A DNA stretch of 50,773 nt, counting the filler, from Perkinsus olseni (taxonomy: Eukaryota), in assembly GCA_013115125.1 (NCBI GenBank). It is 2 parts of 2 records of this genome, joined end to end, with 100 filler letters (N's around TTAATTAATTAA, not from the genome) between each part and the next. Parts side by side here need not be neighbours in the genome. Positions count along the whole stretch, not along the records: positions 1 to 25,410 come from JABANN010000497.1; positions 25,511 to 50,773 come from JABANN010000498.1. The stretch is one strand, 5' to 3'. The translations under genes were made by a program, and so were the position numbers. The notes below the pieces were generated by a model, which worked only from the letters and a program-made list of their open reading frames with translations, was not told where the DNA came from and ran no database searches. Of the stretch, positions 1 through 50,773 are shown piece by piece; the first letter of the stretch is position 1, and each line of letters starts with the position of its first letter.

Positions 1-114
1 ACCATAGTTCATAAAATAAGTAGAATATAAGGGGGCGTAAGGCAGCAAGACGTGAGTCTTGCGTCTTCGAATAATACACATACCCTACAGTATCCTAATC
101 CATTCGTGAGACGA

Positions 115-196
115 GTCGCCGCTGTAGGGGGCTGGTGCCACGCTGTCGAACCAAACACACAGAAGAACTGAGACCTTGAGCCAAGATGGCTACGGC
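115..196 (-). ncRNA. Spliced-leader (SL) RNA gene, Perkinsus/dinoflagellate type
   Basis: Minus strand 196-175 reads GCCGTAGCCATCTTGGCTCAAG, the 22-nt DinoSL (DCCGTAGCCATYTTGGCTCAAG) with the C variant known from Perkinsus. It is followed immediately by a GT donor (GTCTCAG...). The 3' end is estimated from the ~80 nt size of such RNAs. Confidence 0.85.
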
Positions 197-261
197 TTTT
201 ACGCCGGGAGCATTCATGGGCTTCCGGGCGGGCGACGTATAGTCTCACTAATTAGTAAAAT

Positions 262-325
262 GAATGGTCTGGGGGTCGAACCCGCGACCATTATATTGTG
301 CTGATGTCACTATCTACTGCAACTA
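262..325 (-). pseudogene. tRNA-like relic carrying a Pol III B-box
   Basis: Minus strand GGTCGCGGGTTCGACCCC resembles a tRNA variable loop plus T-arm/B-box. A weak A-box-like TAGTTGCAGTAG lies upstream. No full cloverleaf. Confidence 0.4.
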
Positions 326-1322
326 GAGTGTTTAGGGATCGCTGTCTTAACATTCGGGTATCGGTGGAAGTGTCGCGTCTTGAGCACGGTGGAGCGCAGC
401 AAGACCTGTGCTACGAGGACGCCACTTAGTCCTTCACGTTGGGTTGCAGGGCTTCCGATTGGTGCGCCGAAATTCAAGGTCTATGAGAATGGCTCAATTT
501 GTGGGGTTTCCGGTGTACATCAGGAAGAATTTTTTGGCAAAGTTTTCTGTTTTCGCTTTTTTCAGGATTACATGCTGGCTTGTGCTTTCGACTCCTCACG
601 TCTTGTAGTGGCAGGCCTGCGGGGCAAAGTTGATATCTTTGGTTTCGATGACTGACTATGATGAAGCTAGGATGCGGTTAAACCATTGTTTAATCATGCA
701 TGACTTGTGATGGATCGAAGAATTGTGTTTAAGTGGGAGGAGTTGGGAGGTCCCAAGTTCGAACCTCGCAGCCGTCATCTTGGAGAACGGTTTATCTGAT
801 GAAGTGTGTTTAATAAACTTTATCAGTTGCTAATACACATCAGTCGATTGTGTTTTCAACGTCGTCATCATCATCATCATCATTCGACTGTTTATTGACC
901 CCGTGGCAGTAGACAGCCGAGGGCATCTCAAAACCTTGCATACTACGACAGCGAATCATCCCTGTATTCGGTGGTAATGGAGGCACATGCGTCCTTATAG
1001 GGCTCACCGTTGACGACTCAGTGCACATGACCGAGGGATCGCCCTAGCAGTAGTCCTGCTTGCTGGACATAATCGTAATGCTCTGGTCTTAACGACCTAA
1101 GCAGGCTATTCACAGCACATTGGCTAACCCAAGCATGGTAATGTTTATTATTATGACCGAAATCAACTATGATCACAACTGGATCCCCATCGACCGATGC
1201 TGTGAGAAAACGCGCTGTAAAGATTATTACACGCACTTTGCACGAACTGAGGCGTTTCCAGTCGGGCGCGCGCGGTTTGCATTGGCATTCGTCAGCGTGT
1301 TGACCAACGTATCTACTCAACA

Positions 1323-3207
1323 ATGATAACAGGCAGCCGTCCACAGCAGGCTCAACTCTCTGAGAACATCCCCATGGGGAAGGGCGGCAACACTGTGGTG
1401 GAGTCGCGGAAGCGAGGGGCGTTCATGGACATCAGCAACACTGTTAATGTGGTGCCTGCTCAGACTGGTGGGTCCGCCTTTGTTTCTGACGGTCGAGTTT
1501 GCTTGCTTTAGGTGTGGTGACGAGGAGCAAGGCAGCGGCAGCACGGTTGTCTGCGAACAAGTTGGAAGATCTCGATGATACGGTCATGCAGGGGACCACT
1601 CCGGCGAGGTTGGAGTTGCATCAGTTGGTTGATTGGAAAGATACCATCCCTCCCGAGGATCGTCAAGTGAGCCGCCTGCTTCTGTCTCGAGTGATTTGCT
1701 CTTTCTCAGGACCTCCCCAACCCCCAGTTTGTGTCGGAGTACGTGAACACCATCTTCGTCCACATGAACGGTATCGAGCAGAAGTAGGTGCGCTCCGGCT
1801 TCTGCTGTGAGGAGTGGCGTCGTTGTTTAGATACCGACAGTCCTGGGACTACATGGCGAGGACGCAGACTGACATCACGGAGCGGATGAGGGCTGTTCTG
1901 ATCGACTGGCTGGTGGAAGTTCACTGGAAGTTCAAACTCGTTCCGGAAACTCTTTACTTGACGGTGAGTTCGATTGATTCGCTGTTCGTTTTTCGCTCGT
2001 TCACGAGGGCTCCCAGGAGACTTATCTCGGTTATGATGGTGTTCACTTCTCCGGTTTGGGTGTGGTGGTAGTTTGTCTTTCATTCGTGTTGCCAGGTCAA
2101 CTTGATCGATCGATACCTCGAACAATGCCCTAACCTCCCACGTACACGGTTGCAGCTTGTCGGTGTGACCTGCCTGTTGATTGCCTCCAAGTGAGCGAGA
2201 TTTTGCGGTTGTTGCGCAAAATTGGTGTCTTGCTAGATATGAGGATATATATGCGCCAGAAATGAAGGACATAGTCAGCATATGCGACAGGACCTATCAA
2301 CGTCATGAAGTGATGCAGATGGAAGTGGATATCCTCAACACGCTTGGGTAATTTTCTGCTATGAATCCTCTTGTTGTGAGTTGTCGTCGTGGCGTTCAGG
2401 TTCTGCTTGACGACGCCATCTGCCATGATGTTCCTGCTTCGATATGCCAAAGTCATGGAGTGCGACGAGAAGCACTTCTTTTTGGCACAGTATTGTTTAG
2501 AGCTCGCCCTACCTGAGTAGGTTGGGGAGAGGGTCATCGACGGGCGTTGTTGGTATCTCGCTCGCTGTCTTTGGGATCTGGGTTGTTATCGTGTTACTCA
2601 CTTTCTACTGGTCGGATTTTGGACGGTTGCATAACACTTGAGGCGCCAGTAAATTTTCCCTTTCGATGAAGGGATGTTGTGGTATGGTGATCGCTGTATT
2701 TCTGTCCAGGTATAGTATGCTGAAATATTGTGCAAGTCAGTTGGCGGCGGGCGCTTTGTATTTATCTAACAAACTGGTTAGAAAGCCTACAGCGTGGCCA
2801 CCTCATGTGGCCGTGCACTGCCCTAACACTGAACAAGAGGTGAAGACGGTCGCGAAGGAACTATGTGCATTATTGCAAGCAACGACCAACGAGGACCATT
2901 CGGGAACACAACTTCGAGCGGTGAAGAAGAAGTTCCAACTCTCGAAGTAACTAGGGTATAGGCTGACACTGGGCTGCCAGCGCACTGGCAAATGCTTTCA
3001 TCCTTTCTTGTGATTGAGGCGCAGTTTTCGCGAGTTTTTAGTGATGGTGGTCGGTTAGGAAATCGTGTTTTATGTTTCAGCTTTTTTCCTTACCGTTGTC
3101 GTTCTGGTTGATCACCCTTTTTTTAATGCTTTCTGGCCTCAGGGTGCAAGCTGTGAGAGTGTTTCTTCGTCAGGTTTCGCAGTGTATCCCGCATGGTGCT
3201 CGGCTGA
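1323..3207 (+). CDS. Mitotic B-type cyclin (about 9 exons)
   Basis: Spliced translation gives a D-box-like RGAFMDISN, the cyclin box [55 protein letters not shown] and a C-terminal cyclin fold, ending FRSVSRMVLG-TGA at 3205-3207. GT-AG introns restore the frame. Confidence 0.95.
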
Positions 3208-4025
3208 GGAAGATGAAGAGTGAAGCATTTCATCCCGTGTTTATAATAAAGATTTATCACACGAAATTGTCTCTATCATCAAGGTTTATCGTCAGTTTGT
3301 ATGGTCCAGTGGAATGAAGAGACTCTGGACTTGTCGCTTGAGAAATGAAGCCAATCGAGGGATCCATTAGCGTCGCTGTCGCCAGTAGTACGTGCGTGAG
3401 CGATGGAGACTGTTGATGGTGTTCCCCCGATTCAATTAGTTGAAAATGCTGCTGTAGAGTAGCATTGCTGCATGAAAGGTGCACGAGAAGGATATTTTCG
3501 GAAGAAAGTTTTGCGTTTATGGGACGCAGAATGATTAAGCGCCTCACAGCAGTTGGTCGTGTATGCCGCTGGCGTTTGGTTGAGTTTACGTGCGCGGCGT
3601 ATTGTCAGTGAGTCTTTTGTTAGCTCATCCAGGTACATCCGCTCGACTCGTTTTTTTGCTTCCACCTGCGGTTCTATTGGACGTGTGCCGTACGGTGTCA
3701 CGCGAAATGGTTGCAATAGGACTGTGTTGGCAGAAATACCGCAGTCACCGCGACGGCGGTGTCGATGGTCAAAAGAGTAATGTGAATTCCGTAGCATGTA
3801 TTTTGATTAGTCGACGAGACTTTCTCCTTTTGTGAGAGGTGTTGCGTTACAGTGCGTGGTTGACGGCATAAACGGTCTTCGGTTGCACAATGAGCTTCTC
3901 CTAATGTGGTATACTGCTGAAGTGATGCGGTCGAGTGCCACTGATAGAACGACAATCATGTGTCGACTAGGAACGAGGAAAACGCGTACCTTGAAACGTT
4001 AAAATGTTTATAGGTTATTGCAGGC

Positions 4026-4294
4026 TAGAGGGGGGCGACAGTTCGGGTACGGTCTAGTACGGAGTACGGTACGGGTATGGGTACGAGTACGGCTCCGTAC
4101 CCGTACTACCCGTCGCAGCGGTCCCAAAGTACCGCACTAGTACGCCGTACTTGAAGTACGGCGTAATTTAATACGCGTATGCGTTGTTTAATATAGTTAC
4201 TTCGTACTAGATCTCCGTACCCGTACTAGGTTGACAGTTTGAAACGTACTCCGTACCGTACCTTCCTCAAACCCAGTACGGTTGCCCAGCTCTT
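4026..4294. mobile_element. Non-autonomous hAT-like MITE
   Basis: Imperfect terminal inverted repeats (TAGAGGGGGGCGACAGTTCGGGT vs reverse complement of the right end AAGAGCTGGGCAACCGTACTGGGT). Dense GTACG/CGTAC subterminal repeats. Flanking 8-mers TTGCAGGC and GTGTAGGC match 6/8 as a decayed TSD. Confidence 0.7.
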
Positions 4295-4380
4295 GTGTAG
4301 GCAACGCGCACGCTGCATCTGAGAGTACCTTTCTGGTGTATATTGTGCATGGTTAACCTATGCTAGTTCGTATCTTTGTA

Positions 4381-7300
4381 ATGAGTTCGTCACTCCCCAA
4401 GTCGTCTTTTCGCTCTGATGAGCCGTTGCTGATGATATTCGACGACTTCCTCACAGCAGAGGAGTGCGATAGGGTTACGAAACTGTCCTTGAGGCAGGTT
4501 GAAGGTAGTAAGATTCGGGCATCGATCTTGTGTGTGTGAGATAAAGTCCAACGCCTACGACAGTACGGCTCAGTTAGACTAGTAGCACCGACGTACCTTT
4601 CTGAGGGGGATTAGTTCAGCCTGGTAAATAGGCCTTGTTTACCGATCTTGTCCTCGGTTTTCTTGCTTTATTTGATATTATAGACAACTTGGTTGCAAAT
4701 ATTCGCAAACTTAGGCGATCACGGAAACTGAGGCTCACACTATTCCCGCTGGCTTTATCATTTCGCCACTCCTACCATTCTATGCTTTTTTTCCACTCGG
4801 ACTTCAGCTTGATTGGGAGGGCTAATTGTGTAATAGCGGAGGTGAAGAGATGGTATGATTGTTTGTACAATTATTATTCGCTAGTATCACTTTCATAAGT
4901 ATCATAATTATTTTCATCTTCGTATTTCCCGAGTTTTTCCGGCGCAGGTTGTCCGATGGTTTAATATCTTGGAAATGGTAAACATATCGGGTATCTTATG
5001 TAGGCACCATGTTCACGAGTAAGCTCAGGATACCTTTGCCAGTAAAAGAGGAAGAAAAGATACTCCCCGAGGACGTTGAGTTCCTTCAGAACGTAATACT
5101 GGGGATTTGCGGCGACCTGGGTCGTGGCCTGCGTATTAGACGCTCACTGATCAGGTCGAGTGAGGGGGTAAGTATAGGGCGTTTCGCGCCACTGCGTTGG
5201 GCTTCACGTCAAAAATTCCCCCATGGTACATTTTTGCATGTTGTAATTCCAGGATAGGCATGGAAAATCTTACCTCGAACGCTGTGGCTAACAAGCGTTT
5301 TTTTTCGCGTCCTTTGCACTGATTGGTGAATCGGCGGGGGGACGTGATATTTTCGCTGATTACGGTGAAGCATTATGATTCGTTTTTTACTGTAGTAGTG
5401 CAACTGCGCAACTATGGAAGCTCAGCTCAGCTCAGCTTGTGGCTTGTGAATGGCTTCATCGGTGTAGTTTGAGTTGGACAGAAGCTCAGGATTCCACCAG
5501 CCATTTTCCACTTGAGTTGACATCTATGCGCACCAGTCAGTTGAGAGCATTGTGATGAATTGTCATGGTATCTTAGGTCGAAGACCGTATCGGACAAATC
5601 TGCCAATGCCCACCGCATGAAGGTGAAGTCCCTCTGGTCACGATGTTGACGCCCCCAAGCAAACAGCCCGCGAACGATGGAGAGAGACGACTTCATTTGG
5701 GGCTGCATGTTGGTAATATTCTTGCGGCTCGATTTCGTATCCTTTCGAATGTGTTGTTTTCTCCTGGCGTATTTTTACGTCGCTAGTTTGTGAAAAAACA
5801 GTAATGTAAAATCAAATTCATTTTTTCTGAAAGTCGCTTTCTGTCAGATACCAACGGTAATCGACCTTTTCGGTTTTGTACAGCTATCATTTACCTCTCG
5901 GATGTCTCCGAGGGTGGAGAGACCGTTTTCCCGGTAATATCAGCGTGATGGGGATTCTTGCGTGTCGATAGAAGCTTCCCTAATACATCGCGCTGTACAT
6001 GGTCTAATCGTTACGTCTCTCAGCTCAGAAGCCTCCGCCGACTGTCACGCCAATTCTGCACAATAGAGGCTTTCAAAAATCTCCCTGTCGCCAGCCGCTG
6101 CGGTCTTCCTGTGTGTCACCAATGTGCGGTTCGCCCTCGTTGCCTGTTTCTGAAAGGAGTGGTTTCGGAAAAATTAGAAAGGCGTGAAAAACGTTTCGCC
6201 GTCTCTCGTAATAGAGAATGATCCAGACAAAAGCTAGCATAGATTCGGAATCGCTGGGCTTTATTTTTGCTCGCAAATATTACCGCCAGAATCCTTGCTA
6301 TTATTTTATAACGATTCGGCGCCTGTACTTCAGAAGGACATCTTCTCCGTCAGGTCAAATCGACCAGCCCCGAGTTGGTGATGGGCGCTCAGATGCTCCT
6401 CAAAAGTGGCATAGACCATCTTGATAAGGTCGATGAGAAATCGCCAGAGGGTATCCGAGTTGTTGCTGGTATCTTACGCACCGCGAAGATTTTTGCGAAA
6501 CCCCTTCTTGGACCTCAGATATGCTGGAAACTGCGACATCAGCTCCCGATGCTTTCACGGTTCAAGCCAAAAAAGGAAGGTTGGTTTTGTTTTACACTCG
6601 AGGAGACCGTGGAGAGATCGACCCTCTCAGCTGGCACGGCGGCGCAACTGTAAGAAAAGAGCGCTCCTCCTACTGGACCGCTTGTGTGAGCTGGCGCTAT
6701 GTCCCATGGATTTGCCTCCGACTCGCCCGATTCTCCGGCGACCATGACCATCAATGAGCTCGGAATGAGTGGAATTGGGGACAAATCCATGGGAGATACC
6801 GCCAGATCACTGTATAAATTAACTCTTGGCCGGCAAAAAAAATCTAAAAATCATTTTTCTCGACTAGAAGTGAGAGCTGTTCTACGAAACTTACACCAAT
6901 CGAAAGCTCTACAAATTTCTGACCTAATGAGCTCTGAACCCCGGTATATTCATGCTTCAAATCATTTAGATCAGCTCTGAACCATTTTTTTTGACCGGAC
7001 TGTATGCAGTGGACTCGCTACTCAGTCAGCTGGAAGTAGTGAGTGTTGATATGGCGTTCACGGATTGAGGGGGGGGGATGACGCATTTCACTACACCCCA
7101 TTGCGAGGGAAGAGCGCGTGAAGCATGGAAGGGTTCACACTGTACTGTATGTGGAGATGGAAAGGCAACGCTGAAGGAATAGCTACGTTTGTTTTCGCAG
7201 GTTCAATGCAGTGGCGGGAAGCCGAAGATGAAGTGGACGTTACAGAAATTCAAGGAGATTCCAGTTGATGCAAGAGAGAGTGGAGAGCGGTTACGCCAAT

Positions 7301-7593
7301 GGGTTCATGATAATAGGGATGCTGTCAAGAAGATTTATGCGGTAGTATCTTAAGGTCGAATCATGATGTGTATCTTGAGGTCGAATCATGATGTATATCT
7401 TGAGGTCGAATCATGATGTGTATCTTGAGGTCGAATCATGATGTATATCTTGAACTCGGAATACCGGGCATACCTCCGTCTCGAACCGCACTGTATATCT
7501 TGCGGTTGAGTTTACTTGAACAGCTCTTAATGAGATGACCCTCTAGTATCATGAATCTTGAGTAATTATCGATATTTTCAGGTACAGAAGTGA
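4381..7593 (+). CDS. Prolyl 4-hydroxylase-like 2-oxoglutarate/Fe(II) dioxygenase (multi-exon)
   Basis: Exons translate to EPLLMIFDDFLTAEECD (4381-4504), GLHV|DTNGNRPFRFCTAIIYLSDVSEGGETVFP (HxD motif split by an intron, ~5700-5933), VQAKKGRLVLFY..DPLSWHGGAT (~6521-6649) and VQCSGGKPKMKWTLQKF (7201 on). The stop is either TAA 7351-7353 or TGA 7591-7593 after one more intron. Confidence 0.85.
6828..7002. mobile_element. Possible Tc1/mariner-type MITE remnant in an intron
   Basis: Inverted ends GGCCGGCAAAAAAAAT ... ATTTTTTTTGACCGGACTG followed by TA. The left end is degenerate. Confidence 0.35.
7346..7453. repeat. Minisatellite, 25-bp unit x ~4.3
   Basis: TATCTTGAGGTCGAATCATGATGT(G/A) in tandem, with the last base alternating G/A (50-bp higher-order unit). 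Confidence 0.95.
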
Positions 7594-7687
7594 GGCTGAA
7601 GGTGATCATTCTAAAGATTCCTTTTGGATTTGCTGTTTCTATCGATCACTCAATCGATTCGCTCCGAGTTCCATAGTGGGATGTTGT

Positions 7688-7709
7688 CGTATAGACTGTA
7701 CGGTACAGT
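7688..7709. repeat. 22-bp 7+8+7 scar (target CGTACAGT, 1 mismatch)
   Basis: CGTATAG-ACTGTACG-GTACAGT. Confidence 0.75.
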
Positions 7710-8214
7710 TGATTAGTCTCTTCTGAGGAGTCTTTGCGCAGCGCGAAGGTTGGGCCCTACACGCCGTCCGAGAGTTCCCTCGGCTGATAGTCCGAGTTCA
7801 GATAGGTGGATACATCCTCAGTTGTGGGCGGCTGGGCAGCCCTGAAAATCCCTAGACACTGCCAATTATGGTGATGCCCTATGTCGAGCACGTCGCTTCT
7901 GCTTTGCTCCGCCGGTTTTGACTTACTGTGTTACAGTAAGGTTGAACTGAACGAAGGACACTAGTGGCAGCGCGTGGTCAAGTAGACGAATTACTGCGGG
8001 CTACGACTAGGGGACGGGGTTCTCGCGAGACTGTTATGAAACTCCCTTTGCATCAATATGCACGCGTGTCAAAATGACAGTATCTTTGCGCATGCGTGCA
8101 GATTCCTTGTGTGGGCTGTCGTAGTTTCGCAGCATAACGATTTTCTGCGCCCAGGCCCTTTGCGCTCCAGAGTCACCCTTATCGTCCGGAGACTACCTCC
8201 CTTGTTTCACTCAC

Positions 8215-10675
8215 ATGCCAACCGTGACACCCTCCCACACCGACAACATCACTGGCGGGTGAGAATTCCGTGTCGCTTCATCCAATGATGATCTCCCCTT
8301 GGCAGTTCAGTTAAGGCTCTCAAGGAAGATTCCTTCGTGTCCGAGCTGAAGCACAAGTACCTCTCTACGCCCGATGACCCGGAGGAGTACGCTTGAGAGA
8401 GACCAGCGGTTTGAGAGCTCCTCGCTCCCGTTCCACCGTCTGCTCGTCGATCAGCGAAGATGCTTTTAGATAGTATTGATTGAATTTTTCCTCTAAACAT
8501 CTAGCCACATCTCTATACTCAGAGCGACGTCGGCTTGCACGCCAGTATCGGTAGCATCATTCATCATCGTTCATTATTCTCAGATACATCAGTTTAGAAG
8601 ATGCCCGCGGAGCTCACAACTACCATCCCCTTCCAGTCGTCCTGGCCCGTGGTGAGGGCTGCTATGTGTGGGATGTCAAAGGAAAGCAATATCTTGATTT
8701 CTTGTCTGCGTAAGCTCCTGTTGGAATATGGCCCATTCCGCTTTACACGCTTCGACGTCGCTCCTCAGCATTGCTCTTTATGAGAGCTACACGCGCTAAT
8801 GTCATTTTTACGTTTCGTTGATCGAATTTTATTCTTTCGTCGCTTTCGTTTCATTCATCTTTGAAATGAGTGCCAGAAAACGACAAGTGATAGCGGCAAC
8901 TTCCTCGCCTTTTGGTTGAGCGGTTGAGCTCCCCTACAGATATTTCCACTAGTGGCATCATCACGGCCAAATGATGATCATTTTGACGCAGTTGTTCTTT
9001 TCGGTTAGATACTCTGCTGTTAACCAAGGCCATTGTCATCCGCGCATTGTCGCTGCCCTCGTTCAACAAGCGCAGAAATTGGCGTTAACAAGTCGGGCGT
9101 TTCACAATGAAACCTTGGCGTTGTTCACCAAGTTCATGACCGATTTTTTCGGGTGAGGCGGATGGTCCTCCGCTCGTCTTCATCAGTTTGGTCTGCGTCA
9201 GTTACGATAGAGTTCTCCCTATGAATAGCGGAGTAGAGGCGGGAGAAACTGCCTGCAAATTGATCAGAAGGTGCGCCGAAATTAACTGCTTTGCTTGCTC
9301 TTATTGCCTTTCAGGTGGGGTTATGAGGTGAAGAGAATCCCGAAAAACAAGGCTGTCATCGTTTTCGCTGAGGACAATTTTTGGGGTGAGTTTCCGGTGA
9401 AGGGCGTCAAAGTTTCCATTATGAGTAAATTAGTGTATACACCGAGTCTTTGGTTCTCTCCGCTGGAATCAATGGTGGACGTTGCAGTGGTATTCCGCTC
9501 TGCATTGCGCACGGCATCGTGGCTTTCAGGCCGTACGTTGGCTGCGTGCAGCTCCTCGACCGATCCAGATTGCTACAACAACTACGGTCCCTTCTTGCCT
9601 GGCTTCGAAATAGTGAGCTCTCGGAGATTACGCTCGCCCGTCTGCGGTATCTTCGATCTTGAAGGTGCCGTACAATGACGTCGATGCGTTGAAGAATCTA
9701 TTTGAAAGCAACCCCAACATCGCGGGCTTCTACGTTGAGCCCATCCAAGGCGAGGCCGGCGTGAACGTCCCTGATGACTCGTACTTGCCTGCGGTCCGTG
9801 AACTCTGCACCAAGTAGGGCGCCACTTCGCCCCCGTTGGAGAGTGGATCGCCATCAGGCACAACGTGCTGCTGTGTTGTGACGAGATTCAGACCGGCCTC
9901 GCTCGCACAGGAAAGTTGCTCTGCTGCGATCATTGGGGCGTTCGCCCGGACATTCTGGTCGGTCTTCGCTAGTAACACGTGGCTTAACAACTCCGGCAGG
10001 TTCTCGGGAAGGCTCTCAGTGGCGGGATGTATCCTGTTTCTGCGGTGCTGTCGAGTCATGAGATTATGTTAACCATCAAGCCTGGGCAGCATGGTTCCAC
10101 GTAAGATACCTTCAATGGGCCTCTCCCTCACTCTATTCAGATACGGTGGCAATCCAATCGCCTGCCGTGTAGCGATGGAGGCTCTCTCCGTTATCAAGGA
10201 CGAGAAGCTGGTCGAAAGAGCCGATCGGCTCGGTGTGATATTCCGGGCCAAACTAGAGGAAGGCATCGGGAAGATGACCTGGGTGAAGCAAATTCGAGGT
10301 GGGTATTGCCGCTTGGATTTCTCCATCCAGTTCCCATGACCAGGTAAAGGTTTGCTGAATGCTGTTGTATGTGATGACACCTTCCGTGATAAGGTGAAGG
10401 CTTGGGACGTAGGGCTTCCTCATCCCGTTACTAGGTGGTCTACCGCGATGTCGTCGTTCAGGTTTGCTTGGCCCTCCGTGATGCTGGTCTCCTCGCCAAA
10501 CAGACTCACGATAATATAATACGCTTTGCTCCTCCACTGGTCATCCCGGAAGTCCGTCGAGTGGAAAAATTTCTTTGATCACTTTTTCGGCCCTTTTCAG
10601 GAAGCCATGGAGCGAGCTTGTGACATTATCATTGACGTGTTCAAAACTGTCGACGCGAAAGTTGCCGGTCCCTGA
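8215..10675 (+). CDS. OAT: Ornithine aminotransferase (class III PLP-dependent), multi-exon
   Basis: Spliced translation: [121 protein letters not shown]. Stop TGA 10673-10675. The 5' exons are less certain. Confidence 0.95.
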
Positions 10676-11669
10676 AAGAGAACCTCGCCCGTATGAATAA
10701 ACATGAGTTGTCATTTCTCTCATCGATTAGTGTTTTCTCATTTCGTTATCATAGACCGGCCCGTAGTGTCGAGTTGAACCCTCACGTGGGGGTGCTCACG
10801 TGCTCAATATCTTACGGTAGTCTCGGGAGCGATGCAAACGATGGCACAGTTCGTTGCTGATTTTGAGAGGCTTGCCATCATCTGAGCACCCGTGGTTGCT
10901 CGACAGCCTCTCGTTTTCACATTCTCTCTCCCTGAGGAAAAGAAGAGAACTCGCATATAAACGAGCGTATTCGTACTCACTGCGTCTATTGCTCGCTCGC
11001 ACTTATCTAGCTAAGGAGGGATGACGTGGTGGATTTGATCACGGGCCGTGCGGTTCACGGTCAGATGCTCTGTGAATTGAGGCTCCAGTCTGAGGCGCAC
11101 AAGGCATTGGCCTCTGACGAAATTCCCTCCCGTCTCCCGTTATGGGGTCTTAGGGATTCACCGCCTCTCCTCAGTGTTGGACCGTGTGCGCGGGGGTGTC
11201 AATGAAACGTGCCGGTTATAAGCAACGCGAGCACATAGAGAAACAAGGCTGCACTCGCCGTCCCAGCACACCATGTCGTTCCGTTTGTTCTTGGTGAAAA
11301 GCACTGTTAGAGACGTACGCGTTCTAGGTCCAGCTTCCTTACAGTGAAACGGTCAGGACCCCCCTCTTGGAGGCTCACCACAGGGAGCTACTTCTGATGA
11401 ATGAGGCTACAGTCCTCCCCTACACTCGTCACCCGAGCGTCGACGAGAGGAAATATCTGGAGAGTGCGAACCTAGAACGGCCCCAACCTTCCTCAGCGTG
11501 CGTCTTCCCCTCCGTCGCCCAGCGTGAGGTTCGGGTCTTCGCTGGAATCCAGAGCTAAGTCTGACTGTTGCGGCTCGGGCTCATCTAGGAACTCACTATC
11601 GAACTGATTCGCCGAACTCCGGTTACTCTTTAGACGATCTGGCTGTGACAGTTGGACCATCGGAACCGG

Positions 11670-11691
11670 CGTTGGAGTCCAACGGTTGGAC
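11670..11691. repeat. 22-bp 7+8+7 scar (target CGTTGGAC, perfect)
   Basis: CGTTGGA-GTCCAACG-GTTGGAC. Confidence 0.9.
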
Positions 11692-12527
11692 TATGAAGTT
11701 TATAGTATAAACTCACACACCATTGGACGCTGGGCATTATGGTGATGATGAAATTTGTTGCCAAGGGAATCTGCGACCATTTTCGAAACTTTTTCGAAGC
11801 TCCTATTGCTCCAACTGTTCCACGACACTGTGCGCCTGATTAGTCGAAGCTACGCAAAGGGCTGACCGATAATACAAGTTTATTCCCTGGAGCTCCAACG
11901 AGGGGATCCAGCCTAGGTAGAATTTATACGAATAAGTGGTAGTTGGTCCTTCATCCACCCACGGTTCGCACAAGAACTGTCTTTTGTTCGAGCGCAGTTT
12001 CCGCTGAGACGACTGAATATGGAATGAGATATTCTCCGTCACACAACTATCGACTCCACGAGAAACATACCGATCCTAAAGCGTAGCCTACGGACATGAG
12101 ACGTTACATTGTTGAACTTACATACGGCGACAACTTCTATTAGATCGCAGTTGCACTGGTGAGAGAGGCTCGATGGGACACGAATTGAACGAATGGGCCC
12201 ACAATGCGCTATTGTATCTTTCGGGTGGACGCATTAGCGCTGTGCGCGGATAGATTTTCTCCGCAATTATTTGAGTCCAAAGACTTTTGTACTCCAAGGA
12301 CTCAATTGTATGGTAAAGGTCTCAACTACCATTAGCGTCAATTATATAATGGAAACGATATTATTATAGTCGGCATGCACGTTATGCATCCTATGAGCCT
12401 TCAGTTGCTACTCCGCACGAGTACGGCGAACCTGACAACCTGCTAGCGGTATTGGGAGCTGCAGATATGATCGCAACTTGCGCTGCGGAACCTCATTTTG
12501 ACTGCTGCCGCTGGATCGATTCCTTAG

Positions 12528-12640
12528 CCCAGGACATAAGGAAAGGAGACTAGGATCTTAACATCTAGGATTTAGGAATTAGGACACGGTTATGACGTTA
12601 GGACGGGCGGTTAGGACGTACGGATTTCACAACACACTTT
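12528..12640. mobile_element. Probable DNA-transposon terminus remnant (hAT-like subterminal repeats)
   Basis: About nine (T)AGGA(C) motifs in one orientation ending in TTTCACAACAC. No partner end found. Confidence 0.35.
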
Positions 12641-13552
12641 TCCGAACGTTTGGACATGTTTTTTAGGGCAACATCGTTCAGTACCTCGGGGGGTTCTCAA
12701 CAAGATGCCAATATGGTACTCTGCTTTCCGTGAGCAGCAATATAACACAGCTAGCGACTAGCACTCAAGTCAATCACACATACATGGTAAAGATAAACAC
12801 GACTGTGATACACATTACAGTGATGAACATGATGCACATGATAAACACGCTAATGAAAAACTTGATAAAAATGAGCAAGCGGCTTTGATGATGGCCCGCA
12901 ATCAGATCGCACATCTTCAGCCGTTTATGTGGCAGCTTCGACAGCCTCCCAAAAAAGGCGGGAACCCCTAAGAATGTAGATACGTAACATCAAACGCTCC
13001 CGCTATGGACACAGGACTCATCATGGGCGTAAATTATGAATCTGTGACGAGAACCCCTAGAATAGTCTTGCTCTGCTGGTTATTCTGATGTCCACTATCC
13101 TGATGTCTGACTCTTCCAAGCACAGAGCTGTATGTCAGTCCTTGCTACGATCGACTACCGCAAATTAGCTTGTATGCAGTACGAGTTATCCATTTTCAGC
13201 GCGCAAGGCATTGGTAGGGCGTCCCTATGCCACTTATTAACCTTTCCGACTTCCCGTTACCTCGGGACTTCCATAAGTGTGAAAATAAGACGAATCCACA
13301 ATTTTAAAGAGAAGACGAATCGCTAGGAGCGATTCGCTCCAGCGGCTCCTCACTGAGGGGGAATTATTTTATGAACGATCTTCTTAATCATGAAACTTTC
13401 TCTATTCCCACTGACAATGTTAGTCATCATAGTGGGCCGCTGCAATGACTACCACGCAGAAAAAAACGCAGCTGCCGCGCCCAGTTCAACGCAAGTGGAG
13501 TTGAGCAAGGACACAACGATCATAAGCAGAACAATTACTATGCTCCACCCTC

Positions 13553-15787
13553 TCACCTATCAATGAGACTTTCTTTCCACGCGGTGGTCCTCACGTAGAA
13601 AAAATCTCGATTATACTCAGCCCACCTCGAATGATCATCAGGAGAGTGATGGAACCTACACGATGGAATAGCCACAGCCAACGCGCCAACCCAACCGAGC
13701 AGCTCAGCCATCGCTCGGATCCCACACTCAGCCGCAGTATTTCTAGCCAACTATATCAGTTTATGCGAATAACAATGAACGAGAATGGCTCCGTCGAAAC
13801 ATAGTAGAGTTTAACACAGGGATACTATATAGCCATGGGGACTTTTATATTTATTTTTCATACAGTAGCTTTATTAAAAATGCTATGAGTGCAATAGAGG
13901 GCAGCAATTCACCCAACACTTGTGAGCTGACGCTTTATCGCGGCACTTCTCCACGACTACACTGCTGCCGAAGAAAAAGCCCACTAGAACTGAGCACATC
14001 GGTGCGACCGATTCGGTGGAAGTTCAACTAAGACGCCTCCGGGATTGGCTTTTGATCTCGCACACACCACCATCCGCCATGCGATAGTTGATTGTCAACT
14101 TACGCCATATTCTCCATGATCATGATGGGCAAACCCCGAATGCCGCTAAGCGTTCCAAACTCTTGCGCGACGCAGCTCACCCGAGTGCCGTTGGTACTGA
14201 GACAAGGTCTCGTTCACGCGGGAAGAAAGATACCAAAAAACGCATCCGAGGTCGAAGCTTGCCTTCTGCGCGTTCAAAAGGTGCTAGCATCTCCTCGAGC
14301 CATATCGTATCCACTAACAACGTCGGCCCCGAGGCCTGGCTGCTCACGCCCTTCGACGGTGCCCGAACAGCGAGCGCCCACGCACTCTATGGGAGGGACA
14401 TCCGACGGACTTCGCGATTTCACCAACGTCGAGAAAAACTTGACCTGTGGCAAGGACGCTGATTTTCAGTAGAAACTCTCCTCGTGACTCACAGACTCGG
14501 AGTCGCTGGTGATGAGCGTATCCACTCCGCTAGGGCCGAGTCCAGTATGGGCGCCGATGATTGTGGCATCTCCTTCGAATATCTTCAGATCTGCGAATAC
14601 CTGCGGTGACGCTATTCAGCAACATACTGTACAAGACGGCGGCCGGCCCTACTTGTGTCAAAATCTCGTACGAGCGTTGCGGTTTTTGGCCACCGTAGAA
14701 CAGCCCGGAAGGTTTCCAGTACTGCCCGTTCACCACCGCGCGTTTAATGTAACTGGTACCGTACTTAGAGGTTTCCCTAAGATTCCAGCTGCTTGTACAA
14801 CACCAACGATATTCCCGACGAGTTGCTAGGGCTCAGCCCTTCAGGCAGCCATCAAGGTCTGAGAAATAATGTTCCTAAGGCCACGCCGAGACTAGGAAAG
14901 ATGTTCCTTATGAGCGATTATGATCATTAAAATCATGAAATTACCGGAAAACGTTGCTAGCCGTTCTGCAAGTCCAAAATTCGTTCTCACCGGGAACATT
15001 TCAAGTTTCATGATTTTATCTACCTCTTGACCTTACCAGTGTGCGCGACCTCACTCTACCATTTGACAGGGTCTAGCTAGGAAGCTCAGACGGTTTCCAA
15101 TTTACCCAAACGGCGAGCGCTTGAAAACTCAAAACGGAAGAGTGTTCCGCATGGCAGCTCCACCGTCTCACCGGGCCATTGTAATAGCCGATTTATAGAC
15201 AAGCGTTGGCACGGTCATCCTTCGGGGGTTGAATATGGGGTCCAAGTGGACGTATCTGTAAACCATGGATGTTCCGAGTGTTGGGAATGGCCTCCTCTCG
15301 TTCGTTAACAAGATAATCAAACTCGTGAGGCTCCAGCGCGTTCCTGTTCAGCTCGACATTCTCTTCATTAAATCTTCTGTAGTGCGCCATGCCGTAGGGA
15401 TTCACAGCATGGACAAAAACCTGACAGACATGCAAGTAAGAAAGGAAATCTACAATGATGGCGTCAGATTTCACCGCTCCCCGAAACGAAAGTCCCCCAA
15501 CCTTACCAAAGTTTTATCTATTTTTTTAAGGCGTCCCTCCTCCCTAGCCTGTCTTATCTGGTCCAGCAGGTAACACTGGATACCGGAGCCGCCGTAACCC
15601 TACACACCATGTACGCCAGATGTGTGCACGACACTCCCGCCTTTGGGCTCTTTCGTCGGTCGCAGGACAGCCACGTCCATGATGTACTCATCACCATACC
15701 CACTAGCGGGCACCACTTCGAATGACTTCAGCTCGAGACCGGCTTGGGTGGCTAGAGTCCTGAACTTGGTTCGAGCTACGTAGTAAC
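13553..15787 (-). pseudogene. DUF2817 / M14 zinc-carboxypeptidase-like gene, probably pseudogenised
   Basis: Exons give SYYVARTKFR, VVHTSGVHGV*GYGGSGIQ (TAG at 15602-15600), HAVNPYGMAHYRRFNEENVELNRN, GQYWKPSGLFYGG, HTGLGPSG, QEFGT and DFFYVRTTAWK. First and last exons not located. Confidence 0.75.
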
Positions 15788-17142
15788 TACGAAGACCAAC
15801 ACATTAGTTCAAGGAGAAGACGCGTGGGGAAAAGTTGGTTAGATGGGGGGAATAAGAGGTTTCCAGATGCCAAGATCGGGCGTTTATTTATATATGGGTG
15901 ACCCAAATCTTCACACTACTGCCGTTCCAGGGCCCGAAAATTGAGTTGCGTGTTACGGCAACACGTTAAGACCCGGAGGGTCATCACCTAGCCACAAGAG
16001 TATCCACACACAACACTTCACGAGGGTCTTGTGTGAGGCTACTGGCGAGTCATGAACAATCGTCACGGAAGTTTTTTATTAGAAGAGAACCGTCGTCGTT
16101 TCTGTTCCTGCCAGGCGATAGGCTAGAACAGGATGCATCGCCGAAGTCGATCTGTCGTTGGCAAGACACGTAACGGTCCACACCGCTATAATCACAGTGA
16201 AATGACGGATTATGATTTTACTAGAATACCATCATCTCCATAAAGAGCTCGAGTTCGATTGGCCACTACTTTTCGGAAAAGAAGCATTCCGGACGTGGTG
16301 GGGTACTGCTGTCTTCGGTATCGGGGCGGCGGTCACACAGAGGCGGGTGATAGCCGCAATGCGACAACGTGAGAGCGATGAGTAGGTGGATGAGGCGTAC
16401 AAGCATCGGAAATATGATGAGGGTAACTACAGCTCACACATGAGCGTAACACAGTGATATAGTGAACAGTGTTACATCGCCTTTTAAGGCTCAAATAGGG
16501 TCCTTCCCAGTGAAGACCCGGTATCCGCTGCAGAATCAGAGCCATGTCTCGTCTCTTACAGCGAGCGAGGACGCAGCAGAGGCGAAATGCGCGGGCCCCG
16601 ACCGAATTTGTCTGTCTTCGGTGGAAAGGTGAAGTGATGGAACTGCCGGATGGACGCTCCACCCATCTCTCGGAGGGATTCCCTCCTCTCCCCGAATGTA
16701 GAGGTAGGGCATTACAATTTGCTGACTCGGTCGGAAATGGACACGGAGTCCGGGAAATCCCATAGACGCCAGGGTTGGGAGAGGCACTGAAACCAGCCAA
16801 GCACGAACCTGTAGCCTGTATCCGGGTACCGCGCGTGTGTCCCACTGTTGTTAGGGAACCTACGCTCCACGATTTCCCCTCCAAGAAAACCTTGGCTCGT
16901 TTTCTCTACACAGTAATTTCTGGGGTATCCTACTGAATACTGACTGACAAGTTCTCATCGCCTGCTCAAGGTAAGAAGCTATCAGAGATAGCGGTGTCAT
17001 TTTACTGACTCTGTCAGTGACTATTCACACTCCCAACCTCGGCATCATGGAAGTTCCATTACTCCCAATCATGACCAGCCACACACAATATAGCGATAAC
17101 TGTATGCTTTGTAATGAGAACAAGCTGATTCGGTCGTCCATG

Positions 17143-17213
17143 TGTCACTAGTAGTGACATAAATAGCAGTGGAATTAGTCGTAGTGACTCACTACTACTA
17201 ACCTCACTGCTAT
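17143..17213. repeat. Long-palindrome scar (target GTCACTAC)
   Basis: Left GTCACTA-GTAGTGAC (17144-17158) and right GTAGTGAC-TCACTAC (17181-17195). The filler between them is an imperfect ~25-bp inverted copy of the right flank. Confidence 0.75.
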
Positions 17214-17846
17214 ACATTCATCCTCGAATTCATCACCTACATGGGACCTCTCTTGCGCGACACTTGACATCACATTTCAAGAATCGCAACGAGATATTTG
17301 ACATTTCACTCGTGCGTCGAACGCACTCCGGTCCAGTGACGCCGTTTGTTGCGAAGTGGCGCGAGCACCTCAATGCTCTGCATGATCTGATGAAGGTCAC
17401 TCTGGAGTTCCTCGATGCTCATCCTGGGCGGCAGATTACCCGGTTTTGCTGCTAACAGAAAAAGCAGCCGCCGCTAGGATGAAGATGAAGAACTGAAGAC
17501 ACCATGCAATGGTGACCATCGCGTGATACACAACGTTGGCTTGCACGCCTTCGAAGTGCTCGCGTCGTTTGCGATAGAAATGTTTGTTTATAAGTCGAGC
17601 AAAGAAATGCAAAAAGCCAAGCCGCCCGCAACAAGCGGGAAGAATATATTACTGAGCTGCTGGCAAATGTTGAGGAACGGTGTGTGGTATCCAGTAAGAC
17701 TAGAATGATCTCAGGAAAACAGTGAAGACTGTGGTTAGTAACAACAAGCTTATGCTGTAAACTTCCCGACCATCAAGCTCCGACGGAAATGGCAGCCGCG
17801 TTGCTGCTCGAAGTTCCGTGGCGAAAAAGCTCGCATCTATTCGCGC

Positions 17847-18767
17847 GTGCTGCGCATTAGGATCTTCGTCATAAACCTTCTCTGCGCGGCCCTGCTTCCG
17901 CCGGTCGTCTCTGCTATAAGCAGCCTCAACTCACGAAGCAGCCTTACCTTTGACGCATCTCAGCTTGAATATTGGTTACAGCCTGGATTCTGGCTGGAGG
18001 AGAGACGTGTGTTCCGACATGGAGCCTGGACAGTGGACGCGGTTTCGTGGGAGGGCTTAGTTCTTCATGCTCAGAAGGGCCAGGTGTGATTTGACCGTCT
18101 CTCCATAACTCATGGCGTAGCACTATCGGTCGTCAAGCGAACCCGTGTGTTTTTTAGAATGAAGTCGGCAAACTTGGATTCAGTCTAGTGAGCGTGCCAG
18201 ACTACGAAACGTGGCTTTATTTGTTTGGCCTTTTCGTGAAAGAGGAGTGGAGGAAAAAGGGAATTGCAACAGGGATGATAACGCAGCTGCTTGCATATGT
18301 GAGCGCTCTTGAGTTACCTCGCCGCGTAAGAACGTATTTTTCTAGATCATGAAGGAGCGCCCTGATGTCGTTGGTGCATACCTGGGAGTAGAACCATCAA
18401 ACGAAGCTGGCAAGCAGTTGTATGAGAAAACAGGTTTCGTTTATAAGGCGAGCGCAGCTATAATAAACGACGGTGAGTAGTCCGGTGAACTGACGGCTTC
18501 GGGAATACTTTAACAGAGGGTACTCCCAATACCGTTAGTCTAGTCCCGGGCAAGACCTGCCGCGCCGTAGTGCCTCAGAGATATATCTCAGGTAAACCTC
18601 TTCCCCTCGATGGATATGTTTTCAATTTCACTTCATCATCGGCTGCAAATTTACCGATGTACCAATCGGAGGATCTCTATCCGCACGGAATGCACCGGCT
18701 GCCCATGACCACTTACCCTCCGGATACAGCATTGTTCTTTGCTATGTTCGTCCCCAAGACTGAATAA
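17847..18767 (+). CDS. GNAT acetyltransferase with predicted signal peptide, paralog 1 (starts GTG; possibly a pseudogene)
   Basis: YLFGLFVKEEWRKKGIATGMITQLL (motif A) and AYLGVEPSNEAGKQLYEKTGF (motif B). Hydrophobic N-terminus. GTGCTGCGC here aligns with ATGCTGCGC of paralog 3. Confidence 0.75.
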
Positions 18768-18775
18768 CGTTGATC

Positions 18776-18890
18776 GATGATAATGATGATGTGATGATGT
18801 GATAATGTGATAATGATAATGATGATAATGATGATGTGATGATGTGATAATGTGATAATGATAATGATGATAATGATGATGTTTGTGATA
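18776..18890. repeat. Compound (ATG/ATA)n microsatellite with an internal duplication
   Basis: Runs of GATAAT/GATGAT/GATGT, with a block of about 42 bp repeated. Confidence 0.9.
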
Positions 18891-19698
18891 GTCAGGGCAA
18901 TACTTATTTGAAGTTGCTCAATGCTCAGCCAGTTCCCGGCGAAGATTCCATCCTTCTGAAGGATGAAGGGTTCCTTCAATCCTTCGCATCCCGATAGATG
19001 GTCTCTTTCGAAGCCGAATGCAATCGGGGGGCGCTATCACCTCCTTGACGTCCTCGGCTCAGTCGAGGAGCCCTTGGAACGACAAAGCTGTGCTGTCGAG
19101 GGTGCGAGTAGAAAGGCCCAGTTTCAACAACTCCACAGTCTCCACAGCAACTGCTCAATAACGCAAGGTCCGAGTTCTGCTGTCAAGAGCCGAATATCAA
19201 ACCATATTCGGCAGGCAAGCTCCGCCTGACTTTCAGACAGACTGTGACAGAGTACTCCTGGTGACTGTGAGTACTCCGGGAGGAAAACAGCGCTACTTTT
19301 ATGCCAACACTGCCGATATCCCTCTGACAGACAGAGTCCGTCAGAACGCTCGAGTCTCTGGATGTGAGTCTCAGATTCCATGTGCTGGCAACCTGATTAT
19401 GTGTGTATGAGTTTATAGTCCAACGCCGGTTGTTCCGCCTTAGTCAGACTCTTGCGAATGTGCACAGTTGGAGACTTTCTGTAGGATTGACATGCGGCGC
19501 AACCAGATAGATTGTCAAGAAGCTCTGACTATGAGCTCTGCGTTGTCTTGTTCAATAAGAGAATTTTTGTTATCGGAGAACACAGAAATCTGGCCGATTC
19601 AATCTGTTAATATAGCCGTGCTGAAATGAGAAGTACTGGAAGTGGTAAACCCGTCGGACTTCATATCGACTACGGTATTCGGAGTACGTGTCTGGGGT

Positions 19699-19720
19699 GC
19701 CAGGTAACCTGGCCCAGGTT
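19699..19720. repeat. 22-bp 7+8+7 scar (target GCCAGGTT, perfect)
   Basis: GCCAGGT-AACCTGGC-CCAGGTT. It is abutted by the odd palindrome CGCTAGTC-T-GACTAGCG (19721-19737), and a 32-bp imperfect palindrome lies at 19765-19796. Confidence 0.9.
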
Positions 19721-20244
19721 CGCTAGTCTGACTAGCGCACTGCAGCCGACCGGACTACAGACTGATGCCTCCTAGACTACTGTAGTTAGGAGGCATTGCT
19801 ACAGACCCCAAAAAGAATGTGACCTGATGGATTCTCGCAGACTAGCAGAACCGGCTACTTCCACGTGCATGAACTATAGTAGGGAGGGAGTAGAAGTTGA
19901 GAAATGCGAACAGTGCTACTTACAGTGCAGACCCTCCGGCATGCGAGTTGGTGCCACGGCCAGGATTCCGCAGAAGTAAGCCCGCGAGGTACATCGTGGA
20001 TAGCATCTATCCGATAGCTGCCCGACTTGCGAATTCCGCAGCGCGAAAAGAGCAGAATCGCTTCCGCGCGTCTTTCCGCGCTCTTTCGCGTACCGAATAA
20101 TTTCCGCATGGTGAGGGTCTACCAATGTGGAGTAACCCAGAATATGACTAACAGTAAGGCAAACGATACGCTGCGCATCCTGTGTTACTCCGCACCCATC
20201 TGCTCGTCATCATTCTTCCGCATGGTCCATGCAGTTGCTGAACC

Positions 20245-21073
20245 ATGAATGTCCGTATGAAACTCCCCAACCTGCTTCTCGCGGGGTTGCTCCCGTGGAT
20301 TGCCCAGTCCATAAGAAGCCTCAACCCCAACAGTCCTAGTCTGAACGCTTCCCAGCTTGAATATCGGTTCTTGCCTGCCATAGTTGGGGCTGACAGAGGC
20401 ATCCTCGAAGCCCTGGCTCCTATATCCAGGAAGGCAAATGTGATATATCCAGGCGGCTTAGCAGTCCTTCATTGCGTTGCGTTGTCGCTCGTCATGCCTA
20501 GCAGACGCGTCCATGAGTGTTTCAGGTAGTGGTTGCCTCCCTTGGATATGGTCTCGTGACTAGACCACAGCATGAAAGGTGGGTCTATATATTCGCTGTT
20601 CGTGTAGAGTTGGACTGGAGGGAAAGAGGAATCGCAACAGAAATGATCAAGCGGCTACTTGCATACGTGAGCTCTCCCGAGTCGTTTCCGCTCCCGAACT
20701 GGTAGCGGTGCCCAGATTAAAAGGGCATGGCCCCGAGTAACTGGTGCATACCTTGGAGTCTTGGAGGACAATGAACCGGCCAAGAGACTGTACGAGAGAA
20801 TAGGCTTCGCTCATAGAGGGGAAGTAAGCTCGCTCCACAAACGCTTGAATACAGGGAATTTACTGTGGCACGAAGTCCGTCTCAGTTCCTCCCCGTTAGG
20901 TATATATTCTGAATGAAACAACACTGACCTTTGGATACGTCTTTCCTTTCCATTCGTCACCGACTGACAATTTGCCGCAAGATTTAGTGCATCAAGGAGT
21001 GCCTTTGCCTCGCACCAACGACCTTGTCGGAAGATGCCTGTTCGATGTTCTGTTTGCTCATGACAGTAAGTGA
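20245..21073 (+). CDS. GNAT acetyltransferase with predicted signal peptide, paralog 2
   Basis: N-terminus MNVRMKLPNLLLAGLLPWIAQS; YIFAVRVELDWRERGIATEMIKRLL; AYLGVLEDNEPAKRLYERIGF. Intron positions are shared with the paralogs. TGA 21071-21073. Confidence 0.8.
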
Positions 21074-21704
21074 ATAGCTCTCAACATCTAATGTTGAGTC
21101 TCATGGCATTTCGAGTGTCGTGATGTCCTTGACAACAATGCTGATGATGAGGATGGTGCGACACCATTGGTGTTTATTGACAAGAGGATCACCCGTGTTG
21201 TGTGAAATACGAGTTAAACGCGAAATGAGTATTAAGGCCTTTAAACTAAAGGGATCAGAACGAGTACAGCGTTTGTACGTTGAACGCACACCGCCATAAT
21301 GAGTGACGGGTTGTAACGCGTGAGCGTGAACAGACAATCACACTCCTACCGGAACCAACCGCACACCGAAGAATCATGAAATGCTCCAAGCTAAGCTGCA
21401 GACTACCTACCAGTCTGTTGATGAACAAGGGAGTCTGAATCGAAGAAATGTCTACAAGCGCGAAAAAAAAACGCAATTCAGTTGATGGTTCCTGATGGCC
21501 GAGTTTCTTTATCCTGAAAGGACTTGCTAGCGTTCAGGGAGTTGATGAGGGTAGATCATTATTTGTCGGGTATTGTAGCGCTTGCTGCCTGGCATGGGCG
21601 CAGATTATGAAGCCCTGACAATGAGGTGTAAAGTCTCTTTCCCCCCTACCGGGTTGGGGGAAAAGGGACACCTGCGCAGGGTTGGGCCTACCCTGCGGTC
21701 CTCG

Positions 21705-21726
21705 GGACACTGAGTGTCCGACACTC
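21705..21726. repeat. 22-bp 7+8+7 scar (target GGACACTC, perfect)
   Basis: GGACACT-GAGTGTCC-GACACTC. Confidence 0.9.
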
Positions 21727-22123
21727 TGCAGGTGGCTGAAGTATCCTCCCGCTCGTACGTTAGTTCCGGTTTTTACTCGATAAGTGAAATCATTTTACAA
21801 AAATGTCATTAAGCATTCAATAACTGTATCACCTATAACTACGAATAAAGTACGGTTGTCGTGCTACTGTAATCAGTCTAACGATTGACGACTCATCAGC
21901 GCCCCAATTAAGCCTGACCGACTTCGAGTCGGCCAAGCGGAGGAGGACATCATGTCATAGGCTATGGCTGGTCTCGGAAACAGTAGCCTCGTTACCGCTC
22001 GAAGTGTCGCGGCGATACTTTACCCTCTCTTCGCGCGCCAGTGAACTTCCATGCGGGTTGGCATGCCCTTGGTTACAATGTTAACAACTTCCAGGCATAA
22101 GTTGTGCAGTTGTTGGTATCTTC

Positions 22124-23036
22124 ATGCTGCGCCCTAGCATACCTAGTCTCCTATGCGCTGGGCTGCTGCCGTGGATCGTCTCTAGTTTACGAAGGGCACA
22201 CCCCGAGAGCACACCAAGGAATATCACCATTGACCCTTTCCAACTCCACTACGAATTCTTGCCTAACACTTTTGGAGATCAAAGCAGTGTTATCTTTGAG
22301 GGTATGAAAATTTATGCCAAGATGACAGAGGTGATAGATCAAGACGGGTTCACGTCGCTCATAGCGTGGGACTCAGTCCCAGGGACTGCTGCCTACCAGT
22401 GGCGACGGACTGATCGGATCAGTCTGATCCTTGCGCATCTCAGGCTCAAGCCGCCTCTATTGGTTCTACTGAATTGACAGTCGCCACAGTTGGATTCATT
22501 CTGGTCAGCGTACCAAGGTATCCAACGTTGCTCCAAATACACGATGTTAATGTGACAAAAAACTGTCGGAGGAACGGAATTGCAACATATATGATTACAA
22601 GGCTACTTGCTTCCGTAAGTTGTCTGGTCCTCACATTCGAGAACCATAGTTTTCCAGATCAAGAAGGGGTGGCCCCAAGTCGCTGGAGCATACTTGGCAG
22701 TATGGCCTCCTAATGACCCAGCCAAGCGGGCGTACGAGAAGATAGGCTTCATTTACGTAAATAGTGCGGACATGATCAACAACGGTGAGTGATCAGGATC
22801 GTCAGCAAAGGCAGACTGCATGAGAATCATGGCAATGCCGGGGACTCCTCGTCGAGCCGTAGAGTGATATCTCAGGACAACCACTTCGTTTGGATGGATA
22901 TGTCTTTGATTTCAAATCGTCGGCGGCCGACAGGTTACCACAGGATGTAAATCCGGAGGGAATGGAGCTGCCGATAACAGCCTTCCCTGTGGATGACCAA
23001 TTGTTTTATACTATAATCGCGCCTCAGCAAGCGTGA
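22124..23036 (+). CDS. GNAT acetyltransferase with predicted signal peptide, paralog 3
   Basis: N-terminus MLRPSIPSLLCAGLLPWIVSS; QIHDVNVTKNCRRNGIATYMITRLL; AYLAVWPPNDPAKRAYEKIGF. TGA 23034-23036. Confidence 0.8.
22409..22430. repeat. 22-bp 7+8+7 scar (target ACTGATCC, perfect), in a predicted intron
   Basis: ACTGATC-GGATCAGT-CTGATCC. Confidence 0.9.
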
Positions 23037-23760
23037 GGGACTCTTCCCAGATGAGTCCTCATCATCAGCAATCAATGTCATTCCCTCCGGGATGGTGTTT
23101 GTTGTTGCCCGTAGAAGTAAATCTTTTGAGTTGCAGTAGAGCTATCCACGCATTGCGTGACACGCAGCCGGCACGTCCACCATGGGCCGCTGTTGTCGTG
23201 TCGCAGGCGCGCACGCCACTGTTTGTGAGATTGTCCTCTGCTAAGTTTAAGTGATTAACCATTGATCTGTTCATACGTTATTGAAATTCTCCTATCTCTG
23301 GATATTGTGTTTCCTGGATTACAGCCGACCATCTTCCACCCTCGGAGGGAAGACGCCCAAGACCCTTCGCATCCCTCTGAGACTAGTCGAACAAAAGTGA
23401 GGTGTTTGCTTAGACTCGGGAGCATTACCTTAGATTCTACAGCGTGCAAGATTGCTTCATGTGTGAACCAGATAAGGTACGAGCACTAGTGATACAATCG
23501 CGGCGAGTTTAACTTGCGCTAAGGGCGAACAGACTTGTTCGCTTAACCCATCCCTCCCACACCGAGCACAATAACCGGTTCGATCTGCAGACCGTGCTTC
23601 GTACCTTGATGTTTCGCCCTTCGCGGCAAGAGGATCATCGGATAGTCATCAACAGTGCGTGCGCAGTCACCAGACCCGGTTCTTCATGGACAAGCACTTG
23701 TCTTCACACCCGCGTGTCTCGAGTGTGGAAATTTAACGCATTTTTCGAACTATGGTGCAA

Positions 23761-23834
23761 TACTGGAACCGAGAATCGAACTCGGGACCTACTGCGTGTT
23801 AGGCAGTCGTCATAACCAACTAGACCATTCCAGC
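23761..23834 (-). tRNA. tRNA-Val(AAC)
   Basis: Full cloverleaf: acceptor GCTGGAA/TTCCAGT, anticodon arm ACTGC-CTAACAC-GCAGT, T-arm CCGAG-TTCGATT-CTCGG. Confidence 0.95.
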
Positions 23835-23934
23835 AAGCTGAAAAGACATCTCATTCCATGGTCCCGTTGAGCTCCGTGTTCTTAAACGCCCGTCTGTTAT
23901 ATAGCCCGTGCTCAGCATCAAGACACCTAAACGC

Positions 23935-24005
23935 GGGCTGAGTCGAGAATCGAACTCGAGACCTCTCGCACCCGAGCGAGAATCATACCACTAGGCCACA
24001 CAGCC
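23935..24005 (-). tRNA. tRNA-Pro(CGG)-like; 6-nt anticodon loop, so probably a pseudogene or a sequencing error
   Basis: GGCTGTGTGGCCTAGTGGTATGATTCTCGC-TCGGGT-GCGAGAGGTCTCGAGTTCGATTCTCGACTCAGCCC. The loop is one base short and the acceptor stem has a T:T mismatch. Confidence 0.75.
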
Positions 24006-24134
24006 ACAACGTAGTGTATATAGCAGGGGCTTCGGTGTCCCAGAACCAGTCGCTAGAAACCGTGCGCAATCGGAGACGCCGTAGCAACTCCAAAACGGCG
24101 CATGATCTAGCGCGTATTTCGAACGATGGTGCGA

Positions 24135-24208
24135 TACTGGAGCCAAGAGTCGAACTCGGGACCTACTGCTTGTGAGACAGTCGTAATAATCAGCTAGACC
24201 ATTCCAGA
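24135..24208 (-). pseudogene. Degenerate tRNA-Val copy (anticodon reads CAC)
   Basis: Aligns with 23761-23834 but the D-loop GG is lost and the stems carry several mismatches. Confidence 0.8.
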
Positions 24209-24259
24209 GATGGTCCCGGTGAGCTCCGTGATCTTTAATGCCCGTCTACTATATAGGCC

Positions 24260-24331
24260 GCGCTGAGTCGAGGACCGAACTCGAAACCTCGTGCACCCAA
24301 CGCGAGAATCATACCACTAGGCCACACAGCC
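24260..24331 (-). pseudogene. Degenerate tRNA-Pro copy (anticodon reads TGG)
   Basis: Aligns with 23935-24005. The anticodon stem and T-arm are disrupted. Confidence 0.8.
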
Positions 24332-25410
24332 ACAACTTAGTGTATGAAGCAGGGGCTTCGGTGCCCCAGAACCAGTCGCTAGAAACCGTGCGCATTTGAA
24401 GACGCCGTAGCAACTCCAAAATGGCGCATGATCTAACGCATATTTCGGATGATGGTGCAATTATTGTCACGGGATGACAAATCATTACGACCTATGGGTG
24501 TGCAGTCAACCTGGTCGTACGAGCAGACATTTCAACACCTACGTCGCGGAAGTGACGTCGAATGACCTTGCTTAAATCAAGCTCGGAAAACCACGCTGCA
24601 ATCTTTCTTGGAGAAGGTCGCAGAACGCTAGTTTCTATCACTGAAAAGTGCACTGCTCTGCACCTTGCATTCCCTCACCTTGCAAATTTCCGCTCATCCG
24701 AGACAATATACTTCCAGCTCTTGAACTTATGACAGGATATCTCTAACCTCGACCGGAGCAGTGTAACTATGCAAGAGCAGCTCCAAGTCTGTTGCAGAAC
24801 CTCGCAGAAAATCGATGGAGAGCTTGAAGCGAGGGATGCTGACAGCATCCCTTCATAGAGAGTCTCAGCCCTGCCTAGGACTCTCGGTCGACCGAACACG
24901 GTGCTTAAAACATCGCGTTAGCCGTAGTGGATATTACCTAACTACTCCCGATGACTATTGAGGACACATTATCGGGCCGCCATATCGCGTCGACGCACCG
25001 GTAAGCCACGAAAACAACAGCGAGATCCAGTCCGTGGTGCTACGAACTGCAACGTGAAGTAGCACTGGTGTTTCGGCCGAGATTCTCGGAGAAGACCTTG
25101 AGTGAGATATTCTGCCTTAAGACCCTCAGAAACAGTACATCAGCAACTGATACCGGTTATTGGCGATAACCGGCGACAGTAACTAATTTTCTCCGAGTAA
25201 CTACGTTCCGCTGCAGTTCCTGCGCAGTGGCTGGTGAGAGTCTCACCGCGAGACTCTCTGCTCCATCACCCTGAGGCAGAACACTCTTCTCACTTGATGT
25301 AACACTTTAACCAAACGAGCCGATTGGCGCAAAATAATAACTCTTACTAAAAACAGGGCAATCGTGCAAGGGCATGGTGAACAGCGATCAACTCAACCAC
25401 AGATCATCAC

Positions 25411-25510
25411 NNNNNNNNNNNNNNNNNNNNNNNNNNNNNNNNNNNNNNNNNNNNTTAATTAATTAANNNNNNNNNNNNNNNNNNNNNNNNNNNNNNNNNN
25501 NNNNNNNNNN
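25411..25510. other. Assembly gap with an artificial TTAATTAATTAA linker
   Basis: 100 positions of N surrounding a six-frame stop linker at 25455-25466. Confidence 0.99.
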
Positions 25511-25799
25511 GAAAGCGGTTGAACATTTTTTCTTCTCAACAGCTCTGCTTCTGCTGCTACTACCACTACTGCTTCTCATCTCTCACGTCATTACCATTAC
25601 GCTTTCGTGACTCGTCTGGTTTATCCGTGAACCTTGCATGTCTCGTAGCCTACGCTCCTACTCATGTATTTCCTGGAGCTATGCACTCAGTATTCTCTCG
25701 CCGTTACACGTGATTGGCGTGGACGGCGGGAGGAGCCTCTATTCGTGGCGGTCTTTCCAACTCCGGAGGAGCAGCTGATAGTGTGCTCACGGTCTATGC

Positions 25800-25865
25800 A
25801 ACAACAACATTTACATTTACATTTACATTTACATTTACATTTACAATAACAACAACAATAACAAT
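25800..25865. repeat. (CATTTA)6 hexamer microsatellite flanked by (ACA)n
   Basis: Directly visible. Confidence 0.95.
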
Positions 25866-26377
25866 TGCGATTGCTCACCCCCAGTTGCCTCGTTCTCTGA
25901 GGCTCTCTGAGCTTTTCTTATGATTAGTGGATCATCATCATCATCACGGAACAGACAAGTCTCAGTACTTCTCTCAGTACCTCCCTGCCTATGTGTTTTC
26001 CGAGTGGGAATGGTAGTCGCATCGGGACAACAGAACTTGCCTGGGGGAGTTCTAAGGTGTGCCTCCGCGTACAAGAGAGCGGGCGGGTGTTAACCCGACC
26101 CGCGCGGGTGAATGTAACCAAGTTGGCACTGTCAAGCTCGAGAAACTGGTTTGCTCGCTGATACTGCACGAGATTGAAGTATACTGGTTGACACTGGATG
26201 GGATGAGACTGTACGGACTGGAGAAAACTAATTGGCACTGATCGAATTGTATTGCAATTCGTCAACAGGAATCTGTTTGAGTGGAAACTGTACGGAAGAG
26301 CCCTGTCCCTGGTACAGCGTACGAATATGCGCCCTACGGGATGCCACAGTTATGTTTACTGATCGGGGTTAATTTAC

Positions 26378-26399
26378 CCCGTCACTGACGAGTCGTCAG
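26378..26399. repeat. 22-bp 7+8+7 scar (target CTCGTCAG, 1 mismatch)
   Basis: CCCGTCA-CTGACGAG-TCGTCAG. Confidence 0.8.
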
Positions 26400-26608
26400 T
26401 AACAGTATGATGTTGTGTCTTCCGCAGCCAGCGGCGGCCTTTCCTTGACATTGAGATGATATAAGATTGACATCCTCTCATCTTCGAGTTTGACTGCGAC
26501 AACTCAAGTTGAGTTGATTCATCCAACAACACCACATCCTATCAACATGACATCTTCTTCAGCTATGGCTGTGTGAGGCGATGATCGCCTCCCAGCGGGA
26601 GGCTCCCG

Positions 26609-27643
26609 CTAAATCAGGGATGGTGCGTACTCTCGACGAGCAGCGGTATCAGCTAGAAGTGCTAGATTAGTGGACTCCCGCACCAGATAGACCTTCGTCT
26701 CCGTCGCATCATCCTTTTCGTATATAAGTGATATCAAGTCCTTGCTTTCCGCACATATCCTGGCTGGAACCTTCGATTGATCTTGCGAGGCTGGGATGGG
26801 CGACGCATCGGACTGAAGCCGATCTGAACCATGACGCTCCCCTAAAGTGTAGCAATCTCTGTAGCTTCTCGCGTAAGTGTGCTCATCGACATCACCGCCG
26901 CGGCTGACTTTGGCCGCAACATAGTTCGTTAGTTCGAAACCACGGACGGTGGACCGCCCCTCTATTCTATGGTCGAATACAATAGCGGCAGTCTGTTCCC
27001 CAACATCTGTCCCTGAGATTTCGACCTCCATACAGGGATGATCATCAGACTCAGTATCATCTTCGTTGGGCCATCTGAGATATTTCCCAGGTGTAATTAC
27101 CACCGGGAGTACTGTATCCGGGTCGGTTAGGATCAATTTGATCTTAGTGAACTCACCGGATTTCAAGCGCAGCTTGACACTTGCCGAACCTTCTTCAGTG
27201 CCAGGACATATTGAAAAATGTTTTTGGTCGAACATGCCGAGATGCGGGAATCGTGTCGATACATACGTTAAAAACTCTCTCGGTACTAGATTTACGAACG
27301 GGCGTTTCCTGCGCAGGGCATAGCATTGGCTGTCTGATTCTCCCGAAGCTCTACTTCCTTCACCAGGCTCAACAGGCATGCTTATGGGGGCCAAGTGGTA
27401 GTTGCTGACGAACAAAACTTGCCCGTCATAGTCTTCAAATCTGAGGTCGACTTGAATGCCGATCTTTGGCGCCTTCACCATAATCATAAACCCTGCAAGG
27501 GTGGGTATCTCAGCACAAGTCCCGAGCATCCTGTAGAACCCCAATTGTAGAGGCACAGTCGAAGGAAGGCGACGAGGAGCGATAGTAGCGCCGACGACGT
27601 TGCTGATGGTCATGACCGCGGCGATCGTCGTGGCAGAGACCAT
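26609..27643 (-). CDS. Intronless hypothetical secreted protein (~344 aa)
   Basis: Longest ORF in the window. ATG at 27643 gives the signal-like MVSATTIAAVMTISNVVGA. The two halves begin similarly (LQLGFYR / ITPGKYL). No family recognised. Confidence 0.8.
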   Translation of the reverse strand: MVSATTIAAVMTISNVVGATIAPRRLPSTVPLQLGFYRMLGTCAEIPTLAGFMIMVKAPKIGIQVDLRFEDYDGQVLFVSNYHLAPISMPVEPGEGSRASGESDSQCYALRRKRPFVNLVPREFLTYVSTRFPHLGMFDQKHFSICPGTEEGSASVKLRLKSGEFTKIKLILTDPDTVLPVVITPGKYLRWPNEDDTESDDHPCMEVEISGTDVGEQTAAIVFDHRIEGRSTVRGFELTNYVAAKVSRGGDVDEHTYARSYRDCYTLGERHGSDRLQSDASPIPASQDQSKVPARICAESKDLISLIYEKDDATETKVYLVRESTNLALLADTAARREYAPSLI

Positions 27644-28956
27644 CTTTACACGCAAGCTAACAACTAACACTCGCCCGATTGCGGTGAAACTGTAAGATTC
27701 CCGAGCAACACTTGCACACAACCCCTGTCCCCGAGTTCGATACTTGCGAGCTGCTCTATCGTACAACTAACTCAGGGACTCGATTTCAAACGCCCCTTTA
27801 CGTTTAATGATAAACTCGGGAACGGGTTTTAAGATTCAGAACACGGGCTGGCTGAATCACGAGGTCTAAGGTGTGATTCTTCTGCGCTAAAGAGCCCCCA
27901 AAAGATTCAAATATGCCGGTATATTTGTGGACTAACTGAGCCCCGCCCTACAGCGAAAAAGGTAGCAATTCGCTACCTTGGGAAAAGAGAGGGTCCGATT
28001 TTCAGTTCCTTCACGGAAGGAACTAACGGTTCACGGAAGTTACAAGATTCGGCCGGAAAATTCGATTCGAGCGGACAGGAGTCCCGTGGGCGAGCGCAAC
28101 CTATAAGCATCTGCTGATGTAACTGTAAGGTTATATATAGCCTATATAATATAGGGGAAATTTGCCCAAACCTTATTAACCAGCTCGAGGACCAGACTGT
28201 ATACGGATACCAGGTGCTAGTACGGTCGGAACACGTACCAAGCAATAGATATACGATTGTAGATTGTAATGATTTCTACATAAACTATGGCGTTGGGTTA
28301 TTCAATAGCTTACCTTGGGGCACGCTTTGCGATACCTTCGGTCGGCGTCTATCCGTACACAAAAGGGGACAGGATTACGTGCGGTCGGTATGCGTGCCAT
28401 TATAGCTGTGCCTCGCGTGGCGAGGCGGTGGTTAGCCTCTTGAATAGCTCTATAGCTATTGGGCTATTGAGCTCAACCTCTTGAACCTCTATAGCTCTTG
28501 AGCTCTTATAGCTCGCCTCTTGAGTTCTCCCGGCAGTGGTCTTAATAAAGCGGACGCCTCGCTGCATTCGCATGCGAGTACTTCCGAGAGTACACATTAG
28601 TCCATGAAGTCCACAAGCGTGATAAAGCTTCAAAACGACAATATATGGGCTGTGAAGATACAAAACCCGAGTAGGGTCGTCTGCAGCGCAATCCAGAATC
28701 TGAAATTTCGGATTATAGGACATGAGATCTGATCTCATGCCGTAGTATCACCAACGCCTTACCTCAGCTCAATAATGTCTCTCGTTGGAACAAAATAGGG
28801 TATCCCCAACATTGTGGTCCAATCACTCACTACGGGCTTAAGAGCGTACTAGTAAGGCGCGAACTGTAGAGAGAGTACAAGGAAGTATAGGAAGGAGCTC
28901 GTCAGAGCAACACAACGATACAGCAAATACAGACAGGCGACGATGATCAGTCTGAT

Positions 28957-29505
28957 CATGCTGGGCACTTTCCGCTCCGGTTCCGCTCCGGGTGCTAATT
29001 CCGTTCCGGTTTAGCCGGAACGGAACCTCGCTCGGTCAGGGAAGTCCGTTTCCGGCTTCCGGGTTCCTTCCGTATTCCGTATGTATTCCGGTTCGAGTTT
29101 TAGCTCGTGCTACAGTCAGGGGTGAGTGAGAGATTCTCTTATCGTGAGGGAGTTGGAAGGCCAAAACAGGTTCCTATTGCGTATTTTCAGAGAAAAAATT
29201 CAGTCCACTGACGTATCACGCTGCGGAATTATCTTCTACCTCGAGCTATCGGAGTTTGTGACATCTCGAGTATTCAGCTCTGTGGACTGACAACCAGCTA
29301 CACTTGTACTGCTCCGCAATGGAGGCTCCATTGATCTCCAGACCTGGGAAAAGCTCGAAAATCCTCGCACATGCCCGGAATACTCGCCGGAAGATACCCA
29401 CTCTGGGTGACCCGGAAAACATCCCGGAGCGGAACGGAAAACCGGACTCCGGCTAAAACGGAACGGAAACGGAATCGTCTGTTTTTTTCAACCGTGCCCA
29501 CCATC
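28957..29505. mobile_element. Non-autonomous hAT-like MITE
   Basis: Ends CATGCTGGGCAC ... GTGCCCACCATC (10/12 inverted match). TTCCG repeats cluster at the left end and CGGAA repeats at the right end. No clean TSD. Confidence 0.7.
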
Positions 29506-29667
29506 ATGATCTTCGCAGCTTACCTGTTCGCACTGGTGAGTAGACCGCTCATTGTCAAAGCCAAGTTGAAAGTCGCCACGCGGTGCTGCGCTTTCTTGGA
29601 CGATAAATTGTCAAGAAACACACGCGATTCATGAACACAAGTGTATTCTGTGGAGGAATTGGCACAG

Positions 29668-32600
29668 ATGGCACTATTGTCCGCCTTCCTCGGCGACCCC
29701 ACCTCAACCCGATCGACGACTATGAGGAGTCGGGACCTTCGGGGGAAGACATACATATACTACGCAACACCGAAGATCATGGCCTCACCGTTTGCGCGGT
29801 AAGACCTCTGAAACGGTTAGATACGTGGCGTGCGCTACTCAAGATGCTCTGATATATTGCCCTTGCCAGGGATCGAACCGGGGACCACGTTGAGACAAGA
29901 TTGATGCTTGTATCTTTCGCGCTTATTTCATCTTTGGAGTTTTGTTATGCCAGTTAGCGAGTTCAAACGATCCAATCATTCTGCACTCCGTCCAAATGTT
30001 GTGAAGCCCAGCGTGGGGGGGGCACTCAAGAGCAGTTAATAACGCGAAAGTAGCATAAAATTTGATCTGCTCTGGGTGCCTGGCCTAGTGAGCCGTTCGC
30101 AATTCTCTACAGGTGAAACCTATCAGATAACATCGTTCAGGAGCTCCAGTCATTAACACTGGCGAACCCTGCTTGGCCTCTTAAGCGTCAACCCCTCTTA
30201 TTTTTTCATTGCCAGTTGTCATTTCTTTCATTCATGTTTTATCGTCCCCGGATCTATGCAATAGAGAACCTCGCTCGGGCATTAAACGACAGGAACGAGC
30301 CCTGCATCCCGAGGAAGAAGCTCTCATACGGTAAGAAGTGATGGTCGAGTGGGTTGCCGCTTGTGCGCTCTACCGGGAGGTCGTGGGTTCGGGTATCAGT
30401 ATATAGTTTTCGATTCACTCTCCGAAATTGTACCAGTGATAATAGGTGGTCCTCCCAATCGTTCGGGTACAGTCCCTGCAGAGCTCCCTGCCAGGGAGTC
30501 CCTGGTCGTCTATCCCACTTGGCTTCATTATAGTCATTAACTGCGTCCGTGTACTCATAGAGAATATCGATCATGAATAATTCCAACTCATTTCATGACA
30601 TCTGGGAGCCACTGTCGTGCCATCATTGTTTTCGTGGATCGTATTTTTTCTCGGCATTGTCAGCTCTCCTTTTCCGTGTTGCAAAGCTTTCTACGAAAAT
30701 GAGGGCGCCAACGGACGGTGTAGATTCTGACTCAATCGGATATGAGCTCCAGGGGACTACGCGACAGCCTCTCGCGATTCTGCCTTCGAATTAGGATTCC
30801 GGCTTCTGAGTAACATGCCGTGCGTGCGTGCAGCAACGCTCTGTTCGGCAGATTTTGGATTGTTTGCTTATGAACAGGCACACCATCATCAACATCATCA
30901 CCGCCGGGGCTGCATCGGGAAGAGACGTTCCTTACTCAACCTTCCCCAGTCCTCCCGAGCAGCAACAGGTAGTAGGATCAGCGGCATGGTTTTCGGAGGG
31001 AGGGCTTGTCCGAGATTTCGTCAAATGCGCTACTCTCCTTCAGAGACTACGTACTCCAGCCACAGTATTCAGCATCGTGGCAAGAGGAAAAAAGTAATAC
31101 CACTCCTTCCTCAACTCATGTCGGTCTTATGACGTAATCTGCTCACGGAAGTGGGTATCCGTGTTACTTGTTGTGGGCCCTGAATCAGCGATGCGGTTAT
31201 GAACTCTGAGAATACTCGCTTCAACCTTTCCGTAGGAGAGAGCATTGCGGGTGATGGCCATCTCGGTCAACACTGTGTTTTCCTCTGGGCATTCCAATGA
31301 GCCTACCTGGGCCGCGTATCTTAGGGTTACCCGTGCTAGATACGAGATAGCTCAAGTTTGTGATCTTTTCAGGAGAGGCTAGTCCTCTTTCTTCCGATCG
31401 GAATCTATTTGAAGGAGTTAGTCCAAGTATTCTGCAACTAATTCGGAAGGCCGCGGATAAGTACCCGCTGGACATGGTAGTAGCATCGGGCGAGCGCGCT
31501 TTGCGCTGAGATTACTCGTAACATCGATTCATAACCTCTCTTACGTTGGGTCTGTGATGGGGTGGGTAGATTTAGGTCCCCGGTTCGATCCCTAGGCTCG
31601 CCGTTTCGCAAGTGGAAGTGTTCATAACTTCGAATTTCTGACGATATACCCATTTCGGGATGGCTCGAGGAAGGGTTGACTCCGTTCAAATTTCTGGAAA
31701 GTTCGAAAGTTGTGGTATAGACGCTTGTTAACGGCAGAAGTGGGAATGCGATATTCATCGTCCGAAGAATAGTCAAATGATTCGCGTCATCAGTTAATCT
31801 TAGTTATATCGCATTGTCCAATCTTGAAATCTTGCGTTTCCTCAACTTTTCCCTCAGGAGTTCTGGCGGAAGTACAAGTCGGTACCGGCGATGGCCAACG
31901 TTCGAGACAAAGCTTCAATTCTGGAGATTCTCGAAAATTTTGCGATGATTCATAGAAAGCACATCTACCTCTTCCAGCGGCTCAAACACACTATAGTTGC
32001 CGGAATGGATAGCTGGACTGCTCCTGAGCTCGCTAAGTAAGCTAACCTGTTTCGTATCTTACATGGTTCAAGCTTGGATACTTGATTCGTATCTCAGAGT
32101 GTGTGCATCCTGGGCCCAGCTTGGGTTCTTAACCGATCGATTCACTGAGGAGATATCGGATCGCGTCGTGAAGACAATCAACTTGTGTGACGCGGAAGCC
32201 CTAGCGAGGTAAGCTGCGAATCATCGTCAACCGTTCATATCAGTTCATCAGACTACTGGATGCCTACGCTTCGACGAGGACGAGGCATTTGCGAGCCCCA
32301 CTGAAGGCATTGGCCGAGACCAGTCTCAGGAGGATTGATGATTTCACACCGCAGCAGCTGTGTCTACATTGCTCTAGTTTTGCACGGTAATGGTGATTTC
32401 GGGCGGCTGATTTTATACCAAAATTTCCGTAATGATTTCAGTAACGCCCGACTCGGAGAGGTCAGCGTCTTCTTTAGTCGAAAAATTGTGTTGGTTGAAT
32501 GAATTGAAATTATATCAGACTTCCGAGGAAAGTTGATCGAAAGACGGAAAATTCATTTTCGTTTCCCGCGGTGCTTCATTCTTTTTCGTGAGTAGAGTTT

Positions 32601-35600
32601 CTGGTAGAATTTCGAGAAATTTTCTTTGTTCTCCGAAAATTGAAGCACATGTTTGCTGATTCGAAGCGCGTGAGCTTTCCCTCCTAAGGGAGAACCATCT
32701 CTCTGTAGCGATAAGTTGGGGAAAATTTGGTATAGCGGAGAGATAAAAATATTGACGATTCATTCCTCAGACTAAACTTGGCGTACGAGCCGATTTTCGG
32801 TGCAATCGCCGATAGGCTCGGAAAAGCGGGAGATGAAGCGTTGAATATCATAGCTTTGGTAGTAGTAGTGCTGGGGCGGTCTGTAATCGATCACGCGATC
32901 GATTTGGACTTTCCTCAGGCCCCAGAGGACAGCGATCCCTTAGCAGTGTTGTCAATGACCGACCCAGGGGCGGTGTACAGCGCCAGAGACGTGGCTTTGG
33001 CTGCGTATTCGTTTGGCAAGTTGGAAGGCGTTGATGCCACCCAACAGACCCCTATCGTCATGTCCACTACCGGAGGCCATCGGAATGACATCTCGGCGAA
33101 GGCTTTCGATGCATTAGCGGTGCTGGCTACACGTAGGTCGAAGTTGGCTTGCCGCTACAGCCGTCTCATAGCCTTCGATAAGCGTGACTGATACGTGCAG
33201 GTTGGTTGTATTGATTAGAACGTGGATTTATAGGAATTGGTGAATTTACGGTATGAAATTACGGAAGATTCGGGAGAAATTTCAGCTTTGAATGCACGAC
33301 TGAGACTCATCAAACTCACAGTTCCGAGGATTGGAAGGATGTAGGAGACGATGAGGGGATTAGACCGACAATGACTGATACTATTATCACTCTGAGGACG
33401 GGTGCGAGCACCCCATACCACCCCTCACGTTACTCTGGGAAGAGCTCAGTTGCACCATCGACGCCGCAGCAGCGCCGCTTCACTTCGGACGATCCTCCGT
33501 CGAATTCGCGCCGGTCCGATGATAGTCTCTTTACTATGCAACCGTACTCGTCTGCTCGGCCGTTGTGATTAGTTCCAAGATTGCTTTGGTTCTCTCGTAA
33601 GAATACGAAGAGTGAGTTTAGCTGCTTCATGCGTTGATTTTTACTCTGAAGGTTCACGTAGTGAACTTCACGGTAGAATTGGTATTTTATTAAACTCTTG
33701 GTTTCTCTCTGTTTTTAGTTGTCCTTCGTGACTGCACTGCACGGGAGCTGCAGATGCTAGCAACCGGATTCGACAGACACCGCCACCACACGCCGGTTGA
33801 GGAGAGGAAACCGTTCGATTCTGATCTGTTGAGGGCGATGGGAGCGCAGGCTAAGAGACGGATCGCCCAGTTCTCGGCGGAGAGTCTGGTAGTACCGCTG
33901 GGAGAGTATTTTTGTGGCGCGTGACGTTTTGTTGGCGGTGCGAGGTTCAAATACATCCCGTTGTCGGATCGGTTAGATCATTTGAAATTGATGTTTTGAC
34001 TTTTGCCGTAAATTTTCTATACTTCTCCGAAGAGGAGAACTTCCAGAATCGCTGAGTTTTCATCATATTGGACTGTCGTCGAGAGATACTCTCTGTAGCA
34101 TATCCCCAGCGCCGTAACGTCCGTATCGTGTCTACTGGTTGGCTTATTTTCCCAATCTGCGTCCAGGTTCTCTTCCTGCGGTCCTTCTCGAATCTGTGTT
34201 CGAACTCGCCCGATCGAGACGAGCTTATGGACCTGCTCCTGTCGAGGGTATCTTCTCATCTGCCTCGAGCCGTGTCGACCTTCAAGGTCCTTGATTTGAT
34301 TACTACACTGCAAGTCTACGCAAGGAGAGGTAGTACCAACTTTTCACCAAATCTGCAGACGGTATTCTTCTTCGCTACTTCCGCGGATTCCTTCGTAGTT
34401 AATATTTTCTGACGTTTGTTGTTTAATTGGCAACTTCACTAAACAACTTCAAGAAAATACCACTCGACCGTTAGTAAATCAAATGTATACGTTACGAGAG
34501 CTTCGTGGGCTCGAACTAAGGCCGCTGTGCTCGCCGAGGAGAACGAGTTTTGGAGGAAGAGACTTTCGCTCCGCTGACGGTCTTGCCGGATTTTCTATGG
34601 TCGAAAGTCTTGTGATATCCTCCAAAAATCGCGATGGATTTCCCCCGGTCGTCAGCGGGAAAATCAGCAGCGCGGGCGTTTTCGAATCCTTTGGTGAATC
34701 TGTGCGCGGCCTTTGAACTTTCACGAGGCGATTCTTCATTTTTGTACAGGCGAGAAGCATTCAGAAGTAGCTGGGCTGCTTGCGGACTCTGTGCTGGCCA
34801 AAAAGTCTGAGCTAACTCCCTCCGACTGGGTGTCGGTGATAGATTGCATAGCAGCTATGAAGGGACCCTTGCCGATCGTGATGAAAGCGGCGCGGGAGAG
34901 TGGCACAGGTGGACTCATAGGTGAGAGGGGTGGCGCTCGGAGTATCGGGAAGTGTGGTACTCACCTATAACAATAATTCTTCACATGCTGGTTCATTGAT
35001 CAGTCTCAGCATCTTCACAGTAGAGTTATTCGCTTTGGTGTGGGGTTGAATATGATGTTGCTTCTCAATTTTTTTCCAATCCGATGAAGACGAAGTACTC
35101 GACTCCCGAATCATCCTGTCTTGCTCGACTTTTCGGTACACCCCCTCGTGAACAATACACGATATCTGCAACGTACATACATTGTTTCTCCTAGAAGTTT
35201 TAGTTTGTATTTGACAGAAGTGTCTTTTGGCAGGTAAGTTGAAGACGCCGCAGTTGGCGTCGGTCGTCAGCGCTTGCTGCGAGAGTGGTTACTACCAAGT
35301 TGATGATTTATTACCGTTTATAATGGAGCTCAAGTCACGGTAGTAGTTTCAGCAGGCGGAGCGAAGCGTTGCATCTTTCGACATTTTCAGGACTCTTCAC
35401 ATACCTCACGCCAACGCTATCGATGCAGACACAGCTGCACGAATTTTCATCGTACTTTGCAAGATGGAGTTCCCGAACTTTTTGGCTGGCAACGGCGGGG
35501 CCCTCGAGGGGCACTCGAAATTACTGTCGCTGGAAAACTCCCTCGGGCTTTTGGCATGGCTGATGCCGAGACTGACGAGCCCGAGTGGCACTGGCAGACC

Positions 35601-36227
35601 GTCTTCGAGGCTGGCAGGACAGGTAGGAGTGGGAGGAGCGGCTATTCGGTGGAGTTTTTTTGTTAAACTTTTTCATTGTACGGGATCGATTGTTTTTGAT
35701 CCAGCTGTGGTTGGGAACTTGGCAAGAATAGGTGGTGTCAGGTATTGGAGTGCCTCGCTGAGATGGATGATGCAGATTTCAGGCAAGCTGCAGGAGGGAA
35801 GGAAGAAGTAGGCTGGTGGGGGAAGGAGTGCGTTTTGAATGCGCGAGGCCGTTGGTTCGAGGCGTTGTAGCGGTTTTTTATTCTTAACCAATTTCTCCAG
35901 GTAACGTGTCTTGCTGGAGAGATGCTCACTGCTGTGCGGGCGAAGTCTGCTGACACCAGAAAAGGCGGAGCGAAGCGATTCACGAATGCTGATTATTTCG
36001 CCACCGACAGCTTGCCCTCTTCCCTTGCTGAGGATCCATCGGTAGACTCAGAGCCTGATGGTGATGATGATACTAATGGCGAGGAAACTCGAAGGCAAAA
36101 GGCCGAGGAGTTGTACATGAGGATTGTGCATGGCGGGGAGCATCCCGCTAGGAAGTACACGGCTACCATCCCTGATGAGGTCCTCATGCGGGACTTGTCG
36201 GAGAGGCCCAGCCCCTTCTGGATCTAA
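29668..36227 (+). CDS. Long multi-exon helical-repeat protein (RAP/FASTK/OPR/HPR-like RNA-binding protein candidate)
   Basis: Exons carry repeated amphipathic units: IDDFTPQQLCLHCSSFARLNLAYEPIFGAIADRL, YSARDVALAAYSFGKL, CTARELQMLATGF, IAQFSAESLV, VSTFKVLDLITTLQVYARRG, KSELTPSDWVSVIDCIAAM, LKTPQLASVVSACCESGY. It ends PSPFWI-TAA at 36227. The 5' end is uncertain and this could be more than one gene. Confidence 0.6.
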
Positions 36228-37931
36228 CCGACTACCACCGGTTCTGAGCGCCGGGAACGGTCAGAAACGTCCGTATTGCTACTCCTACTATTATTACTAC
36301 CAGTGCAATGAGATCGGTTGTTGTTATTGGTGTTGTTGAACTTACGTTACTGTTGTTGTCAAAAAAATGCTCTTCATCATTACTATCACTATTGAAGTCG
36401 CTACAGGAATTGTATAATAATGAGAAACCGAAAAGATACTTTGCCATGCGCTAGTATCCGTAGATTGTCATCATCATCATCATCATCAACTAATCAACAT
36501 CTCAAAAGGATATTCCGTTGAGAAAATGCAAGAAGTATCGAGTTTGCAAGTCACGACAATCAACTGGGTGTTTGGTAGCCTTATTGGATTCCTAGGGGAG
36601 CATGATTCACGGCGGAAACTGAACAACAAGATCCTTTGGCTGCGTCGTGATGCTGGTTTGTGATCCCTTGGAAGGCGAGATTTGGTTCAACGGTCGCGTA
36701 GAAGGTATAGTCATCTCGCACCGAATGGCTTGCCACCGAGTAGAGCTCGTCTATGCAGTGGCTGAACGTGTGGTTTAGCTAGGTTAAAACCGGTGAGGTG
36801 AGATCCAGCGGTGTTTTGTGCGCGCAAAGGGACTTCTCGTGTCCCAGACTGGGACTCCCAGTCGAATCGCGCACGCTAGCGGGCCAGGGCCCTGAGCACC
36901 AGCTCGAGTAGTCACATACTCGAAAGCGGTTAGAGCCGACAGGCGTCCTCCTCCTCCTCGCGATGCGTCGGGAGTCCTCACGCATTCATATTTCTTCAGC
37001 CGAGGTCTTCGAGAGAGAATTTGTGCCTGCCGAACCGCGATTGCCGATTGTAAAATCGCATTCGGCCTCGGCTTAGTTTCTCTTAGCGGTACCCTCGCTG
37101 CTACCTGAGGTCCTGTCAGCCTCACTGACGCCAGTGGAGTGCCGCGCTTTGCCCCATCTCGGAGACCGGAGATCCTATAACGCTTTATAATGATACTCAA
37201 TAACTGATCCCCTCCGACAATTCTTAGCGTATCGGGTTATTCGACTCGCGCACTCTCCGATACGGCGCTGCAACTCAGGCGGTGGCATGTTCTCATGCTT
37301 CGCGGGATAAAGTCCCTCAGGCCCTAAACTTCCGTAGTTAGTGACAGCTTTACGAGTCGGAAAAACAGATAAGCTAATAATGTGTGGTGGGGTGTTCGAC
37401 ATCGACATGTAGATGTCGCCTCTGCGGTGCTCCAAAATTCTTGCTAACTAGAGAAATACTTTTCGACGATACTTTATAGTCGACTTGCGCTCATGCCTTG
37501 TGCTGGGGGTCATGGTTATTGTCCCTGAGTATCCGAGGTCGACCAATGCTCAATACAGGCCCGTGGTGGCAGTGATGGAACGTGCCCGGACTTCCGTGCA
37601 CTTCCACTGCTGAGATTAGATCCAGATCATTTATTCTCACTCAACACGAGTCAGCCTATTGAAGGTGCCTTCTTCCAGCGTGATAGTGACGCGACTATCA
37701 CATTCTGCTATCCTGTAAATGCCAGGAAGGATGAAAATGACAATATCAGAGGTATCGATATCTGTTGTATGAGAGAAAAGGTGAATAGAAAGGACCTGTC
37801 ACAGGGCAGTGTGAAGGTGCCGAGGGTGGTAAGAAATTTTGACGGAGATGTATAAAAAACCCGAGAGAAACGCTGATGGTATCGCTGAATGGGCCATCAG
37901 ACGATACGCTGGAACCTTGCGAGACGTCAGG

Positions 37932-38738
37932 TCAGTTGGTCTTGGTGAGAGCCAGGCTGCTCCTGCCGACCGCCACGTACATCGTCTTGTCAGTCGCAAA
38001 GACGACCTGTGATAGATCAAAATCTTTCCAATTCTTGTTGGGGCAAGCAGACTGCATCTTGTTGCGGATGTGACTCAGCGTGCCGAGTCCGAGCGGCTCC
38101 ACAGCGTAATACGTGTACTGCATACCCTGGTCCCTCGGGGCCAGCTTGAATAGGAGGCGAGGTGTTCTTACCCCACCACACTCGGCCGATATACCAACAA
38201 CACCATCCGAACGTACTTGATAACGGAGCTTGAGATGAGGTGCTTCGGGCTCGGCGTATTCGAAGACGCCCGGGGTGAGGCTGTGAGCAACCCTTATGAA
38301 CTCGATCTCTTCGTTACGGGAGTTGGTGGTGAAGCTGTCGCCGGTCGTGTAATGCAGAGTGGCCAAGTCTCTGTCCTGGATACCAGCAAGCGGTTCGTCA
38401 GCCTTCGCCACACCAGCCTCTTTCAACTGCCATGCGATATTACCATAGCAAGTCCGAGCGGACCTGCCGAAGTCCACGTGATAGATATTATTCTCGATGC
38501 GCTCCAGGGAATAGTGGCCACTTGAAGCCCAGGGCCAGCGGGGAGGCAGCCGGTGTGGCGACCCGGACCCAGGCTCGGCCGGGGCCCACGCGGAGGACCC
38601 AATCATCGTTTCACCCTCCTCGTTCACATCGAAGGTTATGTTGTAGACACCACCTCTGTGGACGAACCTGCCGACATCCTGAGCCGTAGTGATGACCAGA
38701 AGTTGAGCGGGGGTGAGTCAAGTTGAGATGAAGTTCAT
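37932..38738 (-). pseudogene. Lineage-specific secreted-protein gene with an in-frame TGA at codon 7
   Basis: ATG 38738: MNFIST*LTPAQLLVITTAQDVGRFVHRGGVYNITFDVNEEG..., then open to the stop at 37932. The TGA is at 38720-38718. Confidence 0.7.
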
Positions 38739-39121
38739 GGATGAGAAATTGGATATACTACGAAGAAACGCGGTGCTGAAGGAAAGCGAAAACCTCGGCC
38801 GTACGATGAAGAACCGCCACGTGAGCCACGATTGACGTGACGTCACGTCACGTCTCGTGTTATGTCACGTGACACAGGATGAGACGTCAGTGGTGGTGCT
38901 ACGCTCCGCCTATGTTTATGTGCGCAGAGTAGTCTGAGCTTGAGGTCTATTTCAAGATCCCTCGTTGAACGTGTGAGTCACAAGCTCCCTTGTGGTCCAC
39001 GTATGAGTAAAAAGACTGCAACACAAGAGGTGGCGGGAGGACGTCACGGGACAGCACGCGAACGCGGTGCCGCCATCGGCCTAGCTAATCCGTTCGACTC
39101 GGCACTACAAGCTGGCCTAAG

Positions 39122-39559
39122 ATGTTGGTTATCGGGACTGCAGTGTTGCTGCTGCTCATCACCTCCTTGGGTGTTGTTGTGCTCGGTGGTATTGAAACTC
39201 CATATGAGAGCCCCTCTACTGCTGGAAGGATACTGTATCCCTTCAAAGCTGGCTTTGAGAACAACAATAATACGATGGTGAAGTCGGTGTATTTCGATAA
39301 GACCTTGGGCGGCACTGTTACCTTCAACCGCGCGTCACCCCAAAGCCTGCCCAATCCATCTTATGCGTGTGGTTACACTGCGAACCAGGGCCCAACGTGG
39401 ATTACCCTTAAGCTCAACAACGGTTGTCTATCTCTCATTCGTGATTCTCGTGGCTACTATGACACAAGCATTCTCAATCACATGGACCTCTGGCCAGACT
39501 ATAGTGTGCTGGCTGTTCCCACAGCTGTTGGACTCCCCGACGATTATTATGAAGTTTGA
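39122..39559 (+). CDS. Small secreted or membrane-anchored hypothetical protein, 145 aa (copy A)
   Basis: Intronless ORF with a hydrophobic N-terminus and two Cys. Length and frame are conserved with the paralog at 41696-42133. Confidence 0.8.
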   Translation: MLVIGTAVLLLLITSLGVVVLGGIETPYESPSTAGRILYPFKAGFENNNNTMVKSVYFDKTLGGTVTFNRASPQSLPNPSYACGYTANQGPTWITLKLNNGCLSLIRDSRGYYDTSILNHMDLWPDYSVLAVPTAVGLPDDYYEV

Positions 39560-40230
39560 TGATATCATGGTAGATGGTACATAGAAGAGCTCCACTTGAG
39601 TAACTCGAGCCGTCTTGGCTCTACTGCAGTGAATCGGGTCTATTACCTTTTTCTAGTTGTTGTTGCTATCACCCGACTCTGCCCGTATTAGTCGCTTCAG
39701 AAGCGAACTTCTGCCATTATTTTCTTTTAGGCAGTGCCCGGTGTTGAATGATTCGTGGGAGCACTAACGATAGTAGGAACAAGCCGAGGTTGACGAATAC
39801 GATAGGCCGGAGAGAGTCCGTATACGAAAAGGCGCAACCACGAGAAGAGCTAACTTGTTAAGATCGATCAACTTCGTATAGGTACGCAAATACAATGGCG
39901 CGTCGAACCCTCACGGCTCTCCTAACAACTCTAACTCCTGGCGAGTGGCGACTTGATTACTGAGCTCGCCACCAGCCCGTCCGGCGGCTGTTATAAACTA
40001 GTCTGACACGGCATATAGCCAGGTGGTTTTTTTGAGTCCCGCAATACCGCCTGCTGCGGGAGAATTACTCCCGTAACCTTAGTTCATCGCCTTAGTCTCA
40101 AGTCCCTCAGTTGTGGTTAAACTTTCTAACCGTGGTCGAGTACTAGTGCCATGCTTCAATGGGTTGCCATCCCTACAGTCACGCTGTCTCGAGATAGTCA
40201 TTCGTCCCTCAGTCTGTTCGCCCCTCCCGC

Positions 40231-40434
40231 ATGGCTGAGGCGACCTCAGTGAGGTCCCTCAGGATAAACAGCCTTCATATTTTCGTCGGCTCCGTGGTGT
40301 CTTCGGCGGTCGTTTCCTAATAGGCCTGCATATTATACAACACATAGTGAAAGGCTTCGTCTGTGGCGGTGGTGATAGCGGCTTAGCCGGGACGCCTATT
40401 GACTTTCGTCTTGAGAGATTACAGTGACCTACAG
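40231..40434 (+). pseudogene. BT1 transporter exon-1 pseudogene fragment
   Basis: Near-identical to 42702-42902 but with a +14-bp scar just after the ATG, further indels and no downstream exons. Confidence 0.9.
40235..40256. repeat. 22-bp 7+8+7 scar (target CTGAGGTC, 1 mismatch) with an unscarred paralog
   Basis: CTGAGGC-GACCTCAG-TGAGGTC. The paralog has only CCGAGGTC at 42706-42713. Confidence 0.9.
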
Positions 40435-41096
40435 GTAGCTCGCTATGGCTGGGCCGAAAGATCTGTCGAACCAGGGAAAGGATCCTTCGTCTTACTGTAT
40501 GCCACCTTTAGCGACAACCGTTCACGAACTCGTAGTTAGCTTCATCGATAGTGTCAGGCGTGAATATAAGACGACTGGCCTCCCATTCACTTGCGGGATC
40601 AGATCGAACCACCAGTGGAAAGATACTCGACGAGTTACTGTTTTGGTCCTGCCAAGCAATGCTACATGACAGGAAGTGATTTATAGGTGGGAGCATGACG
40701 GAATCCTAGCTGTACGCAGGACCACTTGCAGCTTCCTCGACCCCAACCCAAACCCAGCCGCCGTGGCGTGCGTTTTCTTGTTTATGTTAGTGCGCGGCCG
40801 CTAACAATATTTTCCTCGGCGGAGGCGTGTCCAACCAGGTTCAACCTTTCAGACAGTGGGATATGGATCTCATTGCCGTTGGGGAAATTCTTGCCGATTT
40901 TCGTGCGAAAGATAATTTGTAGAAGTCTGCACGCCCTGTACGGAGGTTGCTCGGCGTGTCAATGAAAATTGTGAAACGTGCACCATTTTAGCAGCGAAGC
41001 GTAGTTCTGTCCCCTTCGTGCGCCGCGTCGCGTCAGTCGTACGTGCGAAATGATTGGTTCCTGTCGTGAATGTTTTCGTTTGGCATGGAATTACTC

Positions 41097-41328
41097 CCGG
41101 ACCCAGGCTCGGCCGGAGCATACGAGTAGAAGATCTATTCTGTGCTACTGTATATTTCCGTTCTACTGTAGAACCCAATTAGAGCTTCATCCTCCTCATT
41201 CACACCGGAAGTTATATTGTAGACAGTGTCTGCTAGACTCCATCTCTGTGGACGAATTTGTCGACCTCCTGAGCTGTAGTGATGACCAGAAATTGAGCCG
41301 GGAAGCGCCAAGTTAAGACGGAGTTGAT
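41097..41328 (-). pseudogene. Truncated paralog of the 37932-38738 secreted gene
   Basis: Translates INSVLTWRFPAQFLVITTAQEVDKFVHRDGV*. The start codon is ATC, there is an internal stop, and the 3' part is missing. Confidence 0.8.
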
Positions 41329-41695
41329 TGTTGAGAGATTGGAGATAACTACGAAAAAGGCCGACGTTGAACGACAGCAAAATTCTTAACCGTGCGATGG
41401 AAGCTTAGATGGGAGAGGCCCGAGGCCTGTGTTGTATTCTTCTTACTCATACGTGGAACACAAGGCCAAAGGGAGTTTGTGAGATGGATCTTATGAAAGA
41501 GCTATTGCCCAGACTACTCTGCACGCATAAACATAGACGGAGCGTAACAGCCTGCCCGTCACCGTGTCACCAAGTGGTAACGGGGCGGCGTCACGCTCGG
41601 CTTCGCTCCGCTGTATGAACGCCGCGCTGCCGCCATCGGCTTGGCAAATCTGCAGGCGAGTTCTTTGACTCGGCAATACGAGTTGGCCTTTAATA

Positions 41696-42133
41696 ATGGT
41701 CATCTTCATCACAGTGCTGCTGCTTATCGTCATCTCCATGGGTGTTGTTGTGCTCGGTAGTATTAAAACTCCACCGGAGAGCCCCTCTACTGCTGGAAGG
41801 ATACTGTATCCATTCAAAGCTGGCTTCCAGAACAACAATCATACGATGGTGAAGTCGGTGTATTTCGATAAGACCTTGGGCGGCACTGTTACCTTTCGCC
41901 GCGCTTCATTCCATAGCCTGCCCAATCCATCTTACGCGTGTGGTTACACTGCGAACCAGGGCCCAACTAGTATTACCCTTAAGCTCAACGACGGTTGTCT
42001 AGCTCTGGTTCGTGATTCTCACGGCTACTACGATAGAAGCATTCTCACTAAGATGGACCTCTGGGCAAATTATAGTGTCCTGGCTGTTCCCACAGCCGGT
42101 GGGGGCCTCGACGATTATTATTATGCAGTTTGA
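41696..42133 (+). CDS. Small secreted or membrane-anchored hypothetical protein, 145 aa (copy B)
   Basis: Paralog of 39122-39559 with identical blocks ESPSTAGRILYPFKAGF, MVKSVYFDKTLGGTVTF and LPNPSYACGYTANQGPT. Confidence 0.8.
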   Translation: MVIFITVLLLIVISMGVVVLGSIKTPPESPSTAGRILYPFKAGFQNNNHTMVKSVYFDKTLGGTVTFRRASFHSLPNPSYACGYTANQGPTSITLKLNDGCLALVRDSHGYYDRSILTKMDLWANYSVLAVPTAGGGLDDYYYAV

Positions 42134-42701
42134 TAATATGACATCGTCCCGTGTCCGAGCGAGAAGATGAATATCATCAATCTCATGGCACATGATGTAT
42201 GAGAGACATCACTTGAGTAACTCAAGCCGTCCTGGCTCTGCTGCTGCTGCCGCTGCAGTGAATAAGGTTTAATACCTTCTTCTAGTTGTTTCGCTATTAT
42301 CCGACTCATATTCGTCCCTTCCGTCTTGATAATCTATCCAACAGCTCAGCTGGTATCGCGTTGGTCTACTCTCTTCGTTATTCTTCCGTCTGTAACATAG
42401 ACTCAAGCAACTCCGGAAGATCTCCTCTTGACTGACGACTTGACTAGTGAGTTCCAAGCCACAAGCCCGTCCGAAGGCTGCAATATGTAGGTCTGGCACC
42501 GCATCTGGCCCGGCAATCCGGCCCGCTCCCATAGTCTCAGTTGACCGTCTTAGTCCCTCAGTTGTGGAACCAGTAAGTTGTTAAGTTGTTGACCTCTTGA
42601 AAGTAATTTAGCCTAGTACTAGTGTCACGCTTCGACTGGTTACCGCCTCTACCGCAGTCTTCCGAGAGGTAACCGTCCCACAGTTTGTTCCCCCCTCCCG
42701 C

Positions 42702-44981
42702 ATGCCCGAGGTCCCTCCGGATGAACAGTCGTCTTATTTCCGTCGGCTCCGTGGTGTCTTCGGCGGTCGTTTCCTAATAGGCCTGCATATTATACAACAC
42801 ATAGTGAAAGGCTTCGTCTGTGGCGGTGGTGATAGCGGCCTAGCCGGGACGCCCATTGACTTCGTCTTGAGAGATTACAGAGTGTCTGGTGCTGACCTAC
42901 AGGTAACCCGATATGGCTGTGCCGAAACACTCTCGCACCGGGGACGGAATCTTTTCATCTTTCTTTATGCCACTTTCAGCGACTACCGTTGTCGAACTCG
43001 TAGTTAGCTTCACCGCTAGCGTCAGGCGTCGGTCTGAGACGACCGGCTCCCACTCACTTGCGGGATAGACCGAACGACGGAAGGGTACTTCCTCTTTTCT
43101 CTCAGGTATACCGGAGTGCAGTCGGCATCCCTTGGAGTGTAAAGCCTCTTATAGGTCTCCTTAGTGACCGTCTACCTCTTCTCACCTTCCACAAGCTCCC
43201 TTACATGTTCCTATCGACAGTGGTCGCCGTCGTTGCGATGGCCGTCCTCGCCCAGAAGCCCTCAGCACTCATCATCGCCTTGGTCTGTTTTTTTCTCATT
43301 TTCCTGCAATGCTCTGTGTGCGATCTCCTGTCCGAGGGGATGTATGCTGCTAAATTGAAGAAGCACCCGAGCTGTGGTCCCGACTTGGTCACCTTCGTCT
43401 GGGTCGGTATATCCATTTTTCGAACCTTCAGTGTCGTACTAGCAGGCCCTCTCATAGACACCATCGGCCCCTTCTCTGTCTACTGGATTGCCATACCATT
43501 CGCCGCGCTCCTCCTGCCGGTGGTCGTTTTCAATCTACTCGGAGAGCCTCGTGTGACTCCCGAGACTGATTCCGATGCGAACAGGAAGCCTGTATTCTGG
43601 GAGATGACGTGTTTGTCACTCGTCACTGGGCTAGGCGGTCTTTCTCTGGCGATCTACTCGATCATTGAGACGCAGGTGAGGTCGTGGGTTCAAATCCCAC
43701 GGCATGTATTCCTAGGTCTTCAGTGAGGAAATGCCACCATCGCGTCAGCCTGTCGTAATCGACGACAAACAGTTGCATCGCTCCGCCGAGCATCGAATTC
43801 AGTTACATCGCAAGTGCCTGGCGGCTGGTGTCCTCGGGCTTGCAGTGGTGTCATTATTCACTCTACTCACACGCCCATTGATAGCAAAGCAGAACCTCTT
43901 CATGTTCATACAGAACTGTGTAGCAACGGATGCTTCGGCCTTCTTGTGATTTCGAATATGCTATTCATATAGTAAGGATAACAGCGACACTTTTTATACC
44001 GTCAGTTCTCAACACGACCCGCGGGCGGGCTAGTCGGAGCATCCAGCAGTCTCTCTCGGGGCTGCGAAACTACTACGACAGCGCGATTGAACGGAATCGA
44101 GTTGGTGCGGTCAGATGCACTTCGGAACACACGGCGCTTCCTTCTACTTCTTCACTGACACTCCCGAACAATACCCCGAGGGACCCCACTTCGACACGGT
44201 TTTTTACACGACAACTCTAGGTGAGTGTCCCGGCGTAACGCCGGCGGCGTTCCTTGAGACGGTTGAGTGTCACCCCCTGGCCCCTTCAGGAGTTGTCGCG
44301 TCCGTCTGCAGCCTGGGAGGGATGTACCTCTACAATCGTTACATGAAACATTGGCACTACCCGTGGATCTTCTCGTTCTCCAGCATCTTATGTTCAACTG
44401 TTGGTCTACTCAACATCGTCGTCTATACTCGCTTCAACGTTACCCACCTCGGAATTTCTGATAGAATTTTCGTAATTTCCTCCTCGGCACTAGGCATCGT
44501 GCTCGGTGAATTCAACTGGATGCCCGCTATTGTCCTCCTTAGCCAAAGCTGCCCCCACGGTTTGGAGTCCACCATGTACGCTTTGCTCGCCGGGGCAAGC
44601 AACCTGAGCGCTAATTTGTCCGGCTACTTCGGTGCTATGATTCTCGATCAACTCGGTGTCACCCCTGACGGTTCCCCTGATGAAGGGTCTAAGTTTTCAC
44701 GTCTATGGGAGGCGAGTCTGCTGTCGTGTGTTGCGCCATTGGTGCCGTTGGTGTTGGTACGGTGGCTAATACCAAATGCCCGGCAGACCGATTCATTGTT
44801 GATCGAGGAGCCTTCGGATCCTTGCCACGACAGCCTGTGGCGGAGAATAAGGTCCGCGTGGCGCGGAAGGAAAAGTGCCGGCAGTTTTGTAGAGATAAAA
44901 ACTGAAGAGCTCGATACGTTGACGGACGGCGAGAGTGATTGTAGTGAGGAGGTGAGCAACAGGGGCCTACTCTCTTGTTGA
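42702..44981 (+). CDS. BT1-family folate/biopterin (pteridine) transporter, MFS, multi-exon
   Basis: QHIVKGFVCGGG, IPWSVKPLIGLLSDRLPL, CSVCDLLSEGMYA, FYFFTDTPEQYPEGPHF, WMPAIVLLSQSCPHGLESTMYALLAGASN, plus many hydrophobic helices. Confidence 0.93.
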
Positions 44982-45275
44982 GCGGGAGTCGCAGGGGTCG
45001 CCGTAATTTCGAGTTTGATACGGTTGGGCTGCGAAAGAGTTACTTGGTCTCAGGTTGTGGATGGTCCAAGCGCATTAGAATAGCCCATGGATCGATGAAT
45101 CGGATAATATCCATGTCAATATTTATTTCATATGGTTTCATGCCTCTTCTGAGTTGTGTTATCTGAGTAATCGCGAAGGGTTGGTTAGAAGGGACAAGTC
45201 ATACAGTTCATAACGAGGAAATCAGCGGCAATACAGTGCTCCACATTAATTTGGAATATCGTTTAAAAATTAAAC

Positions 45276-45297
45276 CTCGTCAATGACGAGTCGTCAT
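45276..45297. repeat. 22-bp 7+8+7 scar (target CTCGTCAT, perfect)
   Basis: CTCGTCA-ATGACGAG-TCGTCAT. Confidence 0.9.
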
Positions 45298-45370
45298 CGA
45301 GCCATCCAAAACGATTATTCTGACCAATCAAAAACGAGCGCTGAGCGGGTTTCCCGGATATGCAAGCACA

Positions 45371-46060
45371 CTTCGCCACTCGGGCTGTATCATGACCCCT
45401 AGTTTAACTTTTCGAGAGCATCTTGATGGCAGACTAACGCTCGCGAAGCAGGCTGGAAATGTTGCAATCCGCCAATGTGGTGCTGTTATGGGAAAGAGAC
45501 AGGGCGGCCCTGTCAGAGCCTATCGGTGAGTGTTCGTAGAGATTTATAAAAGGATCATCCTCCCAATTATTCTTTATGCTCACGGGGTTTGGGGCTGTTT
45601 CATTGGCAATAGATGTACCAGAGACAAAATTGATTCAGTAGGATCGGCTTTCCTCAAAAGAGCACTCAGAGTCAGAATGAGCACCTCCCCGAGGTCGTTG
45701 TATATTGCGTCAGGTGTTATGCCCCTTTCGCATCTTGTAACGAGAAGAATAACCATCACACAGATGTGTAGATCCGTCGCGTTCGTGTTCATTACACCAT
45801 TACTCACCTGTAGATTTACATGAACTTCTCTTCCTGAGATCGGCAACACATTACCAACAACGACCACCAACCAGGAACAAGCTGCAATTGTCAGACTTTC
45901 AGACACTTTAAGTATGCTAACTTAGCATTGCTGAGTATCATACTTAGCATTCCGACAGCCGGAGGGACTGCAGCGACAAGGCTCAATTCCTTAAAAATGT
46001 GAATCACGCTCTTTCCAGAACAACAAGTCGCGATGAGTGTATACACTGATTGATCTCAGT
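45371..46060 (+). mobile_element. Decayed non-LTR retrotransposon: RT thumb region and RNase H start
   Basis: GCIMTPSLTFREHL...IYKRIILPIILYAHGVW...LKRALRVRMSTSPRSLYIASGVMPL, and VYTD*S near 46038 (VYTDGS-like). Stop codons present. Confidence 0.7.
45914..45935. repeat. 22-bp 7+8+7 scar (target ATGCTAAG, 1 mismatch)
   Basis: ATGCTAA-CTTAGCAT-TGCTGAG. Confidence 0.8.
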
Positions 46061-46723
46061 TCATGGATAATCACAACCCGTTCAGAGTTTGGTTAGCCAA
46101 TGATTGGTGTTGATACCCAATTGTTGTGGCCGTGGCGTTGTGTTAAGCCTGTCCCCCTTTCGTAGCTTATTGTTGGCACGAAGCTTGTCACGCCGCAGCT
46201 GCCGGTGTAGACTATTCTTGTATTGTATGTTCTATAGTTACTTTCTATACTTCTTCTACTTGTGTTGAGATGACTGGGACGCCACAACACTCTACGAACG
46301 ATGAGGGCAACAACAATTGACTGCCAATCACTTCGTGTTCCCCGACCGAAGAGCCCGACTGAACAGGATTGGAGAGCCAGCTCGTTGGCTGGTAGTCTTG
46401 AACATTCAGGAACCACAGCCGTTCCGTTGGATGCACACGAACAATTATAAGAGAAGAAAGATTGAAACTAAAGTTGTATGTGCCACAAATAGATCCAAGC
46501 ACTCCGTGAATCGATAAAAAGTTTTAATTTAAAACCCCCGTCCCGAATCCAGAAGGAACACTTCCTGGCAGTCACTGCCAATAACGGTGAGGAAGGCGCA
46601 GCCGAGACGTCGAGCCTTGAAACCATTATCCGCGACTGTCACAGCTGGGCGTTCGCGTATCAGGAAAGAGAGAGGCTAAGGAGGTTATTGGGCACCCGAC
46701 CTATGATAAGCCTGCTATCAGGA

Positions 46724-46745
46724 CCCGAACCGTTCGGGCCGAACG
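46724..46745. repeat. 22-bp 7+8+7 scar (target CCCGAACG, perfect)
   Basis: CCCGAAC-CGTTCGGG-CCGAACG. Confidence 0.9.
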
Positions 46746-47494
46746 AGAAGCAGAAAGACCCACAAGGGATACTACAGGGGAGACCAGGGCATTCAGTTCG
46801 TTATCTACACGCCCCAAACCAGCCGATCACTGTGGAAGCTCTTTCACCGACCGTCGAAAAGGCAGAGTTCGGGTCCACGGTGCGCTGCCTCGGTGTGCCG
46901 CCTCAAGGCAGAGTTTGTTACAAGCCGACTCGCCTTTCCGTCTCTCATAAGGCTCGACCGAAACGCAAACCTACAGTCAAGACGAATGGCATGGCTGCAG
47001 TGCAGCGGCTGCCCCACCTAGTAAATTCGAAGCGACGTGAACCTCTGCGTCCACGATGCGCAGCAAGGCGCCCACAAAGCAAGTCGGGAGTTCATTCCTT
47101 ACACGCGGAACAGTAGTATTAAGTTCCAGTTCGATCAGAGCCACCAGCGGTGGCCTACTACAAAAACAAGAATAAGTGACCCCGTGAAGTGGTTCGGGGA
47201 GATGAAGATTGCCCTTCTCATCTCCCCCTCGGTGTTTTTATTCTATGAGAAAACCCCAAACCTATCGTGCCTTATCAGGCTGGGCCCGAATGACACACCA
47301 AATTTCCTACGCCAAAAGGTTCTATGGGTTGTATCGGGAAAGCCGCTGAAGTAGTGTCCAGTGGACACTCCTTGAGAAATTTCATGCGCCAAAATGTCCC
47401 CGGATGAGCCGACTCGGATGATGAATCGACGAGTTCATGTTCATCCTGGACACCCGGGATGTACACAGTAACATTCCTCCAGTTGGGGTTTCCG

Positions 47495-47516
47495 CCCTTA
47501 CGGTAAGGGCCTTACC
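47495..47516. repeat. 22-bp 7+8+7 scar (target CCCTTACC, perfect)
   Basis: CCCTTAC-GGTAAGGG-CCTTACC. Confidence 0.9.
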
Positions 47517-47870
47517 CAGCCGGAACCGGAACCCTTCTGCGCCGAAATTCCCCGCATGATAGAACGGTTCTGCCATGCGGGGCATTTCTACTAGAACCTA
47601 TTGAGCCTTTGATGTGGGTCCATGGCAACCACTACCATGTAGTACACCCAACAATCAAACGTGCTTTATCGGTCTTGGTCTACTTTCGAGGTGCAAGGTG
47701 AACCGGTGGACTGCTTCGAGAAGGGAAAACCAGCCCACATCCACGCAAAGCAAGACACAAGTGAGCGAGTAAGGTTCACAGGCAGTCCACCGTGCGCAAA
47801 AGGTCTATCTCGTCTTGTTCAGCTTAGAATGGAGTGTCTAAAAGACAACGGGACACACGCATCACCAATG

Positions 47871-47947
47871 CAAGATACTACCACCCCCCACCCCCACTAC
47901 AAGAGTCTTGTAGTGGGGGTGGGGGTGGTAGTATCTTGTAACAAGAC
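47871..47947. repeat. 68-bp odd-centred palindrome; long scar (target TACAAGAC)
   Basis: Arms of 34 and 33 bp around G47905. Left is TACAAGA+G; right is ...TCTTGTA+ACAAGAC (47941-47947). Confidence 0.85.
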
Positions 47948-48070
47948 CCCGGAGCACCCAACTTGGGTGACCCAAGTCACCAATACAGAGCGTACCACCC
48001 ACACTCCTACTACCGGACAAAGGAAAGCTGGGATTATTGGCAACTATTGTCGGATAGAAACTATCCATTA

Positions 48071-48092
48071 CCCCAATGATTGGGGCCCAATC
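48071..48092. repeat. 22-bp 7+8+7 scar (target CCCCAATC, perfect)
   Basis: CCCCAAT-GATTGGGG-CCCAATC. Confidence 0.9.
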
Positions 48093-48121
48093 TGAGATTG
48101 ACAATCTCCCATAGGTTTTTC

Positions 48122-48187
48122 GCACATATTATATGTGCAAAGTGTGTCCCGTTAAATATGTGACAAATATAACGGGACACACTTTGC
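48122..48187. repeat. Double palindrome; long scar (target about CACATATA)
   Basis: GCACATAT-T-ATATGTGC overlaps a 51-bp palindrome GCAAAGTGTGTCCCGTTA...TAACGGGACACACTTTGC. Confidence 0.8.
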
Positions 48188-48714
48188 GAGTGGATGGGGT
48201 CGCAATCAAATGCTAACAGAATGATGGACGCACATGAGAATCAAGCGACTGCTATTATAGCATATCGGGGCCCGATATGCACAACAGGGAGTTGCTACGG
48301 TCATAGGGAGGCCGATAGTGAGTCACTATTAGTCACTGTCGAGTCAACAAAATGAGTGAATGAGTGACCCCCCTTGGGAAGGCCAAGCAACGTCGATGAG
48401 TCATCGACGATGACGACGTTATGGTTGAGCGGATGAAAGCTGAGTTACATATCTAATCACCCAGATTCAAAACCATGAACATCCATGTGTAGAAGTTCTA
48501 TAGTGGCGTTTGCTGAGGGGCGCGCCAGGATCGATAAATTCAGGGGAATGATAGATAGCTGGGGTTTTACGGAGCATGAAGTCGGGCAAAGTAGTGAGCA
48601 ACAATCGACCATAAAGCAACAACTTGAGATAGTTAGGGACTACGTCATAGTTCGTATGGTGTCAACCTTATCCGACAGTTTGCAAAGGGCACTGCGGAGT
48701 TCTAGACAGAGGGA

Positions 48715-49002
48715 ATGTATAAGAGCGGTAGTTTCGCGCAGGAACAATGGGCATTCCTTCAATTACTCTCCGGTCACTCTACCTTATCGCGAGGATACAC
48801 ATATAGATCCGGCTACTGTGCGGGCGCTTATGATGAGAATTGCTCCTATTGCAATGTTAGAGAAACCAATGAACAGCTGCTGCTCAAGTGTACTAGACCA
48901 GATCGGTTAAGTTTGCGTCCGAATTATGTGAACGGAAGCGGCACTCTTGGGCAAATAGCAATCTGTGTGAACCGATGTACTGCTATGGCAGACACTCTGT
49001 GA
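48715..49002 (+). mobile_element. Non-LTR retrotransposon C-terminal zinc-knuckle (zf-RVT-like) remnant
   Basis: FLQLLSGHSTLSRGYTYR...CSYCNVRETNEQLLLKC matches the LxGH...CxxC..ETxxHxxxxC pattern with H replaced by Q. Confidence 0.65.
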
Positions 49003-49193
49003 AAGGCTAACCTTGAAATGTACGACAGATGCGTAATACGGGGGGGGGGGTTATATTAGATTCAGGTGCCCGTAAGAATGTCAGCTTTCGGTTAGAGGGA
49101 GTCTAAGCCAGGGTATGGACGTTTTGGGTCTCGGTGATGATGCTTGTGGTCGACAGACTGTGCGATGCGCTAGTGTTTCGTGGTCGTGCACAG

Positions 49194-49215
49194 CCCCCGC
49201 TGCGGGGGCCCCGCA
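49194..49215. repeat. 22-bp 7+8+7 scar (target CCCCCGCA, perfect)
   Basis: CCCCCGC-TGCGGGGG-CCCCGCA. Confidence 0.85.
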
Positions 49216-49419
49216 GCTGTGAGAAGCGGATTCTGCCGGGAGGAAAGAACATTCCCCAGCTGACGATGACCTCGCTCTGAGAGCAACGTTTTTTGGCTTG
49301 ATGAACAGGGCCTATTTAACAGGCTGAACTAATCCCCCTCTGAAAGGTACGTCGGCGTTAGTCAAACTAAGCCATACTGTCGGCGTTGGACTTCAAACTC
49401 ACACACACGGCCCGGTGGA

Positions 49420-50603
49420 ACCCGAAGGTGCTGCGGTTGTAGCCCATCTACGGCATCTTCAACATGACAGCTCTATCAGTAATACCACTGTCGTTGCAAG
49501 ATCAGTCACTAGGCGGCGCTCTCATGAAACGACTCGAAATGCACGTATCCGCCGTGGTGAAGTTAGCGATCATATTCCACAGTTCTTTACCTTCGCATGC
49601 CAAAACCCGACTCGAACACAAGACAGCACAGGATTGGGCTACAATCTAGACTCAGCGGCTCGATAAGACAGATATACAGCAATATCCATATACAACCGCC
49701 GCCGACCAAACACGACAGGGAACTATGCCGATATACATAAATGAATCGGACGCTGAACCTGCCCCTCAGAGAGACTAAAGGGGAAAAAATTGGTATGCTA
49801 CCGCACACGCGCAACAGTTACCGGTCAGGGCATCACAGCTTGCTTGGACGAAAGTTCAGATCGCGCACGAGGGTCTTGCAATGGGCTGACACTTGCCGCT
49901 AGCTGAGACCGGCGGAGCTGTGTGCCAACGTGAGGTAACGATTCCGGCTCGAACTGTACCTCCAAGCACGTGTGCTTCCCAAGTATGTATTTCAGATTAT
50001 CTCAAACTTACATCATTTACCATCGATCGTCGTTGACTTTTTTGCCTCAATATCGTGGTGTTGCCTCCGCCGCCCGGCCCTTATCATTTTGGTTATCACT
50101 CTGGACTGTCTATGAACACGAGTGAACTCGTGACGAGTACGTCTGCACTCCTGCGACTGGTCAGCGGTGGTATCACAGTTGTTGATTGATCAGCTCGTTT
50201 CTGCTAACGTGCCCTCCCGCTCCCTGAGTTCGAAATCGCTGAGTCGAGCGTAGTGTATACTCATACCGTATGAGTCATACGGAAGTTGGCCGAGTTAGTC
50301 TACCATCGAGTAAGACCGCCGTCCCATGGAGACCCTCCTCGCTGCCCTCTCAGCCTACCACGGTATTTGACAAACTGTTGCCGAACCCCTTCGCCGCCCG
50401 CTCCACTCGGACTTGGGAGAACACTAGACACATTGGACATAGAGGTAAATGATAACAAAGACTATACGAGGCCCAGAAAGACTTATGAGGGCTCAATTAA
50501 GGAGGCGGACGAAACTCAGCCGTTTCATAACCGCAACCGTTTCAATGCACTCGCCTGCGCACGCCGGGCACTTAGAACATCGGAGCGACAAAGAGCCTAT
50601 TAG
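49420..50603 (+). mobile_element. Highly decayed Penelope-like reverse transcriptase remnant
   Basis: Motif relics in the expected order: IYSNI (~49675), EGLAMG* (~49870), LDTLDIEV (~50425), ARRALRTS (~50560). Many stops and frameshifts. Confidence 0.45.
50260..50281. repeat. 22-bp 7+8+7 scar (target CTCATACG, perfect)
   Basis: CTCATAC-CGTATGAG-TCATACG. Confidence 0.9.
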
Positions 50604-50773
50604 GCATCATCTCGGCCTCCCAGCTCCGATGTCCTTCGCAGACGGTGTAGCGACACAGTCGGCCTTGGTGACATTGGCGTGGCTCACAATACTCTCGCGG
50701 CCAGTCTTGACATTCCGGACGCGAAATCTTCTCACCATCTCATCCTTACCGGGCAACAACTCCAAGACGCGAG

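Follow-up and report, generated by a model that had tools for sequence, protein, structure and literature searches.

Stereotyped 22-bp scars in Perkinsus olseni, probable excision footprints of a transposon with 8-bp target duplications

Scars of 22 bp with the form T[1-7]+revcomp(T)+T[2-8], in which T is an 8-mer (7+8+7), are confirmed as a genuine sequence feature of DNA from the oyster-parasite relative Perkinsus olseni, and their signal is stronger than an earlier note on this DNA had it. They are probably excision footprints of a cut-and-paste DNA transposon with an 8-bp TSD, generated by hAT-type hairpin chemistry and annealed over the inverted TSD. The window, i.e. the whole stretch analyzed, comprises 50,773 nt of assembly GCA_013115125.1, with JABANN010000497.1 at positions 1-25,410 and JABANN010000498.1 at positions 25,511-50,773.

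Abundance and geometry of the scars

A full scan of the window identified 17 perfect scars, 13 with one mismatch, 8 with two and 18 with three, whereas 10 block shuffles yielded 0, 0, 0.1 and 2.0, respectively. All 14 coordinates in the earlier note (10 perfect, four one-mismatch) are correct. Its list of perfect copies was nevertheless incomplete, lacking those at 22367, 28134, 30484, 36841, 44230, 47955 and 48393, and its density of one scar per 3-4 kb was too low. Scars with up to two mismatches occur about once per 1.3 kb, and about once per kb if degenerate and split forms are included. The 7+8+7 form makes up ~85% of recognisable events and is the dominant product among the footprints in the window.

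Perfect scars (7+8+7; coordinates without strand):
11670..11691, abuts the scar at 11691, the targets sharing 1 nt
19699..19720, scan
21705..21726, scan
22367..22388, scan; not in the earlier note
22409..22430, scan
28134..28155, scan; not in the earlier note
30484..30505, scan; found in X1/X3 contigs; not in the earlier note
36841..36862, within an unbroken contig of X7 (guessed RNA), 3' part of a minus-strand gene
44230..44251, within a ~67-nt GT-intron of a BT1 transporter gene
45276..45297, single 8-mer in divergent strain X9, probable empty allele
46724..46745, scan
47495..47516, scan
47955..47976, scan; not in the earlier note
48071..48092, third segment re-used by the later scar 48087
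48393..48414, scan; not in the earlier note
49194..49215, scan
50260..50281, scan

Scars with one mismatch (without strand):
7688..7709, scan
11691..11712, scan
13319..13340, scan
16665..16686, scan
25233..25254, scan
26378..26399, scan
26588..26609, scan
40235..40256, exact +14 against the paralog at ~42700, where the 8-mer is single; also in strain X9
45499..45520, scan
45914..45935, sits inside the junction of split footprint 45902-45946, which is older
46514..46535, scan
48087..48108, overlaps scar 48071
48315..48336, scan

Scars with two mismatches (without strand):
13998..14019, scan
17500..17521, scan
19998..20019, scan
21153..21174, scan
21784..21805, scan
23146..23167, scan
46559..46580, scan
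46993..47014, scan

Degenerate scars with three mismatches (without strand):
33652..33673, within intron 33133-33718 (GT..AG joint, run X7)
41219..41240, +14 relative to paralog copy A (single 8-mer)

Among the 18 three-mismatch windows, three are perfect scars overlapping themselves, and the classes with zero to three mismatches (17, 13, 8 and about 13-16) are roughly flat. Such a spectrum fits a steady process, as it is what constant input and decay would give. The very heavy past transposition deduced in the earlier note is not required, because the flat spectrum fits a steady input, about 0.006 scars per substitution, for which a small number of active elements could suffice.

The geometry is highly specific. 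Over k=4-13 and seven offset pairs, the sole outlier was k=8 with offsets (1,1), with 17 perfect copies versus 0. Sixty shuffles at k=8 gave a mean and a maximum of 0, and the window scan found no perfect copies at k=5, 7, 9 and 10. The sharp peak at k=8, which the earlier note had proposed to look for genome-wide, is present in the window, and the geometry that it had derived from an 8-bp TSD and a hairpin offset by 1 nt on each flank is the sole enriched form. Four copies occur at k=6 versus 0.1 in shuffles; one of these is of low complexity and another lies within a degenerate 8-type footprint. One 9-bp analogue is located at 4137, and 2-3 analogues of 6 bp were seen. Odd-centred palindromes with arms of at least 7 nt number 68 versus 2.8 expected, whereas even-centred ones of the same arm length (2 versus 1.8 expected) are at chance level and 2-nt-loop palindromes number 3 versus 2.1.

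Scars as insertions in paralogs and strains

Comparison of an in-window paralog pair (38.6-40.6 kb and 41.2-43.1 kb, ~85% identical) identified three scars or footprints as insertions, with a single 8-mer in the other copy. Two of them, 40235 and 41219, each add exactly 14 bp to the copy that has the scar. The divergent strain X9 (~95% identical) retains the older scar 40235 with 0 gaps and shows what reads as one 8-mer, with retained flanks, at the position of perfect scar 45276. This young scar thus appears to be absent from X9, being the one young scar judged in that strain among the matches listed. Of the allelic states that the earlier note had suggested comparing, the scarred (+14) and the single 8-mer state were observed, whereas the window contains no element-filled allele.

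Contigs from runs X1 and X3, which are public and stem from two studies, are identical to 30400-38687, 39367-40313, 40353-41459, 42810-46178 and 46286-48722 (0 differences, 0 gaps) and contain the scars there, although X1 or X3 may itself be the source of the window sequence. The earlier note had regarded a lack of scars in reads or other assemblies as grounds for rejection; with the same reservation on their source, the X1/X3 contigs carry them. An assembly or sequencing artefact is scarcely credible. The window has two N gaps and is therefore a scaffolded draft, but the scars are reproduced without differences by contigs from the runs of two studies, show graded decay and form clean +14 events in the paralog and strain comparisons.

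Mapped scars are located in introns (44230, 33652), a 3' transcribed region (36841) and a pseudo-exon (40235). The last lies directly 3' of the ATG in duplicated pseudo-exon 1 and shifts the frame. Wherever exon maps could be made, the statement of the earlier note that no scar interrupts an intact exon holds.

These comparisons also bear on programmed DNA elimination, in which a domesticated transposase would remove germline-limited elements with 8-bp repeats and the assembly would represent the processed genome. Domesticated transposases serve DNA elimination in ciliate alveolates, and numerous scars with zero resident elements in 50 kb would agree with it. However, the scars are paralog-specific and have a flat point-mutation spectrum, and therefore were inherited as scars. 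One scar appears to be missing in a ~95% identical strain that retains the flanks, and Perkinsus is not known to have nuclear dimorphism. This explanation is very improbable.

Split footprints and the proposed excision route

Nine split footprints consist of two odd palindromes 14-55 nt apart that imply the same 8-mer, whereas 20 shuffles yielded 0. They have a pair of inverted copies or long palindromes in the flanks, and their arms of 34, 25 and 18 nt are inverted flank sequence.

Split and asymmetric footprints (without strand):
790..825, split; pair of odd palindromes pointing to one 8-mer, with 21 nt between their centres
17144..17195, split, 7+8+22+8+7; both inverted T copies retained, right palindrome arm ~25 nt
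18950..18978, split, 7+8+7+7; a directly fused pair of inverted copies, one base short
21644..21693, split; arms ~18 nt (left) and ~11 nt (right)
29127..29196, split, degenerate; centres 55 nt apart
41125..41174, split, T[1-7] + 28 nt + revcomp(T) + T[2-8]; 42-nt insert wholly missing in paralog copy A
45902..45946, split, older, hit a second time; encloses scar 45914
47871..47947, asymmetric; left-flank odd palindrome 34+1+34, then two P nucleotides and T[2-8]
48123..48187, split; odd palindromes of 8 nt and ~25 nt that point to one 8-mer

The split footprints are un-annealed hairpin ends, as predicted by the hairpin model. At 21644 both inverted copies differ identically from both direct copies, which the simple form of the model does not predict.

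According to this model, an element would insert and duplicate its 8-bp target T. The geometry suggests that the excising transposase nicks the DNA one nucleotide inside each flank, whereupon the flank 3'-OH would attack the opposite strand and close a hairpin at each chromosome end, with the complement of the TSD base adjoining the element at its tip. Nick and hairpin chemistry of this kind is established for hAT elements. The anatomy of the footprints shows that the host opens the hairpins 8 to about 34 nt from the tip rather than at it, so that each end acquires a palindromic tail that includes inverted T. The inverted TSD, exactly 8 nt, is where the two tails would be complementary and could anneal; flap trimming and gap filling would then produce T[1-7]+revcomp(T)+T[2-8], for a net gain of 14 bp. 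About one event in seven would instead end in direct joining of the tails, leaving two inverted copies and longer palindromes. The scars would afterwards decay by point mutation and persist only where +14 is tolerated, i.e. in introns, UTRs, intergenic DNA and pseudogenes.

An origin without a transposon is quite improbable. In such a process, a polymerase active in replication or break repair would switch template over a short distance or be primed by a fold-back, copy 8 nt from the opposite strand and switch back. Template-switch mutations (four-point model) resemble the scars in producing local inverted copies and sequence that can form hairpins, but they vary in length, comprise a single excursion and would account neither for a constant 8+1 geometry nor for double inverted copies with flank palindromes. 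Polymerase slippage does not explain why the length is exactly 8 nt and the offset 1 nt on either side, other k and offsets are unenriched, and even-centred and 2-nt-loop palindromes remain at chance level. In the split footprints, two separate inverted T copies each run into their own inverted flank and therefore represent two independent palindromic ends rather than one excursion. In favor of switching, the window lacks a filled allele and an element, filler in some footprints (41125-41174) is akin to nearby sequence, and short-range switching is described as a source of inverted copies in other genomes in the excerpted text of PMC7954356.

Candidate enzymes and relation to known systems

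The target logo is nearly flat. Position 2 is T (position 7 is A) in 27/76 symmetrised sites, and positions 1 and 8 show only a mild preference for S. The fit to nTnnnnAn proposed in the earlier note is thus weak. Ac-type hATs have an nTnnnnAn bias that is stronger than in the scar targets. None of the 128 window ORFs of at least 88 aa contains a transposase domain, and a window scan for TIRs with TSDs (exact 8-bp TSD, 12-nt TIR, up to two mismatches) returned one candidate versus 1, 1, 0, 0 and 0 in shuffles.

For Hermes and hobo, Zhou et al. 2004 and Atkinson et al. 1993 are said to have described an 8-bp TSD, a first nick one nucleotide into the flank, flank hairpins and empty sites with inverted flank duplications. 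The window scars differ from these systems in their far weaker target bias, and element and transposase were not found in the window. V(D)J coding joints (RAG plus Artemis) and Transib share with the proposed route hairpin-capped flanks that are opened off-centre to give P nucleotides. RAG/Transib hairpins are blunt and give even-centred palindromes, and the Transib TSD is 5 bp, whereas the window is enriched solely for odd-centred palindromes with 8-bp spacing.

The same hairpin-and-anneal route could be driven by a non-hAT enzyme, such as a MULE, a Merlin or Dada relative, an unknown 8-bp-TSD superfamily or a domesticated transposase mobilising non-autonomous DNA, but this is unlikely. Such an enzyme would suit a target logo in which hAT-type bias is not strong, as well as the 9-bp analogue at 4137 and the 2-3 analogues of 6 bp. 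However, TSDs of MULEs are typically 9 bp, whereas k=9 gave no perfect copies in the window. Merlin is not known to use hairpin chemistry. In the excerpts of PMC8101967, P. marinus harbors intact ORFs related to Merlin, with no TIRs or TSDs that could be recognised, and those of PMC3706591 report Dada transposons from P. marinus, but with TSDs of 6-7 bp and copies in tRNA genes. The MULE Muta1 likewise yields flank hairpins and has 8-9-bp TSDs, but the excerpts of PMC5499845 describe a hairpin of 43+43 nt in which an offset is not evident and >90% precise excision in yeast; perfect copies of a 9-bp form are missing in the window. The 1-nt offset is documented for hAT elements in the excerpts of PMC5873905 and PMC1978519.

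In the same excerpts, Ac/Ds footprints from yeast, Arabidopsis and Candida are P-nucleotide palindromes centred on the complement of the element-adjoining host base, with arms of up to 20 nt in yeast. The flank hairpins are opened by host enzymes and often joined via microhomology (PMC5873905; PMC1978519). Odd P-nucleotide insertions, flank hairpins, host opening and microhomology joining would be common to Ac/Ds and the window scars. Published hAT footprints are heterogeneous, with 28 types among 128 events and mostly arms of up to 3 nt in the Candida data excerpted from PMC5873905. In contrast, ~85% of the window scars are one product, in which both hairpins would have been unfolded past the whole TSD and then annealed. 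Such a single-form product is unusual. Moreover, the published Ac/Ds footprints, as excerpted, were obtained from reporter sites after induced excision (PMC5873905; PMC1978519), whereas the window scars are natural and occur about once per kb. No description of 7+8+7 as a dominant or genome-wide product was found in the literature searched. The papers found cover this type of footprint, but neither a dominant 7+8+7 product nor such a density. If their reading as transposon excision footprints is true, they would preserve a rare, legible history of transposition and of how this organism repairs DNA breaks.

Counts, spacing and palindrome classes of the scars

The scars have the form T[1-7] + revcomp(T) + T[2-8], where T is any 8-mer, i.e. 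22 bp (7+8+7) with a net gain of 14 bp over a single 8-mer. All 14 coordinates reported in the earlier note carry this structure, 10 of them as perfect copies and four with one mismatch. The full window was scanned for such copies and compared with 10 block shuffles.

Scar windows in the full window scan (expectation from 10 block shuffles)
0 mismatches: observed 17, expected 0
1 mismatch: observed 13, expected 0
2 mismatches: observed 8, expected 0.1
3 mismatches: observed 18, expected 2.0 (three of the 18 are perfect scars overlapping themselves)

A generalised pattern, T[1..k-a]+revcomp(T)+T[b+1..k], was scanned as well, with seven offset pairs and k from 4 to 13. Within the window, enrichment occurred only at k=8 with offsets (1,1) (17 versus 0), and all other offsets tested at k=8 gave 0. 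The peak at k=8, which had been set as a test in the earlier note, is sharp and seen at least within this window.

Copies found by k (mean of 60 shuffles)
k=5: observed 0, shuffles 0.8
k=6: observed 4, shuffles 0.1
k=7: observed 0, shuffles 0
k=8: observed 17, shuffles 0 (maximum 0)
k=9: observed 0 perfect and one copy with one mismatch, shuffles 0
k=10: observed 0, shuffles 0

On inspection, two of the four matches at k=6 were clean; of the others, one lies in an ACGTC repeat and one within a degenerate 8-type footprint. The clean 5+6+5 analogues are located at 25078-25093 and 34278-34293, and an 8+9+8 analogue with one mismatch at 4137-4161. They may be due to chance, or to infrequent events in which 6 or 9 bp were duplicated.

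The palindromes of the window were classified by their centre. Palindromes with a single unpaired base at the centre (odd-centred) and arms of at least 7 nt numbered 68 versus 2.8 expected, whereas even-centred ones with such arms were at chance (2 versus 1.8), as were palindromes with a 2-nt loop (3 versus 2.1); those with a 4-nt loop numbered 5 versus 2.5. An excess at loops 3 and 5 arises because odd-centred palindromes are counted again without their innermost pairs. Eighteen odd palindromes occur singly outside scars, one of which (38844, in an ACGTC-repeat region) was left out before further tests. At 4153, 19729, 24842, 26508, 26583, 28730, 28951, 47361 and 48270 there are lone odd-centred palindromes (arms 8-12 nt) for which a second half is not recognisable; they may be footprints with the other end resected or decayed scars. 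Direct 6-mer periodicity is confounded by microsatellites and was not used.

RAG and Transib enzymes form blunt hairpins, which open to even-centred P nucleotides, and make target site duplications (TSDs) of 5 bp. A joint of this type was rejected, as even-centred palindromes are at chance and k=5 gives 0 versus 0.8. MULEs likewise form a flank hairpin, with a TSD of 8-10 bp, usually 9. At k=9 there was no perfect copy and only one with a single mismatch, and excisions of the MULE Muta1 are mostly precise (PMC5499845); a MULE footprint was therefore also rejected. The spacing and the centring both agree with hAT excision: the enrichment at k=8 alone corresponds to a TSD of 8 bp, and the restriction to offsets (1,1), together with the odd-centred excess and even-centred palindromes at chance, corresponds to a nick placed one nucleotide inside the flank. 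In PMC5873905 the hAT rule is given as inserted palindromes whose centre is the complement of the host base beside the element end, and PMC1978519 is a second source on hAT excision footprints.

Split footprints and a proposed hairpin-annealing mechanism

A search for two odd-centred palindromes that lie 13-120 nt apart and imply the same 8-mer, here called split footprints and read as un-annealed hairpin ends, gave nine cases in the window and none in 20 shuffles. A stricter version of the search returned four split footprints and 32 standard scars in the window, and one match in total over ten shuffles.

Split and asymmetric footprints
17144-17195: split footprint, 7+8+22+8+7; T is inverted twice, and the middle 22 nt are mostly the inverted right flank (arm ~25 nt)
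18950-18978: split footprint, two inverted copies head to tail, minus one base
21644-21693: split footprint, arms of ~18 and 11 nt
47871-47947: asymmetric footprint, a 34+1+34 palindrome of the left flank, then two P nucleotides and T[2-8]
48123-48187: split footprint, arms of 8 and ~25 nt

These footprints show two independent palindromic ends, each running into its own flank, and show that the hairpins opened 8 to ~34 nt from the tip. These un-annealed products are the strongest new evidence. A short template switch was rejected for this reason: a one-step switch leaves a single inverted copy of variable length, whereas the length here is fixed at 8 and the nine split footprints carry two inverted copies or flank palindromes. 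At 21644-21693 the two inverted 8-mers agree with each other but differ at one base from the two direct copies, a pattern not predicted by simple hairpin unfolding. Annealed products make up ~51 of the ~60 recognisable events (~85%).

In the mechanism proposed for these annealed products, T (t1..t8) would stand once on each side of an inserted element. The transposase is assumed to act as it does in hAT elements, nicking the flank one nucleotide in, after which the 3'-OH of the flank would attack the opposite strand. The left end would then form the hairpin t1..t7, t8', t7'..t1', and the right end, in top-strand sense, t8'..t2', t1', t2..t8. After unfolding, the left tail would end in t8'..t1' and the right tail would start with t8'..t1', and annealing over these eight bases would yield t1..t7 + revcomp(T) + t2..t8. 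The working is ours and agrees with that of the earlier note, whose geometry and two-hairpin annealing repair hold up, as enrichment is confined to k=8 with offset 1 and the split footprints have two palindromic ends. The hairpins would probably be opened by an incision of the 5' strand at some distance from their cap. Such incisions are made at blocked ends by the Mre11 complex acting with Sae2/CtIP, and in work by Yu et al. of 2004 this complex reportedly has a role in Ac repair in yeast. Annealing with flap trimming would dominate because the 8-nt inverted TSD would be the best homology on offer.

Polarity, rate and position of the scars

The window harbors a segmental duplication (copy A, 38600-40620; copy B, 41190-43100; ~85% identity), which provides direct polarity for the scars. 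At 40235, copy A contains a 22-bp scar, whereas copy B has one 8-mer with one base different and is exactly 14 nt shorter. A degenerate scar at 41219 in copy B corresponds to a single 8-mer in copy A. A 42-nt insert of the form T[1-7] + 28 nt + revcomp(T) + T[2-8] is present in copy B at 41125-41174 and absent from copy A. Thus, the empty and scarred (+14) alleles that the earlier note had proposed to look for are seen at 40235 and 41219, and an empty allele opposite the 42-nt insert at the third site. The duplication also carries a paralogous ORF of ~155 codons with a weak Ac45/VOA1 TM match, and the promoter and exon 1 of a BT1 gene; in copy A the BT1 exon 1 is a truncated pseudo-exon.

Contigs of public sequencing runs were aligned to the window. 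Those of X1 and X3, two runs from two studies, match long stretches with zero differences, scars included; either run may be the source of the window. Run X9, from a divergent strain (~95% identical), retains the older scar 40235 without gaps. At the perfect scar 45276, X9 shows left flank, single 8-mer and right flank and is probably an empty allele; its contig also lacks ~40 nt just upstream, which makes this alignment not unique. A second X9 joint (46089 to 46316) was considered as a filled site and rejected, as it is a plain-looking deletion with 4-nt microhomology.

The mismatch classes 0, 1, 2 and 3 contain 17, 13, 8 and ~13-16 scars. Similar class sizes are expected from a constant input of scars with decay by substitution. 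With ~15 scars per class and 22 positions in 50.7 kb, the rate would be ~0.006 scars per substitution, for which a few active elements would be enough. The paralogue pair gives the same order, with 2-3 events versus ~285 substitutions over ~1.9 kb of two copies.

Scar windows per successive 5 kb number 1, 2, 5, 8, 8, 8, 2, 1, 3, 17 and 1. Two 44-base N runs (25411-25454 and 25467-25510) lie inside the filler joining the two records. The interval 45000-50000 holds 17 of the 56 scar windows, and several sites there were hit twice. Run X7, presumably RNA, has a depth of ~0 over 45.1-48.4 kb. Local hopping might account for the excess, as might relaxed selection if the interval is an untranscribed spacer. 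Repeated hits are also evident in the fine structure: scars 11670 and 11691 adjoin, with a 1-nt overlap between their targets, the third segment of scar 48071 is re-used by scar 48087, and scar 45914 is nested in the junction of an older footprint. Local hopping is known for Ac, and the clustering and repeated hits would fit it.

The largest recognisable gene of the window encodes a BT1 folate/biopterin transporter, with a Perkinsus chesapeaki protein as best relative (72% identity); the next relatives, at 36-46%, are proteins of dinoflagellates and Amoebophrya. On this basis the window belongs to a Perkinsus species, though not to P. chesapeaki. Pfam matches among the 128 window ORFs of at least 88 aa comprise BT1, DUF2817, a cyclin C-terminal domain, a class-III aminotransferase, MFS_1 (in an ORF shared with a BT1 match), PorP_SprF (E = 0.0002) and the weak Ac45/VOA1 TM match. 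Rfam identified three tRNAs only (23.7-24.2 kb); these minus-strand genes (23731-24208) lie inside tandemly duplicated units of ~200 bp. The BT1 exons were mapped from the P. chesapeaki protein, which places scar 44230 inside a BT1 intron of ~67 nt starting GTGAGT. Scar 40235 directly follows the ATG of the duplicated, truncated exon 1 copy and shifts its frame. Among the joints listed, GT..AG joints occur only in X7, with at least 14 introns in the gene at 30965-35901, whose sole scar (33652, three mismatches) is intronic. A contiguous X7 contig covers scar 36841; the sequence around this scar, downstream of an ORF of 261 codons, looks non-coding. The earlier statement that no scar lies in an intact exon therefore holds wherever it is testable.

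Candidate elements and significance

No element-filled allele was seen in the window or in the alignments examined, and no transposase domain was detected by Pfam among the 128 ORFs. One candidate, the same as in shuffles, came from a search of the window for 12-nt terminal inverted repeats (TIRs) enclosed by an exact 8-bp direct repeat. The target preference of the Ac family is nTnnnnAn. The target logo of the scars is nearly flat, with a weak R|S-T....A-S|Y pattern; once the sites are symmetrised, 27 of 76 carry T at position 2 / A at position 7 (~36% versus ~25%). The assignment of the enzyme to hAT or to another hairpin-forming element with an 8-bp TSD is unproven, as is a loss of classical end joining.

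Two high-copy repeats were considered as MITEs, and neither fits the missing transposon. The repeat at 49304-49408 and 4530-4642 (~105-110 bp) has a (CA)n tail and no TIR; its copy at 4530-4642 sits between perfect 8-bp direct repeats, and it looks SINE-like rather than like a DNA transposon. The ~120-bp repeat at 41428-41549 and 38897-39025 has a contig depth of ~160x the single-copy level and no clear TIR. The paralogues carry it in opposite orientations, within an apparent inverted block of ~250 bp; in copy A its flanking 8-mers match at 7/8 positions, and X9 lacks 41430-41661. A further segment, 40405-41071, reaches ~180x single-copy depth in X1, and numerous contigs run out of the window at 41029 into a common continuation, which indicates a truncated copy of an abundant repeat.

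In the Perkinsus literature searched on transposable elements, introners, palindromes and hairpins, with subscription journals and supplements mostly outside the search, no such scars and no report of hAT elements were found. Published work describes Dada elements in P. marinus tRNA genes, which they are reported to target (PMC3706591), Merlin-related ORFs in P. marinus (PMC8101967) and plasmid integration within transposable-element sites of this species (PMC8062965, PMC7200600), the latter worded 'within transposable elements sites' in Faktorova et al. 2020; PMC4423477 belongs to the same literature basis. Amoebophrya introners carry inverted and direct repeats (PMC7789003), a structure unlike the scars. 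The hAT footprint literature searched consists of reporter-site studies and one rice genome comparison, in which palindromes are unmentioned. The kind of event is already known; what appears to be new is that one stereotyped product dominates and that it occurs naturally in a genome at such density.

It is conceivable, though rather doubtful, that the +14 palindromic insertion is a Perkinsus-specific mutational signature, produced by a hairpin-forming transposase (very low in copy number, hopping locally, or domesticated) together with distal hairpin opening and repair by annealing instead of classical end joining. If so, +14 would be among the commonest indels of the genome, at ~0.6% of the substitution rate and roughly one in ten indels of the paralogue pair, and hairpin-forming 22-mers would continually be seeded in introns, UTRs and intergenic DNA. 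Past excisions are normally invisible because cut-and-paste footprints are too short and too varied. A stereotyped product with 14 constrained bases is detectable without homology search, and would provide a datable, site-by-site record of every excision that can be counted, including repeated hits and local clustering. The T[1..k-1]+revcomp(T)+T[2..k] scan offers a simple test for other genomes, and Perkinsus annotators and population geneticists have a specific indel class to expect in introns and UTRs. The scars would also be a natural read-out of how hairpin-capped breaks are processed in an early-branching alveolate, with opening 8-34 nt from the tip and annealing on 8 nt.

What the first reader, a model, noticed from the sequence alone, without database searches (positions are those of the whole stretch)
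40231..42713. Internal control: a +14-bp scar distinguishes the dead BT1 copy from the live one
The intact BT1 gene reads CATGC-CCGAGGTC-CCTCCGG (8-mer at 42706-42713). The duplicate reads CATGG-CTGAGGC-GACCTCAG-TGAGGTC-CCTCAGG (40235-40256). The scar is therefore a derived insertion that replaced one 8-bp site after the duplication. A +14 change frameshifts the gene at codon 2. Inference: because 14 is not a multiple of 3, this repair outcome always disrupts coding frames, which would explain why scars are absent from intact exons.
Basis: partly seen in the sequence, partly recalled or inferred. Interest (0 to 1): 0.75.

Follow-up and report, generated by a model that had tools for sequence, protein, structure and literature searches.

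The report
Transposon excision scar in BT1 pseudogene
A broken duplicate of a folate-transporter gene in a shellfish parasite (Perkinsus) carries a 14-base insertion shaped like the scar a cut-and-paste transposon leaves on exit; comparison with the intact copy shows the scar is a later mutation, but it probably hit a gene copy that was already dead.

Summary
The +14 indel is real and derived: the P. chesapeaki ortholog and the spliced intact copy have the short form. The scar is T[1-7] + revcomp(T) + T[2-8]. The window holds 17 perfect and 38 near-perfect copies of this geometry against 0 and 0-3 in simulations, at word length 8 only. Flank hairpins of the hAT type, opened and annealed through the inverted 8-bp target duplication, reproduce it with 1 mismatch. 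The same duplication holds a reciprocal +14 pair in the unit carrying the live gene, plus +13 and +42 variants. Diverged contigs lack young scars but keep this one. So the scar neither marks the dead copy nor is always +14. The duplicate also lacks exons 2-5 and has +1 and -12 lesions, so the scar probably did not kill it. Exon avoidance (0 of 38) holds but is partly circular. No transposase or filled allele was found. This scan noted the scar class before on other pieces of this genome; my 10 paper searches found no report of it.

The parts
40235..40256 (+). 22-bp scar T[1-7]+revcomp(T)+T[2-8], +14 relative to the paralog
   Evidence: spanned without a gap by a 4%-diverged contig of run X11 (table 8, record 7)
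42706..42713 (+). empty 8-bp site in the intact BT1 gene (codons 2-4)
   Evidence: colinear with the outgroup P0001
40231..40434 (+). exon 1 of the BT1 duplicate; +14 scar, +1 at about 40404, -12 at 40424/5; stop codons at 40318-40323 in the shifted frame; no exons 2-5 follow
40284..40434 (+). near-identical tract between the paralogs (2 substitutions in 147 nt; 99-nt identical run); probable gene-conversion tract that stops about 30 nt short of the scar
42702..44981 (+). intact BT1 (folate/biopterin transporter family) gene, 5 exons (42702-42902, 43106-43675, 43803-43919, 44115-44220, 44290-44981), 561 aa
   Evidence: Pfam PF03092; four GT..AG joints in runs X7 and X8; open frame; 72% to P. 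chesapeaki P0001
38562..40627 (+). tandem duplication, unit 1 (holds the BT1 fragment)
   Evidence: 16-24% divergence
41096..43089 (+). tandem duplication, unit 2; detectable homology ends 16 nt before the intron-1 acceptor
41219..41240 (+). reciprocal +14 scar in unit 2; empty site at 38643-38650 in unit 1
39692..39712 (+). 7+8+6 (+13) scar variant in unit 1; empty site at 42315-42322
   Evidence: MAFFT shows the gap; the second aligner placed gaps differently here
41125..41174 (+). +42 event in unit 2: left arm, 28 unexplained bases, inverted word, right arm; empty site at 38591-38598 (tentative)
44230..44251 (+). perfect scar inside the 69-nt intron 4 of the live gene
45276..45297 (+). perfect scar; diverged runs X10 and X11 carry the empty site
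   Evidence: tables 5, 5c, 8
41443..41450 (+). empty 8-bp site in a solo-LTR-like repeat; another copy of the repeat in run X7 carries the +14 scar of this word
   Evidence: table 4

Best explanation
The 22-mer is the excision footprint of a cut-and-paste DNA transposon with an 8-bp target duplication that seals the flanks into hairpins (hAT chemistry; a MULE is possible). Steps: (1) the element inserts at T and duplicates it (inferred). (2) The transposase nicks one base into each flank and closes each flank as a hairpin (known for Ac/Ds-type elements; inferred here). (3) Host enzymes open both hairpins 8 or more bases past the tip, giving 3' tails revcomp(T) and T (inferred). (4) The tails are exact complements, so they anneal and are ligated, giving T[1-7]+revcomp(T)+T[2-8], +14 (the product is shown). 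At 40235 this happened after the duplication and before the split from the diverged lineage. It most likely struck a BT1 copy that was already dead, truncated in intron 1 (about 65% within this model).
For: Geometry fixed at 8/1/1; model output matches at 41 of 42 bases. Ac/Ds palindromes are centred on the complement of the base next to the element (PMC5873905, passages), and cleavage is at the 5' flanking nucleotide (PMC1978519, passages). Empty/filled pairs: 40235/42706, 41219/38643, 39692/42315, 41443 against X7 and 45276 against X10/X11. In the listed rows, 3 of 3 resolvable perfect scars (45276, 46724, 47495) are missing in diverged contigs and 0 of 4 decayed ones (40235, 46514, 46559, 46993). 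Prior death: no exons 2-5; 4 amino-acid changes in codons 2-10, at least 2 on the duplicate's branch by the outgroup.
Against: No transposase family hit in 410 of 432 window ORFs (the 22 left out overlap BT1 or its copy). No convincing TIR element with an 8-bp duplication. No filled allele among the rows shown. Only a weak target preference (T at position 2 in 27 of 76 symmetrised sites), unlike Hermes nTnnnnAn. Published Ac/Ds footprints are heterogeneous and mostly short. Against prior death: codons 15-67 show 0 replacements in about 110 sites, which could mean selection lasted until recently.
Confidence: 0.78

Rival explanations
1. Same scar origin, but the scar was the killing lesion of a then-functional full-length BT1 duplicate; +1, -12 and the loss of exons 2-5 came later.
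For: 0 replacement and 2 silent changes in codons 15-67. The N-terminal ten codons are also variable against P. chesapeaki. The +1 and -12 lie in the near-identical tract and so look young.
Against: Silent sites are homogenised too: 2 observed against 7.5 expected, P about 0.02; 4 of 9 versus 2 of 37, Fisher P 0.009. That points to gene conversion. No trace of exons 2-5 upstream; homology ends inside intron 1.
Confidence: 0.28
2. The element is a MULE, or a Merlin of unknown chemistry, rather than a hAT.
For: Muta1 forms flank hairpins and 8- or 9-bp duplications (PMC5499845, passages). Merlin ORFs occur in P. marinus, and Merlin duplications are 8-9 bp (PMC8101967, passages). Earlier notes report MULE transposases in this genome (unchecked).
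Against: No perfect 9-bp scar in any geometry. Muta1 excision in yeast was >90% precise. The one-base offset is described for Ac/Ds; I saw no such statement for MULEs.
Confidence: 0.25
3. No transposon: short-range template switching in replication, or polymerase-theta-type snap-back synthesis at breaks, writes forward-inverted-forward copies.
For: No element found in the window. 18 odd-centred palindromes with arms of 7-20 bases lie outside scars, against about 3.5 expected.
Against: These processes give variable lengths (recalled). Here only 8/1/1 is populated, and only palindromes with a 1-base centre are in excess; 0- and 2-base centres are at background.
Confidence: 0.1
4. Library or assembly artefact (fold-back chimeras).
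For: Palindromic inserts can be technical (recalled).
Against: Scars decay with mismatches. The 40235 scar is in a 4%-diverged contig of another sample, other scars lie in ungapped contigs of X7 and X10, and the spliced intron 4 has the scar-containing length of 69 nt.
Confidence: 0.02

Closest known systems
Ac/Ds (hAT) excision footprints in plants, S. cerevisiae and C. albicans (PMC5873905, PMC1978519; passages read)
   Same: Palindromes centred on the complement of the base next to the element; hairpin opening and microhomology joining; 8-bp target duplication.
   Different: There the outcomes are heterogeneous and mostly short (28 types in 128 Candida revertants; longest P-insert 3 nt). 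Here one two-sided product using the full 8-nt inverted duplication dominates and is fixed in natural DNA at about 0.75 per kb. No element was seen here.
Hermes and Kat1 hAT transposases (PMC10368747, PMC4763223; passages read)
   Same: 8-bp duplication, hairpin-capped flanks.
   Different: The Hermes nTnnnnAn target preference is at most weak here.
Muta1 / MULE (PMC5499845; passages read)
   Same: Flank hairpins; 8- or 9-bp duplication.
   Different: Mostly precise excision in yeast; no 9-bp scars here.
BT1 folate/biopterin transporter family (Pfam PF03092)
   Same: The intact gene passes the Pfam cut-off and is 72% identical to P. chesapeaki P0001 over the C-terminal part searched.
   Different: Nothing unusual; the upstream copy is an exon-1 fragment. 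Transport was not tested.

Membership tests
hAT excision footprint | 8-bp target-site duplication | tested here: met
   Only word length 8 is populated; empty sites hold one 8-mer. Inferred from scars, not from an insertion.
hAT excision footprint | [quoted passage not shown] | tested here: met
   Offsets 1/1 only; model reproduces the scar; only 1-base-centred palindromes are in excess.
hAT excision footprint | a TIR-bounded element or hAT transposase in the genome | tested here: inconclusive
   None in this window; whole genome not held.
hAT excision footprint | a filled allele at a scar site | tested here: inconclusive
   None among the rows shown for 4 runs over 39800-50500; most rows were not shown.
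hAT excision footprint | nTnnnnAn target preference (Hermes) | tested here: inconclusive
   27 of 76 symmetrised sites have T at position 2; not universal among hATs (recalled).
MULE excision footprint | 8-10-bp duplication with flank hairpins | tested here: inconclusive
   8 is allowed; 9 and 10 have no perfect scar; the MULE nick offset was not found in the passages read.
Merlin | 8-9-bp duplication; excision chemistry | not testable with these tools
   Length fits; no footprint data in PMC8101967 ('footprint' 0 hits).
Dada | 6-7-bp duplication in small-RNA genes | tested here: not met
   Length 8, unrelated targets; none of the 38 scars starts in the tRNA matches at 23761-24208.
BT1 family (PF03092) | Pfam score above cut-off, intact spliced frame | tested here: met
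end-joining pathway (c-NHEJ absent, MMEJ dominant) | Ku70/Ku80/Lig4 absent or inactive | not testable with these tools
   No genome; PMC8062965 has no statement on it in the passages found.

The most novel reading that the evidence does not exclude
Perkinsus repairs transposase-made hairpin breaks almost wholly by annealing the two opened hairpins, perhaps for want of classical end joining. Every visible visit of an 8-bp-TSD transposon then leaves a frame-breaking +14 mark that excision cannot undo. With 0.75 scars per kb here and 43-59 Mb of contigs in the near-identical runs, the genome could hold tens of thousands of dated, polarised marks: a major source of small insertions and of pseudogene lesions, made hit-and-run by few or vanished elements.
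Probability: 0.3. Interest if true: 0.75.

Novelty: new variant of a known kind. Interest (0 to 1): 0.5.

Why it matters
Empty/filled pairs turn a sequence pattern into a shown mutation with a direction and a rough age, which the scar class needs. The chemistry is known from Ac/Ds and Hermes. What a specialist would not expect is one dominant two-sided product at this density in natural DNA. It makes testable whether loss of classical end joining fixes the outcome of hairpin repair, and it gives low-homoplasy lineage markers and a map of past transposon traffic. The gene-level story (a BT1 copy killed by the scar) is ordinary and probably not the order of events.

Tried and rejected
Whole genome: not held, so genome-wide scar counts, a transposase search and an end-joining gene census stay open. 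Protein search of plasmids: no match (irrelevant for a eukaryote). Second outgroup for the N-terminus: only P0001 at E<=1e-15. Transposase in the window: none in 410 of 432 ORFs >=55 aa; the 385-aa ORF at 26609-27766 resembles unnamed Perkinsozoa clusters at scores under 0.9, a lead only. TIR plus 8-bp duplication scan: 5 weak pairs, none convincing, no control run. Expression of the duplicate: X8 has no cover at 40157-40870 and X7 has some, which may be DNA; no holder is on record as RNA, so no claim. Scars 44230, 45499, 49194 and the pair 48315/48393 could not be resolved from the rows shown (one of that pair is implied missing in X10). A fourth exact 14-nt gap at 40054 lies in poorly aligned DNA and is not in the <=3-mismatch scar list; not counted. 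The 28 filler bases of the +42 event did not parse as nested scars by eye. Rfam: nothing at 39600-41200. Yu et al. 2004 (PMC321453) is not held; known only through citations. Ten paper searches (listings seen) found no report of these scars in Perkinsus; most subscription journals are not searched. Figures and supplements were not seen, and published Ac/Ds footprint tables may include this 7+8+7 form as one outcome.

Full report
Observation. The indel is as described. MAFFT and a pairwise alignment give one 14-nt gap between 40235-40256 and 42706-42713. The long form is T[1-7] + revcomp(T) + T[2-8] with T = CTGAGGTC and one mismatch. The window has 17 perfect, 30 one-mismatch-or-better and 38 two-mismatch-or-better copies of this geometry with unrelated words; 30 Markov simulations gave 0, 0 and 0-3. 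Among 42 geometries of word length 7-12, only length 8 with one base lost on each side has a perfect match. In the duplicate the reading departs at codon 4 and stops at codon 30.

Organism and gene. The best homolog is Perkinsus chesapeaki P0001 at 72%, so the window is from another Perkinsus (inference; earlier notes say P. olseni, which I did not test). The downstream copy scores as Pfam BT1. Contigs of runs X7 and X8 splice four GT..AG introns, and an X8 contig matches exon 1 with no difference. The joined frame is open for 561 codons. 'Live' is therefore supported as far as an intact, spliced gene goes; transport was not tested.

Polarity. P0001 aligns to the intact N-terminus with only a one-residue gap at about residue 10, away from the site, so the short form is ancestral. 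A second outgroup was not found. Four further pairs agree. In the same duplication, 41219-41240 is a +14 scar whose empty site is at 38643, and 39692-39712 is a +13 form with its empty site at 42315. A copy of the repeat at 41430-41549 in run X7 carries a 14-base insert that makes the scar of the window's 8-mer at 41443. Runs X10 and X11 carry the empty site of scar 45276. Contig lengths imply exactly 14 bases left out over scars 46724 (X11) and 47495 (X10, X11), and over one of 48315/48393 (X10).

Age. An X11 contig spans 39800-40302 with 20 substitutions and no gap, so the 40235 scar predates a split of about 4% and postdates a duplication of about 20%. In the rows shown, 3 of 3 resolvable perfect scars are missing in the diverged contigs and 0 of 4 decayed ones; 2068 rows of that table were not shown. 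This also argues against an assembly artefact.

Mechanism. Ac/Ds footprints are palindromes centred on the complement of the base next to the element, mostly with microhomology (PMC5873905, passages); cleavage is at the 5' flanking base (PMC1978519, passages); hAT, Transib, RAG and MULE all hairpin the flank (PMC5499845, passages). With an 8-bp duplication on both sides, opening both hairpins past the duplication yields 3' tails revcomp(T) and T, which are complementary. Annealing gives the 22-mer; the model matches the window at 41 of 42 bases. The product is shown; insertion, excision and the repair route are inferred. No transposase (410 of 432 ORFs), no convincing TIR element and no filled allele were found. 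MULE and Merlin remain possible (unchecked notes). Dada does not fit. Whether classical end joining is absent could not be tested.

Did the scar kill the gene? Probably not. P0001 finds only exon 1 upstream. Homology between the units ends 16 nt before the intron-1 acceptor, and exon 1 also has +1 and -12 indels. Codons 1-14 differ at 8 of 42 sites, like the flank (24%) and intron (18%), with four replacements, at least two on the duplicate's branch. Codons 15-67 differ at 2 of 147 (Fisher P 1e-4); silent sites are also low (2 against 7.5 expected, P 0.02). Truncation at birth plus a later conversion tract explains both halves. Selection lasting until the scar is not excluded (0 replacements in about 110 sites). 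I put it at roughly 65:30.

The frame argument. 0 of 38 scars overlap a set of 23 coding stretches (6,453 bp, 12.7%); circular shifts give zero in 0.9% of cases, mean 5.2. But I built the set from Pfam stretches and long open frames, only BT1 is verified by splicing, and a stretch is 'intact' only if it has no frameshift. One scar abuts a stop codon that I left outside the set. The parent insertion would be selected against anyway. What +14 adds is that this excision route cannot restore a gene. 'Always' is too strong: +13 and a tentative +42 occur in this one duplication, 18 one-base-centred palindromes lie outside scars against about 3.5 expected, and precise repair leaves no trace (Muta1 is >90% precise in yeast). 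Scars also sit in the live gene's intron 4 and in the non-coding part of its own unit, so they mark unconstrained DNA, not the dead copy.

Novelty. Known chemistry, unusual uniformity and density: a new variant of a known kind. Ten paper searches found no report for Perkinsus. Subscription journals, figures and supplements were not seen, and published footprint tables may hold this form as a minor outcome. The scan has noted the scar class on other pieces of this genome; I had stated the same reading before the first look-up. This finding's own contribution is the set of empty/filled pairs. Interest 0.5.

Noticed in passing
window 40284-40434 vs 42741-42902: Near-identical tract between paralogs (2 of 147) amid 18-24% divergence; probable gene conversion.
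   Followed up: partly
window 40231-40434: The three indels of the duplicate's exon 1 sum to +3, but the shifted stretch between them holds stop codons, so nothing is rescued.
   Followed up: yes
window 41430-41549 and 38897-39025: High-copy TG..CA repeat with a 5-bp duplication (solo-LTR-like), absent in X10/X11 contigs; an inverted relative lies in unit 1.
   Followed up: partly
window 47905, 4153, 24842, 48270, 38844: Long palindromes with a 1-base centre (arms 10-20), possibly one-sided hairpin footprints; 18 with arms >=7 outside scars against about 3.5 expected.
   Followed up: partly
window 11670/11691 and 48071/48087: Scars that abut or overlap, suggesting local re-insertion or hot spots; 14 of 38 scars lie in 45-50 kb.
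   Followed up: no
window 26588-26609: A scar abuts the stop codon of the 385-aa ORF 26609-27766 (minus strand).
   Followed up: no
window about 39800-39860: Short repeat with very high depth in run X7; no Rfam match; joined to 42692 in some X10/X11 contigs.
   Followed up: partly
window 39089-39559 and 41669-42133: Both tandem units keep an open 155-codon ORF of no known family, so the duplication may have been retained for this gene.
   Followed up: no
window 44949-45052: A further spliced joint near the BT1 stop codon in X7 and X8, so the C-terminus may be alternative to the one modelled.
   Followed up: no
window 46891-46915: X10 and X11 carry 127 other letters here; contents not shown; could be a small element.
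   Followed up: no
window 23761-24208; 4530-4639 / 49304-49408 / from 19401: Tandem tRNA-gene duplication; a second dispersed high-copy repeat family.
   Followed up: no
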